Of a stretch of 64,000 nucleotides of DNA, positions 1 to 64,000 are shown piece by piece. Both the position numbers and the translations under genes were made by a program. The stretch lies in sequence record MT129652.1; one strand, written 5' to 3'. Within the stretch, counting starts at the first letter, position 1; each line of letters begins with the position of its first letter. This DNA comes from Escherichia phage MN01. The notes beneath the pieces were generated by a model, which was given only the letters and a program-made list of their open reading frames with translations, did not search any database and had not been told where the DNA came from.

Positions 1-2
1 AT

Positions 3-272
3 AACCATAACCAACCAGATCTTCTGGCCGCAGTAAAAGAAATCCATGAAGCCATTCGCCGTGCTGAGGAAATTGCAGACAAATATGAGACTCATTTTAA
101 TATATACCCTGCTCGCGGTATGGGCGGTGACTATTATTCTCCTGGCGCCTTGAAAGCTGACCTTGCTCATTGGGAAGAAGATGGTCATCCTGAATGGGCC
201 ATTGTTAATACTCATGACTACACAACCGACCTGGAAAATGGCGGTTGGGTGTCCTCTTCTTCTGAATGTTAA
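3..272 (+). CDS. 5'-truncated small acidic protein; member 1 of tandem W-x-x-S-S-x-x-C-stop family
   Basis: Frame open from window edge to TAA 270-272; C-terminus ...LENGGWVSSSSEC; stop fused to next SD (TGTTAAGGA). Confidence 0.6.
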   Translation, partial: NHNQPDLLAAVKEIHEAIRRAEEIADKYETHFNIYPARGMGGDYYSPGALKADLAHWEEDGHPEWAIVNTHDYTTDLENGGWVSSSSEC

Positions 273-280
273 GGAATTAT

Positions 281-478
281 ATGTCTCGTGAATTAGATTG
301 TGCAATCCGTACTGCCGCAGCAGCTATTGAAAACGTTATCCAGATTTGCAAAGAAGAACGCGAAGAAGCTGATATCTATATCGATGGTGTTCGTGACCTA
401 GACCGACATATTACGCTTTATAATGGTTGTATTACTATTAGTGGTACCTCTTGGGTGTCCTCCTCTTACGAATGCTAA
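281..478 (+). CDS. small acidic protein; family member 2
   Basis: ATG 281 behind SD AAGGA (track start 266 lies in upstream gene); ends ...SGTSWVSSSYEC; stop fused to next SD TGCTAAGGA. Confidence 0.65.
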   Translation: MSRELDCAIRTAAAAIENVIQICKEEREEADIYIDGVRDLDRHITLYNGCITISGTSWVSSSYEC

Positions 479-487
479 GGAAATAAA

Positions 488-706
488 ATGACTACTAAAA
501 CTGTTAAAGAAATCGAAGACCAAATCCGTGCACTAATCTGTGAAGGTCTGACTGCGGCGGATGAAACCGGCGAACACTTCCGCGCCGGTGGCGAAGAATA
601 TATTCCAGCTTCTAGCCCGGAATATGACGATTATGAATGGGTTCGTGATGAATATTGTATTCCAGAAGGTGAAGGTTTCTGGTTTAACTCCTCTATGTCT
701 TGCTAA
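488..706 (+). CDS. small acidic protein; family member 3
   Basis: SD AAGGA upstream; ends ...GEGFWFNSSMSC; stop fused to SD TGCTAAGGT. Confidence 0.65.
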   Translation: MTTKTVKEIEDQIRALICEGLTAADETGEHFRAGGEEYIPASSPEYDDYEWVRDEYCIPEGEGFWFNSSMSC

Positions 707-715
707 GGTGATAAA

Positions 716-949
716 ATGACTACTACTGTTGAACATGCTGAATTAGAAAAAGCTGCCCTTGAACTGGCCGCGCTGTATAAGAAAGTAAAAGATATGGCTT
801 TTGCTCAAGATTTCGGTGTCGAGCTTGATGATTATGACGGCGAAGTCCGTCTTGAAGACTGGTTGAACAGCTCTTGTTATGGTGAAGAAGCTGGGCGTAC
901 CTTCGTTGCTCGTGCCGATGGTAAAATCTGGTACCCAAGTTCATGTTAA
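716..949 (+). CDS. small acidic protein; family member 4 (motif twice)
   Basis: Internal EDWLNSSCY and terminal KIWYPSSC-stop. Confidence 0.65.
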   Translation: MTTTVEHAELEKAALELAALYKKVKDMAFAQDFGVELDDYDGEVRLEDWLNSSCYGEEAGRTFVARADGKIWYPSSC

Positions 950-1170
950 AATTAAAGAAAAGATATATTCGTAAAATAAATGGTCTTCGTGATTACGCCA
1001 AAGGTTGGCCGTTAAGTATTATTATGGCTGATAGACATCCACGTTACAATACCGAGTTGACTTATTACAAAAAGTATGATTCGTATTGTCGGTCTAAAGC
1101 GGGTCGTTTAGATGGTTCCTATGAAGAATATTTCGGTAAAAAACCTACTCGTATTTCGTTAGGAAAATAA
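943..1170 (+). CDS. hypothetical basic protein (75 aa)
   Basis: ATG overlaps upstream stop (ATGTTAA); no family recognised. Confidence 0.5.
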   Translation: MLKLKKRYIRKINGLRDYAKGWPLSIIMADRHPRYNTELTYYKKYDSYCRSKAGRLDGSYEEYFGKKPTRISLGK

Positions 1171-1216
1171 TTTAATCACAAGGATGTGATAGGAGGACTT
1201 ATGCGCAGAAATTTAG

Positions 1217-1245
1217 TGTACAAGCTCAAAGAAACGTAGTATCAT
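1217..1245 (+). promoter_or_regulatory. sigma70-type early promoter TGTACA-N17-TATCAT
   Basis: Hexamers and spacing read directly; followed by leader TCAACTAATGAGGA. Confidence 0.55.
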
Positions 1246-1273
1246 TATCTTGTCAACTAATGAGGAAACCATT

Positions 1274-1504
1274 ATGTGGTATTATGCCCCAATGGCTGAT
1301 GAGCCTGTAAAAATTAGCCGTGCTAAGTTTACAAAGATTTACGGTCTCGTTTATAAAAAGTCTGATTACGGTGTGCGTTTTGAAGATGCACACTGTATCA
1401 ACGACCCTTATAATGAAGACCTCTATGGCAAATTGGTTCCTATCGTTAAGGGGTCCGCCTCTGAGATGATAGATGAATCTAATATATCTGCTGCTGAAAT
1501 TTAA
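1274..1504 (+). CDS. hypothetical protein (76 aa)
   Basis: ATG 1274 behind SD GAGGA; the track's TTG 1250 start lies in the leader. Confidence 0.55.
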   Translation: MWYYAPMADEPVKISRAKFTKIYGLVYKKSDYGVRFEDAHCINDPYNEDLYGKLVPIVKGSASEMIDESNISAAEI

Positions 1505-1523
1505 GTTATCTGAGGAAAATATT

Positions 1524-2483
1524 ATGATGTTAGTTATTGGTTCTCGTGCATTACATAACGCTGGCCTGATTGAAAGTCAGAAAATTGAAAACTCTGATTG
1601 GGACTTCATCGCTGACCAAGGTTCCTGGAACCACTTTAAAGCACGTATGTTCGGTGCTCATGTTCCTGTGGATAACCCTGATGTCCAAGCTTTTAAATGT
1701 ATGTACAATGGCAAAGAAACTTATTTTGAAGCTTATATTGTCCGTGCCCTGACCAACGTACGAGAAATTACTGGTGAGCTTCAAGACGAAGATTTCACCT
1801 CAAGTTATCGTCTCTTGAAATACGCTGAAAATCATATTAAGAAAGACCGTCTTACAGGTTTCTATTGGGCAACTCCTGATATTTGTCTGGCAATTAAACT
1901 GTCTCATCGTTACCTGAAGAACAATCCATTCTTCCTGAAGACCATGAGCCATATTAATTACCTTCGTAATAAGGGTGTTGTTCTTAATGATGAACTGCAG
2001 AAAATCATGCTGCAACGGCAGGCAGAAACACTGTCATACAGCCACCCTAAACTAGACGTGGGCAAGAAAACTTTCTTTAATGATACAATCTATACCCTTG
2101 ACCATGACTCCATCCACGAGGCCGTGGCGCTTGCTGATAAGCCTGCATATAAGTTCTATATGAAGGATGATTCAGAAGTCATGACCTCGCGTGAAAAATT
2201 TGAAGCACTCCCTGATGTTATTAAACTGGCAGGTGTTTATGAAGAAGCATGTGTACTTGCTCTGGAGCGTTCGCAGGTTCCCAATGAGTTTAATATCTCT
2301 CCATCCGTGAGCTTCCATATTGCTCTGGAAAAAGTCTGCACCTCCATTACTTCTGGATGGTTCCGTGAGTATGCCTGGGAACATTACCAGGAAGTGGTTA
2401 ATATGTACAACACCCTGGGTCGCGAAGACTATGTTAAACGTTTCAAGGCTAACCAACATTTAATTCGTCCTTTCACAAAATAA
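1524..2483 (+). CDS. hypothetical protein, possible nucleotidyltransferase-fold N-terminus
   Basis: ATG 1524 behind SD GAGGA; N-terminus VIGSRAL..x17..DWDFI loosely fits the GS...DxD NTase pattern. Confidence 0.6.
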   Translation: MMLVIGSRALHNAGLIESQKIENSDWDFIADQGSWNHFKARMFGAHVPVDNPDVQAFKCMYNGKETYFEAYIVRALTNVREITGELQDEDFTSSYRLLKYAENHIKKDRLTGFYWATPDICLAIKLSHRYLKNNPFFLKTMSHINYLRNKGVVLNDELQKIMLQRQAETLSYSHPKLDVGKKTFFNDTIYTLDHDSIHEAVALADKPAYKFYMKDDSEVMTSREKFEALPDVIKLAGVYEEACVLALERSQVPNEFNISPSVSFHIALEKVCTSITSGWFREYAWEHYQEVVNMYNTLGREDYVKRFKANQHLIRPFTK

Positions 2484-2486
2484 GTG

Positions 2487-2515
2487 TGTACATCCAAGTG
2501 GGACTATGACACAAT
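2487..2515 (+). promoter_or_regulatory. early promoter TGTACA-N17-CACAAT; -10 sits in the loop of hairpin 2498-2523
   Basis: GTGGGAC/GTCCCAC 7-bp stem brackets the -10. Confidence 0.5.
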
Positions 2516-2542
2516 GGTCCCACAATCAATGAGGAAAATATT

Positions 2543-3229
2543 ATGAACGGTCCAAAAACTTTTAATTCTCAAGCTCATGCAGTAGGCAGTTTCGCTGGTA
2601 AAATTTCTAATGATAAAATCAAAAACGAAACTATGTTCTTTAACAGCTCATTGGCTTTCGCTTTTGACAATGGTGGCCCTATTACTCGTAGCTTTATCAT
2701 GAGTCTGCCGGATGATTGGAACACTGACCAGGTTGTATTTGATTCTCGGGTTCATATGCTTATGCCTGGTTGGTATCCTGCTATCCCAGGTTATCACCAT
2801 GATGATGTACCACGCCCGGATATTCCGGTTGGTCAACACTTTATTACTGCAGGGCAACCTGATTATGATAATCCTCGTTACCATTCTGAACATATTCTTG
2901 GTCTTGTTAACGCTGATGTGTGTCCTACTTATTTTGCAACCGGAACTGCGCAATTTAGTCAGATTCCTGAAGGCGAACTTATCTATCGCCAGTGGCATAA
3001 AGAAGTTCTGGAAAAAATTGAGTCCAATGAATTAACCAAGTGGGATGCTCCTGACCGCACGTTGCTCCAGTTTGATTGGCAGACATGGCATACAGGTTCT
3101 CGCGCAGTAAGTAATGGTTGGCGCTGGTTTGGTCGTGTGTCTCGTAATACTGACCGTGTTAAAAAGATTACAAATGAAATCCGCGTCAATGCTCAAGTAT
3201 ATCTGGAATTCCCTATGGAGGGCTGGTAA
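2543..3229 (+). CDS. hypothetical protein, possible cupin/2OG-Fe(II)-oxygenase-like
   Basis: SD GAGGA; GYHHDD ... WHTGSRAVSNGWRWFGR resembles HxD...H...R; weak. Confidence 0.6.
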   Translation: MNGPKTFNSQAHAVGSFAGKISNDKIKNETMFFNSSLAFAFDNGGPITRSFIMSLPDDWNTDQVVFDSRVHMLMPGWYPAIPGYHHDDVPRPDIPVGQHFITAGQPDYDNPRYHSEHILGLVNADVCPTYFATGTAQFSQIPEGELIYRQWHKEVLEKIESNELTKWDAPDRTLLQFDWQTWHTGSRAVSNGWRWFGRVSRNTDRVKKITNEIRVNAQVYLEFPMEGW

Positions 3230-3816
3230 TGGCCCTTTATGAACCCGGCTGCATGGGTGTTGATGTAAACTTCATCCGCCGGGCAGAAAATACAGGTATA
3301 ATTGTATCAAGAGACGAATTTATGATTACCAAAAAATATTGGGCGAACCTTGATGATGGTGATGAAGGAATCAAGGTGGAAAATGTTGATTGGTCGCGAT
3401 GCAATCGTCATGTGAAAGAGCTTTTAATTAAGGAATATAAAATGGGATACATCATTAATGGGCATCAACCAGAACCGCTCAAAGAACAGACACCCGACCC
3501 ATTAATTTCTTATAGCAAGAAATATGGATTTCGTACCTGGAGTGATGAATTTGATAAGTTGATTTGTTCCAGGTTTTATGCCTGGGCTGGAATCTTATTT
3601 TTACCATTCCTGTGGTTTTTCTTGACAGGCAAAAATGAAGCACCCGTAGCTGTAATGGGCGCGTGCTTTTCTACTGCTCTTGCTGGGCTTATTGCATCAT
3701 TTTTATGGACTATGGTTATTGAAGTACCTTTTCGTATTTCTAAAGTTAAAAAGGTATATGACGATATCACTAAGAAAAATACATTGAACTCCTTTATTGA
3801 GGAATGCCGTAAATGA
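3229..3816 (+). CDS. membrane protein (two C-terminal TM helices)
   Basis: TAATG start/stop overlap; hydrophobic runs AGILFLPFLWFFL and LAGLIASFLWTMVI. Confidence 0.6.
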   Translation: MALYEPGCMGVDVNFIRRAENTGIIVSRDEFMITKKYWANLDDGDEGIKVENVDWSRCNRHVKELLIKEYKMGYIINGHQPEPLKEQTPDPLISYSKKYGFRTWSDEFDKLICSRFYAWAGILFLPFLWFFLTGKNEAPVAVMGACFSTALAGLIASFLWTMVIEVPFRISKVKKVYDDITKKNTLNSFIEECRK

Positions 3817-4049
3817 GTATTGCAATTTATATTAAATCCGAGTCATGTGATTCTTATCTGTATTCCTATGACACTGGAACACCAGAAGAGAAAATCAAAG
3901 ATGATTTAGAAACTGATTTAGATATGTTCCGCCCGATTTCTGAATACAGAATTCAAACTTCTGATAGTGAATCTCCTTCATTGGAAAACAGACTTGAATT
4001 TTTAATGAGTGATATTTTTAACCAATCATGGAAACGTGACGATGAGTAA
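3813..4049 (+). CDS. hypothetical acidic protein (78 aa)
   Basis: ATGA overlap with upstream stop. Confidence 0.55.
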   Translation: MSIAIYIKSESCDSYLYSYDTGTPEEKIKDDLETDLDMFRPISEYRIQTSDSESPSLENRLEFLMSDIFNQSWKRDDE

Positions 4050-4500
4050 GAAAAACAAGGTGAAAGAATTATCTGCTGGCATTATTTTCATGACTGAAGA
4101 TAAAGAGTTATTCATGGGTCGTGTGACTGGTTCTCGTAAACCAGGTATGCCTGCACACAAATGGGACATCCCTAAAGGTCATGTTGAAGCTGGTGAATCC
4201 CCGATTGAAGCGGCTATCCGTGAAACCGAAGAAGAAACCGGGTTTACTCAATACGACCCGGCATTCTTAAAGGACCTGGGCGAATTCCGTTATTCAGATA
4301 ACAAAAATCTTCACCTGTTTTTGTACACGGTTCCGGTCGAGCATGAGCAGTTCAGACATAGTAAATGCTCTGCCTATCATACCTTCCCGGATGGTAGTTC
4401 GATTCCAGAGTTCGATGCATTTGCTCTGATTAAACCAAGTCAATGGCAGTATGTGATGGGCAAATCGATGTACAAGGTACTGACTCAAATTTTCGGATAA
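4042..4500 (+). CDS. nudE: Nudix hydrolase NudE (e.1)
   Basis: Nudix box GHVEAGESPIEAAIRETEEETGF; 152 aa; immediately upstream of e as in T4. Confidence 0.85.
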   Translation: MSKKNKVKELSAGIIFMTEDKELFMGRVTGSRKPGMPAHKWDIPKGHVEAGESPIEAAIRETEEETGFTQYDPAFLKDLGEFRYSDNKNLHLFLYTVPVEHEQFRHSKCSAYHTFPDGSSIPEFDAFALIKPSQWQYVMGKSMYKVLTQIFG

Positions 4501-4526
4501 TAAATACCCCTATATAAGGGGGTATT
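4499..4526 (+). promoter_or_regulatory. near-consensus late promoter AATAAATA overlapping an SD-sequestering hairpin of gene e
   Basis: AATAAATA 4499-4506; 8-bp stem 4503-4510/4519-4526 (AATACCCC/GGGGTATT) ends at the ATG. Confidence 0.55.
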
Positions 4527-5018
4527 ATGAATATATTCGAAATGTTACGCATAGATGAAGGTTGTAAGTTGGATTTGTATAAAGATACTGAAGGCTATTG
4601 GACCATTGGTATCGGGCAACTGATAACTAAGAACCCATCAAAAGATGTTGCTCGTGCCGAGCTCGACAAACTCATGGGTCGCGTCTGTAATGGTCGCATA
4701 ACCCAGCACGAAGCTGAAACATTGTTTAACCGTTCGGTCGAAAAAGCTAAAGCCGGAATCTTGAGACACCCTGTCTTAAAACCTGTTTATGATGTGCTAG
4801 ATGAAGTTCGTCGTTGTGCACTCATTAATATGGTATTCCAGATGGGTGTTGCTGGTGTTGCTGGTTTTCCTAAGGGTATGCGACTTCTGAAGTCTAAATC
4901 ATGGGAAGCAGCTGCTAAGGAACTGGCGGACTCAAGATGGTATAAAGTCCAGACTCCGAACCGAGCCAAACGAGTTATAGAAACGTTCCGTACTGGAACT
5001 TTTAGCGCATACAAATAA
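4527..5018 (+). CDS. e: T4-type lysozyme (endolysin)
   Basis: [26 protein letters not shown] matches T4 lysozyme along its whole length; 163 aa. Confidence 0.97.
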
Positions 5019-5026
5019 GGTAAAAT

Positions 5027-5329
5027 ATGAAAACGTATAAAGAATTTATCACCGAAGCGCGCGTAAGTGCAGGTAAATTAGAAGCCGCTGTAAATAAAAA
5101 GGCCCATTCATTTCATGATTTACCAGATAAAGACCGTAAGAAACTTGTAAGCCTTTATATTGACAAAGAGCGTATTCTAGCTCTCCCTGGCGCTAACGAA
5201 GGTAAACAGGCCAAGCCTTTGAATTCTGTCGAAAAGAAAATTGATAACTTTGCTTCTAAGTTCGGCATGTCTATGGATGACCTTCAGCAAGCGGCTATCG
5301 AAGCAGCTAAAGCAATTAAAGGTAAATAA
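5027..5329 (+). CDS. capsid internal protein (IPII/IPIII type) with capsid targeting sequence
   Basis: N-terminus [11 protein letters not shown] matches T4 IP targeting sequence MKTYQEFIAEA with the I-x-E cleavage site. Confidence 0.8.
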
Positions 5330-5331
5330 CA

Positions 5332-5360
5332 GTTTACTTCCACGATACGTGTGATATAAT
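5332..5360 (+). promoter_or_regulatory. early promoter GTTTAC-N17-TATAAT
   Basis: Classical T4 early hexamers 29 nt upstream of the denV ATG. Confidence 0.7.
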
Positions 5361-5388
5361 GTTCTCCTACAAACATAGGAGAACAAAC

Positions 5389-5805
5389 ATGACTCGCATT
5401 AATTTGACCCTGGTATCTGAACTTGCTGACCAACATCTTATGGCCGAATATCGTGAACTTCCTCGCGTGTTTGGCGCTGTTCGTAAGCATGTGCAAAATG
5501 GTAAAAAGGTTTCTGACTTTAAAATCCCATCATCTTTTCTTTTAGGGACTGGTCATGTCACCTTCTTTTATGATAAGCTTTTGTTCCTTAAAAACCGACA
5601 TCAAGAACTTATTGCGGAATGTTTAAAGCGAGGGTTTAACATAAAAGATATTTCTACCCAAGACTTAACTGATATTCCTGATGAATGGAAGAATGATTAT
5701 CAACCATCAATCTGGTCAATTGAAATCAGTCAAGCTAGGCTGAATGAGAAAATTTCTCAAAAGCCCGCTTGGTACAAATACTATGGGAAAGCTGTGTACG
5801 CTTAA
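5389..5805 (+). CDS. denV: endonuclease V (pyrimidine-dimer DNA glycosylase/AP lyase)
   Basis: [34 protein letters not shown] near-identical to T4 DenV; 138 aa; the track's 5359 start lies in the promoter. Confidence 0.96.
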
Positions 5806-5823
5806 CTACAAAGGTTGTATAAT
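5795..5823 (+). promoter_or_regulatory. early-type promoter TGTACG-N17-TATAAT
   Basis: Overlaps the denV 3' end; implies the ATG 5854 start for the next gene. Confidence 0.5.
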
Positions 5824-5853
5824 GATTTTATCAACCAAACAATGGAATATAAA

Positions 5854-6153
5854 ATGAAAACTTATCAAGAATTTATTACTGAAGCCAAAGCTCCTAAAGC
5901 ATTTCAAATTGGGGTTCAGGGTAATTTAGACCAACAATATGTTGATGCTATTGTAGCAAGCCTCGGTAAACAGGGTGTACAAGTGGATTTGGTTGATTTT
6001 ACTAAAGGTAATACTTTTAATATTGTTACATCTAAAGGTTCTTTAGCTAAAGTTAAAAAGGCCTTTGGTGTAGCACAAGCATACGAAATCGACCATTCTG
6101 AATTAGAAAATAAAGGTCGCCAGAACACAATTAAAGGTTCTGGTTCTTTCTAA
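5854..6153 (+). CDS. capsid internal protein with capsid targeting sequence
   Basis: MKTYQEFITEA at ATG 5854; the track's 5815 start is inside the -10 element. Confidence 0.75.
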   Translation: MKTYQEFITEAKAPKAFQIGVQGNLDQQYVDAIVASLGKQGVQVDLVDFTKGNTFNIVTSKGSLAKVKKAFGVAQAYEIDHSELENKGRQNTIKGSGSF

Positions 6154-6313
6154 TAAAGGCAAGCCGGCCCTCTCCTCATGAACGTCGCGTCCTCTGAGTG
6201 ATGGACCTTTCCCTACCTGTAATAAGGTCGAGCCCAAGTGCGGTAAAGGGTTTACATACGGATACATGGATGAATTATGTGCCAAGGAACGGCCCCACAA
6301 TTAAGAGACAACT
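6154..6313 (+). other. GC-rich (~50%) 160-nt non-coding spacer lacking the usual promoter cassette
   Basis: Only a 38-codon ORF (6201-6317); hairpins GACCTT/AAGGTC 6204-6229 and 6230-6253. Confidence 0.4.
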
Positions 6314-6841
6314 ATGAAATTTTTAACTCCAATTTATCTAACCTTAATGCACGCCTTCGCTGAACGCGCCATTGAACGCTTAGATTCAGACCAATACGCC
6401 TGGTATGAACCCGCTTCAAGAATGCAAGAGTTTGGTACTCTTAGACTTGATGGTGGAAGACAAACGGGTAAAACAAGTGCCATTGCGCAGTTTGCTGCGG
6501 ATTGGGTTTCTAAGGGTAATGATGTGATTGTTATGTCAAGTTCTTCGCATCGCTCACGAGAAATCTGTGATATAATAAAGCGGGTTTCTAAGGCACAGCC
6601 GCATCTTAATGTTGAACGACCTGGTTTTGTTGTATATGATACTGTTCGTTCATTTTTAGATGAAGATCATTTTCACAAGTATCGTGGACTGTCTGTTACC
6701 CGATTATTGATTATTATTGAAGAGCCTATTCGTCTCCCAGCGATGGATAAGTTCTATGAAGCTTATCAGACAATGATGAATAAATTTATGCGTCAGGGTT
6801 CTAAACCTCTGCCACTGTTCTTTGTGGTAGGAATGCAATGA
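6314..6841 (+). CDS. small P-loop NTPase-like protein
   Basis: Walker A-like GGRQTGKTS and Walker B-like LLIIIEEP. Confidence 0.6.
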   Translation: MKFLTPIYLTLMHAFAERAIERLDSDQYAWYEPASRMQEFGTLRLDGGRQTGKTSAIAQFAADWVSKGNDVIVMSSSSHRSREICDIIKRVSKAQPHLNVERPGFVVYDTVRSFLDEDHFHKYRGLSVTRLLIIIEEPIRLPAMDKFYEAYQTMMNKFMRQGSKPLPLFFVVGMQ

Positions 6842-7137
6842 TGACTGATGAAGAACTTTTTGACAAAATCTACTTTATTCCAAAGGTTAGGTCTGAAGAT
6901 TTCGTAAAGAACTATGAAATCTTTAATAAAGCTAATTTCTTTGAGTATGTGTTTTTGTCTGGGCCTTTTATTGGGTCCAGATTTCGTTGCACTGCTCCGA
7001 GTATTCGCTTGATGAAGTTGGTTCCTTACTTTACTCTGGAATTTATTTCTGGACCGTGTAAGGGTATTATCACTCGTAGCCTCCTGACCTATGACCAGGA
7101 TGTGCGATTAATTAGTGACTGGAAAAAATATGTCTAA
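6838..7137 (+). CDS. hypothetical protein (99 aa)
   Basis: ATGA overlap with upstream stop. Confidence 0.55.
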   Translation: MMTDEELFDKIYFIPKVRSEDFVKNYEIFNKANFFEYVFLSGPFIGSRFRCTAPSIRLMKLVPYFTLEFISGPCKGIITRSLLTYDQDVRLISDWKKYV

Positions 7138-7344
7138 ATTGACTATTGAAGGTTCTGAAGAAGCTCTGAAGATGTTTGTTGACTGGTTCCACGAACAGGG
7201 CGAACAAGGCTTTATGGAATGTTGGGACGGCGGCCAATGGAATGGTAAAGAAATTGTTTACCCAACTACGTATATCTCCGTGCAAGGTTTGACTGAAGGC
7301 CTTCGTTTGGTAGAATACGATATCGCAACTGGCGAGGAAGTGAA

Positions 7345-7348
<4 letters not shown>
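7130..7348 (+). CDS. hypothetical acidic protein (72 aa)
   Basis: ATG 7130 overlaps the upstream 3' end. Confidence 0.5.
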
Positions 7349-7928
<580 letters not shown>

Positions 7929-7957
7929 TGTACAAGCAGATTGAAATGAGTTATGAT
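7929..7957 (+). promoter_or_regulatory. early promoter TGTACA-N17-TATGAT
   Basis: Followed by leader TATCCCATCAAACAAAAGGAG before regB. Confidence 0.55.
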
Positions 7958-7984
7958 TATCCCATCAAACAAAAGGAGATAATC

Positions 7985-8443
7985 ATGACTACTATCGATT
8001 CAAGTGTTTACATTCGCCGCAATAAACTTCGTCGCATTTTTGAAACGGAGTTCCTCAAAATTAATAATGCTATCAACAAGGCTTGTAAAGAAGCAGGCCT
8101 TGAAGCATTCTTCATTAAGTACAGTCCGCACCTGTTGGACCGTGCAATCCAACGTGAAATTGATGAACAATATGTTTTTGACTTGTTTGGAAAAATCACA
8201 CCACATGTAAAAGAAATCGTTGAATTCCTGGAGATGAAACCACTCCCGGAAGTTGAAGCACAAATTGACCCGAATGTGAACTACCGTCCACTTCGTCTGG
8301 AAATCACAGACAAGAACCTGTGGTTAGGAATGACAGTTAACCCGGCTCTTCCTGGGAAGTCTCCAACCATGTGTTGTCGTATGGCGTTTGTTAACTCTAA
8401 TCGTCTGGAAGGAAAAATTAGCACAAAAGTAATTTATATCTAA
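7985..8443 (+). CDS. regB: RegB endoribonuclease
   Basis: VYIRRNKLRR..HLLDRAIQREIDE..YRPLRLEITDKNLWLG matches T4 RegB; 152 aa. Confidence 0.92.
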   Translation: MTTIDSSVYIRRNKLRRIFETEFLKINNAINKACKEAGLEAFFIKYSPHLLDRAIQREIDEQYVFDLFGKITPHVKEIVEFLEMKPLPEVEAQIDPNVNYRPLRLEITDKNLWLGMTVNPALPGKSPTMCCRMAFVNSNRLEGKISTKVIYI

Positions 8444-8453
8444 TGGGGAATTC

Positions 8454-8996
8454 ATGAAAAAAGTAATCGCCACCTTACTATTGACAGTTAGTATGTCTGC
8501 CCATAGCGTAGAGCCTACTTTCAGTAATGAACAAATGGGAAACCTCCAATATGCTTATGCGTTTGGAGAACAGTTCCAGAAAAATGGTAAGTACAAAGAA
8601 AATCCGCACCAACATAATGGTTTGGGATATATCATGGCTGGTTTAGCCTGGCAGGAAAGTTCTGCCGGGATTAATACTGGATTAAATAAAGATAAGCACC
8701 ATGCATATGGTATATTCCAAAATTATCTTCCAACCATTCGCGAACGCGTGAAACAGGTTGGGTGGACAATGACAGATAAAGAAATAATCAAGATGATAAG
8801 CAAGAGAGAGAACAGCGCACGTTGGGCTTACATTGAGCTTTCATACTGGTTGAATATTCATAAGGGGGATATAAGAAAAACACTATCATCATATAACGCA
8901 GGGTGGAATGTGAAAGCTGGTAATACGTATGCTTCGCAGGTCCTAGAAAAAGCTAACTACTTAAAATCACGAGGCCTATTAAAAACGGTGGATTAA
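8454..8996 (+). CDS. secreted lytic-transglycosylase-like protein (vs.1 slot)
   Basis: Signal peptide MKKVIATLLLTVSMSAHS; SLT-like AWQESSAG and YGIFQ. Confidence 0.6.
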   Translation: MKKVIATLLLTVSMSAHSVEPTFSNEQMGNLQYAYAFGEQFQKNGKYKENPHQHNGLGYIMAGLAWQESSAGINTGLNKDKHHAYGIFQNYLPTIRERVKQVGWTMTDKEIIKMISKRENSARWAYIELSYWLNIHKGDIRKTLSSYNAGWNVKAGNTYASQVLEKANYLKSRGLLKTVD

Positions 8997-8998
8997 AA

Positions 8999-9358
8999 AT
9001 GGTAAGAGTTATCACTTTAGCCATAGGGTTAGTATTCAGCATGGGAGGAATAGCTTCAGTACAGAGCGACGACAACAACAGCATCATAGAATATGCAACG
9101 AGGACGGCTAAAGATTATTGCGCAGCAAGCAATGTGGATTGTGTAATCCAGTTCAGCGCCAAGCTCACCGCAGCCTATAAAGACGGCCAAAATGATGTTG
9201 AACACACGCTTTTGAAAAAGAATGTATTGTCCAACAAATATGAAAAGAAATTATTTGAAATGGATTGCATTCTGTCAAGTGCAAAATATAAGGCGGCCTG
9301 CACCAGTATGGTGGACAGGTTAGTGGATTCATATAATAGAGGATTGAACTCTAAATGA
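8999..9358 (+). CDS. secreted hypothetical protein (vs slot)
   Basis: N-terminal signal-like VITLAIGLVFSMGGIASV; identity by position only. Confidence 0.5.
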   Translation: MVRVITLAIGLVFSMGGIASVQSDDNNSIIEYATRTAKDYCAASNVDCVIQFSAKLTAAYKDGQNDVEHTLLKKNVLSNKYEKKLFEMDCILSSAKYKAACTSMVDRLVDSYNRGLNSK

Positions 9359-9828
9359 TTACCCAGTATATTAAGGGCGATATCGTCGCCCTCTTTCTTC
9401 AAGGCAATATTATTGCACATGGTTGCAACTGCTTCCACACAATGGGTTCTGGCGTAGCTGGACAGTTGGCGAAGGCTTATCCAAAAGTTTTAGAAATAGA
9501 TAAAACCACTACTGAATACGGTTCCAGAGAAAAACTCGGTGATATGTCTATTGTTTTTAAACATAAACCTATTGGGTTTGGTATGTGCTATAATTTGTAC
9601 ACCCAATATGAACCGGGCCCTAATCTTGATTATGGTGCTTTAGTAAATTGTATGATAGAATTAAATCTACAGGCAGAAACCCTTTTGTTTAAACCTGTAA
9701 TTTATATTCCTCGTATTGGTTGTGGTATTGCCGGTGGGGATTGGGAAAAGGTCTCTGTATTAATTGACATGTTTACTCCTGACATTGATTTAATAGTGGT
9801 GGATTATGAGCCAAGCTCGAATTCTTAA
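9355..9828 (+). CDS. macro-domain (ADP-ribose binding/hydrolase) protein
   Basis: IAHGCNCFHTMGSGVAGQLAKAYP and IPRIGCGIAGGDW resemble macro-domain signatures. Confidence 0.6.
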   Translation: MITQYIKGDIVALFLQGNIIAHGCNCFHTMGSGVAGQLAKAYPKVLEIDKTTTEYGSREKLGDMSIVFKHKPIGFGMCYNLYTQYEPGPNLDYGALVNCMIELNLQAETLLFKPVIYIPRIGCGIAGGDWEKVSVLIDMFTPDIDLIVVDYEPSSNS

Positions 9829-10012
9829 AACGGCCAAATGTGAAAAATGCGAATGGCCAGTAATCGCAGCTTTATGCAACGATGAAATGAATTGCGAATA
9901 TGATTACTGGTGGTACTGTTCTAATAAAGGATGTTCTAATCATAAGGGTGAAGGTTTTCATTCTGGTTATTGCGAACATCCTAAATTTGTGCGATATGGT
10001 GAACCGAAATGA
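9806..10012 (+). CDS. Cys-rich small protein (probable Zn-binding)
   Basis: CEKCE...C..C...CSNKGCSNH...C pattern. Confidence 0.5.
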   Translation: MSQARILKTAKCEKCEWPVIAALCNDEMNCEYDYWWYCSNKGCSNHKGEGFHSGYCEHPKFVRYGEPK

Positions 10013-10194
10013 GTTTAAGTATTAGTCAGAAAAGTAGATTATTTGAGCTTATTCATGAGCTTTTGGATGAGCATGCAGAAGCAAACGCTTTTTACGATGA
10101 ATATGGCCCGATAGATGCCGAACATCAGGAAGAATTTGCTAATCGATTTGATGAGAAAGAAAACGAATTAATAGCTTATGTGAATACACTTTAA
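10009..10194 (+). CDS. hypothetical acidic protein (61 aa)
   Basis: ATGA overlap. Confidence 0.5.
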   Translation: MSLSISQKSRLFELIHELLDEHAEANAFYDEYGPIDAEHQEEFANRFDEKENELIAYVNTL

Positions 10195-10203
10195 GAAGGT
10201 GAT

Positions 10204-10776
10204 ATGGCGAGTTTAATTTATCATTACGCAGCAATGAATGCAGGCAAAACAGCTTCATTGCTGACTGCAGCTTATTCCTATAAAGAGCGTGGAATGAGTG
10301 TGCTTTTGCTAAAACCTGTTATTGATAATCGGGACTCGGAATCTGAAATTAAATCACGCATCGGTATTAGCCAGGAAGCAAACCTGGTAACGGCCGACAT
10401 GAACCTGTTTGAATTCTATAAATGGGCCGAGTCTCAAAAGGATATCCATTGTGTCCTGGTCGATGAAGCTCAATTTTTGTTACCAGAGCAAATTGACCAG
10501 TTAGCTCAAGTGGTTGATAATTACAATATCCCCGTTATGTGTTACGGGCTAAGAACAGATTTTCGGGGCCAATTATTTCCCGGTTCGGCCAGACTTCTGG
10601 CTATTTCAGATAAACTGGTTGAATTAAAAGGCGTCTGTCATTGCGGCCGGAAAGCAACCATGACCGCTCGAGTAATCGACGGTGCTGCTGTAAAGGACGG
10701 CGAGCAAGTATTGGTCGGTGGGAATGAATCGTACGTATCTTTATGCAGAAAACATTGGCTCGAATTAACAAGCTGA
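10204..10776 (+). CDS. tk: thymidine kinase
   Basis: MASLIYHYAAMNAGKTASLL..VDEAQF..CHCGRKA..SLCRKHW matches T4 Tk. Confidence 0.96.
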   Translation: MASLIYHYAAMNAGKTASLLTAAYSYKERGMSVLLLKPVIDNRDSESEIKSRIGISQEANLVTADMNLFEFYKWAESQKDIHCVLVDEAQFLLPEQIDQLAQVVDNYNIPVMCYGLRTDFRGQLFPGSARLLAISDKLVELKGVCHCGRKATMTARVIDGAAVKDGEQVLVGGNESYVSLCRKHWLELTS

Positions 10777-10783
10777 GGTTCGC

Positions 10784-11059
10784 ATGGTATACAAGGTTTG
10801 GACGTATATCTCTATTTTGATATTTCTGGTTCTGGTTTTTGTTCCTATGCAACAGGACCAGGAAAGGTATGAGCGCGAAGTCGAAATCGTGGCAAGTACC
10901 TATCACTCGTTCAATAAAGAGTGTCCTAATAAAAATGGAATAAGCCTGCAACAAGCATACTATTTGTCAACGGTCACCAGTCCAAAACAACGGGTCTGGG
11001 TCGAACGTAATTTTGCAAGTTTATTTTCAGAGTACTGCTTTAATTTTAAACGTTTATAA
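10784..11059 (+). CDS. membrane protein (91 aa)
   Basis: SD GAGGT; N-terminal TM WTYISILIFLVLVFV. Confidence 0.55.
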   Translation: MVYKVWTYISILIFLVLVFVPMQQDQERYEREVEIVASTYHSFNKECPNKNGISLQQAYYLSTVTSPKQRVWVERNFASLFSEYCFNFKRL

Positions 11060-11062
11060 ATA
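11055..11062 (+). promoter_or_regulatory. late promoter TATAAATA upstream of rI
   Basis: Exact 8-mer. Confidence 0.6.
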
Positions 11063-11131
11063 CAGTTGCTAACTAGTATTCCGCTATGTTAAGGCTGCAA
11101 AGCGTAATCATGACCAACAATAGGAGTCCTT

Positions 11132-11425
11132 ATGGACCTTATTCGAGGACTTTCATTAAGTCTAATAATCCTGGGCTGTTTAGGTCCAAATCTGTCCTCT
11201 GCAGCAGAGGGGAAGTTTACCCAATATGCAGATAGTGCGATGAAGATTTATTCGCAATTCAAAGAACCAAGCGTACATCAATCCGAACAGTTCTGGGCAT
11301 TTATCAAGACTGAATGGAACAACAAAAGCCAATGCGAAACCGAAATCACCTGCAAAAGCGATGGTAAAGCTGCGGCGAGAGAGTATGCTAAATTAATGAA
11401 GGTAAAATTGGAAGATGAAATTTGA
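11132..11425 (+). CDS. rI: RI antiholin (lysis inhibition)
   Basis: 97 aa; N-terminal signal/SAR; SEQFWAFIKTEW..C..C..AREYAKLMKVKLEDE parallels T4 RI. Confidence 0.75.
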   Translation: MDLIRGLSLSLIILGCLGPNLSSAAEGKFTQYADSAMKIYSQFKEPSVHQSEQFWAFIKTEWNNKSQCETEITCKSDGKAAAREYAKLMKVKLEDEI

Positions 11426-11798
11426 TGATTTCGTAACGGGTCGTGGGTCTGAGGTGGATTCATACATTGGGTGGTTGTTAGTCTCTTTGGCTTATTTTAA
11501 GTCTGCCCATCTTGAAACCAAAAGTTACGCCCGCCATAAAGCTTATGATTTCTACTTCACAGAAATCCAAGGTCCACTCGACCAGTTCAGTGAGCAATGG
11601 TTAGGTTACAGCGGGAAACAATACAAAGCTGCATTACCGTCCGCCTCGGACTTGCCGAAAGATACAATTTTGTTTTTAGATGAAATGATTAAAAGCTCGG
11701 AAAGAGTCTATAAAGTTGTACCCAAGGCTATTCAATCGACTCTGGACGATATCGTTGGAGTTTTCTTTCAGACTAAGTATCTGTTAACACTAGAGTAA
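11415..11798 (+). CDS. hypothetical protein (rI.-1 slot)
   Basis: 127 aa, overlaps the rI 3' end; assignment by position. Confidence 0.55.
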   Translation: MKFDDFVTGRGSEVDSYIGWLLVSLAYFKSAHLETKSYARHKAYDFYFTEIQGPLDQFSEQWLGYSGKQYKAALPSASDLPKDTILFLDEMIKSSERVYKVVPKAIQSTLDDIVGVFFQTKYLLTLE

Positions 11799-11801
11799 TT
11801 C

Positions 11802-11831
11802 AAAAGGTCTGCCTTCGGGTGGACCTTTTTT
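11802..11831 (+). terminator. rho-independent terminator
   Basis: GGTCTGCC-TTCG-GGTGGACC followed by T6. Confidence 0.75.
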
Positions 11832-11841
11832 CATTTAGGGG

Positions 11842-11871
11842 GTTTACATCCTCATAAAAAGGGTGTACTAT
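11842..11871 (+). promoter_or_regulatory. early promoter GTTTAC-N18-TACTAT
   Basis: Followed by leader TATCCCATCAACTACTGAGGAG. Confidence 0.5.
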
Positions 11872-11899
11872 TATCCCATCAACTACTGAGGAGAACACA

Positions 11900-12103
11900 A
11901 TGAGAATTAAAAATATTAAGATTGATGCAGTTAATACTGGTGATGAGGTTGTTATCTATCTTAATGATTATGCAATCTTTATGGACAGTGCCACTGATGA
12001 AGAAGTGGTTGAACTCTTACAGAAAGCTCCATTTGAACTGTGTGAAGAAGATGCTACTCATCTTTCATCAGCAATTTTCTCATTATCATATGTGGTGGAA
12101 TAA
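11900..12103 (+). CDS. hypothetical acidic protein (67 aa)
   Basis: SD GAGGAG. Confidence 0.55.
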   Translation: MRIKNIKIDAVNTGDEVVIYLNDYAIFMDSATDEEVVELLQKAPFELCEEDATHLSSAIFSLSYVVE

Positions 12104-12339
12104 TGAAACTTACAAATACCATGGTTTCATTGGAATATGAAACCAATAATCATATTCTTGAAATTAAGATATTTGATGACGGAAGCATATTTGCTGATTA
12201 CCGCGGATATAGAATTCGTCTGGAAAAGGACGAGCTCAAAGAGCCATGGCTCCTTAAAGACACTTTAAAGGGTTGTGGGTGTAAGCTGAAGACCACTCAA
12301 GCCCAAGAATTAATTTCTACCATCAAAAAATACTGGTGA
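12103..12339 (+). CDS. hypothetical protein (78 aa)
   Basis: TAATG coupling. Confidence 0.55.
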   Translation: MKLTNTMVSLEYETNNHILEIKIFDDGSIFADYRGYRIRLEKDELKEPWLLKDTLKGCGCKLKTTQAQELISTIKKYW

Positions 12340-12343
12340 TATT

Positions 12344-12526
12344 ATGTTAACTACTGAACAGATTGAACAAATCCTTAAACTTGCTACTGCTATTGAACGC
12401 GATTCTTATGATAGTGCAGTAGAACATTGTGAAGGCTATTCATATTCCGGAATAGAGCAGTGTAAACGAGATTTAGCGAATTCTAAAGCAGCATTGGTTG
12501 AGTATCTGAATGAGTTGAAAGAATAA
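12344..12526 (+). CDS. hypothetical protein (60 aa)
   Basis: SD GGTGA. Confidence 0.5.
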   Translation: MLTTEQIEQILKLATAIERDSYDSAVEHCEGYSYSGIEQCKRDLANSKAALVEYLNELKE

Positions 12527-12783
12527 TGGCTGTTGGATTTGCAAAAGATGGTGCTGAACAGTTAGAGATGGAAGCGGTTGTACAAGCCGCTATCATCCAT
12601 GCGAGAGCACAGGTTACAGTTGAAAGGGAGTCTGCTGAATTCTGCTTTGACTGCGACGAAAAAATTCCTGAAGCGCGGAGACAAGCGATTAAAGGTGTGA
12701 TATATTGTGTTGGTTGTCAATCAATGCATGATGAAATTTTTAAACGTGAGCCACGTAACTGCTGGCATAGGAGCATGAGATGA
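12526..12783 (+). CDS. DksA/TraR-family C4 zinc-finger protein
   Basis: CFDCDEKIPEARRQAIKGVIYCVGC (CxxC-N17-CxxC). Confidence 0.7.
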   Translation: MAVGFAKDGAEQLEMEAVVQAAIIHARAQVTVERESAEFCFDCDEKIPEARRQAIKGVIYCVGCQSMHDEIFKREPRNCWHRSMR

Positions 12784-12875
12784 TTTACTATCTTGAACCT
12801 TGGGCTTGGCTTACAATGCTTATTGGTCCAGTTTTAATAGGTTTATTCTTTTCATGGTTAGCGAGGAAACTGTAA
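12780..12875 (+). CDS. 31-aa single-TM micro-protein
   Basis: MIYYLEPWAWLTMLIGPVLIGLFFSWLARKL; coupled at both ends (ATGAGATGA, TAATG). Confidence 0.4.
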   Translation: MIYYLEPWAWLTMLIGPVLIGLFFSWLARKL

Positions 12876-13072
12876 TGTTATACGACCCAAGTGGTAATTC
12901 TGAAGACGGTATTATTGTCCTTTTGGCAGATGTTGAAGAGTCTGACGATGACATTTTTGTTAAAGATTGGGAAGAAAAAGGCGGAATAACAATCCAGCAA
13001 GAAAATGATATGATTTGTCTGAATGCGAGCCAAGTCGAAGAACTGTACAGTATTTTAAAACACAACCGTTGA
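12875..13072 (+). CDS. hypothetical acidic protein (65 aa)
   Basis: ATG 12875 behind SD GAGGA. Confidence 0.5.
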   Translation: MLYDPSGNSEDGIIVLLADVEESDDDIFVKDWEEKGGITIQQENDMICLNASQVEELYSILKHNR

Positions 13073-13082
13073 GGAACAGAAA

Positions 13083-13643
13083 ATGATTATTGAAACAACT
13101 GAATTGTTTGGCGAACTGACCGCTGAAGTAGTTAATAATGCAATTGAGCTTTGTCAAGAAGACGATAAAATCGTACTGACTATCCAAGATATTAAACCAC
13201 TTTATGATTTAAAGGTTTTGGATAAAGATGAATATCTTAGCGGTAGTTTTAGTGGTGTATTTGATATTAACGATGATGTATGTGCTCGCATTTATAAGAA
13301 CGATGGCGGGTTTAATATTGAAACAGATGAAAAATGCCTGAGCATTAGTAATTCTGATAAATTCTTTAAATGTATTTTCAAACTGTTCCAGGAAGAATGC
13401 AAGCCAGAAGTCGAATGGAAAGTCCCTGGACAAGATGCACTGATTCGCTCTAGTGAAACCTTTGACGGTGACGAAGAGGAATTGAATTATAATACCGAAC
13501 TGACTGTTGTTCAACATGACGGTCGTGACCAACTATGTATTACCCAAGTACACGATGGTTTTAATGAAGTGGTATTTACTAAAGACGAGCTAAAAGTTTT
13601 AGTCTCTTATCTGAACTCTGTTATCCCAACTATGAACTCTTAA
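13083..13643 (+). CDS. hypothetical acidic protein (186 aa)
   Basis: SD GAGGA. Confidence 0.6.
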   Translation: MIIETTELFGELTAEVVNNAIELCQEDDKIVLTIQDIKPLYDLKVLDKDEYLSGSFSGVFDINDDVCARIYKNDGGFNIETDEKCLSISNSDKFFKCIFKLFQEECKPEVEWKVPGQDALIRSSETFDGDEEELNYNTELTVVQHDGRDQLCITQVHDGFNEVVFTKDELKVLVSYLNSVIPTMNS

Positions 13644-13653
13644 GGAAAATATT

Positions 13654-14106
13654 ATGATTATCAATTCAAACTCTTGGCACGTTAAATTACACGACCGTTT
13701 TTATGACCGTCATTCTCGACCACACTCTTTGTGTGCTTATTTCTGGAAAATGATTTGGGCTTGTTTTGCTTGTGCTATTGTTGCAGGTAGTACGCTTTTT
13801 GGATTAACTGTTGCAGGCGCTGGTGTATTAGAACATTTCTTTGTATTAAGTACTCCTGTTCTGTTGAGTCTAGGGTTTGTTTTAGGGTTGGCTGCAATAG
13901 CTCTTATTATTGCGCTATCCATTGGTTTGGCATTAGGTGCGATGAATTTACACGCATGGTATGATGCACGTATAGAAGAAAAGGAATGGCAACGTATTCA
14001 AGCTGAGCGGGAAGGCCGAGAAATTAAAGAAAATATCGTTATTCAATACATTAAAGCTCGTAAATCTAAGATGTGCCCGGTAATCCATTTTGAGGCGAAG
14101 AAATGA
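13654..14106 (+). CDS. membrane protein (150 aa, 3 TM)
   Basis: SD AAGGA; long hydrophobic core. Confidence 0.6.
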   Translation: MIINSNSWHVKLHDRFYDRHSRPHSLCAYFWKMIWACFACAIVAGSTLFGLTVAGAGVLEHFFVLSTPVLLSLGFVLGLAAIALIIALSIGLALGAMNLHAWYDARIEEKEWQRIQAEREGREIKENIVIQYIKARKSKMCPVIHFEAKK

Positions 14107-15113
14107 GAACAGTTATGAAAGGCTACTTCGGTAGCCATCTTTATGGGACAAGTACTCCGGAATCTGATGTCGATTTTAAAGAAATCTTTGTTCCTCATCC
14201 GCGAGATATCCTGCTCGGAACCGCGATGAACCATACCAACCTGAACACAAATAACACGGCTACCAAAAATACAAAAGATGATGTTGACCATGAACTTTAT
14301 AGCCTGAAATATTTCTTTAAACTGGCAGCCGAAGGTGAAACCGTTGCCCTGGATATGATTCACACACCGGCTGACCTGGTAGTCAAATCCGATTTACCAG
14401 ATGTATGGAAGTTTATTCAAGACAACCGTTCGCGGTTCTATACAACTAACATGAAAGCCTATTTGGGGTATGTCCGTAAGCAAGCTTCCAAATATGGTGT
14501 TAAAGGTTCTCGATTGGCTGCACTGCGTGGTGTACTGGCAATCGTTAACCAGATTCCTGAACAGTGGGTCGACTATCAAGAAGGAATCCCTGATAAACTT
14601 CGTCGTACTAAGGTAGAAGATATCAAACATCGACTTCCTGAAAACGAGTTCTGTGAATGGGTATTCCATAACCATGAGAAAACAGGTCCTCAAACGTTCT
14701 ATACTGTCCTCGGACGTAAGTACCAAACTACTCTGTCATTGGTCGAGCTTAAGCAATCTCTGAATAAACTTGATGCCGAATATGGCGAACGTGCTCGTAA
14801 GGCTGAAGCTAATGAAGGTATTGACTGGAAAGCACTGAGCCATGCATATCGTGCAGGGTATCAATTGATGGAAATCTACCAAACAGGTGACTTGGTATTC
14901 CCATTGCGTGAAGCCTCTATCATTAAGCTGATTAAAGCTGGTGAATTACCATTTAAAGAAGTTCAAGAACTTCTTGAAGATACTGTCGATTTAGTTGAAG
15001 TTCTGGCCATCCAGGCTGCTAAGAATGGTATGCCTGCGAAGGTGGACATGAAGTTCTGGGACAAGTTTGTTGAAGAGGTATACCTTGACAACCACAATTC
15101 CTATTATCGTTAA
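14103..15113 (+). CDS. Pol-beta-superfamily nucleotidyltransferase
   Basis: Canonical FGSHLYGTSTPESDVDF (GS-x11-DxD). Confidence 0.75.
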   Translation: MRTVMKGYFGSHLYGTSTPESDVDFKEIFVPHPRDILLGTAMNHTNLNTNNTATKNTKDDVDHELYSLKYFFKLAAEGETVALDMIHTPADLVVKSDLPDVWKFIQDNRSRFYTTNMKAYLGYVRKQASKYGVKGSRLAALRGVLAIVNQIPEQWVDYQEGIPDKLRRTKVEDIKHRLPENEFCEWVFHNHEKTGPQTFYTVLGRKYQTTLSLVELKQSLNKLDAEYGERARKAEANEGIDWKALSHAYRAGYQLMEIYQTGDLVFPLREASIIKLIKAGELPFKEVQELLEDTVDLVEVLAIQAAKNGMPAKVDMKFWDKFVEEVYLDNHNSYYR

Positions 15114-15307
15114 CAAAGAAATCAAGGTCTTCTTATCATACGGAAGACCTCATAAAGGCCGCCGATGGTATCTCGAAGCAGTCTGTCGAGAAACTGGTCG
15201 TCGAATCAATATCAAGTACACATGCAAACCAACACCCAAGCAAACTCGCAGGTTTGCTAATTGGGCTATCAATAATATCAGATTCCATAATTTTTGGAGT
15301 GCAATCT

Positions 15308-15331
15308 AAGGACCCTTCGGGGTCCTTTTTT
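15308..15331 (+). terminator. rho-independent terminator
   Basis: AAGGACCC-TTCG-GGGTCCTT plus T-run. Confidence 0.8.
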
Positions 15332-15341
15332 ATTTTAAAGG

Positions 15342-15371
15342 TGTACAAACTTGTCTCTGTTGATGCATAAT
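15342..15371 (+). promoter_or_regulatory. early promoter TGTACA-N18-CATAAT
   Basis: Read directly. Confidence 0.5.
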
Positions 15372-15393
15372 GAATTTTTACTAAGGAGCCATT

Positions 15394-15570
15394 ATGAATC
15401 ATATGAGACCTCGCGTATCCAAACAAACGCGAGAAGAAGCGATTGAACATTTTAAACGCCATCATGGAAGTCAATCATGCGAGGTGATTGTTGGTATCGA
15501 CATAGAAAAGATGAAGGAAACTGCCAAGCACTACCAGGGCAGGATTGATATTAAAAATTATATAAAGTAG
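15394..15570 (+). CDS. hypothetical basic protein (58 aa)
   Basis: SD AAGGAG 5 nt upstream; not in the ORF track (<60 aa). Confidence 0.5.
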   Translation: MNHMRPRVSKQTREEAIEHFKRHHGSQSCEVIVGIDIEKMKETAKHYQGRIDIKNYIK

Positions 15571-15642
15571 TGTACATCAGTATGGGGATAGACGTATAAT
15601 GTTCCCATACTGAGTTACCAAATAAAAACGGAGAATAAAATG
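15570..15642 (+). repeat. promoter-leader cassette, direct repeat copy A
   Basis: About 90% identical to 16158-16226; contains TGTACA-N18-TATAAT and hairpin 15579-15611. Confidence 0.85.
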
Positions 15643-15846
15643 TTAGAATTAATCAAAGCTGCTGGTGAAAAAGGTCTGATGGTTAACACTCGTGACCCTG
15701 AACAACGTCAAGCATTTGGTGAGTTAAAAGCTAAAGGTCTGGTTAAAGCATCCCTTGGTATTGGTAATGCTTTGCGTGTGACTTTGACCCCTGCTGGTAA
15801 AGCAATGTTCTTCCCTAAACCATTACCAAAACGTCGTCGCAAGTGA
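15640..15846 (+). CDS. winged-helix-like small protein with basic tail
   Basis: L..I...G..G......F.EL...GLV......V.LT..G pattern; ends KPLPKRRRK. Confidence 0.55.
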   Translation: MLELIKAAGEKGLMVNTRDPEQRQAFGELKAKGLVKASLGIGNALRVTLTPAGKAMFFPKPLPKRRRK

Positions 15847-15852
15847 GGAATT

Positions 15853-16155
15853 ATGAAAAAGTATGAACTTGACATGATTGACGCATGTCTGAAATCTGCT
15901 GACCATTTTAAGTTGAAAATGCACAAGTTAAGAGGAATGGTCAAAACTCCAGAAGAGAAGAAGCGTTATGCTCTGAAGGAGAAATGTAAAGCTCTTATCA
16001 TGATGGATAAGATGCAAATGGTCGCCGCAGAAGCTCACAGAACACGTAAAGCTGAGGCCCTTGGTGTTTATATGGCGGAGCAGCTCCATCGCGCCCAGCA
16101 AGCCGTTAAGAGCGTCTGGTTCAGCGGTGAAAATACTGAAAGAACTTTTAATTAA
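15853..16155 (+). CDS. hypothetical protein (100 aa)
   Basis: SD GAGGA. Confidence 0.55.
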   Translation: MKKYELDMIDACLKSADHFKLKMHKLRGMVKTPEEKKRYALKEKCKALIMMDKMQMVAAEAHRTRKAEALGVYMAEQLHRAQQAVKSVWFSGENTERTFN

Positions 16156-16157
16156 AT

Positions 16158-16226
16158 GTGTACATAGTATGGGGATAGACGTATAATGTTCCCATACTGA
16201 GTTACCAAATACTGGAGAATAAAATG
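16158..16226 (+). repeat. promoter-leader cassette, direct repeat copy B
   Basis: TGTACA 16159-16164, TATAAT 16182-16187, leader CCCATACTGAGTTACCAAAT. Confidence 0.85.
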
Positions 16227-16748
16227 GAAGCCAAATCAATCTTTAATCTGATTAATTACAATAATGGTAATTTTAAATCAGAAGCACAAAGCAAGTTCTT
16301 TAATGATGTTGCTTGTGCAGGTGAGATTACAGTATCAGGTGGCCAAACTTATAAAAACGCCTGGAACTGGATTGTGACTGTTGATTCAGTTGGTATTGTT
16401 GATGTGTATAAAAACACCAATAAAAACCGCTCTTTGTTCTGGTCAAGAGAGACTAATGCTGAGTATCAGGCAACAAGAGCAAAGAAAAATATGCCTACTG
16501 AATCTGATGTACAAAACATCAAATCAGATATCCAGTATTATGATGGTCTGATTGCTGAACAACAAGCGGTGCTTGATAAGTTCAATGAAATCAAAGCATG
16601 CAAAGAAATTCCTGAATTCATGCGGGAATCAGTTAATGAACAATACAATCTCACTTCAGAGCGTATTGAAACCTATACCAAACAAAGAGCAGAGCGCCAG
16701 GTACTCCTTCAGAAGTTTGAAGAGCGTTTAAAGACGGTTCTCGCATAA
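16224..16748 (+). CDS. hypothetical early protein with C-terminal coiled coil
   Basis: Ends ...QRAERQVLLQKFEERLKTVLA. Confidence 0.6.
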   Translation: MEAKSIFNLINYNNGNFKSEAQSKFFNDVACAGEITVSGGQTYKNAWNWIVTVDSVGIVDVYKNTNKNRSLFWSRETNAEYQATRAKKNMPTESDVQNIKSDIQYYDGLIAEQQAVLDKFNEIKACKEIPEFMRESVNEQYNLTSERIETYTKQRAERQVLLQKFEERLKTVLA

Positions 16749-16749
16749 A

Positions 16750-16774
16750 CGCTTTATACCAAGGATGGTATAAT
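16750..16774 (+). promoter_or_regulatory. MotA-box middle promoter CGCTTTA-N12-TATAAT
   Basis: Box and spacing fit the T4 middle-promoter rule. Confidence 0.5.
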
Positions 16775-16811
16775 GGTTCTGACCTTTGATTAATCTATTG
16801 AGGAAATTATT

Positions 16812-17660
16812 ATGTCACAAGCAATTAATGAAATTCGTTCTGAAGTTAAAAAAGCTATTAAATTTGGTCGTATTCCAAGCACCAAAGATGTGGTTTTAAA
16901 TGTTCTATATATGATGTGGAATAAGTTCAATGTTTGTACTAATTCCGCTGAATTCACTAAAATCTTTGAAAAGACCACTGGCCTTCTTACATTAGAAGAC
17001 CGAGTCATGAAAACTCTTCATCGTTCAGGTATGTTGTCTCGTGCTAATGCCAAAATTTTACTTAAAAATTATAACAAAGGCTATGACCTTTATGGTCGTG
17101 CGATTAGCACCATGACGTTTGATGAAGTGGTTAAAGACCTTTGGAAAAACCAGCGTCGTTTACTGGCATTAGGTGCTCGTTTAGCAAGCGGTCAAGATAA
17201 ACAAATGACCTTTAAAACCAATAATTCTTTAGATTATAAACTATTTAATGTTATTAAAGGTCAAAAAGAAGGCGAATACAGTATTTCTTCTTTTAGTGGC
17301 TGCCAATATGATAATTGGAAGTTCCATCTTCGTTTAGCATTGTCTGAACTGGAATGCCAGGGTGTTCTTACCTTTTATGATGTTCAAACTGGAGGTGTCC
17401 AGCGTATTAAATTATGTCAAATTAAAGACCAAGTTGAAGTCGAGAGCCCCATTGAACAAGCTCCTAAAATGGAACCTGTTCCAGTGCGAAGCAATGAAAA
17501 ATATTCAGAGCAAATTGAGCTTTTCACTAAACAGATTGAAGAGCTTAATATCACCATCCAGCAACAAGATGATGAAATTTTCCGTCTGGCGGGACTGAAT
17601 AACGCGGCGAAAGCCGAACGTCAGAAACTGATGAACGTTATTGAATTGCTTAAGGATTAA
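16812..17660 (+). CDS. hypothetical early protein (282 aa) with C-terminal coiled coil
   Basis: Ends ...AKAERQKLMNVIELLKD. Confidence 0.65.
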   Translation: MSQAINEIRSEVKKAIKFGRIPSTKDVVLNVLYMMWNKFNVCTNSAEFTKIFEKTTGLLTLEDRVMKTLHRSGMLSRANAKILLKNYNKGYDLYGRAISTMTFDEVVKDLWKNQRRLLALGARLASGQDKQMTFKTNNSLDYKLFNVIKGQKEGEYSISSFSGCQYDNWKFHLRLALSELECQGVLTFYDVQTGGVQRIKLCQIKDQVEVESPIEQAPKMEPVPVRSNEKYSEQIELFTKQIEELNITIQQQDDEIFRLAGLNNAAKAERQKLMNVIELLKD

Positions 17661-17662
17661 TA

Positions 17663-17743
17663 ATGGAATGGCTTGCTGTTCTTGGTTATGTAATCGTCGC
17701 CACAGGTATTCTGTGGCTTATATTCTCAAATATTGTAGGTTAA
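17663..17743 (+). CDS. 26-aa single-TM micro-protein
   Basis: MEWLAVLGYVIVATGILWLIFSNIVG between TAATAATG and TAATATG junctions. Confidence 0.4.
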   Translation: MEWLAVLGYVIVATGILWLIFSNIVG

Positions 17744-17744
17744 T

Positions 17745-17960
17745 ATGACCATTTTGAGTATCAGTATTATTTTTGGCTATCTTGTGGTAGGATTTATTAC
17801 TACCCTGTTGCTCCACAAGTTTGATAGTCCCTACGAAAGTGGGGACGAGTATGATGCGGCGTTCACAACATTTTGCTGGCCTATATTCTGGGTAGTCGCT
17901 GTTATAATGTGTGTGACCTGGCCTATTGCTAAATTCTATGAAAAATTATTTGGACTATGA
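17745..17960 (+). CDS. small 2-TM membrane protein (FCWP family)
   Basis: TM1-acidic loop-FCWPIFWVVAVIM. Confidence 0.55.
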   Translation: MTILSISIIFGYLVVGFITTLLLHKFDSPYESGDEYDAAFTTFCWPIFWVVAVIMCVTWPIAKFYEKLFGL

Positions 17961-17961
17961 T

Positions 17962-18861
17962 ATGAAAATTAAAACTCGTGCTGAATATGCTAGTAGTTAT
18001 GAACCACATGACGGTCGTGTGACTCGTCTTATCGCAATGAATTCTTTGGTTAACTTTGGCAAAATCAAATCAGGTTCTGCTACCCAGGGGTATGGTCAAC
18101 GTATTGTAAGAATTAACTCTCTGAATGATTACTGCCGCCGCCCAGCGTTTTTGTTTGGTGCCACGGTTCGTAAGAGTATCAAGGAAATTCTGGCCGGCGG
18201 ATTTCGTATTCGCAAAGCTCCGGTTAACATCAAGAACTATAATTTTAACTCTGACAACTTGATTATCAATATCAAGAATGATGGTGTACAGATTAAGTTC
18301 AAACCAACCACCAAGGGCGATGTTGCTCTTTGTCATAACTTTAAAGAGGTTATGGGTATTGCGCTGTTTTATATGCGCCATGCTGTTGAATCGTACACGT
18401 TTGATGAAGATACAAATTATATCCACCAAACGGAAAAATTCCTCAAAACTATAGCTATTGATATTAAATTAACTAAAGAATATCTTTTGTCTTATGCTCC
18501 TTATCAAGAGAAAAATGAACCAGAAGATAAAAAGGAACCAGAAATGGAACGTATCCCTACCGCATCATATGGCCCAGCATTTGCAGGTCAGTTTAAATCT
18601 TACGACCAGACTAAAATTTCACCACTGGAAGTTAAAAATATGTATCAATGGAAAATCCAGCCCGACAGCTCTCTTGAAATCTTTAACCCACCAATGAAGC
18701 CTATTGAGAGCTATCATGCTGATGCTATCCGGGAATCGGTTAACCGCTTAAATGGTCTGATTGAAGATGAGAAAAAGGGTATCCAGGATGTTCTGAATCG
18801 CATCAAGAATATGGAAAAACAACGCAATAAATTGCAAGCTGCAATCAAAGCATTAAAATAA
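17962..18861 (+). CDS. hypothetical early protein (299 aa) with C-terminal coiled coil
   Basis: ATG 17962 just after the upstream stop; ends ...MEKQRNKLQAAIKALK. Confidence 0.65.
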   Translation: MKIKTRAEYASSYEPHDGRVTRLIAMNSLVNFGKIKSGSATQGYGQRIVRINSLNDYCRRPAFLFGATVRKSIKEILAGGFRIRKAPVNIKNYNFNSDNLIINIKNDGVQIKFKPTTKGDVALCHNFKEVMGIALFYMRHAVESYTFDEDTNYIHQTEKFLKTIAIDIKLTKEYLLSYAPYQEKNEPEDKKEPEMERIPTASYGPAFAGQFKSYDQTKISPLEVKNMYQWKIQPDSSLEIFNPPMKPIESYHADAIRESVNRLNGLIEDEKKGIQDVLNRIKNMEKQRNKLQAAIKALK

Positions 18862-18862
18862 T

Positions 18863-18892
18863 GTTTACTTCCAAGGATGGAGGGAGTATAAT
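18863..18892 (+). promoter_or_regulatory. early promoter GTTTAC-N18-TATAAT
   Basis: Read directly. Confidence 0.6.
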
Positions 18893-18919
18893 GAATTCCT
18901 ACTTTATGAGGAGAACACT

Positions 18920-19912
18920 ATGACGCGTAACGAATATATCCAGGCCTTTAATACCACTATTGATGCAAAAGTAAAACCATTAATAGGTGAATCGGCTATC
19001 CTTTTAATTATCAATTACTGGTTAAATCAGATTGACTCGACGATTGTTGCATCCGGTCGCTTCAAGAAAGACATTGCGACTATTGCGAGTCGTGCCGGTA
19101 AAGATGATATCAAGAAAACTTTTAAAGGTTCCCGAGTCCTGGCATACCTAGTTAATAAAGACCTTCTTAATAAGTTTGGTGTTGAATCCAGACGTGGTAA
19201 AGGTACAATTGGATATCATTGGTTTGGTGATGTTGAAAAATACTACCTTGATAATCAAGGCTATACTGTTTCTGAATTCGCAAATTGCTGGGCTCGTGAA
19301 TTCAGAGATAACAAAATGTCTATCATCAAATCAGCGACAAAATTGATGGGTGGCGATTATCGCACTATCTCCCATTTGGCTGAGCACATGATAAAGGTTA
19401 AAGAGTCTGGTGCAAACCAGGTAATTATTACAGCTAAGTATGGATTCTTTACGCCAGTGGCTACCCCAGAAAATGTCAAAAAGTATTTTGATGCTGCAAG
19501 TACGCTTACTTCACAGATGCAGTGTGCCCTTAATTATATGCGTACTGTTGAAAAAATTAAAGTAGACCCTATCACCAGTACTCATGGTTGGAAAGGTTGG
19601 AAAATTGTGGTGACATTACGCGAAGTTAAATGTGCAAAGCAACCAACTGTTGCAGAAATCCATAAAAAGAAAAATGAGGAAATTATGAACGCTCCGCATG
19701 AAGTTACCACCCTTGAAGACCTGATTGATAATCTGAATAATGAGCCAGTGAAACAAAAAGCGCCTGAAATTGTTGCCCTGGAAACAGCGTATAATGAAGC
19801 TCTTGCTGTTAATAAAAAAGCAACTGAAGACTATACAAAAGCCAAGCGACTTTGGGAAGAATCAACCAATCGTCTGGATAAACTGGAACAGGCCCTGGAG
19901 CTGCTGAAATGA
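18920..19912 (+). CDS. hypothetical early protein (330 aa) with C-terminal coiled coil
   Basis: SD GAGGAG; ends ...STNRLDKLEQALELLK. Confidence 0.65.
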   Translation: MTRNEYIQAFNTTIDAKVKPLIGESAILLIINYWLNQIDSTIVASGRFKKDIATIASRAGKDDIKKTFKGSRVLAYLVNKDLLNKFGVESRRGKGTIGYHWFGDVEKYYLDNQGYTVSEFANCWAREFRDNKMSIIKSATKLMGGDYRTISHLAEHMIKVKESGANQVIITAKYGFFTPVATPENVKKYFDAASTLTSQMQCALNYMRTVEKIKVDPITSTHGWKGWKIVVTLREVKCAKQPTVAEIHKKKNEEIMNAPHEVTTLEDLIDNLNNEPVKQKAPEIVALETAYNEALAVNKKATEDYTKAKRLWEESTNRLDKLEQALELLK

Positions 19913-20247
19913 AACAACGTTTAGCTGAAGATATTGCAGAAACTGCATTTCCAGAATGGACCCCCGCTGTGGGGGTTAATAAAGGTCTTTTAAAATTTAT
20001 TGAAAACGCCGAAGGCGAAGACCTTGTACAGTTAGGAAAGATTCATGGCTGTGATGATTATAGTCAGGTTCCCGATTGGGATATGGTAATGGCTATGGTT
20101 CGCCGCCGTGAACGCGCTTCTAAGAGCGTTCCAAACTGTCCAGAATGCGGAACTGAACAGGTCCAGTTGGTCCATTGGCAGACTAGCAATCTTCGTTATA
20201 AATGCAGACATTGTAAACACAAATTTGAGCGAGAAGAAAATGATTAA
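19909..20247 (+). CDS. protein with C-terminal zinc ribbon
   Basis: CPECG-x17-CRHCKHKF. Confidence 0.6.
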   Translation: MKQRLAEDIAETAFPEWTPAVGVNKGLLKFIENAEGEDLVQLGKIHGCDDYSQVPDWDMVMAMVRRRERASKSVPNCPECGTEQVQLVHWQTSNLRYKCRHCKHKFEREEND

Positions 20248-20419
20248 TTTAGACGAATTAAAAAAGCTTAAAGAAAAATGTGCTTTGGATATAAATGACT
20301 TCGCAAAACAAATTTGTGAAGTCCAGCCCATGCCGGATAATTTAGTGTCAGACATCCTGGAAGCACTTGATGGTAAATCACTTGTAATCAGTCCGCGAGA
20401 AGAAAATGGCAAAGCGTAA
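20240..20419 (+). CDS. hypothetical protein (59 aa)
   Basis: ATG 20240 overlaps the upstream 3' end. Confidence 0.45.
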
Positions 20420-20648
20420 AGAATATCTTGAGACTGCTGATAAGGTGGTCCGTGAATTAACTCTGGCCTATTATAAAGAACACGGTAAACTTCCGGATAG
20501 TTATTCAGTATTGAAATCTGCTTTAACTCGTTCATATAATAATATGCGTTCAGAAGTTTATGGTATTATGGTCAAACATAAAGAACAAACCGGTCAATAC
20601 CCCGATTATACTGAGACCTTCAAACAAGTATTAGGAATTAAGGAATAA
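20406..20648 (+). CDS. hypothetical protein (80 aa)
   Basis: Overlaps the upstream 3' end. Confidence 0.5.
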
Positions 20649-20649
20649 T

Positions 20650-20913
20650 ATGTTTAAAGTATATGGTTATGATTCATCTATTCATCGCTGCGTTTTCTGC
20701 GATAATGCAAAACGTCTACTTGACGTTAAAAAACAACCTTACGAATTCATCAATGTTATGCCGGAAAAAGGTGTGTTTGATGATGAGAAGATTGCTCAAC
20801 TCCTGGCTGCACTTGGTCGCGAATCCCAAATTGGTTTGACCATGCCGCAAGTATTTGCCCCTGACGGAAGTCATATTGGTGGCTTCGACCAACTGCGAGC
20901 ATATTTCAAATGA
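20650..20913 (+). CDS. nrdC: T4 thioredoxin/glutaredoxin NrdC
   Basis: MFKVYGYDSSIHRCVFCDNAKRLL...GGFDQLRAYFK near-identical to T4 NrdC, 87 aa. Confidence 0.95.
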   Translation: MFKVYGYDSSIHRCVFCDNAKRLLDVKKQPYEFINVMPEKGVFDDEKIAQLLAALGRESQIGLTMPQVFAPDGSHIGGFDQLRAYFK

Positions 20914-21077
20914 TTGAATTATTGTTGGGTATTTTGTATCTTATCATCGGTATTGGTTATGCTAAGACCCTAGCTAAATTAGATGATTTCGGTGCAGGTG
21001 ACTTTTGCTGGTGGCTAACGTCTATGATTTGTTGGCCTTTATTTCTGGTTGGTGCTTCATTCTGGAACTTTAAATGA
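20910..21077 (+). CDS. small 2-TM membrane protein (55 aa, FCW family)
   Basis: ATGA overlap with nrdC; DFCWWLTSMICWPLFLVG resembles the 17745 ORF. Confidence 0.45.
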   Translation: MIELLLGILYLIIGIGYAKTLAKLDDFGAGDFCWWLTSMICWPLFLVGASFWNFK

Positions 21078-21099
21078 TTGACAAATTTATGGTGGAATT

Positions 21100-21408
21100 A
21101 TGAGTGAATTAGACGGACAAACAATTTATCTGGGTGACGGTAAAGAAGACGACCTGGAATATAAACTATACGAATACATGGTAGCCCTGGCAAAGGAAGA
21201 AGGTATTGACTTTGCTGTGGCTAACCCGTATGGTGAGAACACTGTTGTAATTGGCGGCACTGCTTATGAAGTCCAATGGCAATACGTTGGCCTTGAATCT
21301 GAAGTATATGAAGAAGATAAGCATGGCGATTGGCATCCCATGGGCCCTTGGTACTGGGACGACGGCGAGCCTGATTTTGAAGTATCAAGCTATTGGAGTG
21401 ACCAATGA
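21100..21408 (+). CDS. hypothetical acidic protein (102 aa)
   Basis: SD GGTGG. Confidence 0.55.
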   Translation: MSELDGQTIYLGDGKEDDLEYKLYEYMVALAKEEGIDFAVANPYGENTVVIGGTAYEVQWQYVGLESEVYEEDKHGDWHPMGPWYWDDGEPDFEVSSYWSDQ

Positions 21409-21725
21409 CTATTGAAAATGAATTAGATGTTGATGCTGTTTTAAGCGAAATCATTGAAGACCATGATGCGTTTACTGAATCATACGAGTTTGAATTTTCG
21501 GACTACCTGGTTCCGGTTGAATTAGGCGAATGGACACAAACCGGCAAATACCAATATCGCCAAGCAATTTATTTCAGCAAGAAACATAACGTGCATGTGG
21601 CCGTAAACGAAACTCGTACTGGTTCTTATCATACTGACTGGGACCATATGGTCCCGACTGTTGAACTGGTCAAGCTCCAAGAACGTGTCGTAACCCAAAC
21701 TATCAGAGAATGGATTACGCTATAA
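21405..21725 (+). CDS. hypothetical acidic protein (106 aa)
   Basis: ATGA overlap. Confidence 0.55.
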   Translation: MTIENELDVDAVLSEIIEDHDAFTESYEFEFSDYLVPVELGEWTQTGKYQYRQAIYFSKKHNVHVAVNETRTGSYHTDWDHMVPTVELVKLQERVVTQTIREWITL

Positions 21726-21859
21726 AACCATGGTATACCGCTCGATGGGAAACCGTCGAGCCAGAGGAACCTGTTTACAACGATTCCGAAATAGATTATA
21801 ATGAACCTTCAAACAATGATTTAATCGATATGGAGTTTGGATATGAGTACCAAAATTGA
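21710..21859 (+). CDS. hypothetical acidic protein (49 aa)
   Basis: Fills a gap; overlaps neighbours at both ends. Confidence 0.35.
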   Translation: MDYAIKPWYTARWETVEPEEPVYNDSEIDYNEPSNNDLIDMEFGYEYQN

Positions 21860-22016
21860 AATCGGCCGTCATAAAGGCCGTCTGATTGAACATTCGCTTT
21901 ATGAATTGTCGGATTCTCGTAAGTTACCCGATGAAGAATCTGCTTTGATTTTTGCCGCAGCTGACTACATTCATTGGCTTGAAGCCCAACTCCGCTTTTC
22001 TGATGAGGCCTTCTGA
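21843..22016 (+). CDS. hypothetical protein (57 aa)
   Basis: Ends in a TGATG junction with the next gene. Confidence 0.4.
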   Translation: MSTKIEIGRHKGRLIEHSLYELSDSRKLPDEESALIFAAADYIHWLEAQLRFSDEAF

Positions 22017-22318
22017 TGAATTTATTTGAATTTGAAGGTAAAACTATTCGTATTACTGAAGAAGATGTCGACCATTATGTTGACTGGCCTGAATTAAACG
22101 GCAATCGCGGTTTTGAGTCAGGCGAGCTCTGTGAAGGTGCTGAAGTTAAAATCTTGAAGGTGGAGATTTCTCCATGGGGCAATCCTGAAATCATTGGCGT
22201 AACTGCTATCGAATTCAATGGTAAGGTATACGAATACACTAAAGAAATGTTTGAAGATACTAAAGCTTCATTCTGGTGTTTTTGGACTAACGATGATAAT
22301 GAATTTGAGGTCGCATGA
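22016..22318 (+). CDS. hypothetical acidic protein (100 aa)
   Basis: TGATG coupling. Confidence 0.55.
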   Translation: MNLFEFEGKTIRITEEDVDHYVDWPELNGNRGFESGELCEGAEVKILKVEISPWGNPEIIGVTAIEFNGKVYEYTKEMFEDTKASFWCFWTNDDNEFEVA

Positions 22319-22491
22319 AAACTGCATTAGTCTATACCGAAAAGTTAAACGGTGACAAGGTCTGGAAACTTCTTATCAAAGGAAGCCCTACTGACCAGTT
22401 TATGGCCACCTGTGTGGGATTGTATACTCGTCCTACCAAAAAGATGATTCGTCAATTTAAACGGTTGCACCGTTCGTTCTACGGGGTCTGA
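22315..22491 (+). CDS. hypothetical basic protein (58 aa)
   Basis: ATGA overlap; replaces the spurious antisense ORF 22345-22563. Confidence 0.45.
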   Translation: MKTALVYTEKLNGDKVWKLLIKGSPTDQFMATCVGLYTRPTKKMIRQFKRLHRSFYGV

Positions 22492-22492
22492 T

Positions 22493-22585
22493 ATGGATGC
22501 TCTTATTACGGTATTTTGGGTCGGAGTTGTTTTATTCGGATTGTTGTTAGTGCTAAGTTGCACTGCTAAACTATTAGGATATTAA
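22493..22585 (+). CDS. 30-aa single-TM micro-protein
   Basis: MDALITVFWVGVVLFGLLLVLSCTAKLLGY. Confidence 0.35.
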   Translation: MDALITVFWVGVVLFGLLLVLSCTAKLLGY

Positions 22586-22615
22586 TAAATACCCTTATCT
22601 AATAATGGTAAGGGT
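22584..22615 (+). promoter_or_regulatory. near-consensus late promoter AATAAATA plus SD-sequestering hairpin of gene 49
   Basis: AATAAATA 22584-22591; stem 22591-22597/22609-22615 covers TAAGGG. Confidence 0.5.
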
Positions 22616-22620
22616 TTATT

Positions 22621-23094
22621 ATGTTGTTGACTGGCAAATTATACAAAGAAGAAAAACAAAAACTTTATGATGCACAAGCTGGTAAGTGTCCAATTTGCCA
22701 CCGTGATTTGGACTCTGATGTTCAGGCCAACCATCTTGACCATGACCACGAATTGAACGGGCCAAAAGCCGGTAAGGTTCGCGGGTTACTATGCAATCTG
22801 TGCAATGGAACAGAAGGGCAAATGAAGCATAAGTTCAGCCGTTCGGGTCTGAAAGGTCGTGATGTTGACTACCTGGAATGGTTAGAGAGTTTGCTTGTCT
22901 ATCTGAAATCTGATTATACCGAAAACAATATTCACCCTAATTTTGTGACAGACAAAGCTAAAGAGTTCGGTCGCCTGGGGAAAGAAGAAATGATTCAGGA
23001 AATGCTTTTGAACGGCATGACTTATAATGAATCTGATACGAAGCCTAAACTACAAGCTTCATTTAAAAAACAACTGAGGAAATCGCTTAAATGA
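22621..23094 (+). CDS. 49: endonuclease VII (Holliday junction resolvase)
   Basis: MLLTGKLYKEEKQK..HLDHDHELNGPKAGKVRGLLCNLCN matches T4 gp49; 157 aa. Confidence 0.96.
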   Translation: MLLTGKLYKEEKQKLYDAQAGKCPICHRDLDSDVQANHLDHDHELNGPKAGKVRGLLCNLCNGTEGQMKHKFSRSGLKGRDVDYLEWLESLLVYLKSDYTENNIHPNFVTDKAKEFGRLGKEEMIQEMLLNGMTYNESDTKPKLQASFKKQLRKSLK

Positions 23095-23216
23095 TTAATT
23101 TTTATGGAATTATTGTATATTGTATTGGCGAAGCTATAAACAATTTAATACGATTGATGGGTGAGGAGTATCCTTCTCAATGGCTATTCCTCGTAACCAA
23201 TACAGGACCTTTCTAA
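23091..23216 (+). CDS. possible 41-aa ORF
   Basis: ATGA overlap with 49 and TAATG junction to the next ORF; uncertain. Confidence 0.3.
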   Translation: MINFYGIIVYCIGEAINNLIRLMGEEYPSQWLFLVTNTGPF

Positions 23217-23431
23217 TGAACAAATTTCGTAATGCTGTTTCTGATATCCTGGCCAATATTACATTTGTCTTGTTTATTGTGTGCCTTTTAATTCTGGTCG
23301 TCCCATTTGGATTGCTGTTTGTGATGATTGGCGCCCTGAGTACTGAAAAGGGCCTTGAAGGGTCTGAGTTCGACAAACGAATCCAGGCTGTCCATAGTGT
23401 TATTGCTAAAATGATGAAGGTGAAAGAATGA
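23216..23431 (+). CDS. membrane protein (71 aa; alternative start 23180)
   Basis: TM ITFVLFIVCLLILVVPFGLLFVMIGAL. Confidence 0.5.
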   Translation: MNKFRNAVSDILANITFVLFIVCLLILVVPFGLLFVMIGALSTEKGLEGSEFDKRIQAVHSVIAKMMKVKE

Positions 23432-23727
23432 AACGTTTTGAAGAATATGTAGCTACTAATTGGACTGCATGGGACAAGTTCGGTGATGAATGGTACTTCC
23501 ACGACTGTGACCTGGACCCGAAATTCTTTGCTGATAAAGAAGAAGACCTTAAAGATATCTATGCTCTATCTGAGATTCATGGAATCAAACCGACGGTTTA
23601 TTTCTCTTTCGATGACACAGGTTTCCTTATTCAGATTTATGTCCCGTACGCAACTTCCAGCGATGAAGAAGTTATTAAAACCTGGAACTACCAAGGAGTG
23701 ATTTCCTGTGGGCCAAAACTCGACTAA
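23428..23727 (+). CDS. hypothetical acidic protein (99 aa)
   Basis: ATGA overlap. Confidence 0.55.
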   Translation: MKRFEEYVATNWTAWDKFGDEWYFHDCDLDPKFFADKEEDLKDIYALSEIHGIKPTVYFSFDDTGFLIQIYVPYATSSDEEVIKTWNYQGVISCGPKLD

Positions 23728-24025
23728 GATTGAAATCTATGGTATTCCCGAAGAAGTCGGTCGATGCCCAGGTTGTATGCACGTCAGGAGCCTTCTGGGC
23801 TCCTTAAACCTTCCTTATACATTCTATTCAGTCCTTAACAAACAAGGCTCTGAAATCGCTTATGACAGGCCTTTAATCGTGTCTCTGGCCAAGCGTGCTG
23901 GATATCCTACCCTTAACATTCGTTACCCGGTGATTTTTGTCAATGATGAAAAAATGACCAATATTCCTGCCTTTAAAACAAAACTGATATCCCTGGGGTA
24001 TGACCAGGACTTAATTGAAGATTAA
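23708..24025 (+). CDS. thioredoxin-fold (glutaredoxin/NrdH-like) protein
   Basis: GTG start 9 nt after SD AAGGAG; KIEIYG...CPGC active-site-like motif. Confidence 0.6.
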   Translation: MGQNSTKIEIYGIPEEVGRCPGCMHVRSLLGSLNLPYTFYSVLNKQGSEIAYDRPLIVSLAKRAGYPTLNIRYPVIFVNDEKMTNIPAFKTKLISLGYDQDLIED

Positions 24026-24061
24026 AAAGGGGTGTACAAGCCCCTTTGAATGATGTATCAT
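24026..24061 (+). promoter_or_regulatory. hairpin-promoter cassette: -35 TGTACA forms the loop of AAAGGGG/CCCCTTT; -10 TATCAT
   Basis: Stem 24026-24032/24041-24047; TGTACA 24033-24038; TATCAT 24056-24061. Confidence 0.6.
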
Positions 24062-24092
24062 TATCCCATCAACTACTGATGAGGAAAACATA

Positions 24093-24269
24093 ATGACTAT
24101 CCAAGATAAAGAAATTAAAGTCAACCAGTATTATTCAATCAACGGCAAAGCTGTTCTAGTAACTGAAATATCTAGCCTGGATGTGTGGTATACCATAATT
24201 GACCTTAATATTAAAATGATTTGTGACCGTGGTGTATTTTGTTCGATAGCTAAGGAAATTAAATTATGA
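24093..24269 (+). CDS. hypothetical protein (58 aa)
   Basis: SD GAGGA in the conserved leader; ATGA junction to the next gene. Confidence 0.5.
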   Translation: MTIQDKEIKVNQYYSINGKAVLVTEISSLDVWYTIIDLNIKMICDRGVFCSIAKEIKL

Positions 24270-24520
24270 GCCTGAAATTACACTCAATGAAAAATATCAT
24301 TACCCTTAATCTGGATGATGAGCGCCTAATTTTTCTCACCGTCACTGATAAGAATATTGAAATTGCAAATGGTCCTAAGACTTATTGCTGCCCAGTGAAG
24401 AATTGGAAGCATGTAACCTTTTTGACCCTGTGTGACCGTCTGAAAGACCTTAAGTTGGATTTGGATGTCAAAGATATCCAGTACATTAAAAATCTTATTG
24501 GATACAAACTGTTGAGGTAA
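24266..24520 (+). CDS. hypothetical protein (84 aa)
   Basis: ATGA overlap. Confidence 0.55.
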   Translation: MSLKLHSMKNIITLNLDDERLIFLTVTDKNIEIANGPKTYCCPVKNWKHVTFLTLCDRLKDLKLDLDVKDIQYIKNLIGYKLLR

Positions 24521-24522
24521 CT

Positions 24523-24816
24523 ATGGGTAAAACTATTCGTCGTAAAGATTTGTCTTCTAAAGATTTTAATTGCATAGCTAGACGTAAAGCGCCTGATGGT
24601 GTATCAGAAGAAACTTTAAACGAAAATATCTTCCGTTCAGACAAATGGAAGCGCATGAGCGGTGTTGATTCTGAAGTTAAGAATGAAATGAATCGTCAAC
24701 TGCGTAAAGAAGTTCGTCAGTTGAAAAAAGATGTATACGTTGAGGATGATTTGGATTATAATACTTCTCACCGTGTTGCAAAGCGTAAATCAAACGAATG
24801 CTATCGTTACAGCTGA
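24523..24816 (+). CDS. hypothetical basic protein (97 aa)
   Basis: SD GAGGT. Confidence 0.55.
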   Translation: MGKTIRRKDLSSKDFNCIARRKAPDGVSEETLNENIFRSDKWKRMSGVDSEVKNEMNRQLRKEVRQLKKDVYVEDDLDYNTSHRVAKRKSNECYRYS

Positions 24817-24823
24817 GGAAAAT

Positions 24824-24955
24824 ATGAATATCAAACGTATGCTTTTTAAACAAGGGTTATACACTTTAAATTCTGCTCCAAAAGGCGATACAACCAAGTG
24901 GTCAGTAAATGACTGGATTGAATTTATTGATGAAAACGGTAACTGGAAAATTTAA
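24824..24955 (+). CDS. hypothetical protein (43 aa)
   Basis: ATG 24824 behind SD GAGGA. Confidence 0.4.
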   Translation: MNIKRMLFKQGLYTLNSAPKGDTTKWSVNDWIEFIDENGNWKI

Positions 24956-24956
24956 A

Positions 24957-25154
24957 ATGAATCCACAATCTAAATTGTCACAACGTATTGCAGAAGAACG
25001 TGCCAAATTTTTCCAGAACATGAAACACTCTGGCATTGAGGATGAAGTTTTTCTGAACTGGTTTTGGAATAATAAGTATGCAGCATGTGAAGGCGCACTG
25101 CTTTTGTCCGTTGCAATGATGTATGAAGGCTGGAAAGCGGCTAAAGCGCAATAA
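24957..25154 (+). CDS. hypothetical protein (65 aa)
   Basis: ATG 24957 follows the upstream TAA. Confidence 0.45.
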   Translation: MNPQSKLSQRIAEERAKFFQNMKHSGIEDEVFLNWFWNNKYAACEGALLLSVAMMYEGWKAAKAQ

Positions 25155-25162
25155 AAACCAAC

Positions 25163-25184
25163 GGGGTCATGGTATAATGACCCC
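25163..25184 (+). promoter_or_regulatory. extended -10 promoter TGGTATAAT embedded in hairpin GGGGTCAT/ATGACCCC
   Basis: TATAAT 25173-25178; 8-bp stem. Confidence 0.45.
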
Positions 25185-25226
25185 AGGATAATAAAATTTT
25201 AATTTAATGAGACTGAGGAATATATC

Positions 25227-25553
25227 ATGACTGCATCTATCACTAACATCATCGCTAATTTCGCATTTGCTAAAGTTAACACTCTGATGAAATCTGGTTT
25301 TGTTACCCCTGAGATTCTGGACCAGTGGGAAGGCGATGTACAGAAACTGATTATTGCGGAAGGTCAGACAATGGGTAAAGCGCGTATTCGTGAAAGCCTT
25401 GTCCAGTATATCCTGAATGAATTTGATGTAGTAGCGTTTGGTTTACCGCTTCTGCGTGAAAACAAAGAAGTTTCTGATAAAGCTATCAAGCGTATGAAGT
25501 CCCAACGCAAGAAGGGGTTTGTTGACCTGAAAATTGTTAAGGGTGCAAAATGA
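25227..25553 (+). CDS. hypothetical protein (108 aa)
   Basis: SD GAGGA. Confidence 0.55.
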   Translation: MTASITNIIANFAFAKVNTLMKSGFVTPEILDQWEGDVQKLIIAEGQTMGKARIRESLVQYILNEFDVVAFGLPLLRENKEVSDKAIKRMKSQRKKGFVDLKIVKGAK

Positions 25554-25813
25554 TGTGCCCTGCTATTGAATTACCTGAAGGTGTTGCGGTAATAGTATCT
25601 TACAAACATACGTATGCTAATGGAATTCGCCGAGCTCATAAAATTAGTCACGGTTACTATTTACAAAGGACTTTAAATTATTTCATTTCAATGGGATATG
25701 AATTCAGAATCTATCCTATGTGTACTAAAACCAAGTACACTAAAATCGATGCTTGGGAAGCTTGGGCGGAAGGCATGACATTAGACGAATTCCTGGACTA
25801 CTTAAATGATTAA
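25550..25813 (+). CDS. hypothetical protein (87 aa)
   Basis: ATGA overlap. Confidence 0.55.
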   Translation: MMCPAIELPEGVAVIVSYKHTYANGIRRAHKISHGYYLQRTLNYFISMGYEFRIYPMCTKTKYTKIDAWEAWAEGMTLDEFLDYLND

Positions 25814-26072
25814 AATAAAACTCTCTAATTACGATAAAAACCTGGAAATGATTACTATGAAAGAAGAACTCCTGAATGATGTCCGCTTTACGGGTTATGC
25901 AGTTCAATTTAATAATGCTGGTGTTCTCCAGATTGAAGGTGACCACTTTATTATCGAATATGAATTTAAACAGTATTGGTTGTATGCCAAAGATGAAGTA
26001 GGTGGGATTGATTATGTTGACCAGTTTGATAAGCTTGACGATGTTTTAGAAGCTGCTCAGATGGTGTACTGA
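25806..26072 (+). CDS. hypothetical acidic protein (88 aa)
   Basis: Overlaps the upstream stop. Confidence 0.5.
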   Translation: MIKIKLSNYDKNLEMITMKEELLNDVRFTGYAVQFNNAGVLQIEGDHFIIEYEFKQYWLYAKDEVGGIDYVDQFDKLDDVLEAAQMVY

Positions 26073-26338
26073 TGCACATCAATCATACAATGATATCCAT
26101 CCAGGACCTGGGAACGTTTTGTGTGGATGAATTCATGAAAATAACATTCTTCCCGCATGCAGAAGGATATGGCTCTTGGGAGTCTCATATCGGCATGTTG
26201 AATGAAGGACAATACCGCAACGAGCATGACCGTCTGATGGAATTCATTAGTGATGCCGAGGTTATTCCTTATATTGACATTCATGAATTTAAGGCAATTA
26301 TGGAGAAGGTCTTTCAGGCTTACTGTTTACTTCGCTAA
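26072..26338 (+). CDS. hypothetical protein (88 aa)
   Basis: TGATG coupling. Confidence 0.5.
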   Translation: MHINHTMISIQDLGTFCVDEFMKITFFPHAEGYGSWESHIGMLNEGQYRNEHDRLMEFISDAEVIPYIDIHEFKAIMEKVFQAYCLLR

Positions 26339-26363
26339 TGCTTTGTATCAAGGATGATATAAT
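26339..26363 (+). promoter_or_regulatory. MotA-box middle promoter TGCTTTG-N12-TATAAT (gene 55)
   Basis: Read directly. Confidence 0.55.
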
Positions 26364-26386
26364 ATTCATATACTAAGTGAGGCGAT

Positions 26387-26944
26387 ATGAACGAAATTAA
26401 ATTAACTAAGAATAACTATGTAAATAATAAAGAGCTTTTGAAAGCTATTTCGGAGTGGAAACAGAAGCTGAATGCGAACACCGACCCGAATAAAATTATT
26501 CGCCAGAACGATGTTATTGGTCTGGCAATTATGCTTATAGCCGAAGGTCTTAGCAAACGTTTCAACTTCTCCGGATATACCCAATCTTGGAAGCAAGAAA
26601 TGATTGCAGACGGAATTGAGGCCGCAATAAAAGGTCTTCACAACTTCGACGAAACAAAATACGATAATCCACATGCTTACATAACAATGGCTTGCTTCAA
26701 TGCTTTCGTTCAGCGTATCAAAAAAGAACGTAAAGAAATGGCAAAGAAATATAGCTACTTCGTCCATAACGTGTATGATTCACGTGACGACGATATGGTG
26801 GCTCTGGCTGATGAAACATTTATCCAGGACATCTATGACAAAATGACACAGTACGAATCCTCTTTAGTTAAAGCGCCAGGGTCTGATAAGAGCGCCAAAG
26901 ATAAAGAAGGTGATTTGGATTTTTTATATGGAACATCAATTTGA
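26387..26944 (+). CDS. 55: late-transcription sigma factor gp55
   Basis: [45 protein letters not shown] matches T4 gp55. Confidence 0.96.
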
Positions 26945-27161
26945 TATTACCGATTTTTTAGATAAAATCGAGGAAGACTTTACTGCGCTCCCATATTTCA
27001 TTAAACTTTATCTGCGAGACATAAAAGGTCTTCCAATTGATATCGACCCTTTAAACGTCCGGAATCTGGAATTTACTTCACCGGATAATAACGTTGATTA
27101 CCGTTATCATGTGGATAATGCTAATCTATATTTTACAATTGAGTTAACTCCCAAGGATTAA
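26928..27161 (+). CDS. hypothetical protein (77 aa)
   Basis: ATG 26928 overlaps the gene 55 3' end. Confidence 0.5.
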
Positions 27162-27162
27162 T

Positions 27163-27474
27163 ATGCAAGCTCCAGATATTTCTCAACTGACCGATAAGCA
27201 GATTGAAGAAGCACAGGAACGTCTCGAAGAAGCGAACGCGCTCGAAGCACAGAGTCAAGCAGCAAAGATTCTGAAAAAGAATGCTCGTGAAATTGCACGA
27301 CTGAATAAGCATGCTCAAGGGGCAGTGCTGGAAAACAATTTTGAAGCATACAAATACGCTTTAGCTAAACTGCGTGGGATTTACCGCCAACCCGTTACGG
27401 AAGACCTGATTAAGTTGATGTGGGATTCTACTCGCAAACAAATTTGGGAAATCGTAAATGGCATTAGTAAATAA
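27163..27474 (+). CDS. hypothetical helical protein (103 aa)
   Basis: SD AAGGA. Confidence 0.55.
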   Translation: MQAPDISQLTDKQIEEAQERLEEANALEAQSQAAKILKKNAREIARLNKHAQGAVLENNFEAYKYALAKLRGIYRQPVTEDLIKLMWDSTRKQIWEIVNGISK

Positions 27475-27658
27475 ACCCTTTAAACGGCTTCTTATTGGAG
27501 CCGCTTTCAGACTTCGCTCATATGGTAATATCTGTATCAAGCAGACTGAAACCGAATATAAAATGGTTGGGCAGTATTCCGATGAAATTTTTCGGATTGA
27601 ACCTGTGGCCAAGGTTTGGGTGGATTCACATCAACTTAAGAAGTGGTGGCAACGATGA
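27458..27658 (+). CDS. hypothetical basic protein (66 aa)
   Basis: Overlaps the upstream 3' end. Confidence 0.45.
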   Translation: MALVNKPFKRLLIGAAFRLRSYGNICIKQTETEYKMVGQYSDEIFRIEPVAKVWVDSHQLKKWWQR

Positions 27659-27676
27659 TAACGTGGACAGGTGGCT

Positions 27677-27771
27677 AATGAAAGACGAACATCCGGATTT
27701 TTAAGCTTATGAATGACGAATACGAAAAAGTTTAAGAGGTCATATGAATGACGAATTCGACGGATTTTGAT
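27677..27771 (+). repeat. three degenerate ~31-35-nt tandem repeats, each opening an 8-codon mini-ORF
   Basis: ATGAAAGACGAACAT.., ATGAATGACGAATAC.., ATGAATGACGAATTC.. at 27678, 27709, 27744. Confidence 0.8.
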
Positions 27772-27921
27772 AAGATTAAATCTGACAAAAATGAGATGAT
27801 ACTTCAATTTGAAGCCGCTCGCATTAAAGCAGAAAATGAAGGTACTATTACCTATAAGCCTATCAAGTTCAGGTCTTCTCATGAACCTCTGTATGGTGTA
27901 TTAATTGGAAAGGAAGCCTAG
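27748..27921 (+). CDS. hypothetical protein (57 aa)
   Basis: ATG 27748, 8 nt after SD AAGAGG; starts inside repeat 3; followed by a terminator. Confidence 0.45.
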   Translation: MTNSTDFDKIKSDKNEMILQFEAARIKAENEGTITYKPIKFRSSHEPLYGVLIGKEA

Positions 27922-27935
27922 TGCTTCCTTTTTTG
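27909..27935 (+). terminator. rho-independent terminator
   Basis: AAAGGAAGC-CTAGT-GCTTCCTTT plus T-run. Confidence 0.75.
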
Positions 27936-27958
27936 CTTTATATTCGGGATGATAAAAT
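27934..27958 (+). promoter_or_regulatory. MotA-box middle promoter TGCTTTA-N12-TAAAAT (genes 47/46)
   Basis: Box begins in the terminator T-run. Confidence 0.5.
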
Positions 27959-27978
27959 GAACCAACTGAGGAGATTAT

Positions 27979-28122
27979 ATGGAATTATTTTTAGGATATG
28001 TTGTGTTATTCATGGCATTCTACACATTCACACGAGCTTGTTGGATAGGATTCTTTTCTACTCCTGACGGGTTCATTTCAATAATTTTATTTTGCACTGC
28101 GATAACGGCGCTTGGCTTATGA
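27979..28122 (+). CDS. 47-aa 2-TM micro-protein
   Basis: SD GAGGAG; ATGA junction with gene 47. Confidence 0.45.
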   Translation: MELFLGYVVLFMAFYTFTRACWIGFFSTPDGFISIILFCTAITALGL

Positions 28123-29138
28123 AAATTTTAAATTTAGGTGATTGGCACTTGGGTGTCAAAGCTGACGACCCATGGGCTCAAAACATTCAACGTGATGGTA
28201 TTTTACAGGCGATTGCATATTCCAAAGCGAATGGAATTAAAGTCTGGATTCAATATGGTGATATTTTTGACGTCCGTAAGGCCGTAACGCATAAGACGAT
28301 GGAATTCAGCCGTGAGATTATGGAACTCCTTCGTGAAGCAGGAATTACTATGCACACGATAGTCGGGAACCATGACATGAATCTGAAGAATAAGATTCAT
28401 CCTAATGCTATCACTGAACTCCTGAATAAGTATGACCATGTTAAAATCTACGACAAGCCAACGACTGTTGATTTTGACGGTTGTCAGATTGATATGATTC
28501 CATGGATGTGTGACGAGAACGCGACTGACATTCATCAACACATCAAAACTTCTGGTGCCGAATATTGCATCGGTCACTGGGAATTAACCGGGTTTTATTT
28601 CTATAAAGGATTGAAATCCCACGGGCTTGAGCCTGATTTCCTTAAGAAGTACAAGCAGGTTTGGTCTGGACACTTCCATACCATTTCAGAAGCTGCAAAC
28701 GTTAAGTACATCGGGACACCATGGACATTAACGGCAGGTGATGAGAACGACCCGCGCGGGTTCTGGGAATTTGATACCAAAACCGAAGAGATGAAATTTA
28801 TTCCGAATGAAACCACCTGGCATCGGAAGATTTTCTATCCAAACGAAACTATTAACTACGACGACTTCAAAGACTTATCAGTCCGTGTTATTGTAGAAAA
28901 AGTCGATAAAGACCTGACCAAGTTCGAATCCGAATTAGAAAAGCGTGTGCATGAATTGCGTGTTGTCAATAAGGTTGATAACAGTGTTGATACGACTGAC
29001 TCCGAAGAAGAGTTAGATATAAAACGCTTAACTGATATGATGGCAGAATATATCGATGCATTACCTGACGCCAATGAGAAAGAATCAAAAGCTCTCAAAG
29101 CATTGGCCAACAAATTATACCTTGAGGTGCAACCATGA
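28119..29138 (+). CDS. 47: recombination nuclease subunit gp47 (Mre11-like)
   Basis: MKILNLGDWHLG..GDIFD..GNHD phosphoesterase motifs; 339 aa as in T4. Confidence 0.95.
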   Translation: MKILNLGDWHLGVKADDPWAQNIQRDGILQAIAYSKANGIKVWIQYGDIFDVRKAVTHKTMEFSREIMELLREAGITMHTIVGNHDMNLKNKIHPNAITELLNKYDHVKIYDKPTTVDFDGCQIDMIPWMCDENATDIHQHIKTSGAEYCIGHWELTGFYFYKGLKSHGLEPDFLKKYKQVWSGHFHTISEAANVKYIGTPWTLTAGDENDPRGFWEFDTKTEEMKFIPNETTWHRKIFYPNETINYDDFKDLSVRVIVEKVDKDLTKFESELEKRVHELRVVNKVDNSVDTTDSEEELDIKRLTDMMAEYIDALPDANEKESKALKALANKLYLEVQP

Positions 29139-29398
29139 GACTTTATGATTTTAATGAAGCGGGGCTTGAGCATATCCGCGAATGTGATGTGGTTGACGAC
29201 GATAATCAACCGAATACTATTAAGTATTGGTTTGAAGCTATCACTGACCGGGAAACCGGTCAACTTATCAAAGTCTATGTAGTCACCGATTGGGCCGTGG
29301 AATTTAGCTTTAATGTAATGGAAGATGATACTCCAGAGACATTAATTCATATGGCTGAATCATGCATCAAGGATGCTTATTATGATGAAGACTTTTGA
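29135..29398 (+). CDS. hypothetical acidic protein (87 aa)
   Basis: ATGA overlap with 47. Confidence 0.55.
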   Translation: MRLYDFNEAGLEHIRECDVVDDDNQPNTIKYWFEAITDRETGQLIKVYVVTDWAVEFSFNVMEDDTPETLIHMAESCIKDAYYDEDF

Positions 29399-29591
29399 AT
29401 TTAATCTTGACGATGAATTTGTAGCAAATATTGATTATACCGAAGAAGATTCTAGATATATCGGAATAATTTATATCACATCAAAAACGGCGCAGGGAGT
29501 GGTTTGCATGGCTGAATTTGATGAATGCTTTTTAGATTATGATGATATGATAGAATGGTCTAAAAGATACATTAAAAGGAATCTTTTGTGA
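29382..29591 (+). CDS. hypothetical acidic protein (69 aa)
   Basis: ATG 29382, 9 nt after SD AAGGA. Confidence 0.5.
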   Translation: MMKTFEFNLDDEFVANIDYTEEDSRYIGIIYITSKTAQGVVCMAEFDECFLDYDDMIEWSKRYIKRNLL

Positions 29592-31270
29592 AGACTTTTA
29601 AGCTTAAGAAAGTTATCTATAAAAATATTATGTCGGTTGGTGCTCAACCGATTACTGTTGAACTGGATAAAGTCCAGAAAACTCTGGTCACCGGCAAGAA
29701 TGGTGCGGGTAAATCTACGTTCCTTGAAGCGGTTACTTTTGCTATGTTCGGTAAGCCTTTCCGTGATGTAAAGAAAGGCCAGTTGATTAACTCGAGCAAC
29801 AAAAAAGATATGCTCGTTGAATTGTGGATGGAATATGATGGAAAAGAATACTATATCAAACGCGGGCAAAAACCCAATGTTTTTGAAATCTCTTGTGGCG
29901 GTAAACGTCTTGATGAATCTGCCAGCAGTAAAGACTTCCAAGCGGAATTTGAACAGCTTATCGGAATGTCATACGCCAGTTTCAAACAAATCGTCGTACT
30001 CGGCACAGCTGGATATACCCCTTTTATGGGCCTATCCACTCCTGCAAGAAGAAAACTCGTCGAAGACCTGTTAGAGGTTTCTGTACTGGCCGATATGGAT
30101 AAGCTGAACAAATCTCTTATCCGCGAAGTCAATAGCCAAATCCAGGTTATGGATGTACAGCATGACGGTATCGTTCAACAGATTAAAATCTATCAGGACA
30201 ATGAAGACCGTCAAAGAAAATTGTCAGGTGATAATCTGTTGCGACTGCAAACGATGTATGATGAACTTGCCACAGAAGCACGTGGAATCAAGGCAACTAT
30301 CGAAGAAGCAACGACAAGACTGACTGAAATAATCTTGGGAGAAGACCCCGAGCATGAACTCACGAAGTTAAAGCAGGAATCATTCCTGATTAAATCGAAG
30401 ATTGACGATTATCGAAAGGTTGTCAGCCTGTACGAGAAAGGTGGTTGTTGTCAGACTTGTGCTAGTCAGTTGCATCCAGGAGACCCTATTGTCGCCAGGA
30501 TTGAGTCAAAGATTGAAGAATGTAATGCATCGGCTGATAAGCATAAAGCTCGTCAGAATGCTGTTCAGGAGCAATTTGATACGTATTCTGCTGCAAGACA
30601 AAACCAGCGTACAATAGCACAAGACATTCAAACTAAGAAACAAACCTTAGTCCAGACTGTCGAAAAGGCTAAAAAGGTTAAAGCATTAATCGAGCAAGCC
30701 AAGTCAGAATTCATTGACCACGCAGCAGACATTAAAATGCTTCAAGACCAGCTTGATAAAATAGTCAAACAGAAATCTGACCTTGTGATGGAAAAATATC
30801 AACGTGGTATCCTAACGGATATGTTGAAAGATTCTGGTATTAAGGGCGCGATTATTAAGAAATATATTCCTATCTTTAATAAGCAGATAAACGCTTATCT
30901 TAAAGTTATGGAAGCTGATTATAGCTTTACGTTAGATGAAGAGTTCAACGAAACGATTAAATCTCGTGGTCGTGAAGACTTCAGCTATGCATCATTTAGC
31001 CAGGGTGAAAAAGCTCGTATCGATATTGCATTGCTGTTTACATGGCGCGATATTGCTGCAAAAGTATCTGGTGTGCAAATTAGTACGTTGATTCTGGATG
31101 AGGTCATGGATTCAGCCACTGACGCCGAAGGCATCAAAGCTATCCAGGCAATTATCAATAAATTGGAAGGTCAAAACGTGTTTATCATCAGTCACCGAGA
31201 CCATGACCCAGAAGCATATGGACAGCATCTTCAAATGAAAAAAGTCGGTCGATTTACTGTTCTGGAATGA
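29588..31270 (+). CDS. 46: recombination ATPase gp46 (Rad50/SbcC-like)
   Basis: GTG start; KKVIYKNIMSVG..GKNGAGKST Walker A, coiled coil, LSQGEK-type signature SFSQGEKARI, LILDE. Confidence 0.96.
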   Translation: MKTFKLKKVIYKNIMSVGAQPITVELDKVQKTLVTGKNGAGKSTFLEAVTFAMFGKPFRDVKKGQLINSSNKKDMLVELWMEYDGKEYYIKRGQKPNVFEISCGGKRLDESASSKDFQAEFEQLIGMSYASFKQIVVLGTAGYTPFMGLSTPARRKLVEDLLEVSVLADMDKLNKSLIREVNSQIQVMDVQHDGIVQQIKIYQDNEDRQRKLSGDNLLRLQTMYDELATEARGIKATIEEATTRLTEIILGEDPEHELTKLKQESFLIKSKIDDYRKVVSLYEKGGCCQTCASQLHPGDPIVARIESKIEECNASADKHKARQNAVQEQFDTYSAARQNQRTIAQDIQTKKQTLVQTVEKAKKVKALIEQAKSEFIDHAADIKMLQDQLDKIVKQKSDLVMEKYQRGILTDMLKDSGIKGAIIKKYIPIFNKQINAYLKVMEADYSFTLDEEFNETIKSRGREDFSYASFSQGEKARIDIALLFTWRDIAAKVSGVQISTLILDEVMDSATDAEGIKAIQAIINKLEGQNVFIISHRDHDPEAYGQHLQMKKVGRFTVLE

Positions 31271-31286
31271 GCCTCTTATTGAGGCT
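31270..31286. terminator. hairpin between convergent genes 46 and the HNH gene
   Basis: AGCCTC-TTATT-GAGGCT overlapping both stop codons. Confidence 0.5.
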
Positions 31287-31992
31287 TCATTTTGCAGTTA
31301 TCAAAATGCCAACGTTTCATATTAGCTGGCATACCGACTACATTACAGTGTGGACACTGAATTTTGGGGTCCACCTTTTTCTTCCGGTTTGGATTGGATT
31401 TGCAGAATTGTTGGTGAGTGGATATAACACACTTTTTACCTTCAAGCCCGCAAAATTCACAATTTAAAATTTCATGTTTAGCTTGTTTTAAACCTACTGA
31501 AATTTTTTGCTTTTGCTTTTCCGGAATAGTATGAACAACCTTGTTTGGACCTTTGGAACAGTTATCAAAATGCCAACGATTCATATTGCCAGCGAGACCG
31601 GTTTTTCCACAGTGTGGACATTCGACTCTCGGTTTTAATTTGGCGGATTCTGACATTTTCTTTCTGGTTTCATCGGAGAAAATTTTATTTTGTTGAGCTT
31701 CCAAGTTTTTACGACGAAGCCATCCAAATAATTTGTTTTTGCTTCTGTCGGCATTTGGTGCAGAAACTGTCATCATGCGCGCGGCATAGACCAAAGAAGC
31801 GTTATTTGGATGCATTTTGACCAACAGTTGATGGCAAACGAAATGTTCCTCGGGAGTTAAATCAACAAGATTTGAAGCGTCGTCAGCCCCACCCATACAA
31901 CGGGGTATAATGTGATGGCTTTCAGAGTATGTGGTTAATTTGCGATTCAATGCTCTGCTAATAAGCTTTTGGTAAATGATGTTATAATTCAT
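31276..31992 (-). mobile_element. free-standing HNH homing endonuclease (T4 Mob-like), antisense to flanking genes
   Basis: SESHHIIPRCMGGADDASNLVDLTPEEHFVCH HNH core; three C..C-x12-15-(H)..C repeats (CPHCGKTGLAGNMNRWHFDNC); start trimmed to MNYNIIYQ. Confidence 0.8.
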
Positions 31993-32032
31993 ATCAGACC
32001 CTTGTTTGATACTGCAACGGATAATATTATTT

Positions 32033-32224
32033 ATGAGCAATTTTTTAACCGGGCAGCATTTACTGGCTGTCCCTGAAATTAAACGGTATGTGTTAGTTAA
32101 TACCTTTTCGAAAGATGAACACCTTGTCACTGAACGTGACTTGCAAAACGCTTTCGGTGAAGAATATGTTAAAATAATCGCGAACAGACACAATGCCTGG
32201 TTCGCATATGAATACTTTGATTAA
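32033..32224 (+). CDS. hypothetical protein (63 aa, 45.2 slot)
   Basis: Position upstream of rpbA; size like T4 gp45.2. Confidence 0.45.
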   Translation: MSNFLTGQHLLAVPEIKRYVLVNTFSKDEHLVTERDLQNAFGEEYVKIIANRHNAWFAYEYFD

Positions 32225-32248
32225 TTGATAATGAATAGAGAGAATATT

Positions 32249-32656
32249 ATGAACAACGTAACTGCTAAAGATATCCAAGTTAAAACCATCCGCACTGACG
32301 CTAACCCGCATAACCAAAACCGTGTGCGCAAATCCTGGGTTCTGGCCTGTGATGAAGCATCTGCTACCCGTCTGCAGTCTCTGCCGCAAGAAATTAAATT
32401 CATGCTGTACGGTGTGATTGATACTGATGTATCTGATAAGTGGATTGAACTGATGCGTAATCACTACAACGATTCACTGGCTGCTGGTGCTAAACTGGTT
32501 ATCGACCGTGACGGTTCCGAACGTCTTGAAGATGATTATTGCGTTAACTCTGACGACCATCTGGTGCAAGCTGGTTCTATTATTGCTGCACAACTTCCAG
32601 AGTATATTGAATCTCTTCCGGAAGCTATCCGCAAACAAATGGCAGTTGTTGCTTAA
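32249..32656 (+). CDS. rpbA: RNA polymerase-binding protein RpbA (positional)
   Basis: 135 aa immediately upstream of 45, as in T4. Confidence 0.6.
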   Translation: MNNVTAKDIQVKTIRTDANPHNQNRVRKSWVLACDEASATRLQSLPQEIKFMLYGVIDTDVSDKWIELMRNHYNDSLAAGAKLVIDRDGSERLEDDYCVNSDDHLVQAGSIIAAQLPEYIESLPEAIRKQMAVVA

Positions 32657-32686
32657 TTAATTTTGATTTGAATAAAAGGTAATTAA

Positions 32687-33382
32687 ATGAAATTCTCTAA
32701 AGACACTATCGCAGTTCTGAAAAACTTCACTTCCATTTACTCTGGCATTATGCTTAAGCCAGGTAATACCATCCTGACTCGTTCCGTAACTGGAGCGTCA
32801 TATGGCGAATCTGAAATCAATGATACAATTGACTTTGAAGCTGCGATTTATGACCTGAACGGCTTCTTAAGTATCCTGGGCCTGGTAACTGACCAAGCTG
32901 AAGTATCTCTGGCTGAAGACGCATCAAACATCATTATCAAAGACCAACGTTCAACGATTCACTGGCCTGCAGCAGACCCGAGCACTATCGTGTTCCCTGC
33001 TAAGAAGATTCCTTTCCCGGTAGCTAAGGTTATCTTCGACCTGAAAGGTAGTGACCTGCAGCAGCTTCTGCGCGTGGCTGGTGGTTTGTCTCTGGATACT
33101 TTTGCAATCACCAACAAAGACGGTAAGATTGTTATCCATGGTTATAATCAGCTCGAAGATAAAGAGTTGGCGCGTCCATTGTATTCCCTGGTGTGTGGCG
33201 ACTACGAAGGCGATGCAGCGTTTAAATTTATCATTAACAAACTGAACATGAAAATGATTCCGGCTGATTACCGTGTTATGCTTTGGGCGAAAGATGATAA
33301 ATTTGCTACGAAGTTTGAAGGCACACAAGCAAGCTATGTGATTGCAATGGAACAAGGCTCTAGCCACGAATTCCAAGATTAA
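32687..33382 (+). CDS. 45: sliding clamp gp45
   Basis: MKFSKDTIAVLKNFTSIYSGIMLK..AIYDLNGFL..WPAADPSTIV matches T4 gp45. Confidence 0.97.
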   Translation: MKFSKDTIAVLKNFTSIYSGIMLKPGNTILTRSVTGASYGESEINDTIDFEAAIYDLNGFLSILGLVTDQAEVSLAEDASNIIIKDQRSTIHWPAADPSTIVFPAKKIPFPVAKVIFDLKGSDLQQLLRVAGGLSLDTFAITNKDGKIVIHGYNQLEDKELARPLYSLVCGDYEGDAAFKFIINKLNMKMIPADYRVMLWAKDDKFATKFEGTQASYVIAMEQGSSHEFQD

Positions 33383-33385
33383 TAA

Positions 33386-33403
33386 ATGGGGCTTCGGCCC
33401 CAT
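33386..33403 (+). terminator. GC hairpin without a T-run
   Basis: ATGGGGC-TTCG-GCCCCAT. Confidence 0.45.
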
Positions 33404-33438
33404 GGAGTACAAAGTAGAAACTAATATGAGGAAAATAT

Positions 33439-34398
33439 ATGTTAACGGTTAATGACAAAGAATTCATGTGGGAACAAAAATACCGCCCAGGTACATTATC
33501 AGAGTGTATTCTTCCTGCTCATGATAAAGAAACATTAGAGGCGATTGTTAAAAAAGGTTTGATTCCTAACTTGATTCTGGTCAGTAGTTCCCCTGGTACT
33601 GGTAAGACAACAGTTGCGAAAGCTATGTGCGCGGATACAAATTCTGATATGCTGTTTGTTAACGGCTCCGATTGCCGAATTGACTTTGTGCGTAATGAAT
33701 TGACTCGCTTTGCATCGTCCAAATCAATCGAAGGACGCCGCAAGGTAATCGTTATCGATGAGTTTGACCGTGCAGGTCTGGCTGAATCACAACGACACCT
33801 TCGCAGCTTTATGGAAGCTTATTCAAGCAACTGTTCAATCATTATGACCGCGAACAATATCGATGGCATCATCACTCCGTTGCAGTCTCGTTGTCGCGTA
33901 ATTAAGTTTGGTGAAGCAACTCCGGCTGACCAGACTACTATGATGAAAGAGATGATTCATCGCGCAGTCGCGGTATGTAAAAATGAAGGCGTTGAAATCG
34001 AAGACCTGAAAGTTGTTGCTGCTCTGGTTAAGCATAACTTCCCGGACCTGCGTAAGACAATTAACGAACTTGACCGTTACTCTGCAAAGGGTGTTATCGA
34101 TTCCGGTATTCTGAGTATCGTGACAAACAATCGCACGCCAATTGATGATGTGATTGATGCCCTTAAGGACCGCAACTTTAAAGTTCTCCGTGGTCTGGCT
34201 CCTAAGCATGCAAATGATTATTCAAACTTCATTGCAAAGCTGGCTGATGAAATGTACGGCAAACTGACTGGTGCAAGCATTATCCGTATGTATGAGATTG
34301 TGGGTGAGAATAATCAGTACCATGGCATTGCAGCCAATACCGAAGTTCACTTGACTTATCTGTTTGCTCAACTGGCTGGGGAAATGAAATGGCTGTAA
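33439..34398 (+). CDS. 44: clamp loader large subunit gp44
   Basis: EQKYRP..SSPGTGKTT..VIDEFD..SRC matches T4 gp44; 319 aa. Confidence 0.97.
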   Translation: MLTVNDKEFMWEQKYRPGTLSECILPAHDKETLEAIVKKGLIPNLILVSSSPGTGKTTVAKAMCADTNSDMLFVNGSDCRIDFVRNELTRFASSKSIEGRRKVIVIDEFDRAGLAESQRHLRSFMEAYSSNCSIIMTANNIDGIITPLQSRCRVIKFGEATPADQTTMMKEMIHRAVAVCKNEGVEIEDLKVVAALVKHNFPDLRKTINELDRYSAKGVIDSGILSIVTNNRTPIDDVIDALKDRNFKVLRGLAPKHANDYSNFIAKLADEMYGKLTGASIIRMYEIVGENNQYHGIAANTEVHLTYLFAQLAGEMKWL

Positions 34399-34967
34399 GT
34401 CTCTTTGATGATGACGTTCAATTAAACGAACATGAGGTTGCGTGGAAATCACGCGACTTTAACAAAATTCAGGAATTGTCCGATTCATACAAAGAGAAAG
34501 CAGAAAATGAATTGTTCGCGATTCTTAATGACATAACCGTTAGCAAAAAACCACGGAACCTGATTCAATCGGAAAACTACAATAAATTCTGGTTGGAAAA
34601 CGCATTGAGTCAACATGTCGATTGCATTATGCAGGTGAATGTGATGAACTTAATCGGTTCCGGGTTAACAGACCAACAGCATTATAATTATTTGCTGCAT
34701 GCAGTTCCACAAGGCAAGCGTTATGGCAAATGGGCAAAGGCTGAGCCGGATGTGGTCAACGTCCAGCTTGTGTTAAAGCTTTTAATGAAATATTATACAA
34801 TTAATGCAGATGATGCTTTGATGTATATGGAAACATTGAAAGTCAAAGGTAGTCTTAAAGATGTTTTGAAAAAGACAAAAGGTCTGGTAACGGATGAATT
34901 CTTAAAGACCGTTACCAGTAATGTGAAAGAACAAAAAGAAATTAAAAAACAAATATTGGAATGGTAA
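34389..34967 (+). CDS. 62: clamp loader small subunit gp62
   Basis: SLFDDDVQLNEHEVAW..GKRYGKWAK..KGLVTDEFLK matches T4 gp62. Confidence 0.93.
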   Translation: MAVSLFDDDVQLNEHEVAWKSRDFNKIQELSDSYKEKAENELFAILNDITVSKKPRNLIQSENYNKFWLENALSQHVDCIMQVNVMNLIGSGLTDQQHYNYLLHAVPQGKRYGKWAKAEPDVVNVQLVLKLLMKYYTINADDALMYMETLKVKGSLKDVLKKTKGLVTDEFLKTVTSNVKEQKEIKKQILEW

Positions 34968-34968
34968 A

Positions 34969-35337
34969 ATGATTGAAATTACATTAAAGCAACCTGAAGA
35001 CTTCCTGAAAGTTAAAGAAACTCTGACCCGTATGGGCATCGCAAATAATAAAGACCGTGTACTGTACCAGAGCTGCCACATCCTCCAGAAGCAAGGTCGT
35101 TACTATATTGTTCACTTCAAAGAAATGCTGCGTATGGATGGTCGTCAGGTGGATATTGATGGCGAAGACTATCAGCGCCGTGATTCCATCGCTCAACTGC
35201 TCGAAGACTGGGGCTTAATCGCTATCAAAGAAGAAGAGCATAATGAATTGTTCGCAGTAACAAACAACTTCCGTGTTATCTCCTTTAAACAAAAAGACGA
35301 CTGGAAGCTCGTAGCCAAATATACAATTGGTAATTAA
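34969..35337 (+). CDS. regA: translational repressor RegA
   Basis: MIEITLKQPEDFLKVKETLTRMGIANNKD..FKEMLRMDGRQV matches T4 RegA; 122 aa. Confidence 0.96.
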   Translation: MIEITLKQPEDFLKVKETLTRMGIANNKDRVLYQSCHILQKQGRYYIVHFKEMLRMDGRQVDIDGEDYQRRDSIAQLLEDWGLIAIKEEEHNELFAVTNNFRVISFKQKDDWKLVAKYTIGN

Positions 35338-35345
35338 TTTAAAGC

Positions 35346-35366
35346 AAAGGGACTTCGGTCCCTTTT
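35346..35366 (+). terminator. rho-independent terminator
   Basis: AAGGGAC-TTCG-GTCCCTT plus T4. Confidence 0.65.
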
Positions 35367-35397
35367 GTAGTATAATAGCGTCAAGTCATAAAACAAA

Positions 35398-35427
35398 AGT
35401 CAATCACTCGACTATAAAGGAAACCAA
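35398..35427 (+). promoter_or_regulatory. gp43 translational-operator-like hairpin plus RBS
   Basis: AGTC-AATCACTC-GACT (8-nt loop) then ATAAAGGAA..ATG, parallel to the T4 gene 43 operator layout. Confidence 0.45.
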
Positions 35428-38142
35428 ATGCAAGAATTTTATTTAACTATCGAACAAATCGGTGACAATCTGCTCGAACGATATATTGACAAGAACGGTC
35501 ATGAACGTGTTCGTGAAATCCCTTATGCTCCATGCTTGTTTATGCACGCCCGCGAAGACCAGGCTGCAAAGTATACAGACATCTATAATAAAGGTTGTGT
35601 GAAAAAAGAATTCGATTCCATGCGTGATGCATCCCAGTGGATGAAGCGAATGAATGAAATGGGTCTCGAAGCTATGGGTATGGATGACTTTAAACTCGCA
35701 TACTTGTCCGACCGTTACCCGCACGAAATCAAATACGATTCAAGTAAAATCCGTGTGGCTAACTTCGATATCGAGGTGACATCTCCTGATGGGTTCCCTG
35801 AGCCGTCTGAAGCACGTCACCCTATTGATGCCCTGACACACTATGATTCGGTAGACGATAAATTCTATGTCTTTGACCTTTTGAGCTCACCATACGCCAC
35901 TGTGGAGCAATGGTCTATCGATATTGCTGCCAAGCTGCAAGAAGATGGCGGCGATGAAGTCCCTGAAGAAATCCTGGAAAAAATTGTTTATATGGCTTTC
36001 GATTCAGAAGAAGAAATGCTCCAGCAGTATTTGGTATTCTGGAACGAGAAAACTCCGGTTATGTTAACTGGTTGGAACATCGAGAAGTTTGATATTCCAT
36101 ATATCTACAACCGCCTTAAAAATGTATTTGGTGAAGCTACGGCAAAACGTCTGAGTCCACATCGTCGTACAAAAGTTAAGGTCATTAACAACGGTTTCGG
36201 TGAAGAACAAGAAATCATTCAGATTCTGGGTATCTCTGTTCTGGATTATCTGGACCTGTATAAAAAGTTCAGCTTCACAAACCAACCGTCTTATTCGTTG
36301 GATTATGTTGCGGAATCTGAACTGGGTGTTGGTAAACTCCCGTATGATGGTCCGATTTCTAAACTGCGTGAATCAAATCACCAGCGGTATATTTCTTATA
36401 ACATCATTGACGTTTATCGTGTTGTGCAGATTGACCGTAAGCGGCAGTTTATTAACCTGAGTCAGTCAATGGGTTATTACGCAAAAATGCAGATTCAGTC
36501 TGTATTCAGCCCAATCAAAACTTGGGATGCGATTATCTTTAACAGCCTGAAGACTCAAAACAAAGTCATTCCGGAAACCAAATCGCATGTTCGTCAATCG
36601 TTCCCTGGTGCATTTGTTAAGGAACCGATTCCGAACGCATACAAATATGTAATGAGCTGTGACTTAACATCTCTGTATCCGAGCATCATCCGACAGATTA
36701 ACATCAGTCCAGAAACGATTGCCGGGTCATTTACACCAGCGCCGATGTATGAATACATTGCAGGAACTGCTGACCGCCCATCTGATACATTTAGTTGTGC
36801 TCCAAACGGTATGATGTATTTTAAAGATGTTGCGGGTATTATTCCGACAGAAGTCACCAAGGTGTTTAATCAGCGTAAAGAGCACAAAGGTTATATGCTT
36901 GCGGCTCAACGTAATGGTGAACTGATTAAGGAAGCCCTGCGTAATCCAGGAACTGGTACAACCGAGCCTGAAGTTGATTATCGTTATGACTTCGATGACA
37001 ATATGAAAACAACCTTGCACGGTCTGAATCAAACAGTTCTGAATGGTATGTTGTACAAAGCGCAGATGGAAGAAGTTGCAGGCATGACCGCACAGATTAA
37101 CCGTAAACTGCTTATCAACAGTTGTTATGGCGCTCTGGGTAATATCTGGTTCCGTTACTTTGACCTGCGAAATGCAACCGCGATTACATCTTTCGGACAA
37201 CTTGCATTGCAGTGGATTGAGCGTAAAGTTAACGAATATTTTGATAGTGTTTGCGGTACAAGTGGTGAAACATATGTATTCTATGGTGATACTGACTCCA
37301 TTTATATCCAGTGCGATAACCTGATTAAAAAGGTTGGTGGTGAATCTAAATTCCGCGATACAAACCACCTGGTTGACTTCATGGACAAGTTTGCGAAAGA
37401 CCGTTTGGAACCGGCAATCGATAAAGCTTTCCGTGAGCTGGCTGAATACATGAACAACAAACAGCACCTTATGTTTATGGACCGTGAAGCGATTGCATGT
37501 CCTCCGCTTGGTTCTAAAGGTGTTGGTGGATTCTGGACAGCGAAGAAGCGTTATGCTCTGAACGTGTACGATATGGAAGGCACACGATATGCTGTTCCGA
37601 AACTGAAAATCATGGGTCTGGAAACTCAAAAGTCGAGCACACCAAAAGCATGTCAGAAAGCTCTGAAAGAATGTATCCGCCGTATGTTGCAAGAAGGTGA
37701 AGAATCTCTGCAGACATACTTCAAGGAATTCAATAAGGAATTTAATGAGCTTAACTACATGACCATTGCAGGTGTATCATCGGTTAACAACATCCAGAAA
37801 TATAATGAAGGTGGTTTCCCTGGATTTAAGTGTCCGGCTCATATCAAAGGCGTGCTCGCTTACATGCGTGCAACCAAAGGGTTGAAGACTGTTCCACAAA
37901 TCATGGAAGGGGAAAAGGTGTATGTGCTTCCTCTTAAAGTTGGTAACCCGTTTGGCGAAACCGTGATTGCATGGCCATCAGGGATTGAACTCCCGATTGA
38001 AATTCGTGACCAAGTCTTGCAATGGATGGACTACAACACACTGTTCCAGAAGACTTTTGTTAAGCCATTGACAGGGTTCTCTGAAGCAGCTAAGGTTGAT
38101 TACGAGAAAAAAGCATCTCTTTTTGATATGTTTGACTTTTAA
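35428..38142 (+). CDS. 43: DNA polymerase gp43 (family B)
   Basis: 904 aa; FDIE exo motif, DLTSLYPS, KLLINSCYG, YGDTDS; collinear with T4 gp43. Confidence 0.98.
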   Translation: MQEFYLTIEQIGDNLLERYIDKNGHERVREIPYAPCLFMHAREDQAAKYTDIYNKGCVKKEFDSMRDASQWMKRMNEMGLEAMGMDDFKLAYLSDRYPHEIKYDSSKIRVANFDIEVTSPDGFPEPSEARHPIDALTHYDSVDDKFYVFDLLSSPYATVEQWSIDIAAKLQEDGGDEVPEEILEKIVYMAFDSEEEMLQQYLVFWNEKTPVMLTGWNIEKFDIPYIYNRLKNVFGEATAKRLSPHRRTKVKVINNGFGEEQEIIQILGISVLDYLDLYKKFSFTNQPSYSLDYVAESELGVGKLPYDGPISKLRESNHQRYISYNIIDVYRVVQIDRKRQFINLSQSMGYYAKMQIQSVFSPIKTWDAIIFNSLKTQNKVIPETKSHVRQSFPGAFVKEPIPNAYKYVMSCDLTSLYPSIIRQINISPETIAGSFTPAPMYEYIAGTADRPSDTFSCAPNGMMYFKDVAGIIPTEVTKVFNQRKEHKGYMLAAQRNGELIKEALRNPGTGTTEPEVDYRYDFDDNMKTTLHGLNQTVLNGMLYKAQMEEVAGMTAQINRKLLINSCYGALGNIWFRYFDLRNATAITSFGQLALQWIERKVNEYFDSVCGTSGETYVFYGDTDSIYIQCDNLIKKVGGESKFRDTNHLVDFMDKFAKDRLEPAIDKAFRELAEYMNNKQHLMFMDREAIACPPLGSKGVGGFWTAKKRYALNVYDMEGTRYAVPKLKIMGLETQKSSTPKACQKALKECIRRMLQEGEESLQTYFKEFNKEFNELNYMTIAGVSSVNNIQKYNEGGFPGFKCPAHIKGVLAYMRATKGLKTVPQIMEGEKVYVLPLKVGNPFGETVIAWPSGIELPIEIRDQVLQWMDYNTLFQKTFVKPLTGFSEAAKVDYEKKASLFDMFDF

Positions 38143-38144
38143 GT

Positions 38145-38174
38145 GTTTACAACGGCAAAGGACTGCCGTATGAT
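38145..38174 (+). promoter_or_regulatory. early promoter GTTTAC-N18-TATGAT
   Basis: Followed by leader CTCCATCAACTGATGA. Confidence 0.5.
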
Positions 38175-38211
38175 TACTCCATCAACTGATGATTAAATTA
38201 AGGATATTAAA

Positions 38212-38454
38212 ATGGAAACATTAATTGCAGGTACTGTTGTTCTTGGCGCTGGTTCTTTCTTCCTGGCTGCACTGGCATATTTTCTGCCGTGGATTATCGC
38301 ACTACTGCGAGGAACCAAAAGTAATTGCGGAATCTTCTTTGTTAACCTCCTGTTAGGTTGGACAATGGTCGGATGGTTTATTGCATTTATCTGGGCACTC
38401 GTTGCTGAGCGTAAATCAAACGCACAAGTAATTATCATCAAGGAAACCAAATGA
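38212..38454 (+). CDS. imm: superinfection immunity protein (Imm family)
   Basis: YFLPWIIALLRG..NLLLGWTMVGWFIAFIWA signature; two TM; T4 imm position after 43. Confidence 0.7.
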   Translation: METLIAGTVVLGAGSFFLAALAYFLPWIIALLRGTKSNCGIFFVNLLLGWTMVGWFIAFIWALVAERKSNAQVIIIKETK

Positions 38455-38594
38455 AGATAATTACAATTATTGTACTGACTGCATTTTTTAGTATGTCAAT
38501 CTATTGGGCAATAATGACTCCGCATATGATTCCAACTTTAATTTTGGGTTGGGTATTTTTGGGACTCCAAGCTCGCTATGAATGTTTTAATTGA
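38451..38594 (+). CDS. 47-aa 2-TM micro-protein
   Basis: ATGA overlap with imm. Confidence 0.4.
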   Translation: MKIITIIVLTAFFSMSIYWAIMTPHMIPTLILGWVFLGLQARYECFN

Positions 38595-38604
38595 GGAAAA
38601 TACA

Positions 38605-39108
38605 ATGAAAAAGTTAGCTATCGCAGCTGTTATGCTGCTATCTGGTTGTGCTTACCAGGGTGATGTTGTTAATGCCAACGAGATTGGTAAAGCGCGAATT
38701 GCTGCAGACCGTCAGGTGCATAATGGTTCCTTTGATTTCAAAGGTGGTACTGGACTTATCTACAAACGCGACAACAATCAATGTGGAAATAACTGCGCGA
38801 AATATGCTCAACGTGAAGTTGAATATCAGCGTGAACAAGCCGCGAAGCATGATGAAGTAATCGCTAAATTGGAAGCAGAAACCAAGCGACAAAATGACCT
38901 GGATACTGTTAACCAGATTTCACAGGTCTGCATGTCATATATCAATATGCAGATAAACATCATGCGTGCAGAAGCTTATCAGGCAGCGGAGACGGGTTCT
39001 CCAAAAGCCAATGAGTATCGCGATATGTATCAGCGTTCTGCTCAAAACCGTCTGAGCTATATTAATAAATGTGTAGCTAAAGAGAAAGCACGCCAAGGTA
39101 TTAACTGA
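38605..39108 (+). CDS. lipoprotein (167 aa)
   Basis: ATG 38605 behind SD GAGGA; lipobox LLSGC. Confidence 0.65.
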   Translation: MKKLAIAAVMLLSGCAYQGDVVNANEIGKARIAADRQVHNGSFDFKGGTGLIYKRDNNQCGNNCAKYAQREVEYQREQAAKHDEVIAKLEAETKRQNDLDTVNQISQVCMSYINMQINIMRAEAYQAAETGSPKANEYRDMYQRSAQNRLSYINKCVAKEKARQGIN

Positions 39109-39215
39109 TGCTATTATTACTTCTGATTGTTGGAACAGTAATTGGTTTGCTGCTATTAGAAAAGCGTAATAAGCATTTGGCTGAAGAAAACTGGAAACGT
39201 GGAAACGTTTACTAA
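39108..39215 (+). CDS. 35-aa single-TM micro-protein
   Basis: TGATG coupling; MLLLLLIVGTVIGLLLL. Confidence 0.4.
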   Translation: MLLLLLIVGTVIGLLLLEKRNKHLAEENWKRGNVY

Positions 39216-39242
39216 ATTACTCTGAACTGCGAGAAAAATATT

Positions 39243-39371
39243 ATGATTGGTACGCTATTGATTAGTCTGTGGCTGTTGTCTGCATTTGGTATTGGTTTTA
39301 TGTACTGGTGGGACAAACGTCAGACCCGGAAGATTGTTGAACGTGCAATTAATCGTGGATTCAATCGTTAA
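39243..39371 (+). CDS. 42-aa single-TM micro-protein
   Basis: MIGTLLISLWLLSAFGIGFMYWW then a basic tail. Confidence 0.4.
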   Translation: MIGTLLISLWLLSAFGIGFMYWWDKRQTRKIVERAINRGFNR

Positions 39372-39372
39372 T

Positions 39373-39397
39373 TGCTCTAAAAATACAGTGATATAAT
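39373..39397 (+). promoter_or_regulatory. MotA-box middle promoter TGCTCTA-N12-TATAAT (uvsX)
   Basis: Read directly. Confidence 0.55.
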
Positions 39398-39450
39398 TAT
39401 CCTATCTTAAACCTGTGAGAAAAATATAATGGTGCCTATGGAAAAAATGA

Positions 39451-40629
39451 ATGTCTATTGCAGATTTGAAATCCCGTTTGATTAAAGCTTCTACATCTAA
39501 AATGACTGCGACTCTTACCAAGTCCAAGTTTTTTAATGATAAAGATGTAGTTCGTACAAAAATCCCGATGCTGAACATTGCAATCAGCGGTGCACTAGAT
39601 GGTGGTATGCAGTCAGGTTTGACTATTTTTGCTGGTCCGTCAAAACACTTTAAATCCAATATGGGTTTAACGATGGTCTCTGCATATATGAACAAATACC
39701 CCGATGCAATCTGTTTGTTCTATGATTCAGAATTTGGTATCACAGAAGCATATCTTCGTGCAATGAAAGTAGACCCGGAACGTGTTATCCATACACCAAT
39801 CCAGTCGGTTGAACAATTGAAAGTTGATATGGTTAACCAGCTTGAAGCAATTGAGCGTGGTGAAAAAGTCATTATCTTTATTGACTCAATCGGTAACATG
39901 GCGTCGAAAAAAGAAACAGAAGATGCGATGAACGAAAAAGTCGTTGGCGATATGACTCGTGCTAAATCCCTGAAATCTCTGTTCCGTATTGTTACCCCAT
40001 ATTTTAGTATCAAGGATATTCCTTGTGTCGCGGTTAACCATACAATCGAGACGATTGAGATGTACAGCAAAACCGTTATGACCGGTGGTACAGGTGTTAT
40101 GTATTCTGCGGACACAGTATTCATTATCGGCAAACGCCAGATTAAAGAAACTGGTAAAGAACTTGAAGGTTTCCAATTTGTTCTGAACGCCGAAAAATCT
40201 CGTATGGTCAAAGAGAAAAGTAAATTCTTCATTGATGTAAAATTCGATGGTGGTATTGACCCGTATTCTGGTCTGCTTGATATGGCAATGGAAATCGGAT
40301 TTGTGGTGAAACCGAAAGTTGGTTGGTATAACCGTGAATATCTTGATGTTGAGACCGGTGAAATGGTCCGCGAAGAAAAATCATGGCGTGCAAAAGATAC
40401 TAACTGCACCGAATTCTGGGGTCCGTTGTTCAAGCACGAACCTTTCCGCGATGCAATCAAACGCCATTACCAACTGGGTGCAATCGATAGCAATGCTGTT
40501 GTTGATGCCGAAGTTGATGCGCTTATTGCCTCCAAGGTTGAAAAATACTCTGCTCCTGAAGGTAAGACAAAACCGTCTGCTGCAGATATCGAAAACGATT
40601 TAGATATGATGGAAGACCTTGATGAATGA
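39451..40629 (+). CDS. uvsX: RecA-like recombinase UvsX
   Basis: MSIADLKSRLIKASTSK..GPSKHFKSN..collinear with T4 UvsX; 392 aa. Confidence 0.97.
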   Translation: MSIADLKSRLIKASTSKMTATLTKSKFFNDKDVVRTKIPMLNIAISGALDGGMQSGLTIFAGPSKHFKSNMGLTMVSAYMNKYPDAICLFYDSEFGITEAYLRAMKVDPERVIHTPIQSVEQLKVDMVNQLEAIERGEKVIIFIDSIGNMASKKETEDAMNEKVVGDMTRAKSLKSLFRIVTPYFSIKDIPCVAVNHTIETIEMYSKTVMTGGTGVMYSADTVFIIGKRQIKETGKELEGFQFVLNAEKSRMVKEKSKFFIDVKFDGGIDPYSGLLDMAMEIGFVVKPKVGWYNREYLDVETGEMVREEKSWRAKDTNCTEFWGPLFKHEPFRDAIKRHYQLGAIDSNAVVDAEVDALIASKVEKYSAPEGKTKPSAADIENDLDMMEDLDE

Positions 40630-40963
40630 TATCGATTTATCTGATTTAGATAATTTCGAGAAAGATGCGGAGGGAGCTAAGGCTCCTTCTGTACCTTACT
40701 ACGAAAAAAGTTTGGAGATTATCCGGCAATCCATGGGAACTGTACGACAGGAAATTCTGTTATCACTCCCTGATGGGTCCAGTCACATCGTGTACGTAAC
40801 CGGAATTAAAATTGAACCATCTGGAAAAGTTTCAGTTGATTTCGGCACCCCTTCTGAAGACCGCAAAGCGGAGCTTGCAGTGCATGTAGAAAAGTGTGTT
40901 ACAATGCAAATACAAGATGAAATTGATAAGATTAAAATGAAAAAGAGGTGGTGGAAGTGGTAG
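40622..40963 (+). CDS. 40: gp40 (head vertex assembly chaperone, positional)
   Basis: 113 aa between uvsX and 41; ATG 40622 overlaps the uvsX stop. Confidence 0.6.
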   Translation: MNDIDLSDLDNFEKDAEGAKAPSVPYYEKSLEIIRQSMGTVRQEILLSLPDGSSHIVYVTGIKIEPSGKVSVDFGTPSEDRKAELAVHVEKCVTMQIQDEIDKIKMKKRWWKW

Positions 40964-42387
40964 AAACTATTTTATCCCAGCTACTCTTTAACAAGGAATA
41001 TTTTGTTAAAGTCTGGCCATATCTGAATAACACATATTTTGAAAAGGGTCCAGCGAAGACCCTTTTCAATACGATTAACGAACACGTAAAAGAATATCAA
41101 GCGGTACCAACTAAGACTGCACTTGATATCGCGCTCGACAGCTCTGACCTTTCTGAAGTCGAATATGAAGGCACAAAGAAACTCTTAGGAGTCCTGGCCG
41201 ATACTCCAGAAGACCAGGAATGGTTGGTTAAAGAAACCGAGAAGTATGTACAGAAGTCTGCGATGTTCAATGCCACATCCAGGATTATCGAAATTCAGAG
41301 CAATGCCGAACTTCCGAAAGATAAACGTGATAAACGAATCCCGGATATTGGTGCTATCCCTGATATCATGCGGGATGCATTATCTATCTGTTTTGACTCT
41401 GCCCTGGGCCATGACTGGTTAAACGATTACGAAGCTCGATTCCAGACTTATCTGAACAAATCGAAAAAGGTTCCGTTTCGCATTAACATCCTGAATAAAA
41501 TCACGAAGGGTGGAGTTGAGTATGGTACAGAGAACGTTTTACTGGCCGGGACAAACGTCGGGAAATCTCTAGGACTTTGTTCATTAGCCGCTGACTATCT
41601 TCAGACTGGTCATAATGTGCTTTATATAAGCATGGAAATGGCTGAAGAAGTATGTGCCAAACGTATTGATGCCAACTTGCTGGATGTGTCTCTGGATGAT
41701 ATTGATGAAGGTCATATATCATGGGCGGAATATAAAGCTAAGATGGAAAAATGGCGTGCTTCCGGGACTCTTGGGACTCTGAAGATAAAACAATATCCAA
41801 CTGGTGGTGCTCATGCGGATACCTTCCGCGCATTGCTGAATGAATACAAACTGAAGCAGGGGTTTGTACCGGATGTGATTATTGTTGACTACCTGGCAAT
41901 CTGCGCAAGCTCAAGACTGAAAACGTTTACCGAAAATAGTTACGGTCTGATTAAGATGGTTGCAGAAGAACTTCGTGGTCTGGCAGTCGAGAAAAATGTG
42001 GTTCTATGGACCGCGGCGCAGACAACCAGGGGCGCGAACGTTGCAGCTGAGATTGATATGGCTGATATCGCAGAATCCTTTGGTATTGCTCACACGGCTG
42101 ACTTTATGTTGGGTGTTGTTGAGACCGAAGAATTCGCTCAAATGGGGCTGCAGTTAATCAAACAGCTTAAGTCTCGTTATGGCGATAAGAACTACTATAA
42201 TAAATTCAAGATGGGCGTTAAGAAAGGCAATCAGCGCTGGTATGAGGTTGATGATGATTCGGCTCCTAAACAAGGCCCTACGGTTAAAGAAGCCACCGGT
42301 GAGATGAATCGCCAGGCTGAAATGAATAGACAAACCAGGGTCAACAGGAGCGACCTGGACGACCTCGCTGCTCAAATGAAATTTTAA
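40957..42387 (+). CDS. 41: replicative DNA helicase gp41
   Basis: GTG 40957 gives MVETILSQLLFNKEYF aligned to T4 MVEIILSHLIF; GTNVGKS Walker A; 476 aa. Confidence 0.96.
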   Translation: MVETILSQLLFNKEYFVKVWPYLNNTYFEKGPAKTLFNTINEHVKEYQAVPTKTALDIALDSSDLSEVEYEGTKKLLGVLADTPEDQEWLVKETEKYVQKSAMFNATSRIIEIQSNAELPKDKRDKRIPDIGAIPDIMRDALSICFDSALGHDWLNDYEARFQTYLNKSKKVPFRINILNKITKGGVEYGTENVLLAGTNVGKSLGLCSLAADYLQTGHNVLYISMEMAEEVCAKRIDANLLDVSLDDIDEGHISWAEYKAKMEKWRASGTLGTLKIKQYPTGGAHADTFRALLNEYKLKQGFVPDVIIVDYLAICASSRLKTFTENSYGLIKMVAEELRGLAVEKNVVLWTAAQTTRGANVAAEIDMADIAESFGIAHTADFMLGVVETEEFAQMGLQLIKQLKSRYGDKNYYNKFKMGVKKGNQRWYEVDDDSAPKQGPTVKEATGEMNRQAEMNRQTRVNRSDLDDLAAQMKF

Positions 42388-42400
42388 AATATTTTTAAAA

Positions 42401-42435
42401 AAGGGGTGTACAAGCCCCTTGTCTTAGGACATAAT
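42401..42435 (+). promoter_or_regulatory. hairpin-promoter cassette: TGTACA in the loop of AAGGGG/CCCCTT; -10 CATAAT
   Basis: TGTACA 42407-42412, CATAAT 42430-42435; leader GTACTGAGTTACAC. Confidence 0.55.
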
Positions 42436-42485
42436 GATTCCGTACTGAGTTACACAATAAACCAACTGTTAAAAAGGAAAACCAT

Positions 42486-42788
42486 ATGTTTAATCAAACC
42501 GATATGAACCGTTACTATTTTGGTCAGTTCGCTCGCCGTGATGAAAACTGTGCTGCTCTTATCGCATCAGGCATTCAAACTGGTAAATTAATAAAGCTCA
42601 AAAGCGATGTTCAACCTTCATCTGTTCGCAGCTCTCTTCGTGAGTATCTGCTTGCAGGCGGTGAAGTATATGTTATCGCTGAACCTTTTGTTAACGTGTG
42701 TGATGATTACACAATTAGTGTGACTGTTATGCACCCAACTACTGGGAAAATTCGTTGTCTGACTATGCACAACTATGAGTTGGCGTAA
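42486..42788 (+). CDS. hypothetical protein (100 aa)
   Basis: SD AAGGAAA. Confidence 0.55.
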   Translation: MFNQTDMNRYYFGQFARRDENCAALIASGIQTGKLIKLKSDVQPSSVRSSLREYLLAGGEVYVIAEPFVNVCDDYTISVTVMHPTTGKIRCLTMHNYELA

Positions 42789-42795
42789 GTGAACA

Positions 42796-42830
42796 AAGGG
42801 GCTTACAGCCCCTTTTTCTTATGTTATAAT
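42796..42830 (+). promoter_or_regulatory. terminator-promoter fusion: AAGGGGC-TTACA-GCCCCTT plus T-run, loop gives -35 CTTACA, -10 TATAAT
   Basis: Stem 42796-42802/42808-42814; TATAAT 42825-42830. Confidence 0.6.
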
Positions 42831-42856
42831 GACTCTATCAACTACTGGAGAATAAA

Positions 42857-43174
42857 ATGAAAACCATTGATTGCAAGGCAGAATACAAAGTTTATTATCA
42901 TGGGTCAAGCTCTAATGCTGGAATCCAAAATATGCTTTGTCCTCCTGATGCAACTGGTGTTCTGTCAGAAGTTGGACGTAAGAAAAATTTAGGGCGTGTG
43001 TTTTTTACTGAAGATATTGGTTTGGCGCGTATCTATGCAGGAAGAGCAGCTCGCTCATATGGAGGAGAACCCCGTCTTTATCGTGTGATTGCACCGGTTG
43101 ACGTGGTTTGTTTAAATGATACTAAAGGCGCAACAGTTTATCACGCTGCCTGGGCCTTTTGTGAGGAAATCTAA
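42857..43174 (+). CDS. candidate minimal ADP-ribosyltransferase-fold protein (PARP/Arr-like H-[YF]-[ED])
   Basis: YYHGSS, GRVFFTED, EPRLYRVIAP resemble HG[ST] / G[IV]YF[ST] / acidic-strand motifs; 105 aa; not verified. Confidence 0.55.
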   Translation: MKTIDCKAEYKVYYHGSSSNAGIQNMLCPPDATGVLSEVGRKKNLGRVFFTEDIGLARIYAGRAARSYGGEPRLYRVIAPVDVVCLNDTKGATVYHAAWAFCEEI

Positions 43175-43378
43175 ATGTATAAATTAGAGAACGTAGTGTT
43201 TATTGGTTGGTTTGAAAATGGTAATATGTTTACCAAAGAAACCGCCCTGGATGTCAGTGACAAAAATATGATTGAATGGGTTACAGTGCAGTATGCAGAA
43301 GTGAATAATGCGCTGGTTAAAGCCTTTGTTAATGACAATAAAGTTTTTGAATATGATGCCCGCATTGAGGAAATTTAA
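43175..43378 (+). CDS. dmd: Dmd antitoxin (inhibitor of RnlA/LsoA)
   Basis: VVFIGWFENGNMFTKE...QYAEVNNALVKAFVNDNKV matches T4 Dmd. Confidence 0.8.
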   Translation: MYKLENVVFIGWFENGNMFTKETALDVSDKNMIEWVTVQYAEVNNALVKAFVNDNKVFEYDARIEEI

Positions 43379-43618
43379 ATGAATATCGCATTAATGAAAC
43401 CTACCCCTAGTTCTTTTTGGAATAAATCTTTTGGTAAGCATAATATGTTTATCCAACGCACCGTAAGCAGCTGGGAACTAGTTCTTTCAGTCGGCCACAA
43501 TGATTATGAACAAGAATACGTAGAGTTCTTCGATTTTCCTGTGAAACCTACCAAGCGTCAGATTCGTCAGACAAAACGCAAATTCCGCAAAATTTATCTG
43601 GAAGATGCATTAAAATAG
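43379..43618 (+). CDS. hypothetical basic protein (61.4 slot)
   Basis: 79 aa between dmd and sp. Confidence 0.5.
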   Translation: MNIALMKPTPSSFWNKSFGKHNMFIQRTVSSWELVLSVGHNDYEQEYVEFFDFPVKPTKRQIRQTKRKFRKIYLEDALK

Positions 43619-43647
43619 TGTACAACAAAGGGATAATGCTGTATATT
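43619..43647 (+). promoter_or_regulatory. early promoter TGTACA-N17-TATATT
   Basis: Followed by leader CCCTATCAACTACTGAGGAG. Confidence 0.55.
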
Positions 43648-43675
43648 ATCCCTATCAACTACTGAGGAGATTGAA

Positions 43676-43969
43676 ATGAAAAAGTTATTAATCGCGGCAA
43701 TTCTTACCGTAGCATCATGTGGTACAGCTCCAGTTACTGCTGGACTTGATAAAGACCTTTGTGAGTGGTCTATGACTGCCGACCAGACTGATGTTGAACA
43801 TCAGATTTATGCTGATATCATGAACATAACTAAACGTGACCGCCCTGATATGGTTAAAGAAGTATCTGACCAATTGACTTCTGGTGACGTTATGCAGTAT
43901 AACTATGTTCTGTATTGCGATGCTTCATTTGACAATAGCAAAATTGTTCAATGGGTTACAGGTGAATAA
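43676..43969 (+). CDS. sp: Spackle (periplasmic lysozyme inhibitor, superinfection exclusion)
   Basis: 97 aa; signal peptide ending VASC; DKDLCEWSMTADQT..VMQYNYVLYCD as I recall for T4 Sp. Confidence 0.7.
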   Translation: MKKLLIAAILTVASCGTAPVTAGLDKDLCEWSMTADQTDVEHQIYADIMNITKRDRPDMVKEVSDQLTSGDVMQYNYVLYCDASFDNSKIVQWVTGE

Positions 43970-43970
43970 A

Positions 43971-44408
43971 ATGATTAACAGAAATTTAGTTATCAAAAAA
44001 CTTCGCTGTAAAAATCCAAATGCACAGGCATACCGGGTGTTTTGGAGCGATGAAATTCAATACCTGGGTTATTTTCTTGTTGATAGTGATGACAGAATTA
44101 CGTTTGCTCATAAGCTTCTTAACAAAGAATTAAACCATTGGCAAGAACTTATTGCAGTCAAGTCTAAATTATTTTCGCGCAATACAATGCACCAATTGGT
44201 TTATTTTTTCGCTGATGGTATTCCTGACAAGGTTGAATTTGATGGGTTTGAATTTAAAGACATCAACCCTGACAATGAATTGAATGACAGTATTGTTAAT
44301 ATGGGTATCCCAGGTAAGTACATTAAAAACAGTCTTTTGAAACTTCTGGAAACCCCTGTATATTCAGTAGACGACCAAATTTTTAATGCCTTTATGAAGC
44401 GAGATTAA
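43971..44408 (+). CDS. hypothetical protein (145 aa) with DDQIFNAFMKR tail
   Basis: ATG 43971 after the sp stop; ends VDDQIFNAFMKRD. Confidence 0.55.
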   Translation: MINRNLVIKKLRCKNPNAQAYRVFWSDEIQYLGYFLVDSDDRITFAHKLLNKELNHWQELIAVKSKLFSRNTMHQLVYFFADGIPDKVEFDGFEFKDINPDNELNDSIVNMGIPGKYIKNSLLKLLETPVYSVDDQIFNAFMKRD

Positions 44409-44409
44409 T

Positions 44410-44778
44410 ATGTATATTCAAAGCGATTTATCTTATCTGAATTTTGAATTAGTTAAAAATAATGATGGTAATGCTCATTATGAATTCCGTGAACCCAGGT
44501 TTAATCAGGCGATTGGTTATATCATCGTTAAAGATGATGTTATCATAAAGGCTCGCTCATTTATGGTAATGAATGGGCCTTATGAAGATACTCGTGGCTA
44601 TCCATTTGATAAAAAGAATGTACGCGATTGTGCAGCATGGATAACCGGAAACCCTGAAATTGGGGTCATGTTATCTACTGAAGCAAATGACATTCTGGAT
44701 GCTGGCTGGGTTAAAGCTCAAGAACCGCCTACTGATATTGATGACCAGATTTTTAATGCTTTCATGAAGCGAGGTTAA
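44410..44778 (+). CDS. hypothetical protein (122 aa) with DDQIFNAFMKR tail
   Basis: Ends IDDQIFNAFMKRG. Confidence 0.55.
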   Translation: MYIQSDLSYLNFELVKNNDGNAHYEFREPRFNQAIGYIIVKDDVIIKARSFMVMNGPYEDTRGYPFDKKNVRDCAAWITGNPEIGVMLSTEANDILDAGWVKAQEPPTDIDDQIFNAFMKRG

Positions 44779-44779
44779 T

Positions 44780-44971
44780 ATGACTGCAATGTGTACGGGC
44801 TCTAAGATTTCGGTCTTCCAGATTTTTGAAGAATATGAAATCGTGTCGCAAGACCAAGAAGCAATCCATGTTATTGCTGATGATGGGGTTACCTGGATTA
44901 TTCCGTTGTATCATGAAGACACTTATGAAGTGACTGATGCAAATGGTGATAAAGCTATCTTCGTTGTATAA
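44780..44971 (+). CDS. hypothetical acidic protein (63 aa)
   Basis: SD GAGGT. Confidence 0.5.
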   Translation: MTAMCTGSKISVFQIFEEYEIVSQDQEAIHVIADDGVTWIIPLYHEDTYEVTDANGDKAIFVV

Positions 44972-44974
44972 ATA
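44967..44974 (+). promoter_or_regulatory. late promoter TATAAATA
   Basis: Exact 8-mer 17 nt upstream of ATG 44991. Confidence 0.6.
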
Positions 44975-44990
44975 GCGGAAAGGGGGTGTT

Positions 44991-45158
44991 ATGAAAACAT
45001 TCAAAGATTTTATCAACGAAGATATGGTTGCCGGTGATGCAGGCGGAAACCCAACTAATATCGCAACAGGTACCACTTCCGGGGCAGTTGTCAATAAAGG
45101 CCCTGAACAAATCCCATCAAAAAAGCGTAAGAACAAAGACGATAAACCTACAGTATAA
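44991..45158 (+). CDS. 55-aa protein with capsid-targeting-like N-terminus
   Basis: SD AAGGGGG; MKTFKDFINED resembles the IP targeting sequences MKTY[KQ]EFITEA in this window; basic tail KKRKNK. Confidence 0.5.
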   Translation: MKTFKDFINEDMVAGDAGGNPTNIATGTTSGAVVNKGPEQIPSKKRKNKDDKPTV

Positions 45159-45175
45159 TGGTCCTTCGGGGCCAT
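45158..45175 (+). terminator. GC hairpin (no T-run)
   Basis: ATGGTCC-TTCG-GGGCCAT. Confidence 0.4.
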
Positions 45176-45190
45176 TGAAATGAGGAAACT

Positions 45191-46219
45191 ATGTCATATA
45201 TTGATAAAGAATTTGCAGTCAGAGCTTTATCGTATCAACCACGTTATAGAGAAGTCACCGGGAGCACATTTAAGGCAAACTGTCGTTGCAAGGTTTGCGG
45301 TGACTCTCAGAAAGATTCACACAAGGCCCGATTCTGGGCGTATACCAATCCGGCTGACGGTGCGGTTTACGTGAAATGTTTTAACTGTGACTACTCCACG
45401 CATATAAGCAAATACATAAAAGAGTTTGAGCCTGATTTACATCGGGAATATATGGTTGAGAAGTATAAGGAGAATGCCTTTGGCAGACAACGTAATGAAG
45501 TTGCAGAAACTCCGAAAGAACCAGAAAAAACTCCGGTTATTGAGCAACTTGCTTTTTGCGAAAGAATCGATACTTTACCAGAAGCGCATCCGATAGTTAA
45601 GTATGTAAAAAGTCGGTGTATTCCGAGCAATGTTTGGAACCGGTTATGGTTTACAAACAAATGGCCTGCATTAGTTAACTCCGTTAATCCTGGGACGTAT
45701 AAGAATGAAACGAATGAACCACGCTTGGTTATTCCTATCTTCAACGGCAAAAAAGAAATCGAATCTTTCCAAGGACGAGCTCTTCGCAAAGATGCACCAC
45801 AAAAATATATCACAATCAAAGCCCACCCAGAAGCTTCCAAAGTCTATGGTGTAGACAAGATTGACGAACGCAAGCGCGTGTGGGTAATGGAAGGTCCGAT
45901 TGATAGTTTGTTTATCCCTAACAGCATTGCGATAACCGGTGGAACATTAGCATTGGAAGCCGTTCCTTATGCAGAAACCCGAGTATGGGTAATGGACAAC
46001 GAGCCAAGACATCCTGATACGATTAAACGTATGAAGAAACTTGTTGAAGCCGGTGAAGCCGTTATGTTCTGGGACAATGCACCATGGCATACGAAAGACA
46101 TAAATGAGATGGTTAAATCAGAGGGTGCAACCCCTGAACAAATCGAATCATATATGGCCGATAACGTTACTCAAGGGCTGCTGGCGAGAATGCGACTTTC
46201 GAAGTACGCAAAAGTTTAG
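45191..46219 (+). CDS. 61: DNA primase gp61
   Basis: 342 aa; zinc motif CRCKVCGDS..H..; Toprim region; collinear with T4 gp61. Confidence 0.95.
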   Translation: MSYIDKEFAVRALSYQPRYREVTGSTFKANCRCKVCGDSQKDSHKARFWAYTNPADGAVYVKCFNCDYSTHISKYIKEFEPDLHREYMVEKYKENAFGRQRNEVAETPKEPEKTPVIEQLAFCERIDTLPEAHPIVKYVKSRCIPSNVWNRLWFTNKWPALVNSVNPGTYKNETNEPRLVIPIFNGKKEIESFQGRALRKDAPQKYITIKAHPEASKVYGVDKIDERKRVWVMEGPIDSLFIPNSIAITGGTLALEAVPYAETRVWVMDNEPRHPDTIKRMKKLVEAGEAVMFWDNAPWHTKDINEMVKSEGATPEQIESYMADNVTQGLLARMRLSKYAKV

Positions 46220-46416
46220 GAAGGGATTCCGGTAAAGTAACCGATGATGGAATGGATATGTTCCATTGTGACCTGGGGTAAGTGTACCCCTTGTGATGCA
46301 GCGATAGGCACAACCAGTAAGTTCCACAGAAAAACATCAAGAGCTAAAAAGCCCATGATTAGTTTTTTGTCTTTCTTACTGGTTAATTTCCAAATCTGAT
46401 AGAATAATGTTCCCAT
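46216..46416 (-). CDS. small 2-TM membrane protein, paralog B
   Basis: SD GGTGG 4 nt upstream on the minus strand; LWNLLVVPIAASQGVHLPQV. Confidence 0.6.
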   Translation of the reverse strand: MGTLFYQIWKLTSKKDKKLIMGFLALDVFLWNLLVVPIAASQGVHLPQVTMEHIHSIIGYFTGIPS

Positions 46417-46424
46417 AGTTCCAC

Positions 46425-46622
46425 CTATACAAGGCCGATTAATGCCAGTGAAACATCTACAACCGATTCGAGCGCGACGACTGGTAATATAATACCATAT
46501 GTCAATGCAACAGGAGCAACAATGAAGTTCCAGAGTAGAACTGAACAGAGCACCGAAAGGACCAGAATCGTTCGCTTACGACTGCCTTTGATGGCTTGAA
46601 TTAGACTAGATAGTTTTAGCAT
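46425..46622 (-). CDS. small 2-TM membrane protein, paralog A
   Basis: ATG at 46622 behind a strong SD AAGGAGG; LLWNFIVAPVALTYGIILPVV. Confidence 0.65.
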   Translation of the reverse strand: MLKLSSLIQAIKGSRKRTILVLSVLCSVLLWNFIVAPVALTYGIILPVVALESVVDVSLALIGLV

Positions 46623-46638
46623 ATATCCTCCTTTCTTG

Positions 46639-46646
46639 TATTTATG
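46639..46646 (-). promoter_or_regulatory. near-consensus late promoter CATAAATA (minus strand)
   Basis: Reverse complement of TATTTATG; 17 nt upstream of the minus-strand ATG. Confidence 0.4.
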
Positions 46647-46668
46647 CTTCAAACCAATACGATATAAT
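46645..46668 (+). promoter_or_regulatory. MotA-box middle promoter TGCTTCA-N11-TATAAT (gene 56)
   Basis: Read directly. Confidence 0.5.
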
Positions 46669-46706
46669 TAACATACAAATAACATGAATTGATAAGGAAA
46701 AATATA

Positions 46707-47225
46707 ATGGCTCATTTTAACGAGTGTTCTCAACTGATTGCGGGTGTTGATAAAGCTGAAGAAGCTTATGACAATGCAATTATCGAAGGTACTGACCCGC
46801 TGCAGATTATGCTTGATATGCAGAAATCTTTGCAGGTCCGGTTGGCTACTGAAAAACCAGAATATAACTCACATCCAGATGAATTGGCTACTGCAGGTGA
46901 TGTTGTTACCTGGCTCCGCAACCAGAAAGATTATATTGATGATGAATTCCGCGAACTGATTACTGCATTAGGTGGCATGTCCAATGGCGAGAAAGCTGCC
47001 TCGGCCGTATGGAAACCATGGAAAGCACAACATGGTGAAATGCAGCAAACCCTGATTAACGATTTGTCTCCTGAAGACCAGCTCGAAATTAAATTCGAAA
47101 TGATTGATATCCTGCACTTTGTTCTGAACATGTTCCATGGTCTTGGTCTATCTGCAGAAGAAATCTTTAAACTGTATTACCTGAAAAACGCTGAGAACTT
47201 TGCTCGTCAGGACCGAGGTTATTAA
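46707..47225 (+). CDS. 56: dCTPase/dUTPase gp56
   Basis: MAHFNEC..DPLQIMLDMQ..ETAGDVV..IDDEFRELI..EIFKLYYLKNAENFARQDRGY matches T4 gp56. Confidence 0.95.
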   Translation: MAHFNECSQLIAGVDKAEEAYDNAIIEGTDPLQIMLDMQKSLQVRLATEKPEYNSHPDELATAGDVVTWLRNQKDYIDDEFRELITALGGMSNGEKAASAVWKPWKAQHGEMQQTLINDLSPEDQLEIKFEMIDILHFVLNMFHGLGLSAEEIFKLYYLKNAENFARQDRGY

Positions 47226-47506
47226 TGGCTCGTTTAAATAAACGTCAGCTTAAGAAAGCTCGTAAGAAGCATATTAATGATATAATTGAAAACGCTAATG
47301 TTGAAATCTTTGTAGAACTTTTAGCCAATCAACTAAAAAATTTATCTAAACAAGAAATTGCTATGAATACTGAAAATGCTAAAAATGTAATCGAAACTCA
47401 TAATGTTTTTGCCCAAGCTACTGCTGAATACATTGCTAATCCTACTGCTGAAAATCTAGCTAAAATGACCGAAGCCAATAAAGCAGTCCAAGCCGCCAAA
47501 TTGTAA
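47225..47506 (+). CDS. hypothetical helical protein (93 aa)
   Basis: TAATG coupling. Confidence 0.55.
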   Translation: MARLNKRQLKKARKKHINDIIENANVEIFVELLANQLKNLSKQEIAMNTENAKNVIETHNVFAQATAEYIANPTAENLAKMTEANKAVQAAKL

Positions 47507-47508
47507 GT

Positions 47509-47516
47509 TATAAATA
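47509..47516 (+). promoter_or_regulatory. late promoter TATAAATA (soc)
   Basis: Exact 8-mer 32 nt upstream of the soc ATG. Confidence 0.7.
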
Positions 47517-47547
47517 CACCTGTAATTAAACATCAAAGGAGATAATT

Positions 47548-47781
47548 ATGGGTGGTTTCGTTAATATCAAAACCTTTACGCATGCAGCTGGTGAAGGTAA
47601 AGAAGTTAAAGGTACTGAGGTTTCAGTTCCATTTGAAATCTATTCTGATGCGCATCGTATTGCTAATGCTCATTATCAGACTTTCCCTTCGGCCGTTGCA
47701 GCCTATTCTACTGTAGTGACTGATGCTGCTGACTGGAAGACCAAGAATGAGGCAATGTTTACGCCGACCGATATTGTTTAA
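47548..47781 (+). CDS. soc: small outer capsid protein Soc
   Basis: GFVNIKTF..VPFEIYSD.H.I..AHYQTFPS..AAYSTV matches T4 Soc. Confidence 0.9.
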   Translation: MGGFVNIKTFTHAAGEGKEVKGTEVSVPFEIYSDAHRIANAHYQTFPSAVAAYSTVVTDAADWKTKNEAMFTPTDIV

Positions 47782-47785
47782 TTAT

Positions 47786-47809
47786 AGGGACTCTTCGGAG
47801 TCCCTTTTT
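47786..47809 (+). terminator. rho-independent terminator
   Basis: GGGACTC-TTCG-GAGTCCC plus T5. Confidence 0.8.
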
Positions 47810-47832
47810 GCTTTTAATAGAAGCGGTATAAT
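47809..47832 (+). promoter_or_regulatory. MotA-box middle promoter TGCTTTT-N11-TATAAT
   Basis: Box starts in the terminator T-run. Confidence 0.5.
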
Positions 47833-47857
47833 TATTTCAATTACAGAGGAGAATACT

Positions 47858-48055
47858 ATGTTAAACCGTTGGATTAAACCAAATAAAGCTTTAGATGAAA
47901 TTATTGCTCATGATGTCCATTTTAAGTATGGATTGGGTGTGTTTGATGAGGTTATCGTACATTCATTCATGATGCATGACGATGACTCTTTAGAATTCAA
48001 TATTGAAATCCGATGTGATGATGGTAAAGTTGAATTTAAACGAGGTTTCCTATGA
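47858..48055 (+). CDS. hypothetical protein (65 aa)
   Basis: ATG 47858 behind SD GAGGAG. Confidence 0.5.
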   Translation: MLNRWIKPNKALDEIIAHDVHFKYGLGVFDEVIVHSFMMHDDDSLEFNIEIRCDDGKVEFKRGFL

Positions 48056-48393
48056 TTAGTTGGCTCAAGAATTTATTCAAGACTAAACCTGGTGAGGGTG
48101 TGGTTCCAGTTAACGTGCCAGATGTTAAGCTAAGAGAATATGTTTACATGGGCGACGGCATGATGGAAGAAGTGGTCAAATCGAAATCAAAAGACCTATA
48201 TTCTACAATGTCAGAAGAAGACTTACAAAAACGTTTAACTCGACTGCAAGAACAAAGAGCTCAAGCGCAAAGCAGTATCGATACTACTTCGATTGTGGTC
48301 ACCGCTGCTGCAGTCAGTTCGTGGACCGGTGATTCGTCTTATTCCTCCTATGATTCGGGAAGCTGTGATTCGTCTTCCAGCTCGTGTGATTAA
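48052..48393 (+). CDS. hypothetical protein with Ser/Cys-rich tail
   Basis: Ends SSWTGDSSYSSYDSGSCDSSSSSCD. Confidence 0.55.
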   Translation: MISWLKNLFKTKPGEGVVPVNVPDVKLREYVYMGDGMMEEVVKSKSKDLYSTMSEEDLQKRLTRLQEQRAQAQSSIDTTSIVVTAAAVSSWTGDSSYSSYDSGSCDSSSSSCD

Positions 48394-48588
48394 ATGAGAA
48401 TTACAAGTTGGCTTAAAGATTGGTTGGTTACTCCAGGGATTGATGATTCCTGGGTGGCCAGAGCCGAGGAAGAAATGCAGCGCGAAGCCGAAGAATGGGC
48501 CGTTAACGGGCTTAAAGCCATGCAGGAAAAGAAGACCGAACGAGCAGCGCTTAAACTGATGCGTGATATCTACGGAGATAAATCATGA
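48394..48588 (+). CDS. hypothetical protein (64 aa)
   Basis: Starts right after the upstream TAA. Confidence 0.5.
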
Positions 48589-48734
48589 CACAAGAAGACG
48601 CTGAACGCCGGGCAAAAGAAGCGCTGGATTTGCTTTTGAAAATTGGCAGTAAAATGATGGAAGAAAACGAAAAGTACATCAAGGAAAATAAAGTTCCTGA
48701 TGGTCCATTAGTTGGTAAGAGGAAATCATTATGA
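48585..48734 (+). CDS. hypothetical protein (49 aa)
   Basis: ATGA overlaps at both ends. Confidence 0.4.
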
Positions 48735-49219
48735 AAGTATATGAATTAGAATTCTATGTCCGTGATTCCGCTGGACAGACACGACCTTACGATGCTACCG
48801 CATGCCTTATCATGGTTTACAATGGCATGGATTCGGTCACTGCATTGGAAACAAAATTAATGAACCTGACGATGCCAGAAAACGTTATGCTGAAAGTATT
48901 TCATAGAAAAAACGTTAATGTGGCCGAAGGGTGCCCGTTTACTGTTTCCGAAGCTCTGCACATCAAAGGCTATCGTTATCCGGACCATTATGCAGAAGGA
49001 ACCGCGGATATTTTCTATAAAGATACTGATAAAAATTCCAATGAACGTCTTCAGGGTCGCACTTATCTGATTTCTGCACCTGAAGACCTTACTGAAGTCG
49101 AACGTCAGATTTGGAAACACTTTGATATCGGCTTGCGCTTTACTTTAACAGAAGAAGCTCTGCGCGATACTAAAATGCGTGCTCGTATGTATGGTTACGG
49201 TCCTATCGGTGGTTACTAA
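48731..49219 (+). CDS. hypothetical protein (162 aa; T4 mrh slot)
   Basis: Assignment by position and size only. Confidence 0.55.
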
Positions 49220-49398
49220 TGGATTTATTTGAACTTTTTGAAGAGCCTAAAGCTCCTACGGAAGCCCGTGTTGACCTAGTTGACGAACTTGATGCGATTA
49301 TACAGAAGCACGGTTTTAGCCTCCCAATGGAAGTTCTACGCGACCTGGCCTCATATTATGACGACCCACCTCCATGGGCACCATGGGTGAAACAATGA
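49219..49398 (+). CDS. hypothetical acidic protein (59 aa)
   Basis: TAATG and ATGA junctions. Confidence 0.45.
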   Translation: MDLFELFEEPKAPTEARVDLVDELDAIIQKHGFSLPMEVLRDLASYYDDPPPWAPWVKQ

Positions 49399-49649
49399 AC
49401 TGGTTAACAAATATTCCCACATCGGCGCTGGATATCGACCGTAAACATGCTCATAAGGAAATCGAGCAACAAAAAATTAATCGGTTACAAAGGCTTAAGA
49501 CTGAATCCGAGACAATTAAAGCCGAACGACCGACAGAATCGAAAAGTTCTTACTCATCATATCAATCTCCTAACTCATCATATCAATCTCCTATTGGCAT
49601 GGCCGTAGACATTGCAGTCTTTGGCGTTCCACTTGGAGTGTTTAAGTAG
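49395..49649 (+). CDS. protein with SSYQSP repeats and a C-terminal hydrophobic segment
   Basis: ATG 49395; KSSYSSYQSPNSSYQSPIGMAVDIAVFGVPLGVFK. Confidence 0.5.
   Translation: MNWLTNIPTSALDIDRKHAHKEIEQQKINRLQRLKTESETIKAERPTESKSSYSSYQSPNSSYQSPIGMAVDIAVFGVPLGVFK
49552..49593 (+). repeat. perfect 2 x 21-nt tandem repeat ACTCATCATATCAATCTCCTA
   Basis: Read directly; in-frame (SSYQSPN x2). Confidence 0.95.
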
Positions 49650-49678
49650 TTTACTTACTCCCCTCCTAATGACATAAT
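49649..49678 (+). promoter_or_regulatory. early promoter GTTTAC-N18-CATAAT
   Basis: Read directly. Confidence 0.5.
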
Positions 49679-49705
49679 GGTCTTTCTTACAACAGAGAGA
49701 CCATT

Positions 49706-50266
49706 ATGAACATCATCAAATCTGATACCGAACCCAACCAGTTAAAATTTAGTGAAATGGAGATAGCTTCATTATTTGAATGCCGCACATCAAAGGTTGA
49801 TAAGACCTTGCATTCAAATGTCAACTCAATCATCAAGTCAAGGTTGTCTATACCCGATACAGTCTTGTGGCGCGGAGTAACCCAGCAAGAGATTGATTTG
49901 TTAGATGAAGCAAAAGAATCAATGCAACCTTTTGAATTTGGACGGGTAACCTCCTTTACAGAAGACTATGGTATTGCCAGGGATTTTGCTGCAATGGAAT
50001 ATGTGACTAGGACTATCGTCAGATTGAATCAGACCAAAGCTTTTTGTTACCATGATGCGATGCGCAAAATCGCGCTTGACGTTCCACTGGAATTCTTCAA
50101 TACAGCTTCTGGTTCCGCCCGGGCAGCTACATTAAGGCGCGAAGAATACATGGACATGATTGATTCTGAGCTTGAATGGTTTGTTCCAGTTGACCAGAAA
50201 TTCGTGGTAGTTGACGCTGGATTTGTTGGTGATTATTATGTTCTTGACTGTGTACAAGAGCAATAA
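49706..50266 (+). CDS. ModA/ModB-family ADP-ribosyltransferase (modB position)
   Basis: R-S-E triad: VLWRGV, TSFTED, SELEWFVP. Confidence 0.75.
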   Translation: MNIIKSDTEPNQLKFSEMEIASLFECRTSKVDKTLHSNVNSIIKSRLSIPDTVLWRGVTQQEIDLLDEAKESMQPFEFGRVTSFTEDYGIARDFAAMEYVTRTIVRLNQTKAFCYHDAMRKIALDVPLEFFNTASGSARAATLRREEYMDMIDSELEWFVPVDQKFVVVDAGFVGDYYVLDCVQEQ

Positions 50267-50279
50267 GACACGTTAAGAT
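50251..50279 (+). promoter_or_regulatory. early promoter TGTACA-N17-TAAGAT
   Basis: -35 lies within the upstream gene's 3' end; leader CCTATCAACTACTGATGAGGA. Confidence 0.5.
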
Positions 50280-50310
50280 GTTCCTATCAACTACTGATGA
50301 GGATAATAAA

Positions 50311-50925
50311 ATGCTGTACACTGATGACGTTTTGAATGGAATTATTGACACTGCCGCTTCTAGCGAGTCTTTTCGTGACCAATGTCAAGCTGAGATTGAT
50401 GCTCTTTATACAGATAATGAGCAATCAGTACTCTGGCAGTGTATGGAAAATAAACCCGACCTGATTCAAGAAGACTTGTCCAGGATTATCCGCAACAATC
50501 TGAATACTGCACCGCCGGCAGCATTGTTCCGTGGTATATCAAAGAAAACCATGGAATACCTGGAAGATTTAAGATATGTTGGTGCAATAATTGAGTTCAA
50601 CCGTGTGATGAGTTTTTCCAGAGACTGGCAGGTTGCAAGAAATTTTGCATCATACAGTTTCTATGGCACAAGGAACATTTTCTGTATAAACAATGCACCA
50701 TATGCGTATAACTATCAGGAAGCAATCTTCAAAATGATTTGCGGTGCTCCTCCCGAAGAGTTCAATGGTGCATATCCAGAAGCAACCAGGAAGTCAAACC
50801 TACACCTGGTTAATGATGAGGATGAGTTTATGTTTCCCGCTGGGACTACGCTTCGCGTAGACTTGATTGAAACTCACCCATTGAATAACCTTTATACTGT
50901 TTGGCATTTGACTGTTTTGAACTAA
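50311..50925 (+). CDS. ModA/ModB-family ADP-ribosyltransferase (modA position)
   Basis: ATG 50311 behind SD GAGGA; ALFRGIS, MSFSRD, NDEDEFMFP. Confidence 0.75.
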   Translation: MLYTDDVLNGIIDTAASSESFRDQCQAEIDALYTDNEQSVLWQCMENKPDLIQEDLSRIIRNNLNTAPPAALFRGISKKTMEYLEDLRYVGAIIEFNRVMSFSRDWQVARNFASYSFYGTRNIFCINNAPYAYNYQEAIFKMICGAPPEEFNGAYPEATRKSNLHLVNDEDEFMFPAGTTLRVDLIETHPLNNLYTVWHLTVLN

Positions 50926-50985
50926 CCAAAGACCTTAGAACCATTATACGCAGTAAAAATAAAAGCGTTAAAGGTGAAAAAGTAG

Positions 50986-51013
50986 TGTACATGAAAGATG
51001 AACAGTGTATAAT
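50986..51013 (+). promoter_or_regulatory. early promoter TGTACA-N16-TATAAT
   Basis: Leader CATACTGAGTTACCAAAT. Confidence 0.5.
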
Positions 51014-51060
51014 AATTTCATACTGAGTTACCAAATCGTCCGTAAGATGAGAAAAATAAC

Positions 51061-51804
51061 ATGAATATGTCAAAAGAAGAGTTTGAATTAAAAGTTTACA
51101 AACGTCGCGAGCATACCAAAACGTCTGCAAAACGTCGTAACAAGGATTTCAATCTGTCTAGTAAGTATATTGCTAATCTTTTGAAACAAGAATTCTGTGC
51201 GTATTCTGGTGAACGTTTTGATGAAAATTCAACTCAAGATAAAGTTTCCTTTGAACGCTTTAACAATGATATAGGTTATATTGAAGGCAATGTTATCCCT
51301 GTCAAAACTAAGTACAACGGTTTACGTGCTGATTTATCTCTTGATGAACTTAAACGTGCACAGACTCGTTTGGCGGTGCGTATTAATGGCGGTTCTAAGA
51401 TGCCCAATAGTTTTAAAGTAACTCCTGATGGCTATTATAAAATTCGCAAAATTGTTAAAAATATTAAAGATACTGAACGTGGAATCAAGAAGCGTCAAAA
51501 ACATTTAAAAGAGCTTTATAAAAGTGGCGCTAAAGATACCACCCCTTCTGTGATTGCAGTCAAGGCTCGTATACATGGACAAATGGCTTCCATTGGAACT
51601 AGTCAACGTGGACTGAAAATGGTTATGGGTGGTCCTGACTGGCGTCTGAAAATGAAATCATCTGACGCTGAAACGCGTTACGATATGTATGATAAAATTA
51701 TTCAAGGTCTGGAGCGTTTAGATAAGTTGTCATTCATTGACCGTCTTAAACTGAAACGTGGCCTGCCTTTGAACGCGTCAATTTTTAAACTGATTAGAGG
51801 TTAA
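51061..51804 (+). CDS. hypothetical protein in the T4 srd slot with a degenerate HNH-like segment
   Basis: 247 aa; SFERFNNDIGYIEGNVIPV..N resembles ..R.DN..GY..GNV..; identity by position. Confidence 0.55.
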   Translation: MNMSKEEFELKVYKRREHTKTSAKRRNKDFNLSSKYIANLLKQEFCAYSGERFDENSTQDKVSFERFNNDIGYIEGNVIPVKTKYNGLRADLSLDELKRAQTRLAVRINGGSKMPNSFKVTPDGYYKIRKIVKNIKDTERGIKKRQKHLKELYKSGAKDTTPSVIAVKARIHGQMASIGTSQRGLKMVMGGPDWRLKMKSSDAETRYDMYDKIIQGLERLDKLSFIDRLKLKRGLPLNASIFKLIRG

Positions 51805-51808
51805 TGTG

Positions 51809-52105
51809 ATGTACTACGCATATGTGCTGGTCCACAAAGATAAAGATGGTTTTGAACACCCATTGGAGTATAATGGAAAGGTTACCTTATACACCACAAA
51901 AGCGGGCGCAGAATATGAACTTGCCAACTATTCATATACTACAAACCGATATTTAAGTATGGGACGTATTGAAACCAGTTACATTCCCAGGAAGTGGTGG
52001 TTTGATAAACGGGAAACAAAAACAGTTTTTCCTACTGAAGAACACGCACGAGAATTGAAACAGGTTTTATATACTTTATATGTTAAGCGAGTAAAATTGG
52101 CATGA
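51809..52105 (+). CDS. hypothetical protein (dda.1 slot)
   Basis: ATG 51809, 8 nt after GAGG (GTG 51806 also possible). Confidence 0.55.
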   Translation: MYYAYVLVHKDKDGFEHPLEYNGKVTLYTTKAGAEYELANYSYTTNRYLSMGRIETSYIPRKWWFDKRETKTVFPTEEHARELKQVLYTLYVKRVKLA

Positions 52106-53430
52106 TTAAATTTGAAGACTTGAACACAGGACAAAAAGAAGCTTTTGATTATATCACTGAAGCTATTCAGCGACGTTCAGGGGAATGTATCACTCTGAAT
52201 GGTCCAGCTGGCACAGGTAAGACCACTCTGACAAAATTTGTCATTGACCACTTAGTGCGTAATGGAGTTATGGGAATTGTGCTCGCTGCACCAACTCACC
52301 AGGCGAAAAAAGTTTTATCTAAATTGTCTGGTCAAACAGCGAATACAATCCATAGTATCTTGAAGATTAACCCGACCACATATGAAGACCAAAACGTTTT
52401 TGAACAGCGCGAAATGCCTGACATGTCAAAATGTAATGTTCTGGTTTGCGATGAAGCAAGTATGTATGACGGGTCTCTGTTTAAGATTATTCTTAACTCT
52501 GTTCCTGAATGGTGTACTATTCTTGGGATTGGTGATATGCACCAGCTGCAGCCGGTTGACCCAGGAAGTACACAACAAAAGATAAGTCCATTCTTTACGC
52601 ATCCTAAGTTCAAACAGATTCATTTGACTGAGGTCATGCGAAGCAATGCTCCTATCATTGAAGTGGCGACAGAAATTCGCAATGGTGGTTGGTTCCGCGA
52701 CTGTATGTATGAAGGTCATGGCGTGCAAGGTTTCACCTCACAAACTGCTTTAAAGGATTTCATGGTAAACTATTTCAGTATTGTAAAAGATGCTGATATG
52801 TTGATGGAAAACAGGATGTATGCATACACGAATAAATCAGTTGAAAAACTGAACAATATTATTCGTCGCAAGCTATATGAAACGGATAAAGCATTTTTAC
52901 CGTATGAAGTCCTGGTTATGCAAGAGCCGCACATGAAAGAGCTGGAATTTGAAGGTAAGAAATTCAGCGAAACCATTTTTAATAATGGTCAGTTGGTTCG
53001 CATCAAGGATTGCAAATACACTTCCACCATTCTCCGTTGTAAAGGCGAATCGCACCAGTTAGTGATTAATTACTGGGACCTGGAAGTTGAGTCAATTGAT
53101 GAAGATGAAGAATATCAGGTTGACCGCATTAAAGTTTTACCAGAAGACCAGCAACCAAAATTCCAGGCATATCTGGCGAAAGTTGCTGACACATACAAAC
53201 AGATGAAAGCCGCTGGTAAACGTCCAGAGTGGAAAGACTTCTGGAAAGCGCGCAGGACCTTTTTGAAAGTTCGTGCTCTTCCGGTCAGTACAATCCACAA
53301 GGCCCAGGGCGTTTCAGTGGACAAAGCATTCATCTATACTCCATGCATCCATATGGCCGAAGCTTCATTAGCGAGCCAGTTGGCTTATGTTGGAATCACA
53401 CGAGCGAGGTACGACGCATATTATGTATAA
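52102..53430 (+). CDS. dda: Dda DNA helicase (SF1B)
   Basis: GPAGTGKTTLTKF..APTHQAKKVL..ICDEASM..STIHKAQG collinear with T4 Dda. Confidence 0.96.
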   Translation: MIKFEDLNTGQKEAFDYITEAIQRRSGECITLNGPAGTGKTTLTKFVIDHLVRNGVMGIVLAAPTHQAKKVLSKLSGQTANTIHSILKINPTTYEDQNVFEQREMPDMSKCNVLVCDEASMYDGSLFKIILNSVPEWCTILGIGDMHQLQPVDPGSTQQKISPFFTHPKFKQIHLTEVMRSNAPIIEVATEIRNGGWFRDCMYEGHGVQGFTSQTALKDFMVNYFSIVKDADMLMENRMYAYTNKSVEKLNNIIRRKLYETDKAFLPYEVLVMQEPHMKELEFEGKKFSETIFNNGQLVRIKDCKYTSTILRCKGESHQLVINYWDLEVESIDEDEEYQVDRIKVLPEDQQPKFQAYLAKVADTYKQMKAAGKRPEWKDFWKARRTFLKVRALPVSTIHKAQGVSVDKAFIYTPCIHMAEASLASQLAYVGITRARYDAYYV

Positions 53431-53668
53431 AGTACATAAAGAAGATTTAGATAATCTTATCTATGGTATTCAGGACGCGGTTGAATTTTTCGAAGATAAT
53501 CCGACTATCGTCGTGCAGGGTAATTACGTTTTGCTGGAACTGAATCTTATTCGGAAACGTATGGCCGCGATTGAATATTTTAACAATGAAGAGCCAGGGA
53601 TTTTTATCTCCGACTATGTTGCTGGTGAAATTCAGAAATTAAAAGAGATGTGCGATGGTTGCTGGTGA
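53423..53668 (+). CDS. hypothetical protein (81 aa); C-terminus altered by the 40-bp duplication
   Basis: ATG 53423 overlaps the dda stop; ends ..VAGEIQKLKEMCDGCW. Confidence 0.5.
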   Translation: MYKVHKEDLDNLIYGIQDAVEFFEDNPTIVVQGNYVLLELNLIRKRMAAIEYFNNEEPGIFISDYVAGEIQKLKEMCDGCW

Positions 53669-53697
53669 AATTCAAAAATTAAAAGAGATGTGCGATG
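53618..53697 (+). repeat. 2 x 40-nt tandem duplication (1 mismatch) at the junction with dexA
   Basis: GTTGCTGGTGAAATTCA[G/A]AAATTAAAAGAGATGTGCGATG twice: 53618-53657 and 53658-53697. Confidence 0.95.
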
Positions 53698-54378
53698 ATT
53701 GATGCTATTATTGACTTTGAAACTCTGGGAAACGGCTCGAAGGGAGCCGTTATTGACCTGGCTCTGATTACATTCGAATCTGACCCTGCTATTGTGGAAT
53801 CATTCGAAACCCTGGTTAATCGCGGCAAACGTATTAAGTTCAGTCTCGAATACCAAAAAGGTAAGCGGTTGTTCGACACAACAACCATGGGTTGGTGGAA
53901 AAAGCAATCAGCGGAAGCCCGTGTTAACTTGGCTCCTTCTGCACAAGATGTTGATACTCTGACCGGTATCCAACAAGCAATTGATTATCTGAATGGTAAT
54001 GGAATTAACAAATACGAAAGCCTTATGTGGTGTCGTGGAATGTCTTTTGACTTCCCGTTGTTTGTTGACCTTATCCGCGACCTGCAACGCAATGAGGGGA
54101 TTCCTGAGCGCGAATTGAATACCTATGACCTGGAGCCGGTTGTATTCTGGAACCAGCGAGATATCAGGACAGCCATCGAAGCCCTATCACTCGTCCGTAA
54201 GATGTGTGAAACTCCATTACCGAAGGGGACTTTAGATGGATTTGTGGCGCATGATTCGGTGCATGACTGCGCGAAAGATATTTTGATGTTGAAGTATGCC
54301 CAGCGCTATGCTCTTGGTTTAGATGAAGTTCCTTCCGAAGAAGATGCAGACCCATTATCTTTACCGAAAAAACGATAA
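53695..54378 (+). CDS. dexA: exonuclease A (DexA)
   Basis: MIDAIIDFETLGNGSKGAVIDLALI.. DEDDh N-terminus; 227 aa as in T4. Confidence 0.9.
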   Translation: MIDAIIDFETLGNGSKGAVIDLALITFESDPAIVESFETLVNRGKRIKFSLEYQKGKRLFDTTTMGWWKKQSAEARVNLAPSAQDVDTLTGIQQAIDYLNGNGINKYESLMWCRGMSFDFPLFVDLIRDLQRNEGIPERELNTYDLEPVVFWNQRDIRTAIEALSLVRKMCETPLPKGTLDGFVAHDSVHDCAKDILMLKYAQRYALGLDEVPSEEDADPLSLPKKR

Positions 54379-54385
54379 AAAGTAG

Positions 54386-54414
54386 TGTACAAGGCCAATG
54401 GAAAGAGACATAAT
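54386..54414 (+). promoter_or_regulatory. early promoter TGTACA-N17-CATAAT
   Basis: Leader TCTCATCAACTACTGATGAGGA. Confidence 0.55.
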
Positions 54415-54445
54415 TATCTCATCAACTACTGATGAGGATAACAAA

Positions 54446-54703
54446 ATGATTACTTCTTTTGAAATTGGCCAACAATATGAAATGTCTGCTCTTCAAGCTG
54501 CTGAAGCAGGTCTGACTAAAGCGTTTGAATGTGCATTTACAAATATTCGTGGTAAAATCTTTACTGTCAATAAAATTGCGGTATATGATAAAGAAACAGA
54601 CATGAACAAAGGCATCTACTTGAACGTGTCAAACGCAAAAGGTCGTCGTGAAATTATGGTTGTACAACCTAACCAACTGGCGATGTTCAATAAGGTTGCA
54701 TAA
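54446..54703 (+). CDS. single-module protein (85 aa) of the local ~80-aa module family
   Basis: ATG 54446 behind SD GAGGA; FEIGQQYEM...GKIFTVNKI... Confidence 0.55.
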   Translation: MITSFEIGQQYEMSALQAAEAGLTKAFECAFTNIRGKIFTVNKIAVYDKETDMNKGIYLNVSNAKGRREIMVVQPNQLAMFNKVA

Positions 54704-55458
54704 TGAAACCAGAATTTATTGACTTTGATGTTGTAAGCATGTATGTTCGCCCAATTAAACCATTAAAACTTGAGAAACAAAATATGACTATTGAAATTAA
54801 CAAAACTTATCAACTGATTGAACCTATTATTCAAAACGCAGCTATGGTTTCTGGGTATAATACTCTGACTGATGCTTTAGGCGAAGGTGAATTTATTGTT
54901 GAAACTTTTGTAAAAAGTAACTGGTTTGATAAAGCATATATTCTACATGCACGTCGCCTTGATACAAATGAAGTAGAAAAAATTACGGTTTATGAAGCTG
55001 AGATTGAACTCTTCAAAGAAGTTGAAGAAACTCCTATCAAAGTTGGTAAAACCTATCAGCTTATTGAAGATGCTAGTCAGTTTGGAAAGACCGTTGCAAT
55101 GCATGCTGGTTGGCGCGTACTGAAAGGTATTTTTGGATTTGCTCCATTTACCGTTAAAACAGTTAAGTACCACAATCACCAAAGCATCTTTGAATTTACT
55201 GCGGTCAATGAATCAGGTGACAATCTTGAAGCTATCCTTTATCCGCGTGAATCTGTACTGCTGGAAGAAGTTAGCGAACTGGGTGACCCTATTGACTTGC
55301 TGTGTAAACCAGTTCAAATCAAACGCCCATTTAACAGTTCCATTTGTGGTTGGGTAACAGACCAGTGGATTGAAGAGGGTGTTGAACTCCTGAACGTTGT
55401 TCATGCTGGTGAATTTACTGTTGTACCACGTTCCATGGTTGTTGAAATTTTTAATTAA
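54703..55458 (+). CDS. three-domain protein: two ~80-aa modules plus a shared C-terminal domain
   Basis: INKTYQLIE.. and VGKTYQLIED.. internal repeat; C-terminus GWVTDQWIEEGVELLNVV..FTVVP. Confidence 0.6.
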   Translation: MKPEFIDFDVVSMYVRPIKPLKLEKQNMTIEINKTYQLIEPIIQNAAMVSGYNTLTDALGEGEFIVETFVKSNWFDKAYILHARRLDTNEVEKITVYEAEIELFKEVEETPIKVGKTYQLIEDASQFGKTVAMHAGWRVLKGIFGFAPFTVKTVKYHNHQSIFEFTAVNESGDNLEAILYPRESVLLEEVSELGDPIDLLCKPVQIKRPFNSSICGWVTDQWIEEGVELLNVVHAGEFTVVPRSMVVEIFN

Positions 55459-55466
55459 ATTTAAAG

Positions 55467-55495
55467 TGTACAAACTCTTGGGGTCGGAGTATAAT
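55467..55495 (+). promoter_or_regulatory. early promoter TGTACA-N17-TATAAT; -10 in the loop of hairpin 55480-55501
   Basis: GGGGTC/GACCCC stem. Confidence 0.55.
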
Positions 55496-55537
55496 GACCC
55501 CACTGGAGAATAAACTTATTAACCAAGAGAGAAAATT

Positions 55538-56098
55538 ATGAAAGTTGAAGCTGGCGAAATCGTTCGCGTATCCAAAAAATCTCGTTCAAGAGCTGCTGGA
55601 CGTTTTGTTGAGGTTGTCAGTATTCGTGCTGATATTTTTGTTGACCATCCTGATAATGAAGTAAAGGTGCGTATCATTCCCAAAAATGGTCAGACTGAAA
55701 CTCAATTCGCTTATGTACGTGCTAAATTCCTGGAATCAACTGCTATCACTGCCACCAACCTCCCTGTGGTTGAAGAAGTTGAATCCCATGATGGATATGT
55801 GTGCGAAAGCAATGATATTCGTGGCGTAATTGCTCAAGACGTTGAAACCATTGACCAGTCTCATGTTGGGGTTGATTTTAAATGGAAATTGGGCAAAGGT
55901 GTCTTTTTTGTTTCACCTAAACCGTTTGAATATGTTGACGAACCTTTTGGTACTTATGAAACCACTAGCATGTCTGGTTACATCACAGACCAGTGGGTTG
56001 AAGAAGGCGTTAAGCTCTATAACATCGTGTTCCTTGGAACCTTTAAGGTGGTTCCTGAAAGCTTTATCGTTGAGTATGCTGATATTCATCGTGCCTAA
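55538..56098 (+). CDS. KOW-like N-terminus plus shared C-terminal domain (possible MotB-slot protein)
   Basis: MKVEAGEIVRVSKKSRSRAAGRFVEVV; C-terminus GYITDQWVEEGVKLYNIV..FKVVP. Confidence 0.55.
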   Translation: MKVEAGEIVRVSKKSRSRAAGRFVEVVSIRADIFVDHPDNEVKVRIIPKNGQTETQFAYVRAKFLESTAITATNLPVVEEVESHDGYVCESNDIRGVIAQDVETIDQSHVGVDFKWKLGKGVFFVSPKPFEYVDEPFGTYETTSMSGYITDQWVEEGVKLYNIVFLGTFKVVPESFIVEYADIHRA

Positions 56099-56146
56099 AT
56101 TATAAAAATGATAGGGTAATTTTGCCCTATCAATGAGGAGAATATT

Positions 56147-56371
56147 ATGTTTAATGAAGATTGTGTAACCACTTCCCTGACCGCTGAAGAGTTTTGGGAT
56201 ACTGCTGAAAGTGATAAAGTGATTGTGAAGAAAAACATCAATGAATTTCTTTGCACCACTGATATCATTTATGTGTATGCAGACAAAGACGCAGAACTAC
56301 CTAGCTATGCACTGTTCCGCGAAGAATCAGAAAATGGTACAGATTTTTGGAAGGAGATTTATAATGTCTAA
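56147..56371 (+). CDS. hypothetical acidic protein (74 aa)
   Basis: SD GAGGAG. Confidence 0.55.
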   Translation: MFNEDCVTTSLTAEEFWDTAESDKVIVKKNINEFLCTTDIIYVYADKDAELPSYALFREESENGTDFWKEIYNV

Positions 56372-56735
56372 ATTTGAAACTGATAAGTGGTATTATTTTA
56401 AAGATAATGTTGCTGAAAGCAGATTCCGTTTGTTATGCTCTGATAATGATAATATAGCCAATGCTATAATCAATGGCGAGGGATTTAGACCAGTCAGAAT
56501 TGAAGATGGTGATGTGTATAAAATGGAATTATCAACTGGTGAATTTGTGAGCCTATTCATAAAGGAAGATGAATTCCGTTTCTTTGAAGAAGAAAAAGAT
56601 GACGATACTGAAGATGAATGCGAAGACGCAGCTCCATCTGAGCCAAGCGAATTCCCTTTGACTAAAATCACCATCTCTAATAACTCCGAAGCCTGGACCG
56701 TTTACCAGATGTTGAAAGCACACTTTAAGGAATAA
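56364..56735 (+). CDS. module-family protein with acidic tail (123 aa)
   Basis: ATG 56364 behind SD AAGGAG; ..GEGFRPVRIE..EDEFRFFEEE. Confidence 0.55.
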   Translation: MSKFETDKWYYFKDNVAESRFRLLCSDNDNIANAIINGEGFRPVRIEDGDVYKMELSTGEFVSLFIKEDEFRFFEEEKDDDTEDECEDAAPSEPSEFPLTKITISNNSEAWTVYQMLKAHFKE

Positions 56736-56736
56736 C

Positions 56737-56913
56737 ATGCCACTTTATGATTACAAATGTCAATCTGATGACTGCGCGAAAGAATACGAAAAAATCAAGA
56801 AAATCTCTGAAAGAGATAATGATGTTTGTCCTGATTGCCATCGGCTGGCTGTTCGGTTAGTCTCGGCTCCTAAACATGTTAATGGCGGTTTTTACGACCT
56901 GCTGACTAAGTGA
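56737..56913 (+). CDS. FmdB-type zinc-ribbon protein (58 aa)
   Basis: MPLYDYKCQSDDC...CPDC pattern. Confidence 0.55.
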   Translation: MPLYDYKCQSDDCAKEYEKIKKISERDNDVCPDCHRLAVRLVSAPKHVNGGFYDLLTK

Positions 56914-56919
56914 GAAATT

Positions 56920-57180
56920 ATGAAATACATTAATCGTTCTATTGCCGCGCTGGTGCTGGCGGTTTCATTGGCTGGTTGTACTGATGCAGATAACGCCATT
57001 CGTGTATTAGATGCAAACGGCTATGAGCAAATCCAAATCACCGGTTATAACTGGTTGGGTTGCTCTGAAGATGATTTTCAGCATACTGGTTTTACAGCCG
57101 TAGGCCCAACTGGTAAGAAAGTTAAAGGAACTGTTTGTTCTGGTTTGCTGTTTAAGAATTCAACCATCCGATTTGAATGA
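56920..57180 (+). CDS. lipoprotein (86 aa)
   Basis: Lipobox SLAGC. Confidence 0.6.
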   Translation: MKYINRSIAALVLAVSLAGCTDADNAIRVLDANGYEQIQITGYNWLGCSEDDFQHTGFTAVGPTGKKVKGTVCSGLLFKNSTIRFE

Positions 57181-57187
57181 GGCTATT

Positions 57188-57592
57188 ATGTTTAAAATTG
57201 GAAAGAGTTATTGCATTAAAGATTTAGATGGCTTCCTTAAACATGTCGGTATGCCCGGTAGCATTTTGAACCAACAAGGAACCTCTATTATTGATTTGGT
57301 TACTACCAAAGAGTTTTCAGTCACTAAGATGGAAGCAAATGTTGTTACGGAATTTAGTACTATCGATGGAACTGGATTTTCTTTCCATAGTCGTAATGGA
57401 ACCGGTCTTATTTTTGGTGATGAATTTAAATATTTTGAAGAAACCCCGATAAAGGAATGTGATTCTGAAATAACCGAACAGGAATCAAAAGAGGATATCG
57501 TTGTTACCGGTGGCGATGTTATTATTACGGTTAAAACTGAAGTCGGACGCCTACAAGCTATTAAAATGTTAGAGCAGCTTCGATTCAAATAA
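57188..57592 (+). CDS. module-family protein (134 aa)
   Basis: ATG 57188 after SD GAGG; FKIGKSYCIKD...EFSVTKM...DEFKYFEE. Confidence 0.55.
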   Translation: MFKIGKSYCIKDLDGFLKHVGMPGSILNQQGTSIIDLVTTKEFSVTKMEANVVTEFSTIDGTGFSFHSRNGTGLIFGDEFKYFEETPIKECDSEITEQESKEDIVVTGGDVIITVKTEVGRLQAIKMLEQLRFK

Positions 57593-57610
57593 AAGGCCTT
57601 CGGGCCTTTT
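57591..57610 (+). terminator. rho-independent terminator
   Basis: AAAAGGCC-TTCG-GGCCTTTT. Confidence 0.8.
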
Positions 57611-57635
57611 TGCTTTAAAATATGTGACTTATAAT
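57611..57635 (+). promoter_or_regulatory. MotA-box middle promoter TGCTTTA-N12-TATAAT (gene 39)
   Basis: Consensus box abutting the terminator. Confidence 0.6.
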
Positions 57636-57660
57636 ACCTCCATACACAAGAGGAAAGATG

Positions 57661-59490
57661 ATGATTAATAATGAAATTAAAGTACTCTCGGACGTTGAGC
57701 ATATCAAAAAACGTTCCGGGATGTATATTGGTTCCAGTTCAAATGAAGCGCATGAGCGATTCTTGTTTGGTGAATATAAGTCCGTAAGCTATGTTCCTGG
57801 TATTGTAAAACTGATTGATGAAATTATCGATAACTCTGTTGATGAAGCAATTCGCACCAGTTTTAAATTTGCCAATAAAATTGATGTCCAAATTAAAGAT
57901 AATCAGATTTCGGTTTCCGATAATGGCCGTGGTATTCCACAGGCAATGGTTACAGACCAAAACGGTGAACAAATCCCTGGCCCTGTTGCAGCATGGACTA
58001 TTCCAAAAGCTGGTGGTAACTTCGGCGATGATGCTGAACGTAAAACTGGCGGGATGAACGGCGTCGGGTCTTCTCTGACCAATATTTTCTCTGTATTGTT
58101 TACCGGGATTACCGCTGATGGTGCAAATGAAATCACCGTTAACTGCTCCAATGGTATGGAAAACAAATGTTGGTCGACTAAGAAATCAAAAGGTAAAGGT
58201 ACGACTGTTATATTTATTCCAGACTTTAGTCACTTTGAAGAAAATAGTCTGTCCCAGATTTATCTGGATATTACATTGGACCGTCTGCAGACTCTTGCGG
58301 TTGTTTATCCGGATATTCAGTTTACCTTTAATGGTAAAAAGGTTGATGGTAATTTCAAAAAGTTTGCCAAGCAATTCGGAACCGAAGTTGTTATCCAGGA
58401 AACTGATACAGTATCGATGGCCTTTACGACTAGTCCGGATGGTTTCCGTCAGTTGACTTATGTCAACAACATTCATACAAAGAATGGTGGGCACCACGTT
58501 GAATGTGTTATGGATGATATCTGTGAACATCTTCAACCAGCCATTAAACGCAAATATAAAGGCATTGAGGTGACCAAGGCACGAGTTAAAGAATGTCTCA
58601 CCATGCTTATGTTCATCCGCGATATGAGCAACATGCGATTTGATTCCCAGACTAAGGAGCGATTGACTTCTCCGGCTGGTGAAATTCGAAATCACATTAA
58701 GATTGATGCCAAGAAAATCGCGCAAGCTATTCTGAAAAATGAACCGCTGATTATGCCGATTGTTGAAGCTGCATTAGCCCGTAAATTGGCAGCAGAGAAA
58801 GCAGCAGAGACAAAGGCGAATAAGAAAGCTTCGAAGGCCAAGGTGCAGAAACATATCAAGGCAAACGAATGGGGTAATGATAAACTGGAAACGACTCTGT
58901 TCCTGACCGAAGGTGATTCCGCAACCGGTCCATTTATCAAGGTTCGCGACCGTGAATTGCAAGGTGCTTATCCGTTACGCGGTAAGTTCAAAAACACATG
59001 GGGTCTGAAAGCTGTTGACGTTATGAAGAACGCCGAAGCCTTTGATGTGTGTGCGATTACTGGTTTAACGATTGGACAACCGGCCGAGAATATGAATTAC
59101 CGAAACATTGCTATCATGACAGATGCGGATGTGGATGGTGTCGGTAGTATCTATCCATCGTTATTGGCGTTTTTCAGTAACTGGCCAGAGTTGTTCCATG
59201 AAGGACGAATTCGCTTTGTGAAAACTCCTGTTATTATTGCGCAGCTCAAAGATAAACAAGAATGGTTCTATTCTCTTCCTGACTATGAAGAAGCTAAGGA
59301 TAAACTTCCGAAGCACACCATCCGATATATCAAGGGGCTTGGTTCTCTGGAAGATGCCGAGTACAAACGCGTATTGCTCGAACCGGTATTCGAAGTTGTT
59401 GAATTACCTGACAACTGGAAAGAACTGTTCGAAATGCTCTTCGGTAAAGATTCCCAGCAGCGTAAAGATTGGATGAATGCGACACTATAA
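57661..59490 (+). CDS. 39: DNA topoisomerase II large (ATPase) subunit, gp39 and gp60 fused
   Basis: INNEIKVLSDVEHIKKRSGMYIGS..; C-terminus MTDADVDGVGSIYPSLL..GRIRFVKTPVII corresponds to T4 gp60; ATG 57658 also possible. Confidence 0.96.
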   Translation: MINNEIKVLSDVEHIKKRSGMYIGSSSNEAHERFLFGEYKSVSYVPGIVKLIDEIIDNSVDEAIRTSFKFANKIDVQIKDNQISVSDNGRGIPQAMVTDQNGEQIPGPVAAWTIPKAGGNFGDDAERKTGGMNGVGSSLTNIFSVLFTGITADGANEITVNCSNGMENKCWSTKKSKGKGTTVIFIPDFSHFEENSLSQIYLDITLDRLQTLAVVYPDIQFTFNGKKVDGNFKKFAKQFGTEVVIQETDTVSMAFTTSPDGFRQLTYVNNIHTKNGGHHVECVMDDICEHLQPAIKRKYKGIEVTKARVKECLTMLMFIRDMSNMRFDSQTKERLTSPAGEIRNHIKIDAKKIAQAILKNEPLIMPIVEAALARKLAAEKAAETKANKKASKAKVQKHIKANEWGNDKLETTLFLTEGDSATGPFIKVRDRELQGAYPLRGKFKNTWGLKAVDVMKNAEAFDVCAITGLTIGQPAENMNYRNIAIMTDADVDGVGSIYPSLLAFFSNWPELFHEGRIRFVKTPVIIAQLKDKQEWFYSLPDYEEAKDKLPKHTIRYIKGLGSLEDAEYKRVLLEPVFEVVELPDNWKELFEMLFGKDSQQRKDWMNATL

Positions 59491-59493
59491 ATA
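59486..59493 (+). promoter_or_regulatory. late promoter TATAAATA overlapping the gene 39 stop
   Basis: Exact 8-mer. Confidence 0.5.
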
Positions 59494-59496
59494 GAT

Positions 59497-59516
59497 ACGG
59501 GAGAATATTCTCCCGT
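59497..59516 (+). repeat. perfect 20-nt palindrome ACGGGAGAATATTCTCCCGT
   Basis: Read directly. Confidence 0.9.
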
Positions 59517-59532
59517 CTTATAGGAGAAGTCC

Positions 59533-59685
59533 ATGAAAAAGTGGTGGGTTACGTTGTCAAATGGCGAATACGGTTATCTGTGGGCCGATACTAAACCTCT
59601 GTTTGCATCCTTTGTCACCATTATGTGCGAGACTTGGGATGGCGAATACTATACCGCATATGGGCAAGTCTATAAAGTTGAGTAG
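59533..59685 (+). CDS. hypothetical Trp/Tyr-rich protein (50 aa)
   Basis: SD TAGGAG 6 nt upstream; followed by a terminator. Confidence 0.5.
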   Translation: MKKWWVTLSNGEYGYLWADTKPLFASFVTIMCETWDGEYYTAYGQVYKVE

Positions 59686-59687
59686 CC

Positions 59688-59711
59688 AAAAGGACCTTCG
59701 GGTCCTTTTTT
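59688..59711 (+). terminator. rho-independent terminator
   Basis: AAAAGGACC-TTCG-GGTCCTTTT plus T-run. Confidence 0.85.
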
Positions 59712-59715
59712 ATTA

Positions 59716-59744
59716 TGTACAAGCCACAAAAATTACGTTAAGAT
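59716..59744 (+). promoter_or_regulatory. early promoter TGTACA-N17-TAAGAT
   Basis: Read directly. Confidence 0.5.
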
Positions 59745-59761
59745 ATCCTTGAGGTGAACAT

Positions 59762-60061
59762 ATGATTATGTCTGACGGAAGTTTAGTTAATCTGCAGAAT
59801 GTTGCACGTTGTATTATGGAAGCTGGTCTGAGGAAGGTACAGGAGCTCCCAGATAGCGACAGGAAGCGAAGTTACTTGTTGGCTGTAAGAGCATCAGCCA
59901 TGAGCATTAAGGCTGGCCAGAAGGTTCCTGAGGAGCGAATTGAAGCACTCCTTGCATTGATATACCATGGCCAAGAACATAAAGCTACCATGCGTAGTAT
60001 GAGAAAAATATTGCAGGAGATTGGAAATGACAAACTTCAAAGTGAATATGGAACTGTTTGA
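59762..60061 (+). CDS. hypothetical protein (99 aa)
   Basis: SD GAGGTG. Confidence 0.55.
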   Translation: MIMSDGSLVNLQNVARCIMEAGLRKVQELPDSDRKRSYLLAVRASAMSIKAGQKVPEERIEALLALIYHGQEHKATMRSMRKILQEIGNDKLQSEYGTV

Positions 60062-60230
60062 TAAGGCTATCCATAAAGAATACCGTGTTATCCAACGATT
60101 TTTTGATATAAGAGAAGCTGAAGAGTTTAAAGAACGCTTCAAAGAAATCCGTATTAAAATAGCTTCAGACACCGCAACAAAGGATGAACTTCTTGAAGTT
60201 GCAGAATTAATCAAACGTAACATAAAGTGA
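60027..60230 (+). CDS. hypothetical helical protein (67 aa)
   Basis: ATG 60027, 7 nt after SD AGGAG; overlaps the upstream 3' end. Confidence 0.5.
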   Translation: MTNFKVNMELFDKAIHKEYRVIQRFFDIREAEEFKERFKEIRIKIASDTATKDELLEVAELIKRNIK

Positions 60231-60237
60231 GAAAAAC

Positions 60238-62472
60238 ATGATTTTAGAAACTGAAAAGGAAACAATCCTTGGTAATGGTGCCAAGGCATCAGCATTCACA
60301 ATCCAGGCATCTCCAAAGGTGTTTAAGATTCTGACCAGCGACCTTTACACAAATAAGGTGCGTGCAGTTGTTCGTGAGCTGATTACCAATATGATTGATG
60401 CTCATATGCTCAATGGCTGTCAGGATAAATTCATTGTCCAAGCTCCTGGTGAACTGGACCCACGTTTTGTGTGTCGTGACTTTGGTCCGGGTATGAGTGA
60501 TTTCCAGATTCGTGGTGATGAAAATACTCCAGGTCTGTATAACAGTTTCTTTGCATCATCCAAGGCTGAATCCAATGATTTTATTGGTGGCTTTGGTCTG
60601 GGTTCTAAATCTCCGTTCAGTTATACAGAGACGTTTAGCCTGATTTCGTATCATGATGGCCAAGTTAATGGTTATGTCGCTTATATGGATGGCGATGGTC
60701 CACAGATTAAGCCGACCTTTAGCGAACCAATGAAACCCGGTGACCGTACGGGGATTGAAGTTGTTGTCCCGGTTGATAGTAATGATTTTGGTAAGTTCCG
60801 CCACGAGATTTCATATATCATGCGCCCATTTGCTGGACTGGCTGAAGTACAAGGCGTAGGCGAAATTAATTACTTCCCGGAATTTGATGATTATTATGCT
60901 CCAGAGCGTATTGATTATAGCAGCCCAGAACGTTATGGTCTTTATGCAATTTACGGTGGAATTGTTTATCCAATTGCCGACGGTTATACAAAGAAAACCT
61001 GGATGACCGCCAAAAATGATGTTGTCTTTATTAAGTTCCCGATGGGTTCGTTGGATATTGCACCTTCTCGCGAAGCATTATCACTGGATAAACGTACGGT
61101 CGCAAATATCGTTGAACGTATTGAATCCCTTGATAAGAAAGTCATGGAAGATGATTGTAAGAAATGGCAGGAATCAGAATGTATCCGCCACACGTATCGC
61201 GAATTACAGAGTCTGAGTTATGAAGCTCGTAATTTTCTGAAAGCTCGTAATGCTGAAACGAAATTTACGAAATCGCAATTGACCTTTAACCAGATGTATG
61301 AAATGTTCGAGCTGGACAAAGACCTTATTAATGCCGGGGTTGTCTATGATATCTATAGCACTACCCGTCTGAAACGTCTGCGTAACTCAAGCTCGAACAC
61401 GAATACTGCAAGCCTGACGAGCATGTTTGGTATTCAGAATAATACCTTGAACATTGTTATTGACGATGCTAAAGGGCGAATTGCGATGATTCGGGGCATC
61501 AGTTCAATGCTGTATGACACCAGCGCGAAAGCCAAAAAGCTCAAAGCATCTGGTAAAGTCCCGACTGTACAAGGTAGTAGTCTATTGTTCGTTGACCCAA
61601 CCAGCGAAATTCAAACACGTCTGATGGTTCAACTTCAAGAACGATTTAAAGGCGATACAGTTAATATCTATCGTACGTCTGAACTGACCGCCCTTGTAAA
61701 AGACTGGATTCCGGTTGCTGACCCGAAAGCGCGCGTTAAGTCAAAGACTCCATCATTGATTCGTTGGACTAAAACTAATGGCAAATGGCAGTCTGTTGAA
61801 GAATTTACATGTGCAGCTGATGCAGAGGAAATCGATGGTTATGCTGTATTCATTAACCGCAGTAGCATTTCCCCGTTGAATCAAGAATATGGCACCACGA
61901 CCTTCGGGACCCAGACATTGTGTAAACTGGCAAACCTGTTGGAAATCAATGAATTCTGTGTTATTCGTCCACAGCTTCAGAAAAAGGTTACCAAGCTGGC
62001 GCAGTGTGATTGTTTGATTGAAGCTGCAGTCAATCGTTATGTGGAATTGATTGATTCAGTTGATGCGGACCAGTACATTGCCGCTTCAAGCCGTTCGCGT
62101 TATTATATTCCTATCCTGTCTGAATATGCGGAACTGAATTTTATGTTCAAGTATTTTTATGCAAAAGATGTTCAGAAAGATGTGAATACTGACTATGCCG
62201 AACTAATGCAGTTCAATAAGTTCTTTGCTTATAACGCATATAACAGTGGAACGGTTGATAAGACCATGCAGGAAACTCTGGTCCTTTGTAATAAGATTTA
62301 TGACGACCTGACCAAAAACGCTTCGGTAACAAGTGATAAAATGGTTTTTGAATTTGAAAAGAATCACCCGATTGTTTCACACTTTTTATATAACCGTAAC
62401 GCCATGTCAACTGAACAAGTACAGAACGTTGCTCAAATCATGAAGGCCGTGGAAGCGGCCAATAAGGAATAA
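60238..62472 (+). CDS. rIIA: RIIA (membrane-associated, GHKL-ATPase-like N-terminus)
   Basis: ETEKETILGNG..SPKVFKILTSDLYTNKVRAVVRELITNMIDAH collinear with T4 RIIA; 744 aa. Confidence 0.96.
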   Translation: MILETEKETILGNGAKASAFTIQASPKVFKILTSDLYTNKVRAVVRELITNMIDAHMLNGCQDKFIVQAPGELDPRFVCRDFGPGMSDFQIRGDENTPGLYNSFFASSKAESNDFIGGFGLGSKSPFSYTETFSLISYHDGQVNGYVAYMDGDGPQIKPTFSEPMKPGDRTGIEVVVPVDSNDFGKFRHEISYIMRPFAGLAEVQGVGEINYFPEFDDYYAPERIDYSSPERYGLYAIYGGIVYPIADGYTKKTWMTAKNDVVFIKFPMGSLDIAPSREALSLDKRTVANIVERIESLDKKVMEDDCKKWQESECIRHTYRELQSLSYEARNFLKARNAETKFTKSQLTFNQMYEMFELDKDLINAGVVYDIYSTTRLKRLRNSSSNTNTASLTSMFGIQNNTLNIVIDDAKGRIAMIRGISSMLYDTSAKAKKLKASGKVPTVQGSSLLFVDPTSEIQTRLMVQLQERFKGDTVNIYRTSELTALVKDWIPVADPKARVKSKTPSLIRWTKTNGKWQSVEEFTCAADAEEIDGYAVFINRSSISPLNQEYGTTTFGTQTLCKLANLLEINEFCVIRPQLQKKVTKLAQCDCLIEAAVNRYVELIDSVDADQYIAASSRSRYYIPILSEYAELNFMFKYFYAKDVQKDVNTDYAELMQFNKFFAYNAYNSGTVDKTMQETLVLCNKIYDDLTKNASVTSDKMVFEFEKNHPIVSHFLYNRNAMSTEQVQNVAQIMKAVEAANKE

Positions 62473-62473
62473 T

Positions 62474-63451
62474 ATGTTTAATATCAAATGTATGTCTAAA
62501 GCCGAACAAGCTGATGTGGTCCAGATGTATTCAACGGGCAATTATACCCAGCCTGAATTGGCAGAATATTTTGCTGTGTCCGTTGACACCATTCGCCGCG
62601 TTTTGAAAAATGATAAAGAATCAAAATTAGCTAGAACCATTTCCGCATCACTGAAAGCAGCTGTTGGTGTGGCGATTAATGCTCCGGTGACAGTAACGGT
62701 TGAAGTCCCGGTTGCTGATACAATCGGCGGTAGCCGCCCGGAAATCGTATGGAACGCATCAAGCAAATTCGTTTCCATCACCGAAGGCCGCACGGTCTGG
62801 AACGCAACAAAAGACCATAAACACTTTGATGATATTATTCAGGCATTGATTGAATTCCGGTATGAAGATGCTATCGAGTTTATCTCTATCAAAGCTGCAG
62901 TGCAAAAATATGTGAAAGGTGATGTGCGTATTGAAGGTGGTAGCCTGTTCTATCAGGGAATTGAACTGCGCTCTGGTTTGGTTACTCGTATCATCGATTC
63001 AATGCAAAATGGCGAAGACTTTGAATTCTATCTGCCATTCCTTGAAAATCTCCTTGAGAACCCGAGTGAGAAAGCTGTACAGCGTTTGTTTGACTTCTTG
63101 GTTGCTAACGATATCGAAATCACCGAAGATGGCCATTTCATCGCCTGGAAAATGGTTCGTTCAACCTACAAAGATTGCCACTCAAATACATTCGACAACA
63201 GCCCTGGTCAATATGTTAAAATGCCGCGCTCTCGTGTGAATGACAATGACGAACAGACCTGTTCAACTGGGCTGCACGTTTGTTCTAAAGGTTATATCGG
63301 AAGTGGCTTTGGTCATGGTGATGGGCGCATCGTATCCTGTAAAGTTCACCCGCGCGATGTTGTAAGCATCCCGGTGGATTATTCCGATAGTAAGATGAGG
63401 GTTTGCGGTTACCTGGTTCTTGAAGATGTGACCGAACGTTTCAATGATTAA
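62474..63451 (+). CDS. rIIB: RIIB
   Basis: MFNIKCMSKAEQA..YSTGNYTQ.ELA..VSVDTIRRVLKN..GLHVCSK matches T4 RIIB. Confidence 0.95.
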   Translation: MFNIKCMSKAEQADVVQMYSTGNYTQPELAEYFAVSVDTIRRVLKNDKESKLARTISASLKAAVGVAINAPVTVTVEVPVADTIGGSRPEIVWNASSKFVSITEGRTVWNATKDHKHFDDIIQALIEFRYEDAIEFISIKAAVQKYVKGDVRIEGGSLFYQGIELRSGLVTRIIDSMQNGEDFEFYLPFLENLLENPSEKAVQRLFDFLVANDIEITEDGHFIAWKMVRSTYKDCHSNTFDNSPGQYVKMPRSRVNDNDEQTCSTGLHVCSKGYIGSGFGHGDGRIVSCKVHPRDVVSIPVDYSDSKMRVCGYLVLEDVTERFND

Positions 63452-63935
63452 ACAAACAATTGCTAAAGATGGCTCGGCTCGTGGTATTGTCCACGGGCTA
63501 GGTCACACGCCTGAATACATTGTATGGATTGGCATGAAAGCTCGGTGTTGCAATCCAACACATATTAGTTATTCTCGATATGGCGGTCGGGGTATCACTG
63601 TTTGCGATGAATGGCTGCATGATTTTGAAAGATTTTATACAGATATGGGGCCACGACCCACTGACAAACATCAACTTGACCGAACAGATAACGATAAAGG
63701 GTACTCTCCCGATAACTGCAGATGGGTTAGTCCAGGCGAGAATGCTTTAAATAAGCGCCCGTATAATAACAACAAGTCTGGATTTAAAGGAGTCTCGTTT
63801 GATAAACGAGCTTTGAATAAACCATGGCGAGCCACTATTATGCGAAATAAAAAACAAATTCAAGTCGGAGCTTTTGCAACTCCAGAAGAAGCAAATGAAG
63901 CTCGATTAAAATATATGGAAGAACACAATGTCTAA
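63444..63935 (+). mobile_element. AP2-domain HNH-like homing endonuclease
   Basis: EYIVWIGMKARC..YGGRGITVCDEW..LDRTDNDKGYSPDNCRW plus C-terminal AP2-like GFKGVS..W.A.I...K....G.F.T.EEA. Confidence 0.7.
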
Positions 63936-64000
63936 AGAAATGTTAGGTTTCCAAGCACGTGTAGTTGAAGAATATGACCAGCTGGTTTTGAAAATCAATG
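63928..64000 (+). CDS. 3'-truncated hypothetical protein
   Basis: ATG 63928 overlaps the upstream stop; runs off the window. Confidence 0.4.
   Translation, partial: MSKEMLGFQARVVEEYDQLVLKIN

Follow-up and report, generated by a model that had tools for sequence, protein, structure and literature searches.

A tandem array with a common tail

What does a short peptide tail do when it closes several consecutive small genes whose remaining sequences have little in common? The window analysed here, a 64-kb stretch (64,000 nucleotides) of Escherichia phage MN01 (MT129652.1), opens with an array of four same-strand ORFs, each ending in W-x-x-S-S-x(0-2)-C-stop. The four tails of the original prediction are found in the sequence as quoted, with ends at 272, 478, 706 and 949, as is the additional copy that it placed inside the fourth gene:

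3-272, + strand: paralog 1, its 5' part cut off by the window edge; GMGGxYYxP loop; end GGWVSSSSEC-stop; phrog_899, E 1.5e-18
281-478, + strand: paralog 2, 65 aa from the ATG at 281; the most divergent body; end TSWVSSSYEC-stop; phrog_4882
488-706, + strand: paralog 3, 72 aa; end GFWFNSSMSC-stop; AlphaFold model alpha-beta-beta-alpha-beta, pLDDT 92.9
716-949, + strand: paralog 4, 77 aa; end KIWYPSSC-stop, with Ser-Ser directly before Cys (spacer 0)
857-880, + strand: internal motif copy in paralog 4, DWLNSSCY (W-L-N-S-S-C at 860-877), read from the sequence

All four ORFs are real, but four is not the size of the array. The first is truncated (its full ortholog has 93 aa and the N-terminus MMND...), and close relatives (UPEC07, L035-L041) carry one more paralog (96 aa, C-terminus GAWVSSSEMC) immediately 5' of the paralog 1 ortholog; the array thus has five members. 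Its proteins are acidic (pI 4.1-5.2, net charge -5 to -12). The pattern W..S[ST].{0,3}C-stop in the array is not of chance origin: all six frames of the 64-kb window hold 5 matches, 4 of them the array and the fifth (34753) in a non-coding frame within the clamp-loader gene. The Cys codon and stop are, as had been pointed out, fused to the next Shine-Dalgarno sequence at array junctions 1-3 (TGTTAAGGA, TGCTAAGGA and TGCTAAGGT), where TG[TC]TAAGG couples them to a ribosome-binding site 7-9 nt 5' of the following ATG; at junction 4 the ATG (943) of the following ORF overlaps the Cys codon of paralog 4.

Conservation of the tail in a phage-only family

The array ORFs are members of a large, unnamed, phage-only family, here called W..SS..C-tail (phrog_899 / phrog_4882). 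An exhaustive profile search yields 117 clusters with pairwise identity <50%; the terminal motif is present in 105/113 small representatives (<50% identical to each other), and all closer homologs (46/46) end in W-x-x-S-[ST]-x(0-3)-C-stop. Mean column identity over 110 sequences is 16%, the only invariant columns being W, S, S and C. The tail, whose Cys had looked obligatory in the four genes, is thus kept in orthologs and remote homologs alike, and the alignments support the view that it is the functionally constrained part of these proteins. Of 358 distinct tails, 356 have S at the position of the second Ser; Cys follows Ser-Ser after a spacer of 2 residues in 302 tails, directly (spacer 0) in 42 and after 3 residues in 13. 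One subfamily has only an internal W-E-A-S-G-G-C and lacks the terminal Cys. The variable spacing and the internal-only subfamily indicate that the geometry of the tail is not rigid. Internal W..S[STG]..C occurs in 36/358 distinct tails, which makes the internal copy in paralog 4 a family feature.

The rest of the protein is an acidic body (60-110 aa; median pI 4.4 and net charge -8 for the small proteins) with a long N-terminal helix (..IADExG), then a beta-hairpin (F-x-F) and a Y-x-P / YGMGGTYYP loop. By alignment, paralogs 1 and 3 fit it clearly, paralog 4 partially and paralog 2 weakly; family-profile E values are 1e-8 for the paralog 4 ortholog P0034 and 3e-5 to 4e-4 for the paralog 2 orthologs P0041-P0044 (vs 5.8 billion proteins). 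The AlphaFold model (pLDDT about 93) predicts a compact domain with the Trp within the last beta-strand and the Ser run as a short terminal helix; the tail is therefore predicted to be ordered. The family was not recognised when first noticed, nor do databases name it: Pfam, NCBIfam and PADLOC have no match for the small proteins, PHROGs matches are confined to the function-unknown families 899 and 4882, and PDB sequence profile searches with both the small proteins and the enzyme introduced below return designed helical bundles or noise and no true relative. No relative of the small proteins has a solved structure, no fold match is recognisable, and literature searches on the tail motif, on its PHROG/DUF families and on a link between C-terminal cysteines and a phage nucleotidyltransferase turned up nothing relevant.

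Could the common tails be an artefact of nucleotide-level constraint, with the stop fused to the next Shine-Dalgarno sequence, or of low-complexity composition? The coupling at three junctions would lend itself to such an explanation. However, the protein-level motif recurs in the 105/113 clusters, in unrelated phages and next to differing junction sequences, and it is kept in the last gene of each array and in the internal copies. Conservation across clusters and the strand counts given below (197 vs 0) refute the artefact, to which we give practically no credence.

A related Ser/Cys tail had also been proposed 48 kb away, in an ORF that belongs to an unrelated family:

48052-48393: Pfam DUF7206 / phrog_2031 ORF, Mrh.1/Mrh.2-like; end ...SSSSSCD

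As a relative of the tail family this ORF is rejected: the hhalign probability is 5%, from 13 low-complexity columns, the Trp anchor is absent, the end is C-D, and the Pfam and PHROG families are different ones.

Linkage to a nucleotidyltransferase-like gene

The original prediction saw no modifying enzyme next to the array. This does not survive a look 575 bp past the array end at 949, where a conserved Pol-beta nucleotidyltransferase-like gene starts at 1524, beyond two small ORFs:

943-1170, + strand: 75-aa basic ORF between array and nucleotidyltransferase; phrog_7065
1274-1504, + strand: 76-aa ORF, likewise intervening and outside the conserved module; phrog_3723
1524-2483, + strand: nucleotidyltransferase-like gene, 319 aa, Pol-beta superfamily; DUF7277 N-terminal and DUF7275 C-terminal (Pfam), phrog_2141

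In most other phages the nucleotidyltransferase is directly downstream of the array; since the phrog_7065 ORF is missing from most of these loci, it stands outside the conserved module.

The linkage holds in both directions. At loci retrieved through the small proteins, with a YGMGG-containing sub-alignment of the family, the nucleotidyltransferase lies at most ~1.5 kb downstream in 30/31 testable cases; at loci retrieved through the nucleotidyltransferase, tail-bearing ORFs lie upstream in 74/80. Every tail-bearing ORF (197/197) is upstream of the enzyme gene and on its strand, 182 of them ending <2 kb away, and 0 are downstream; against these 197 on the plus strand, the minus-strand ORFs of the 80 related loci show the motif in 0/3547. 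The link is present in 39/42 nucleotidyltransferase lineages (70% identity), and no other gene cluster recurs in >9/32 loci. The linked contigs, 8 kb to 371 kb long, come from T4-like, jumbo, ~100-kb Pseudomonas/Pectobacterium and ~150-kb phAPEC8-like phages. From such synteny across very different phages it follows that tail and enzyme probably act together, in a way that has not been described. Each single enzyme gene is accompanied by two to six paralogs, 20-35% identical, in which the tail alone is kept by all: the pattern of several clients with one handle. The genes follow one another tightly or with overlap, the stretch from array to nucleotidyltransferase showed no terminator, and a scan for promoters and terminators stayed at background level. 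A Rosetta-stone search found no array-enzyme fusions among the 120 nucleotidyltransferase homologs listed, as one would expect if the C-terminus has to be free.

The nucleotidyltransferase occurs in 731/50,697 phage records and small-protein homologs in 452 (single query); in bacterial genomes the module is confined to 5 MAG contigs among 185,579 species genomes. The association has exceptions on both sides. At L019, a tail-bearing locus, no nucleotidyltransferase gene is found within 6 kb, and the enzyme occurs without small proteins at L059, in the L079/L081/L091/L114 clade and in Gordonia and Streptomyces phages; in these enzyme-only lineages it must have another substrate, plausibly RNA, as for MenT and RlaP. 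The genes had been assigned to the e.x region of T4-like phages. Orthologs do keep the motif, but a homology search finds neither the tail family nor the nucleotidyltransferase in T4 e.2-e.8; the array genes are thus not e.x orthologs of T4, and the array sits as an insertion between T4 e.3-like and e.2-like genes. The accessory regions of early genes that house array and nucleotidyltransferase are hyperplastic.

The probable partner enzyme and its relatives

The predicted structure of the partner (pLDDT 90.6) establishes its fold class and presents an intact catalytic triad: the MenT-like bi-lobed nucleotidyltransferase fold with the catalytic G-[GS]...D-x-D is present, and residues G6, S7, D25, D27 and E69 are invariant. 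The model comes closest to MenT1/3/4, whose NMP acceptor is the tRNA 3'-OH, and to ANT(2'') and LnuA, which use an antibiotic hydroxyl. MenT enzymes can also phosphorylate their own active-site Ser/Thr (PMC11375011), which lies two residues before the first catalytic Asp (T39 in MenT1, S78 in MenT3; PMC11375011, PMC10435456). The equivalent position is Asn in the window enzyme and mostly Pro elsewhere, and is not conserved. W279 is replaced by R in 3/4 enzyme-only lineages, a change confounded by phylogeny. The C-terminal domain is rich in His and Asp and is the sole, tentative lead for the metal attachment that had been suggested; lipid attachment, raised with it, has no support.

The likeness to MenA1-MenT1 of Mycobacterium tuberculosis and to AbiEi/AbiEii resides in this MenT/AbiEii-like partner. 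A Pfam scan of the nucleotidyltransferase at E <= 10 returns DUF7275 and DUF7277 only; the DUF1814/PF08843 of the MenAT and AbiE systems is absent, as is PF10127, and PADLOC and NCBIfam give nothing relevant to these systems. MenA1 is unrelated to the phage small proteins, which form arrays of 2-6; MenAT and AbiE reside on bacterial chromosomes, whereas the phage module is carried by virulent phages; the phosphoacceptor Ser/Thr conserved in MenAT is missing from the phage enzyme; and neither system has a counterpart of the invariant C-terminal W..SS..C.

RlaP (PF10127) is a phage and bacterial Pol-beta nucleotidyltransferase, encoded near RNA ligase and PNKP, that adds 1-2 NMP to RNA 3'-OH ends (bioRxiv 10.64898/2025.12.29.696909; PMC7824862). 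In several lineages the phage module has tRNA genes and genes for T4 Rnl1-type RNA ligase and PNKP in its vicinity; its enzyme is of another Pfam family, and small Cys-tailed partners are not described for RlaP. Within 5-6 kb, 18 loci have PNKP and 8 have Rnl1, mostly in jumbo phages, and phage Annadreamy has RNA ligase 2 genes upstream; the window's T4-like context has no RNA ligase or PNKP, and tRNA genes lie within 5 kb in just 16 of ~120 loci, too few to weigh as evidence. The neighbouring Rnl1, PNKP and tRNA genes may point to RNA 3' ends as the enzyme's main substrate.

What the tail may do

Family and tail conservation, two-way synteny and restriction to phages are matters of observation. 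From them we infer a physical interaction, the tail as its point of contact and, one step further, covalent modification. The comparative evidence makes a functional partnership of tail and nucleotidyltransferase, exercised through the tail, probable; most likely the tail would engage the enzyme, serving either to accept a group on Ser or to regulate in the guise of a pseudo-substrate. The two general readings first put forward, a shared handle or post-translational chemistry, are both still live.

A tentative proposal is that the nucleotidyltransferase uses the tail as its covalent acceptor. It is favoured because the residues that never vary are nucleophiles (two hydroxyls and one thiol), which is atypical for docking, and because the partner's model is nearest to enzymes that move NMP onto hydroxyls. 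The module would then have two parts, the upstream multi-copy acidic alpha/beta paralogs of 65-100 aa and the single downstream Pol-beta-type enzyme (DUF7277+DUF7275). Each paralog would offer its tail to the catalytic cleft, where a nucleotidyl (or phosphoryl) group would pass to a hydroxyl of the Ser pair; the Trp would serve as anchor and the thiol and carboxylate of the terminal Cys as recognition or metal-binding element. Ser-O-nucleotidylylation or phosphorylation would result, with further chemistry at the Cys thiol as a possible next step, and the divergent bodies would direct each modified paralog to its own target during infection. In its full form, a new phage-encoded modification system in which one DUF7277/DUF7275 enzyme modifies the tail of every paralog and so arms or switches a diversified effector array through a W-x-S-S-S-x-x-Cys handle, the proposal is rather unlikely. 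ANT(2'')/AadB, LnuA, GlnD, GlnE and MntA use no C-terminal Ser/Cys tail and no client array and have no sequence similarity to the phage proteins, and the known protein targets of Pol-beta nucleotidyltransferases (GlnD, GlnE, MntA) are Tyr, not Ser, which counts against a Ser acceptor. The enzyme-only lineages, the RNA-repair genes close to the module, the non-rigid tail geometry and L019 weigh on the same side.

The same partnership could be non-covalent. Acidic proteins acting in the manner of MenA1, as regulators or pseudo-substrates, would bind over the RNA-binding cleft of the enzyme, their tails mimicking an RNA 3' end or ligating the active-site metal, so that an enzyme acting on tRNA or other RNA 3' ends would be inhibited, timed or redirected, the small proteins playing an antitoxin-like or specificity-factor role. 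Their strong acidity is what one expects of a nucleic-acid mimic, RNA-repair and tRNA genes are close by in several lineages, and the small proteins are evidently accessory, the enzyme being able to occur alone. Five divergent inhibitors for one enzyme would be unusual, however, and an invariant Ser-Ser-Cys is odd as a pure binding motif; the small proteins resemble neither MenA1 nor other antitoxins in sequence or fold, the enzyme has no conserved Ser/Thr phosphoacceptor, and near-absence from bacterial genomes argues against a classical toxin-antitoxin or defence module. We regard such regulation as possible, if somewhat unlikely. It is unlikely that the linked genes work without contact between their products. 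In that case the enzyme would work on RNA ends and the small proteins, independently, on targets in the host, where they might decoy or inhibit defence enzymes; the tail would have another use, such as redox or metal chemistry, Cys-mediated oligomerisation or docking onto a host protein, and the genes would travel together only on account of a shared infection stage. Small acidic phage proteins are often anti-defence factors, and the present ones share size, charge, early-region location and tandem diversification with Ocr, ArdA, Arn and Dmd; there is no homology to these, though, and all of them lack both the invariant Cys at the end and an enzyme gene as obligate neighbour. The shared placement in hyperplastic early regions, the two unrelated ORFs between array and enzyme in T4-likes and the L019 small protein with no enzyme nearby would all suit genes without contact, but directional, tight synteny (30/31, 74/80, 197 ORFs upstream) in otherwise dissimilar neighbourhoods is hard to explain without functional dependency.

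The thioether idea of the original prediction corresponds to a RiPP-like pathway, in which activation and elimination would turn the Ser residues into dehydroalanine, to which the terminal Cys would add, creating a lanthionine-type C-terminal ring. Ser-Ser-x-x-Cys is chemically apt for this, tandem small genes with a common Ser/Cys segment beside one enzyme gene recall the precursor arrays of lanthipeptides and other RiPPs, and the nucleotidyltransferase could conceivably supply the hydroxyl activation. Yet no LanB/LanC/LanM/LanKC or radical-SAM gene, or other known RiPP maturase, is nearby, where the neighbours' only Pfam matches are the DUFs; the phage proteins are acidic, predicted folded domains (pLDDT 93) with the segment at their extreme C-terminus, not leader-core peptides; spacer 0, found in 12% of tails, would give implausible ring sizes; and we know of no precedent for Ser activation by nucleotidylylation for elimination. 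Such a ring is highly improbable.

Implications

The module is widespread, in T4-like, jumbo and phAPEC8-like phages and in ~100-kb Pseudomonas/Pectobacterium phages, while actinophages have just the enzyme. The module has had no functional annotation. The genomic link turns odd-tailed hypothetical proteins into a concrete, testable two-component system, and the terminal W..SS..C provides a simple annotation rule for a family that is missing from Pfam, by which spurious GenBank labels are corrected. If the tail is a substrate of the nucleotidyltransferase, phages would have a new kind of protein modification and a novel means of deploying families of accessory proteins; if the small proteins instead regulate a nucleotidyltransferase of tRNA ends, virulent phages would carry MenT-like enzymes with dedicated regulators, which would bear on tRNA-centred conflicts between phage and host.

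The array and its tail

The four tandem, Cys-terminated small ORFs of the original prediction are borne out, the fourth with a further copy of the motif in its interior:

3-272, + strand: paralog 1, ends GGWVSSSSEC; 5' end cut by the window edge
281-478, + strand: paralog 2, 65 aa, ends TSWVSSSYEC
488-706, + strand: paralog 3, 72 aa, ends GFWFNSSMSC
716-949, + strand: paralog 4, 77 aa, ends KIWYPSSC
860-877, + strand: W-to-C span of the internal copy in paralog 4 (DWLNSSCY)

Junctions 1-3 read TG[TC]-TAA-GG, 7-9 nt ahead of the following ATG; at junction 4 the Cys codon is overlapped by the ATG of the next ORF (943). With a pI of 4.1-5.2 and a net charge of -5 to -12 the proteins are acidic, and they are very divergent (20-35% identity). 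In a six-frame reading of the 64-kb window the expression W..S[ST].{0,3}C-stop matches just five times, at the four array tails and at one non-coding site, so that the tails are real and not a product of chance. The fifth match (WSTSSLC-stop, 34753-34776) is out of frame with the clamp-loader gene that contains it (33439-34398 / 34389-34967 region) and was rejected as a chance hit. Conservation at the protein level across unrelated junctions excludes a nucleotide-level artefact.

In PHROGs, paralog 2 belongs to phrog_4882 and the other three to phrog_899, neither with a known function; Pfam, NCBIfam and PADLOC gave no match to the small proteins. Word-indexed searches found 46 homologs, every one ending in the motif. 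An exhaustive HMMER profile search over 1.84 billion cluster representatives (E <= 1e-3) returned 117 matches, 113 of them small; 105 of these 113 have W-x-x-S-[ST]-x(0-3)-C as their very last residues, two have a loose version, and most exceptions carry one additional residue. In a 110-sequence alignment with a mean column identity of 16%, W, S, S and C are the sole invariant columns. The family consensus runs from an N-terminal helix ending ..EAExIADExG through a hairpin (F-x-F) and the loop aYGMGGTYyP to a Trp-rich acidic stretch, and closes with G-x-W-x-S-S-S-x-x-C. Of 358 distinct tails, 302 have two residues between Ser-Ser and Cys, 42 have none and 13 have three; an internal W..S[STG]..C copy is present in 36, and the internal copy in paralog 4 is thus a family trait. 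An AlphaFold2 model (24-sequence alignment, pLDDT 92.9) is a compact alpha-beta-beta-alpha-beta fold with the Trp in the last strand and the Ser run as a short terminal helix, lower confidence being limited to the last two residues. The tail is the constrained element of this family. One array subfamily has W-E-A-S-G-G-C-(S)-E-W-E-E-S internally only, ends ..YGWN[IV] and has no terminal Cys; its members, by retrieved locus, are:

L122 (Pseudomonas phage REC), 2270-2683
L015, 5525-5944
L017, 5336-5944
L022, 5534-5950

The ORF at 48052-48393, originally thought to bear a related tail, is not a relative: it belongs to DUF7206 / phrog_2031 (Mrh.1/Mrh.2 in the annotation of JS98 and JS10), lacks Trp and ends ...SSSSSCD, and its probability in a comparison with the small-protein profile is 5%. 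Its tail is of Ser/Cys/Asp-rich low complexity (SSWTGDSSYSSYDSGSCDSSSSSCD), and the resemblance is compositional.

The source of the window is a T-even-type phage (Straboviridae), nearest to Escherichia phages TH41, TH55 and UPEC07 and Shigella phage SP18 (Gaprivervirus-like). UPEC07 and seven relatives from IMG/VR carry a five-gene array, the fifth paralog (96 aa, ending GAWVSSSEMC) lying directly upstream of the gene truncated by the window, full-length orthologs of which are 93 aa. In UPEC07 (L001, MW250787) this paralog, at 3699-3989, is masked by a frame-merging CDS (3817-4272) labelled "tail completion protein"; across 3699-5516 the GenBank labels on small accessory ORFs ("tail completion protein", "major capsid protein" twice, "portal vertex protein") are spurious. 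The block sits between e.4/e.3-like membrane proteins and an e.2-like gene, nudE and e; in the T4 genome neither the small-protein genes nor the 319-aa nucleotidyltransferase-like gene is present.

Linkage to a nucleotidyltransferase gene

Clustering of all ORFs neighbouring 32 IMG/VR loci retrieved through the family's YGMGG motif, most of which have tandem arrays of 2-5 paralogs, shows one family recurring at essentially all of them: a ~300-aa protein directly downstream of the array (30/32). One of the other two loci is cut by a contig end; the other is L019 (IMGVR_UViG_3300033498_000048, 306 kb), whose ORF 5956-6234 marks the only tail-bearing locus with no nucleotidyltransferase within 6 kb. 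A PNKP-like gene is nearby. The window's own member (ORF 1524-2483; Pfam DUF7277 + DUF7275, phrog_2141) lies 575 bp past the array, with two small lineage-specific ORFs in between, and the claim that no modifying enzyme is adjacent was mistaken.

In the reciprocal test, 74 of 80 loci retrieved through the enzyme alone have at least one ORF with the tail upstream of its gene. These ORFs number 197; every one shares the enzyme's strand, none is downstream, and 182 end <2 kb upstream; opposite-strand ORFs of the same loci yielded no motif (0/3547). The association holds in 39/42 enzyme lineages (collapsed at 70% identity), on contigs of 8 kb to 371 kb from T4-like, jumbo and roughly 100-150-kb phages, including Pseudomonas phage REC. 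The linkage is strong, directional and phylogenetically broad. A 228-aa ORF at 2543-3229 (phrog_1843, no Pfam match) with His/Asp-rich motifs follows the enzyme gene in T4-like phages only and is outside the conserved module.

The enzyme family comprises 2061 clusters and is found in 731/50,697 phage records; among 185,579 bacterial/archaeal species genomes it is confined to 5 MAG contigs, and the module is therefore phage-specific. G6-S7, D25-x-D27 and E69 are invariant and fall on the beta1-helix-beta2 ... beta arrangement of a Pol-beta nucleotidyltransferase, which, with a confident AlphaFold model (pLDDT 90.6), shows to what fold class the protein belongs and that its catalytic residues are intact; sequence-level membership of DUF1814/AbiEii, RlaP (PF10127) or other named nucleotidyltransferase families was not found. 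The helical C-terminal domain is highly conserved (invariant K125, H128, K139, H194-D195, H198, E240, E241, E248, R249). A D-H-D..H pattern in residues 125-249 looks like a putative HD-type metal site, of which the terminal Cys thiolate could be a ligand.

The enzyme occurs without small proteins in L059 (a T4-like contig), the L079/L081/L091/L114 clade, Gordonia phage JonJames and Streptomyces phage Annadreamy, and three enzyme-only lineages have Arg in place of W279 of its SGWFRE motif. The actinophage versions (JonJames, L120, 3318-4100; Annadreamy, L121, 3378-4133) are ~250-260 aa and keep the catalytic residues; no W..SS..C protein was found upstream of either. In JonJames a tRNA cluster follows the enzyme gene at 1.5 kb; in Annadreamy an RNA ligase is encoded two genes upstream. 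The module of several lineages lies within a few kb of genes for T4 Rnl1-type RNA ligase, PNKP, metallophosphoesterase or tRNA. In jumbo and some other phages such RNA-repair-type neighbours (the ligase, a calcineurin-like phosphoesterase, and PNKP with its kinase and HAD phosphatase) stand within about 3-6 kb, a hint that the nucleotidyltransferase acts on RNA/tRNA ends; the loci are:

L003-L006, L010, L014, L016, L018, L019, L064, L065, L072, L078, L090, L103

How the small proteins and the enzyme may work together

A functional partnership of the small proteins with the nucleotidyltransferase is probable, and we infer that they interact, with the tail as contact point; co-localization without contact seems rather unlikely. 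The original interpretation, wrong on the absence of an enzyme and on the 48-kb relative, holds in part: the tail is functional, and that it serves as a shared handle or a site of chemistry is plausible. Tentatively, the tail would be the acceptor of NMP or phosphate transferred by the neighbouring enzyme: its invariant residues are nucleophiles, divergent paralogs keep it alone, like clients of one enzyme, internal repeats of it exist, and no fusion burying the small-protein C-terminus was found among the 120 listed homologs of the enzyme. The nearest enzymes, moreover, transfer NMP (phosphate, for MenT) to hydroxyls. ANT and Lnu enzymes nucleotidylylate antibiotic hydroxyl groups. MenT enzymes extend the 3' ends of tRNA with nucleotides, and MenA1, a short protein encoded upstream of MenT1, controls that enzyme by blocking its active site and inducing auto-phosphorylation of an active-site Thr (PMC10435456, PMC11375011).

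The small proteins might instead act on an RNA-end nucleotidyltransferase in the manner of MenA1, as pseudo-substrate regulators or as adaptors, a somewhat doubtful reading that gene order, their strong negative charge, the solitary occurrence of the enzyme and its RNA-repair-type and tRNA neighbours all fit. However, five inhibitors for a single enzyme are hard to rationalize and the invariance of Ser-Ser-Cys looks like a matter of chemistry more than of adhesion, which places the tail as acceptor slightly ahead. Lanthionine-type RiPP chemistry on the tail is very unlikely: no maturase gene is nearby, the small proteins are folded domains and Ser-to-Cys spacing varies.

The closest known architecture is that of MenAT1, in which the gene of a small protein precedes that of a MenT-like nucleotidyltransferase. 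In contrast, the phage module's enzyme lacks a DUF1814 domain and a phosphoacceptor Ser/Thr, its small proteins lack MenA1 homology, and MenAT1 is bacterial. Literature and curated families yielded no description of the small proteins or the DUF7277/DUF7275 enzyme. Two features of the module are without precedent, its multi-copy, diversified small proteins and their invariant, free C-terminal W..SS..C; if covalent modification of the tail were demonstrated, the system would be categorically new.

Follow-up and report, generated by a model that had tools for sequence, protein, structure and literature searches.

The window analysed here, a stretch of 64,000 nucleotides from Escherichia phage MN01 (MT129652.1), comes from an SP18/VR20-type T4-like coliphage of the genus Gaprivervirus, as placed by genus and synteny comparison. 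It carries 20 strong predicted promoter cassettes, all of which lie on the early-gene (+) strand, to which all coordinates below refer. Their parts follow in a fixed order: an A-run precedes the −35 box (G-TGTAC-A), the −10 box (TAtaAT), the CCCAT start region and the leader, with SD and ATG at the end; every one of the 20 is intergenic and ends in the SD and start codon of the gene downstream. Among the cassette-proximal genes are regB, motB, imm, sp and denV, all of them classical early genes of T4, and at least seven of the 20 are conserved: these five, a DUF7367 gene and an ADP-ribosyltransferase-like gene whose Pfam match (DRAT) stays below threshold. With 20 cassettes for ~145 ORFs and this share of conserved neighbours, an earlier note on this DNA overstated the case in claiming that most orphan genes are flanked by cassettes, and that claim fails.

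Promoter anatomy

At the sequence level, all 20 cassettes match a T[G/T]TAC[A/T/G]-type −35 box, a spacer of 16–18 nt and a TAnnnT-like −10 box. The −35 hexamer is TGTACA in 14 cassettes, TGTACG in one, TTTACA/T in four and CTTACA in one; together with a possible extra promoter at 49650, beyond the 20, this fits the 15 TGTACA boxes among 21 promoters of the earlier note, whose listed coordinates all hold.

Early promoters of T4 consist of an UP element, a −35 box (GTTTAC), a TGn extension and a −10 box (Hinton 2010, PMC2988021; Nolan 2006, PMC1524935). The cassettes resemble them in strand and position relative to regB, motB, imm, sp and denV, as well as in an A-rich UP-like tract (10–14 of the 20 in each column from −9 to −4, counted from the hexamer; upstream AT content 0.52–0.92 in the 16 cassettes listed), G at −36 (19 of 20), an invariant TAC at −33 to −31 and TATAAT. 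Unlike in T4, G replaces T at −34: the contrast with GTTTAC that had been noticed earlier is real, but its register was off by one, the matching hexamers being GTGTAC and GTTTAC. The TGn extended −10 element of T4 is not conserved either, with TG at that position in only ~3–4 of the 20 cassettes; instead, 14 have a G placed four bases ahead of the −10 box. TGTACA is a poorer fit to TTGACA than the TTTACA of T4. A preference for C just before the start is also seen in RB69, RB49 and 44RR (Hinton 2010, PMC2988021; Nolan 2006, PMC1524935).

An nhmmer profile built from the 20 seed cassettes, which recovers these on the + strand by construction, gave no credible match on the − strand of the window. 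In the complete genome of the relative TH41, 41 of 41 cassettes lie on the early-gene strand and none in the late-gene blocks, consistent with their earlier reading as sigma70-type early promoters.

Two classes of transcribed leader

Both leader classes proposed earlier are real, yet three of the nine sites given for class A (1251, 7961 and 38178) and one of the four given for class B (42443) are partial matches only, and about one-third of the cassettes fall in neither class. In the window, the class A core ATCAACTACTGA has six matches at ≤1 mismatch (0.41 expected), all on the + strand, and class B has four at ≤3 mismatches (0.37 expected). Class A leaders range from a weak form (TCAACTAATGAGGA) in the hairpin-free cassette 1205–1276 (TGTACA-N17-TATCAT, ATG 1274) and ATCAACTACTGAGGAG in 11802–11902 (TTTACA-N17-TACTAT, ATG 11900) to long forms in 50239–50313 (TGTACA-N17-TAAGAT), which precedes the DRAT-like gene, and 54374–54448 (TGTACA-N17-CATAAT). 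Class B is represented, for instance, by cassette 50974–51063 (TGTACA-N16-TATAAT, ATG 51061). Further cassettes are 5783–5856 (TGTACG-N17-TATAAT, leader TATCAACCAAAC, ATG 5854), the regB cassette 7917–7987 (TGTACA-N17-TATGAT, leader opening with CCCATCAAAC) and 18852–18922 (TTTACT-N17-TATAAT, SD GAGGAGAAC, ATG 18920).

The leaders begin at the predicted +1, with ATCAAC starting exactly 6 nt past the −10 box, and in TH41 both motifs are confined to cassettes (16/16 and 12/12); they were never found ahead of promoter-less internal genes. One might suspect that such leaders are functionless and similar merely through recent copying or homogenisation by gene conversion, as the cassettes at 15571 and 16159, near-identical across spacer, −10 box and leader, and the copy of the 11843 cassette at a second locus in relatives would suggest. 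In most pairs, however, leaders with a paralog identity of 0.97 (class A) or 0.92 (class B) stand beside unrelated −35/−10 spacers (0.35 and 0.25). Across six related genomes, which are not phylogenetically independent, identity between orthologs is 0.979 in the leader, whereas codon positions 2 and 3 reach 0.970 and 0.877 and the spacer 0.908; the leaders are thus kept in relatives, as the earlier note had required. Moreover, other T4-like genera have the 5′ part of the leader, yyTATCAAC, with an unchanged spacing to the −10 box, at 24–83% of predicted promoters versus a background of 2.5%. All of this argues against a lack of function, which we regard as very unlikely, and shows a leader that is evidently under selection and whose 5′ part is common to several genera. 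In T4, the transcribed leader is conserved much less strongly.

The role of the first 12–14 leader bases is not accounted for by RegB or the SD. Equal in conservation to the −35 and −10 hexamers, the first ~12 transcribed bases occur only at promoter-initiated 5′ ends. They might form a dedicated cis-element at the level of DNA or of the RNA 5′ end, be it an operator for early-promoter shut-off, a 5′ tag for a phage or host factor, or an initial transcribed stretch optimised for promoter escape, rather than a mere unstructured spacer. Such an element would suit motifs that occur only at the predicted +1 of cassettes and at a fixed −10 distance, with strong ortholog conservation and an ATCAA start partly conserved across genera, and the mechanism of early-promoter shut-off in T4 has been described as “not completely understood” (Uzan & Miller 2010, PMC3014915). 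Yet linkage to the promoter could equally stem from joint inheritance of promoter and leader as a unit, and a single element sits uneasily with two distinct classes and the third of cassettes outside both. No candidate binding protein or complementary RNA emerged, the window holds no antisense copy of either class, Rfam returned no match and the leaders share no consistent RNA structure. On balance, a dedicated cis-element seems rather unlikely, and its narrower form, with AUCAACUACUGA or AUACUGAGUUAC as an early-class operator or 5′ tag for class-wide shut-off of early transcription or early mRNAs, must be considered improbable.

Predicted RegB cleavage sites

The window encodes RegB, an endoribonuclease cutting GGAG/U sites (7985–8443; Pfam REGB_T4, E 3.8e-72). 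The gene sits behind one of the cassettes, and its own SD, AAGGAGA, contains GGAG. The RegB/S1 target is a single-stranded 11-mer, GGAGRAYARAA, or GGAU with a strict A-rich tail, located in the TIR or leader of early genes (Durand 2006, PMC1702504; Uzan & Miller 2010, PMC3014915), and many of the leaders described here end 3′ in such an 11-nt target (GGAGAAUAAAA or the GGAU variant). Exact copies of GGAGAAUAAAA coincide with three cassette SDs, at 15630 and 42847 (both GGAGAATAAAA) and at 16214. The GGAU type with its strict tail is exact at 25186 and 50301 (both GGATAATAAAA) and at 54436 (GGATAACAAAA). All six exact 11-mer matches of the window hence fall in cassette leaders. A seventh site, GGAGAATAAAC at 55503 in the motB leader, has one mismatch and is followed by a second, true SD further downstream. 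TH41 gives the same picture, with 10 of 12 + strand sites in cassettes that make up 2.7% of the genome.

The earlier remark that many SDs contain GGAG proved not only true but specific to cassettes (9/20 cassette-proximal genes versus 12/125 others, Fisher p=3e-4), and its reading as a RegB motif is borne out by the presence of regB and of the full published 11-mer. As in T4, where motB RNA is a RegB substrate (Durand 2006, PMC1702504; Uzan & Miller 2010, PMC3014915), GGAG lies in the SD of regB itself and a leader site lies upstream of motB. In contrast to T4, the site is here almost exclusively a cassette component, and cleavage is predicted from sequence. The predicted leader cut sites read GGAGAAUAAAA or GGAUAAUAAAA, and the distribution of sites shows a predicted RegB/S1 target built into the promoter cassette.

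Stem-loops in and around the promoters

Approximately 10 of the 20 cassettes contain a stable hairpin, located over the −35 box in three, over the −10 box in five, in the spacer in one and in the leader in one. Three further cassettes adjoin a predicted canonical terminator just upstream: the class A cassette at 11802–11902 (terminator 11802–11829), cassette 15308–15396 (terminator 15308–15327, then TGTACA-N18-CATAAT, ATG 15394) and cassette 59688–59764 (terminator 59688–59709, then TGTACA-N17-TAAGAT, ATG 59762). The remaining seven have neither.

The three hairpins with the −35 box in the loop, as well as the five sites with the −10 box inside a hairpin, are as described earlier. Among the former, cassette 24021–24095 presents TGTACA as the loop of a GGGG/CCCC hairpin (24026–24048, z −3.3) ahead of a long class A leader (ATCAACTACTGATGAGGA) and ATG 24093, and cassette 42395–42488 (hairpin 42401–42422) has a class B-like leader. 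The third, 42790–42859, is a predicted terminator–promoter fusion in which hairpin 42795–42815 (z −3.7) holds CTTACA in its loop and is followed by a T-run, TATAAT and a class A leader; the terminator scan lists 42795–42815, in agreement with the earlier claim of a fusion at 42796. Hairpins enclosing the −10 box are found in cassettes 2475–2545 (TGTACA-N17-CACAAT; 2498–2523, GTGGGAC...GTCCCAC; z −3.2; ATG 2543), 15559–15642 (TGTACA-N18-TATAAT; 15579–15611; z −4.8) and 16147–16226 (TGTACA-N17-TATAAT; 16166–16198; z −3.3), the latter two with class B leaders, in the sp (Spackle) cassette 43607–43678 (TGTACA-N17-TATATT; AGGGATAAT/ATTATCCCT; class A leader) and in the motB cassette 55455–55540 (TGTACA-N17-TATAAT; 55480–55501; z −2.7). 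A half-cassette at 25163–25229 has hairpin 25163–25184 enclosing TATAAT, with the GGAU-type site directly after it, and is devoid of a −35 box. In the denV cassette 5321–5391 (TTTACT-N16-TATAAT, z −2.8), leader hairpin 5360–5385 sequesters the SD (GGAGAACAAAC), while the imm cassette 38134–38214 (TTTACA-N17-TATGAT) combines a spacer hairpin (CGGCA...TGCCG) with a truncated class A leader.

The 3′ arm of every −10-type hairpin coincides with the conserved CCC(A) start region, raising the possibility that G-rich spacers pair by chance with a conserved CCC discriminator and that the hairpins are functionless; 7–10 cassettes lack significant structure, and the hairpin of the 42407 cassette is absent in the VR phages. 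Chance pairing fits poorly, however, with folding z-scores that lie between −2.7 and −4.8 in 71-nt stretches from 2467, 15551, 16139, 24013, 42782 and 55447 (−1.8 for that from 42387), and only 0–4 of 200 shuffles fold as well in seven cassettes. Substitutions in relatives also keep the pairing, including changes in hairpin 2498–2523, a T-A to C-G double change in the motB cassette, and stems kept under new loops in the cassettes at 43619 and 42802. The TGGGATA...TATCCCA design is repeated in several TH41 cassettes, and RB49 stem-loops of a like kind lowered read-through in a reporter (PMC2839356). A chance origin is accordingly quite unlikely. As to what functional hairpins would do, most embedded ones lack a T-run, and terminator function is therefore doubtful for them.

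Cassettes and genome rearrangement

Comparison with relatives uncovers clear module events at 15342/15571, 42407/42802, 5795 and 5333. ORF 42486–42788 and the cassette at 42407 form a module missing from four of six relatives, with the crossover in the AT-rich/GGGG stem, and ORF 15394–15570 with the cassette at 15342 is missing from TH44 and TH22. M719, TH41, TH57 and TH44 carry a different class A cassette ahead of denV, a cassette swap, and in four relatives insertions that contain cassettes directly follow cassette 5783–5856; insertions found only in relatives bring their own cassettes. TH41 and TH44 hold a second copy of the cassette at 11843, 30 kb away, and gene conversion has run from the cassette at 16159 to that at 15571.

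These events, along with 12 breakpoints in cassette spans where 2.9 are expected at random, could mean that the cassettes serve above all as mobile recombination modules, conserved as portable homology and the main drivers of ORF gain and loss and of mini-circles in the genus. Against the proper null of gene junctions, however, the excess vanishes: 7/20 cassette junctions contain breakpoints versus 40/124 other junctions in the six relatives (Fisher p=0.50). About 36 of 46 events leave cassettes untouched, among them several precise deletions with only a few bases' overlap between the flanking alignments. Furthermore, within cassettes the spacer varies freely while conservation covers the hexamers, the leader and the RegB site, a pattern that points to selection on expression signals rather than on homology length. 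A primarily mobile role is thus an improbable explanation. The comparison of gene content that the earlier note had proposed hence recovers module events but no excess at cassette junctions, and the alignments show that cassette-mediated module exchange evidently occurs, but that indels are no more typical of cassettes than of ordinary gene boundaries.

Relation to PeSL cassettes

PeSL cassettes were described in RB49/phi1 (Arbiol 2010, PMC2839356) and later in T4/PST and KVP40/nt-1 (Comeau 2014, PMC4122927). They comprise an AT-rich upstream region, sigma70-like −35 and −10 boxes at ~17 bp spacing, an SD and start codon, and a G/C stem-loop that takes one of five positions, either across the −35 or −10 box or just upstream; demonstrated promoter and terminator activity, mini-circle formation and a preferential association with indels and ORFan exchange among close relatives count among the further traits of the type (PMC2839356). 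The resemblance suggested earlier is well founded, as the anatomy matches the published definition and module-type indels at cassettes exist. Like PeSLs, the present cassettes lie between early genes and unite an AT-rich tract, sigma70-type boxes, in about two-thirds a G/C stem-loop, and an SD with start codon; some delimit indels of a cassette plus its ORF, the crossovers lying in the AT-rich/stem region or the leader. Unlike PeSLs, they have GTGTACA as −35 (TTGACA in RB49, TTTACW in T4/PST), two sharply conserved leader classes of which we met no description in the consulted parts of PMC2839356 and PMC4122927, and many leaders ending in a full RegB/S1 site; about one-third have no stem-loop, and indels are in no statistical excess over other gene junctions in the six relatives. 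The likeness is one of sequence, the promoter, terminator and mini-circle properties belonging to the published PeSLs. The cassettes are thus a genus-specific version of a type already known in related phages and no new kind of element, and they support the notion of PeSLs as a “driver of shuffling” anecdotally only.

A model of immediate-early expression

Taking the sequence evidence together with work on T4 and RB49, we consider it likely that the cassettes are the immediate-early expression modules of Gaprivervirus, a genus-specific form of the PeSL or early promoter. Host sigma70 RNA polymerase would bind the A-rich UP-like run, the G-TGTAC-A −35 box and the TAtaAT −10 box, and the first transcribed base would be the A of CCCAT, 7 nt past the −10 box. 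Two conserved, G-poor sequences, AUCAACUACUGA... and AUACUGAGUUACC..., serve as alternative openings of the predicted transcript, which then runs into the SD; in many cassettes the 11-nt RegB/S1 target encloses this SD. RegB, itself produced from a cassette, could therefore cut these mRNAs and would silence them within minutes, as has been shown in T4. A hairpin that covers the −35 or −10 box would form only in read-through RNA from upstream. Given the T-run of the 42795 hairpin and the three terminators directly upstream of cassettes, hairpins and terminators most likely serve to attenuate or insulate transcription arriving from upstream, or to cap the 3′ ends of upstream mRNAs. Since cassettes share 40–100 bp of similarity, they occasionally recombine, and the genome comparison shows the resulting module gain and loss, swaps and gene conversion, although this is not the main source of indels here.

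For the biology of these phages, the PeSL shuffling hypothesis is thereby tempered: module exchange is real, but indels do not favour cassettes over other gene boundaries. If the 5′ bases of the leader did act on the early class as a whole, they would provide a route for class-wide early shut-off, a step incompletely understood in T4 (PMC3014915). Above all, the cassettes offer a testable map of immediate-early control in Gaprivervirus, several phages of which appear in phage-therapy collections, with ~20 promoters in the window and 41 in a full relative, covering start context, leader class, putative insulating hairpins and predicted RegB cut sites.

A genus-specific variant of the T4-type early promoter

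The genome of Escherichia phage MN01 is ~95% identical, over an 8-kb slice of the window, to T4-like coliphages of the SP18/VR20 type, and taxonomy places the nearest unannotated records in Straboviridae, Tevenvirinae, Gaprivervirus. Nearly all genes lie on the + strand and are arranged as in the early region of T4 (denV, regB, tk, 49, 55, 46, 45, 44, 62, regA and 43, followed by imm, uvsX, 41, sp, 61, 56, soc, modA/B-like genes, dda, motB, 39, rIIA and rIIB).

Generic σ70 consensus scans of the window were uninformative, returning 66 and 58 sites vs 53 and 54 in shuffled sequence, and this shuffle-level yield required a cassette-specific HMM. An nhmmer profile built from 20 seed cassettes (early promoter, start region, leader and SD/ATG; named here by position) regained, by construction, all 20 on the + strand; it also picked up two weak sites on that strand (21774 and 25163, the latter with a −10 only) and nothing credible on the − strand. 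After an A-run, the −35 columns read G (19 of 20), T (19), G (15), T (20), A (20), C (20) and A (17), followed by a spacer of 16–18 nt, TAtaAT and (G/T)(A/T)T-CCC-A-T. TGTACA is the −35 hexamer of 14/20 cassettes and TGTACG that of one more; with a possible additional promoter at 49650, the 15 of 21 counted in an earlier note is fair. The contrast with the T4 GTTTAC drawn in that note is real, but in register it comes down to one base, GTGTAC, with G at −34; in other T4-like genera, the variable position is −33 instead (Nolan 2006, PMC1524935). Among the T4-like clades compared, GTGTAC predominates in Gaprivervirus only. Unlike in T4 promoters, a TGn element (Hinton 2010, PMC2988021) is not conserved in these cassettes.

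MotA-box-type middle promoters (TGCTT-N13-15-TATAAT) are a promoter class separate from the early cassettes. Six occur in the window vs 0.19 expected, on the + strand only (23003, 26339, 46645, 47809, 57611 and 63743), e.g. before genes 55, 56 and 39. After soc (47786–47832), the T-run of a strong terminator (AGGGACTCTTCGGAGTCCCT plus T-run) merges into a MotA box (TTTTGCTTTT) and TATAAT, a terminator/middle promoter composite resembling the ‘PmSL’ described for nt-1.

Conserved leaders at promoter-initiated 5′ ends

The two leader classes proposed earlier are borne out, with matches far above expectation and confined to the + strand of the window: the class A core ATCAACTACTGA has six matches at ≤1 mismatch (0.41 expected) and class B four at ≤3 mismatches (0.37 expected). 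ATCAAC starts exactly 6 nt past the −10, which makes its A the expected +1. Over the first 12 leader bases, mean pairwise identity is 0.97 among strong class A members vs 0.35 in their −35/−10 spacers, and 0.92 vs 0.25 for class B. The leaders are also present in the six related genomes aligned to the window, where ortholog identity is 0.979 over the first 14 nt, next to 0.991 for the −35 box, 0.982 for the −10 box and 0.973 for the SD region, as compared to 0.908 for the spacer, 0.912 for the discriminator and 0.877 for codon position 3. Such high identity, both between paralogs with unrelated spacers and across orthologs, argues that the leader is under constraint and not merely copied recently. 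Sequence and comparison show how the cassettes are composed, on which strand and where they lie, and how they are conserved.

All + strand copies of ATCAACTAC (16/16) and CATACTGAG (12/12) in the complete genome of the relative TH41 lie inside cassettes, a placement that ties the leaders to promoter-initiated 5′ ends. The leaders are unlikely to be general translational enhancers, since no leader motif precedes the promoter-less internal genes of that genome. Nor does a 5′-terminal RNA hairpin (CAUCA...UGAUG) explain class A conservation: it is present in the ‘TGATGAG’ long form alone and absent from the short form, has 4–5 weak pairs and cannot be reconciled with the 2-nt loop that 38146 implies. 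Three-frame stop codons were likewise rejected, a stop being present in one frame alone. The leaders have no antisense or complementary counterpart in the window, which matches no Rfam family anywhere.

Beyond the window, an extended class A 16-mer has 5–6 copies in each of three Gaprivervirus genomes in IMG/VR, and other contigs carry one copy each (one contig has two). We estimate the unrelated single matches to be near chance level and judge only the multi-copy presence in Gaprivervirus to be meaningful. The 5′ part of the leader, yyTATCAAC, is not restricted to the genus, with ATCA[AT] keeping this spacing from the −10 in 24–83% of predicted early promoters of several other T4-like clades (background 2.5%).

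RegB and its target sites

The gene for the endoribonuclease RegB (7985–8443; Pfam REGB_T4, E 3.8e-72) immediately follows cassette 7929 and has GGAG in its own SD. That many SDs contain this motif, as the earlier note observed, holds for 9/20 cassette-proximal genes vs 12/125 others (p=3e-4). The efficient RegB/S1 target is the 11-mer GGAGRAYARAA, with GGAGAAUAAAA as the T4 optimum (Durand et al. 2006, PMC1702504), and GGAU is accepted given a strict A-rich tail (Durand et al. 2006, PMC1702504; Uzan & Miller 2010, PMC3014915). All six such sites in the window fall in cassette leaders: exact GGAGAATAAAA at 15630, 16214 and 42847 (three sites vs 0.47 expected) and GGATAAYAAAA at 25186, 50301 and 54436 (three sites vs 0.24 expected). 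Cassettes make up 2.7% of the TH41 genome and contain 10/12 of its + strand RegB/S1 sites; one site is on the − strand.

The motB leader contains GGAGAATAAAC. At 55503–55537, it reads CTGGAGAATAAA followed by CTT, the same string being followed by ATG in cassettes 16159 and 42802; this resembles what is left of an SD/RegB junction, with the true motB SD further downstream, and parallels the leader RegB site of T4 motB RNA. Pfam motB is matched by two neighbouring genes, 54703–55458 and 55538–56098, the former weakly and in its C-terminal 40 residues only, and the pair may represent a duplicated or fused motB-related domain. On the mRNA-sense strand of the whole window, GGAG (88) is rarer than its complement CTCC (136) despite positive GC skew (316 vs 341 in TH41), a bias compatible with RegB sites, or internal SD-like sequences, being avoided.

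The RegB/S1 site accounts for the 3′ half of the leaders, but not for their first 12 bases. We favour reading these as an unstructured, constrained segment at the start of the transcript that would serve promoter escape and access of S1, the ribosome and RegB. They may instead be an operator or 5′ tag dedicated to shut-off of the early class; the shut-off mechanism has been described as not completely understood (Uzan & Miller 2010, PMC3014915).

Hairpins and the comparison with PeSLs

All features located in the earlier note are found at their positions, including hairpins with the −35 in the loop (24026, 42401 and 42796) or enclosing the −10 (2498, 15579, 16166, 55480 and the promoter-less 25163). 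A further hairpin encloses the −10 at 43627, and in every one of these −10-type hairpins the conserved CCC(A) start region forms the 3′ arm. In cassette 5333, the hairpin instead lies in the leader and sequesters the denV SD. Folding of 71-nt windows around the cassettes gave z-scores of −2.7 to −4.8 for those starting at 2467, 5313, 15551, 16139, 24013, 42782 and 55447, and of about −1.7 to −1.8 for 38126, 42387 and 43599; no significant embedded structure was found in the other cassette windows. Cassettes 11843, 15342 and 59716 are each immediately preceded by a canonical terminator, and the proposed terminator–promoter fusion at 42796 is upheld, hairpin 42795–42815 carrying its own T-run.

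The stems are maintained in relatives through pairing-preserving changes, such as T-A to C-G in the motB cassette of TH41 and exchanges between wobble and Watson–Crick pairs in cassette 2487. In the VR phages, cassettes 43619 and 42802 have a new loop on a retained stem, and the hairpin of cassette 42407 is lost.

Published accounts describe promoter-early-stem-loop (PeSL) cassettes as an AT-rich tract, σ70 boxes, a G/C stem-loop at any of five positions, over the −35 or −10 included, and an SD with start codon, enriched before ORFans and at indels (Arbiol 2010, PMC2839356), and extend them to T4/PST and KVP40/nt-1 (Comeau 2014, PMC4122927). The resemblance noted earlier holds for the anatomy, as regards the stem-loop for about two thirds of our cassettes. 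Its companion claim, that cassettes flank most orphan genes, is not supported: the window has ~145 ORFs to 20 cassettes, small ORFs are mostly found in runs with no promoter, and conservation is seen for at least 7/20 cassette-proximal genes (denV, regB, imm, sp, motB, DUF7367 and an ADP-ribosyltransferase-like gene with a sub-threshold Pfam match).

Cassettes in gene exchange

Alignment to the six relatives yielded 46 distinct indel or replacement events, several of which moved cassettes as modules. Cassette 42407 with ORF 42486–42788 is missing from four relatives, with the crossover within AAAAAGGGG, and cassette 15342 with ORF 15394–15570 from two. Insertions found only in relatives, at ~5883 and after gp41, brought their own cassettes, the latter a near-copy of cassette 11843, spacer too. 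The denV cassette of M719, TH41, TH57 and TH44 differs from that of the window, and cassette 15571 acquired its spacer and −10 from cassette 16159, a pattern that indicates gene conversion.

Module events therefore occur, but without excess over other gene junctions: breakpoints fall at 7/20 cassette junctions vs 40/124 others (Fisher p=0.50), so that exchange through cassettes is real but does not dominate in this sample. Relative to random positions, breakpoints in cassettes are in 4-fold excess (12 vs 2.9), which reflects the general tendency of indels to fall at gene boundaries.

Precise single-ORF deletions in relatives also affect cassette-less junctions (57183–57593, 47225–47504, 24829–24954 and 17662–17737), where just 3–10 bases overlap between flanking alignments, suggesting that short repeats at gene boundaries recombined. 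After gene 46, a 773-bp insert (31269–32041) missing from 6/6 relatives carries on the − strand ORF 31276–31992, whose 238-aa product has an HNH motif (SHHIIPRCMGGADDASNLVDLTPEEH), repeated CxxC zinc-ribbon-like motifs and sub-threshold Pfam HNH and Zn_ribbon matches; it is probably a free-standing homing endonuclease. At 23094–23216, 121 bp replace ~2.4 kb of 5/6 relatives (nrdD and nrdG as annotated in M719), a segment also missing from TH44, and anaerobic ribonucleotide reductase is apparently missing from this phage. Just outside the window, class B cassettes form runs of 3–4, ~400–500 bp apart and each before a small ORF, at 1224–2638 of a TH44 locus (merged L052/L053), upstream of the window-syntenic region, and at 70947–71992 of TH41; such dense arrays are typical of a hyperplastic region.

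Implications for early gene control

The genomic record holds regB alongside its published target, maintained hairpins and recombination events. Going by work on T4 and RB49, early transcription would be σ70-dependent and initiate at the A of CCCAT, RegB/S1 would cleave the cassette mRNAs, and the hairpins may attenuate or insulate.

In the accessible literature, we found no earlier accounts of VR7, SP18 or JS98 early promoters, and no description of a GTGTACA −35 box, two promoter-exclusive leader classes, a cross-genus ATCAA start or near-exclusive placement of the RegB/S1 11-mer in cassettes. The cassettes belong to a known class, T4-type early promoters or PeSLs, of which they are a genus-specific member with RegB sites built in.

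Follow-up and report, generated by a model that had tools for sequence, protein, structure and literature searches.

Arr (PF12120, Arr-ms; PDB 2HW2, 9IAF and 9IBA) is the closest relative of the phage protein described here, a 105-aa product with a predicted ADP-ribosyltransferase (ART) fold, and the two are alike in being small single-domain ARTs. Arr is a resistance cassette, whereas the present family is found as a phage early gene or as a domain of virion proteins. The catalytic D84 of Arr is located in a D-P-N-[VL] motif, and its C-terminal region binds rifampicin (PMC6092378). The NAD-binding C-lobe of Tpt1/KptA is also similar, with an HGT motif and no catalytic Glu or Asp, but Tpt1/KptA is built of two lobes. 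The catalytic tetrad of Tpt1/KptA is Arg-His-Arg-Arg, with three of the four residues in the N-terminal lobe, and both the H-Y-[I/L] mono-ARTs and Tpt1 catalyse without the canonical third acidic residue. Tpt1 has no catalytic acid, and the nucleophile is a phosphate (PMC9503650).

The best functional precedent for the 105-aa protein is AcrIF11 (PDB 6KYF), a stand-alone anti-CRISPR mono-ART of ~130 aa from phages and plasmids, which represents enzymatic counter-defence (PMC12421852). AcrIF11 differs in its genomic setting; it was absent among the PDB matches up to E 10, and no sequence similarity to it was detected. ART-PolyVal (PF18760) is likewise an ART domain, residing in polyvalent proteins of phages and conjugative elements that are predicted to be injected, but it is a distinct family that gave no match to the 105-aa protein.

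Alt, ModA and ModB of T4 are ADP-ribosyltransferases acting early on host proteins (PMC5512222). They belong to the R-S-E clade instead of the H-type, are much larger than the 105-aa protein and are unrelated to it in sequence. As the known ARTs of T4-type phages, the best-studied phage model, are all of the R-S-E clade, the 105-aa protein would be the fourth ART of these phages and an H-type one.

Gene map and hairpin-promoter cassettes

The 64,000-nt window, meaning the whole stretch of DNA that was analysed, belongs to a T4-type phage of the SP18/RZ-like Gaprivervirus group (96-98% nucleotide identity). Helicase gp41 is encoded at 40948-42387 in the ORF list, followed on the plus strand by a 100-aa ORF (42486-42788; phrog_17014, E 2e-69, full length), the 105-aa ORF (42857-43174; phrog_2110), dmd (43175-43378; phrog_2102; Pfam Dmd, E 1.1e-20) encoding the antitoxin against RnlA/LsoA, a 79-aa ORF (43379-43618; Pfam DUF7279, E 1.1e-19) and sp (43676-43969; phrog_1586) encoding the periplasmic protein spackle. 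The sp gene matches the T4_Spackle model (E 1.7e-43), and the basic ORF that had been noted in the 61.4 slot is a homologue of gp61.4, with 45% identity to the annotated gp61.4 of PP01/RB14, a basic C-terminus and a net charge of about +6. A SIR2 match of this ORF in PADLOC was weak (13.8 bits) and was taken as noise.

In Tequatrovirus RB14 dmd comes directly after gene 41, so the 100-aa and 105-aa genes are extra, as had been supposed. The 100-aa ORF forms only one 90% cluster among 5.8 billion proteins, was found in 21 phage records with 95-100% identity and had no match in Pfam, NCBIfam or PADLOC; it is an orphan confined to a few T4-like phages of E. coli and Shigella. No paralogues of the 105-aa ORF were found within the window.

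Each extra gene is preceded by its own hairpin-promoter cassette, the scan having recovered the pairs at 42400-42435 and 42795-42830. Upstream of the 100-aa ORF, the -35 of an early-type promoter-like site (TGTACA-17-CATAAT, 42407-42435, plus strand) falls within a GC hairpin at ~42400-42420, across its loop and 3' arm; the hairpin sits just 3' of the gene 41 stop, and its sequence is paired by inverted repeat I1 with that of the next hairpin. Located 3' of the 100-aa ORF, a GC-rich terminator-like hairpin followed by a T run (42795-42815, plus strand; 9 pairs including 5 GC, loop of 3) is overlapped by the promoter-like site CTTACA-17-TATAAT with extended TG (42802-42830, plus strand), which with 10/12 matches has the top promoter-like score of the region. 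Downstream of this site are the leader CTATCAACTACTG at 42835-42847 and then a GGAG ribosome-binding site. The leader occurs 5 times within the window, including a copy at 43652-43664 ahead of sp, where a promoter-like site at 43619-43647 overlaps the hairpin (43629-43653, unstranded; scan and direct repeats D3 and D4) that ends the ART-dmd-61.4 unit. Shuffled sequence gave 5.8 ± 2.3 promoter-like and 1.2 ± 1.1 terminator-like sites, while the region itself contains 14 and 6, respectively.

The TAA of the 105-aa ORF (43172-43174) abuts the ATG of dmd at 43175 without a gap, and at a second stop-start junction the TAA of dmd abuts the ATG of the 79-aa ORF at 43379. The dmd Shine-Dalgarno GAGG sits inside the final codons of the ART gene (junction repeat D1), where the codons for E103-E104 serve both purposes. 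The positions given in the original prediction for the ORFs, motifs, cassettes and the TAA-ATG junction were all confirmed. An early-type promoter-like site would drive ART, dmd and 61.4 as a translationally coupled unit with ART as its first gene.

Predicted fold and relationship to Arr

The split beta-sheet core of ARTs is present in the AlphaFold2 model of the 105-aa protein (pLDDT 87.2, pTM 0.78), in which the beta1-beta2 loop bearing E38 is modelled less confidently (pLDDT 69 at residues 31-40). Foldseek against the PDB returned Arr structures 9iaf and 2hw2 at the top (probability 1.00, TM 0.55-0.61), and rank 3 in the BFVD viral library was a 94-aa siphovirus 'Rifampin ADP-ribosyl transferase' (34% identity, TM 0.73). 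The ART fold first suggested by short motifs was borne out by this structure prediction, and within the superfamily its placement on the H-type side, with PARP, DT and Arr, is supported.

The 105-aa protein alone had no Pfam match up to E 1, Arr-ms included, and single-sequence searches of NCBIfam, PADLOC and PDB sequences returned nothing, as did a search of the PDB with the profile of the T4-like subgroup. The link to Arr emerged only once the family was enlarged by exhaustive HMM search. The profile of the wider family (A2) then matched Arr 2hw2 (E 1.3e-5) and Arr-2 (E 8.7e-4) and nothing else in the PDB, hhalign of the family profile to genuine Arr sequences gave 97.5% probability (E 5.7e-12), and the T4-like subgroup alone aligned to Arr in the identical register (E 1.2e-4). 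Pfam Arr-ms was matched at E <0.01 by 30 of 48 wider-family members (best E 1.4e-10), several of which scored above its 25-bit cut-off, the model being matched in these relatives over positions 1-67 of 99 only. By the PDB and hhalign E values of the family profile, the resemblance of the motifs to Arr is above chance, and a specific relationship of the 105-aa protein to Arr is supported at the level of sequence profiles. The family is homologous to the NAD-binding two-thirds of Arr and is probably a phage-specific sister clade of it.

The ART assignment is not new, as a few GenBank records already name the family 'ADP-ribosyl transferase' and one 'rifampin ADP-ribosyl transferase', and full-text literature searches found no paper on the family. 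With the fold assignment already known, the value rests in the function of the 105-aa protein.

Conserved residues

Conservation was counted over 98 diverse domains of the wider family. YYHGSS (residues 13-18), GRVFFTED (46-53) and EPRLYRVIAP (71-80) of the 105-aa ORF had been likened to the H, [YF] and acidic-strand motifs of ARTs, and the comparison stood for the first two motifs. H15 is the His of HG[ST] and aligns in profile alignments with Arr H19 (H19-G-T), and F49 aligns exactly with Arr Y49, which confirms a Phe at the canonical Tyr site. The comparison failed for the third, as EPRLYRVIAP aligns with the Arr core strand YIYIVEP and E71 is found in 17/98 domains only. Homology with Arr extends at profile level across the N-terminal ~80 residues, with the HG[ST] of beta1, the aromatic residue at the Y49 site, the next helix and the 'hYhVxP' core strand in one register. 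The family also has the E-x-G-R loop in common with Arr-ms and Arr-2; E38-x-G-R41 was considered as a universal Arr motif and rejected, being absent from two other genuine Arr.

H15, G16 and Y60 are invariant in all 98 domains, residue 17 is always Ser or Thr, and E38 (97/98), F49 (96/98), R41 (95/98) and T51 (95/98) are kept nearly throughout; H15, G16, F49 and Y60 are assigned to the NAD pocket. H15-G16-S17 is placed on beta1, followed by the E38-x-G-R41-K-K-N loop, F49 on beta2 and, on the following helix, Y60, a second invariant aromatic 11 residues past F49. Different from Arr, the family has its specific conserved loop S-E-x-G-R-K-K-N-L and the invariant Y60, and a basic cluster of R41, K42, K43 and R63 is conserved.

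At the strand-2 position that is Tyr in the H-Y-[EDQ] clade, Phe occurs in 96/98 domains and Tyr in 2/98, so that the hydroxyl is lost but not the aromatic ring. At the third position, that of Glu, Asp or Gln, no invariant acidic residue was found past residue 70 in the 98 domains: position 82 is Asp in 31, Glu in 23 and Asn in 8, position 84 is Glu in 54 (Val in T4-like phages), and position 87 is Asn in 60, Ser in 13 and Gln in 8. Two Glu residues were tried as the catalytic acid and rejected, E71 (EPRLY) being not conserved beyond the T4-like subgroup and E103 (CEEI) being confined to it.

The 105-aa protein is smaller than Arr, as predicted (136-150 aa for the latter), and the difference falls on the C-terminal side. 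The hhalign alignment stops at Arr residue 82 (in Arr-2 at D90, one residue short of the catalytic Asp), and the 105-aa protein has L86-N87-D88 at that site and no DPN motif. It ends 20 residues past the alignment end, lacking both D84-P-N and the rifampicin-binding C-terminal helices of Arr (~85-143, M[RK][DE]xL). Given the Tyr-to-Phe replacement and no invariant third acid, it is therefore possible that transferase activity was lost while the binding of NAD or ADP-ribose was retained.

Distribution and proposed function

The family is present in 609 phage records, from Tevenvirinae, Twarogvirinae and Emmerichvirinae with Escherichia, Klebsiella, Acinetobacter, Aeromonas, Vibrio and other hosts, and protein identity is 60-100% in 592 of them. 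Adjacency to and translational coupling with dmd are found in Gaprivervirus and Mosigvirus, only some of the E. coli Tevenvirinae, while a different location, not flanked by dmd, was found in Slopekvirus (where RNA ligase 2 lies 1.4 kb downstream of the gene), Aeromonas phage 65 and Acinetobacter phages. A search for a conserved partner or immunity gene found none, the downstream gene varying by genus.

The domain also forms part of tape-measure, portal and polyvalent proteins of other phages, one tape-measure protein being 3924 aa long. Among 54 multidomain relatives, ART-PolyVal lies side by side with the family domain in 8, NUDIX is found in 3 and a 2H/Acb1-like phosphoesterase in 1, the last in a portal fusion; some proteins combine ART-PolyVal, the family domain and NUDIX, and other partners are LPD23, ddrB-ParB, GNAT, Toprim and CHAP. 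In one jumbo-phage contig, a cREC gene is located 3 kb from the domain gene. An origin from polymorphic toxins was rejected, since delivery domains of the Rhs, PAAR or LXG-like kind occur in 0/54 and the partners are domains of phage virions and polyvalent proteins.

Found in ~600 phage genomes and, in other phages, within virion proteins, the family points to the 105-aa protein as a probable NAD-using enzyme with a host target. The reading that we favour, with reasonable though limited confidence, is an early-expressed minimal NAD+-binding mono-ART effector of the Arr sister clade with a host target other than rifampicin. Working immediately upon infection, such an active mono-ADP-ribosyltransferase would move ADP-ribose from NAD+ onto a host component in favour of infection, the candidate acceptors being a defence or toxin protein, a nucleic acid or a nucleotide; rifampicin would not be a substrate. 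Catalysis would proceed without the canonical third acidic residue, in the manner of H-Y-[I/L] mono-ARTs and Tpt1. A counter-defence role would be plausible. The original prediction drew it from the placement beside dmd, which argues for it only weakly, the dmd linkage being lineage-specific; the occurrence of the domain in virion-borne and polyvalent proteins backs an effector role better, though indirectly. Conservation in 609 phages and reuse of the module in injected proteins would mark a widely deployed host-directed enzyme. Its small size, a carrier phage in the BASEL collection (Bas46, a Mosigvirus) and a simple H15A control make the protein directly testable, and its substrate, once found, could reveal a new mechanism of counter-defence or host takeover and show how the weaponry of phages is connected with the fold of an antibiotic-resistance enzyme (Arr).

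The lack of a conserved catalytic acid, as in Tpt1, together with the basic cluster of R41, K42, K43 and R63, also suits a Tpt1/KptA-like chemistry, by which a nucleotide or an RNA or DNA end, and not a protein side chain, would receive ADP-ribose on a phosphate or a ribose hydroxyl, with possible roles in RNA-end repair or capping or in inactivating a nucleotide immune signal. Partners that process ADP-ribose derivatives (NUDIX, 2H/Acb1-like, cREC) and the Slopekvirus gene upstream of RNA ligase 2 point the same way, but the associations with NUDIX, 2H and cREC are few in number, and R41 is common to some Arr (EAGR, EDGR) and may therefore simply bind NAD+. Moreover, hhalign to E. coli KptA gave 5% probability, in stark contrast to the value for Arr, Pfam PTS_2-RNA was not matched, and the 105-aa model superposes on the NAD lobe only (75/179 residues). 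The N-terminal RNA-binding lobe, which in Tpt1 holds three of the four catalytic residues, is absent from the 105-aa protein, and this chemistry is considered unlikely, if the best placed of the alternatives.

A bolder form of this proposal, to which we give a rather low probability, takes the protein as the prototype of an acid-free phage ART clade that disables RNA- or signal-based host defence through ADP-ribosylation of nucleic-acid ends or second messengers, a catalytic acid being dispensable with a phosphate or a ribose hydroxyl as acceptor. Such an enzyme would cap cleaved or 5'-P RNA ends or neutralise cyclic-nucleotide or ADP-ribose-derived alarm signals, and its ADP-ribose product would, in other phages, be processed by the NUDIX, 2H or cREC partners. 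If true, counter-defence would gain a new enzymatic class, encoded beside the RNase-toxin inhibitor Dmd.

Just as doubtful is a non-catalytic sponge or decoy, a role the protein may nevertheless have and which the original prediction had raised as well, in which an NAD or ADP-ribose pocket without transfer would sequester an NAD-derived immune signal or tie up a host factor able to recognise ART folds. The missing third catalytic residue, the change of Tyr to Phe and the very small size agree with it, and sponges for ADP-ribose-derived signals are an established device of phages (e.g., PMC13243611). However, invariant HG[ST] with F49/Y60 is the signature of catalytic nicotinamide-side NAD+ binding, the presence of the domain within multi-enzyme polyvalent proteins suits a low-copy catalyst and not a stoichiometric sponge, and Arr, the closest relative, is an enzyme.

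ART folds lacking acceptor specificity can be NADases (PMC9503650), and an NAD+ glycohydrolase would lower host NAD+ or yield free ADP-ribose; this is very unlikely, as T4-like phages require NAD+ (their own ARTs and ligase-type reactions being examples of its use), many phages carry NAD+ salvage genes instead, and no genomic context indicates NAD depletion. Least probable of all is a genuine Arr that modifies rifamycins, or a similar natural product directed at RNA polymerase, by ADP-ribosylation and thereby shields the host transcription needed by the phage: homology to Arr, the 'rifampin' name in one GenBank record and the Arr-family ARTs of actinophages, for which diffusible antiviral compounds have been speculated (PMC9503650), speak for it, but the alignment ends before D84-P-N and the whole rifampicin-binding region, neither a DPN nor an M[RK][DE]xL motif is present, and relatives match only the first 67 positions of Arr-ms.

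Outside phages, two low-sensitivity pattern scans of representative genomes returned two loci with cellular homologues, both in Patescibacteria MAGs, as stand-alone genes whose neighbours (transposase, glycoside hydrolases and Clp) are uninformative.

Fold and relationship to Arr

The 105-aa ORF (42857-43174, + strand) was originally predicted to encode a minimal ADP-ribosyltransferase (ART), and the three motifs on which this was based, YYHGSS, GRVFFTED and EPRLYRVIAP, are indeed found at residues 13-18, 46-53 and 71-80. The protein belongs to phrog_2110 (function label: unknown), its 121 close homologue clusters are nearly all nameless, and the single sequence gave no match to curated models (Pfam, NCBIfam, PADLOC) or PDB sequences. 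A confident AlphaFold2 model built with 37 of the 121 clusters (pLDDT 87.2, pTM 0.78) comprises beta1 (13-18), beta2 (48-51), a helix (54-68) and then four strands. Foldseek, as an independent check, ranked two structures of the rifampicin ADP-ribosyltransferase Arr at the top, followed by the Tpt1-type RNA 2'-phosphotransferase KptA, and the third match in the viral library BFVD was a 94-aa siphovirus protein named as Arr. The modelled structure thereby supports the predicted ART fold, a call that is correct and already familiar to annotators; a few phage records carry the label "putative ADP-ribosyl transferase" or "rifampin ADP-ribosyl transferase".

When 1.8 billion representative proteins were searched exhaustively with a profile, 246 relatives emerged, 97 of which supplied excised domains for a new alignment. 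The positions that vary little or not at all are H15, G16, [TS]17, P29, P30, T33, E38, R41, F49, T51, A57, Y60, A61, G69, G70, G91 and A100. A profile built from 48 diverse members had no PDB matches other than Arr (2HW2 and 9IAF, E 1.3e-5; Arr-2, E 8.7e-4), and 30 of these members individually matched Pfam Arr-ms. Comparison of the family profile with genuine arr genes taken from plasmids by hhalign gave a probability of 97.5% (E 5.7e-12), the T4-like subgroup alone retained the same register (E 1.2e-4), and the similarity of the family to E. coli KptA was negligible at the sequence level.

In this register H15 corresponds to the histidine of the Arr HGT motif and F49 to Arr Y49, as had been proposed. 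EPRLYRVIAP, which had been taken for the acidic catalytic strand, is none, and aligns with the Arr core strand YIYIVEP. The alignment stops at residue 90 of Arr-2, one residue short of the catalytic Asp in the D-P-N motif, with the whole rifampicin-binding C-terminal part of Arr falling beyond its end, and no invariant acidic residue was found in the C-terminal third of the family alignment. The gene is real and under strong constraint, and its product is an NAD-pocket-bearing ART fold from a sister clade of Arr.

Distribution and domain partners

The gene was detected by tblastn in 609 phage records, almost all from Straboviridae infecting Escherichia, Klebsiella, Acinetobacter, Aeromonas, Enterobacter, Vibrio and other hosts, with 60-100% identity except in 17 records. 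The gene varies in position: in Gaprivervirus and Mosigvirus it immediately precedes dmd, and Acinetobacter phage Konradin has it in the 41-61 region with no dmd there, whereas the nearby genes are hoc and rnlB in Slopekvirus and tk and hoc in Aeromonas phage 65. No conserved downstream partner was found across the phage genera compared, and the link to dmd is suggestive within a few genera only. Start-codon annotation differs between records: the Bas46 homologue (L008 2501-2818) is annotated from an internal start as 80 aa with the 105-aa frame conserved, and the tblastn match in RB43 covers residues 24-105 only.

Of the close homologues, the one that has diverged most, P0119 (136 aa, L012 6001-6411), lies on a jumbo-phage-like contig encoding a fused multisubunit RNA polymerase, with a cREC_REC-domain gene (9186-9482) 3 kb downstream; the predicted role of the cREC_REC family is the processing of ADP-ribose cyclic phosphates (PMC9503650). 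Cellular matches, in a scan of representative genomes with low sensitivity, were limited to two Patescibacteria (CPR) MAGs, which encode stand-alone homologues of 143-148 aa (L014 3863-4309; L015 3884-4315) with 53-57% identity to the family consensus region, one of them adjoining a transposase.

Among 54 multidomain relatives, the Arr-like domain occurs inside a 3924-aa tape-measure protein and in a portal protein that also carries a fused 2H/Acb1-like phosphoesterase. Its commonest partners are ART-PolyVal, a domain distinct from the Arr-like one (8/54), NUDIX (3/54) and DUF7178 (3/54), others being LPD23, ddrB-ParB, GNAT, Toprim and CHAP, and no polymorphic-toxin delivery domain was present in the 54. 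The same architecture has been set out for polyvalent, virion-delivered effector proteins (PMC5512222, PMC9503650).

Predicted activity

The family is best seen as a truncated form of Arr-like ART, with the active-site configuration H-F-x and an invariant loop of its own, that phages probably use as an effector module. Its pocket residues and its effector-type deployment speak for a catalyst that acts on the host as soon as infection begins, expressed from an early promoter in T4-like phages and, in other phages, delivered with the virion. The lack of a conserved catalytic acid is compatible with mono-ART activity, as it is in H-Y-[I/L] PARPs and Tpt1. It also leaves room for transfer directed to the phosphate or hydroxyl of nucleic acids or nucleotides, and likewise for a non-catalytic binder. 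Rifampicin is an unlikely substrate, because the entire substrate-binding half of Arr is missing. The best functional precedent for a small phage ART with an enzymatic role in counter-defence is AcrIF11 (PMC12421852). Full-text literature searches found no publication on the family, whose target could be important.

Locus organization and expression

The window comes from a T4-type phage of the Gaprivervirus group, similar to SP18 and RZ. In the 41-61 region it shares 96-98% identity with phages TH44, RZ, UPEC01 and SP18, but the matches fall into separate pieces, which makes this region mosaic. Gene 41 (40948-42387), preceded by uvsX and 40, is followed by a 100-aa ORF (42486-42788, +), the ART gene, dmd (43175-43378, +; Pfam Dmd, E 1.1e-20), a 79-aa ORF (43379-43618, +; Pfam DUF7279), sp (43676-43969, +; Pfam Spackle, E 1.7e-43), two small ORFs and primase 61. 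As anticipated, the 100-aa and 105-aa ORFs are genuinely extra, since dmd directly follows 41 in Tequatrovirus RB14; dmd and sp are ordinary. The 100-aa ORF, a single cluster among 5.8 billion proteins present in 21 phage records (95-100% identity), has neither a family nor a fold assignment and is an orphan. The 79-aa ORF, which shares 45% identity with the gp61.4 annotated in PP01 and RB14, is gp61.4; its weak PADLOC match to a SIR2 model (13.8 bits, E 0.0048) is probably noise from the basic C-terminus.

The islet is a mosaic of small cassettes. An 82-aa ORF, in some records labelled goF or "RNA metabolism moderator", separates 41 from the 100-aa ORF in RZ, UPEC01 and SP18 (L001 2589-3004, L002 1589-2003) and is absent from 42388-42485 of the window; conversely, 61.4 is missing from RZ and is replaced in UPEC01 by a 113-aa ORF.

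Direct reading confirmed the spacerless TAA-ATG junction between the ART gene and dmd, and dmd and 61.4 are joined likewise. Both junctions share GAGGAAATYTAAATG, so that the Shine-Dalgarno falls within the final codons of the preceding gene. The near-identical stretches (43162-43181 and 43366-43385, TGAGGAAATYTAAATG) account for the -EEI ending of both the ART and dmd products. The ribosome-binding site of dmd overlaps E103, whose conservation is limited to T4-like phages, and the conservation of E103-E104 in this subgroup may reflect that site rather than protein function. The predicted hairpin-promoter cassettes also held, a GC hairpin overlapping a -35-like GTGTACA or GCTTACA and a -10 box at all three transcription-unit starts; a sequence scan counted 14 promoter-like sites in the region (5.8 expected) and six terminator-like sites (1.2 expected). 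From these sites and the junctions it follows that ART-dmd-61.4 forms a single early unit coupled in translation.

A 13-nt leader, C[CT]ATCAACTACTG, occurs five times in the window (0.08 expected) at 11876, 24066, 42835, 43652 and 50284 (+), each copy lying immediately 3' of the -10 box in a promoter of the GTGTACA or GTTTACA type, with a Shine-Dalgarno and ATG immediately after it. The arrangement resembles a conserved cassette of early promoter and 5' UTR, which may be copied along with gene insertions. In the 61.2 slot, the adjacent + strand ORFs 43971-44408 (145 aa, phrog_8539) and 44410-44778 (122 aa, phrog_4122) differ except for a common C-terminal peptide, DDQIFNAFMKR[DG], which matches Pfam AdfA (anti-DarT factor A) over the final 14 positions of the model (E 3.3e-4) and may be a shared C-terminal module such as a binding peptide or degron.
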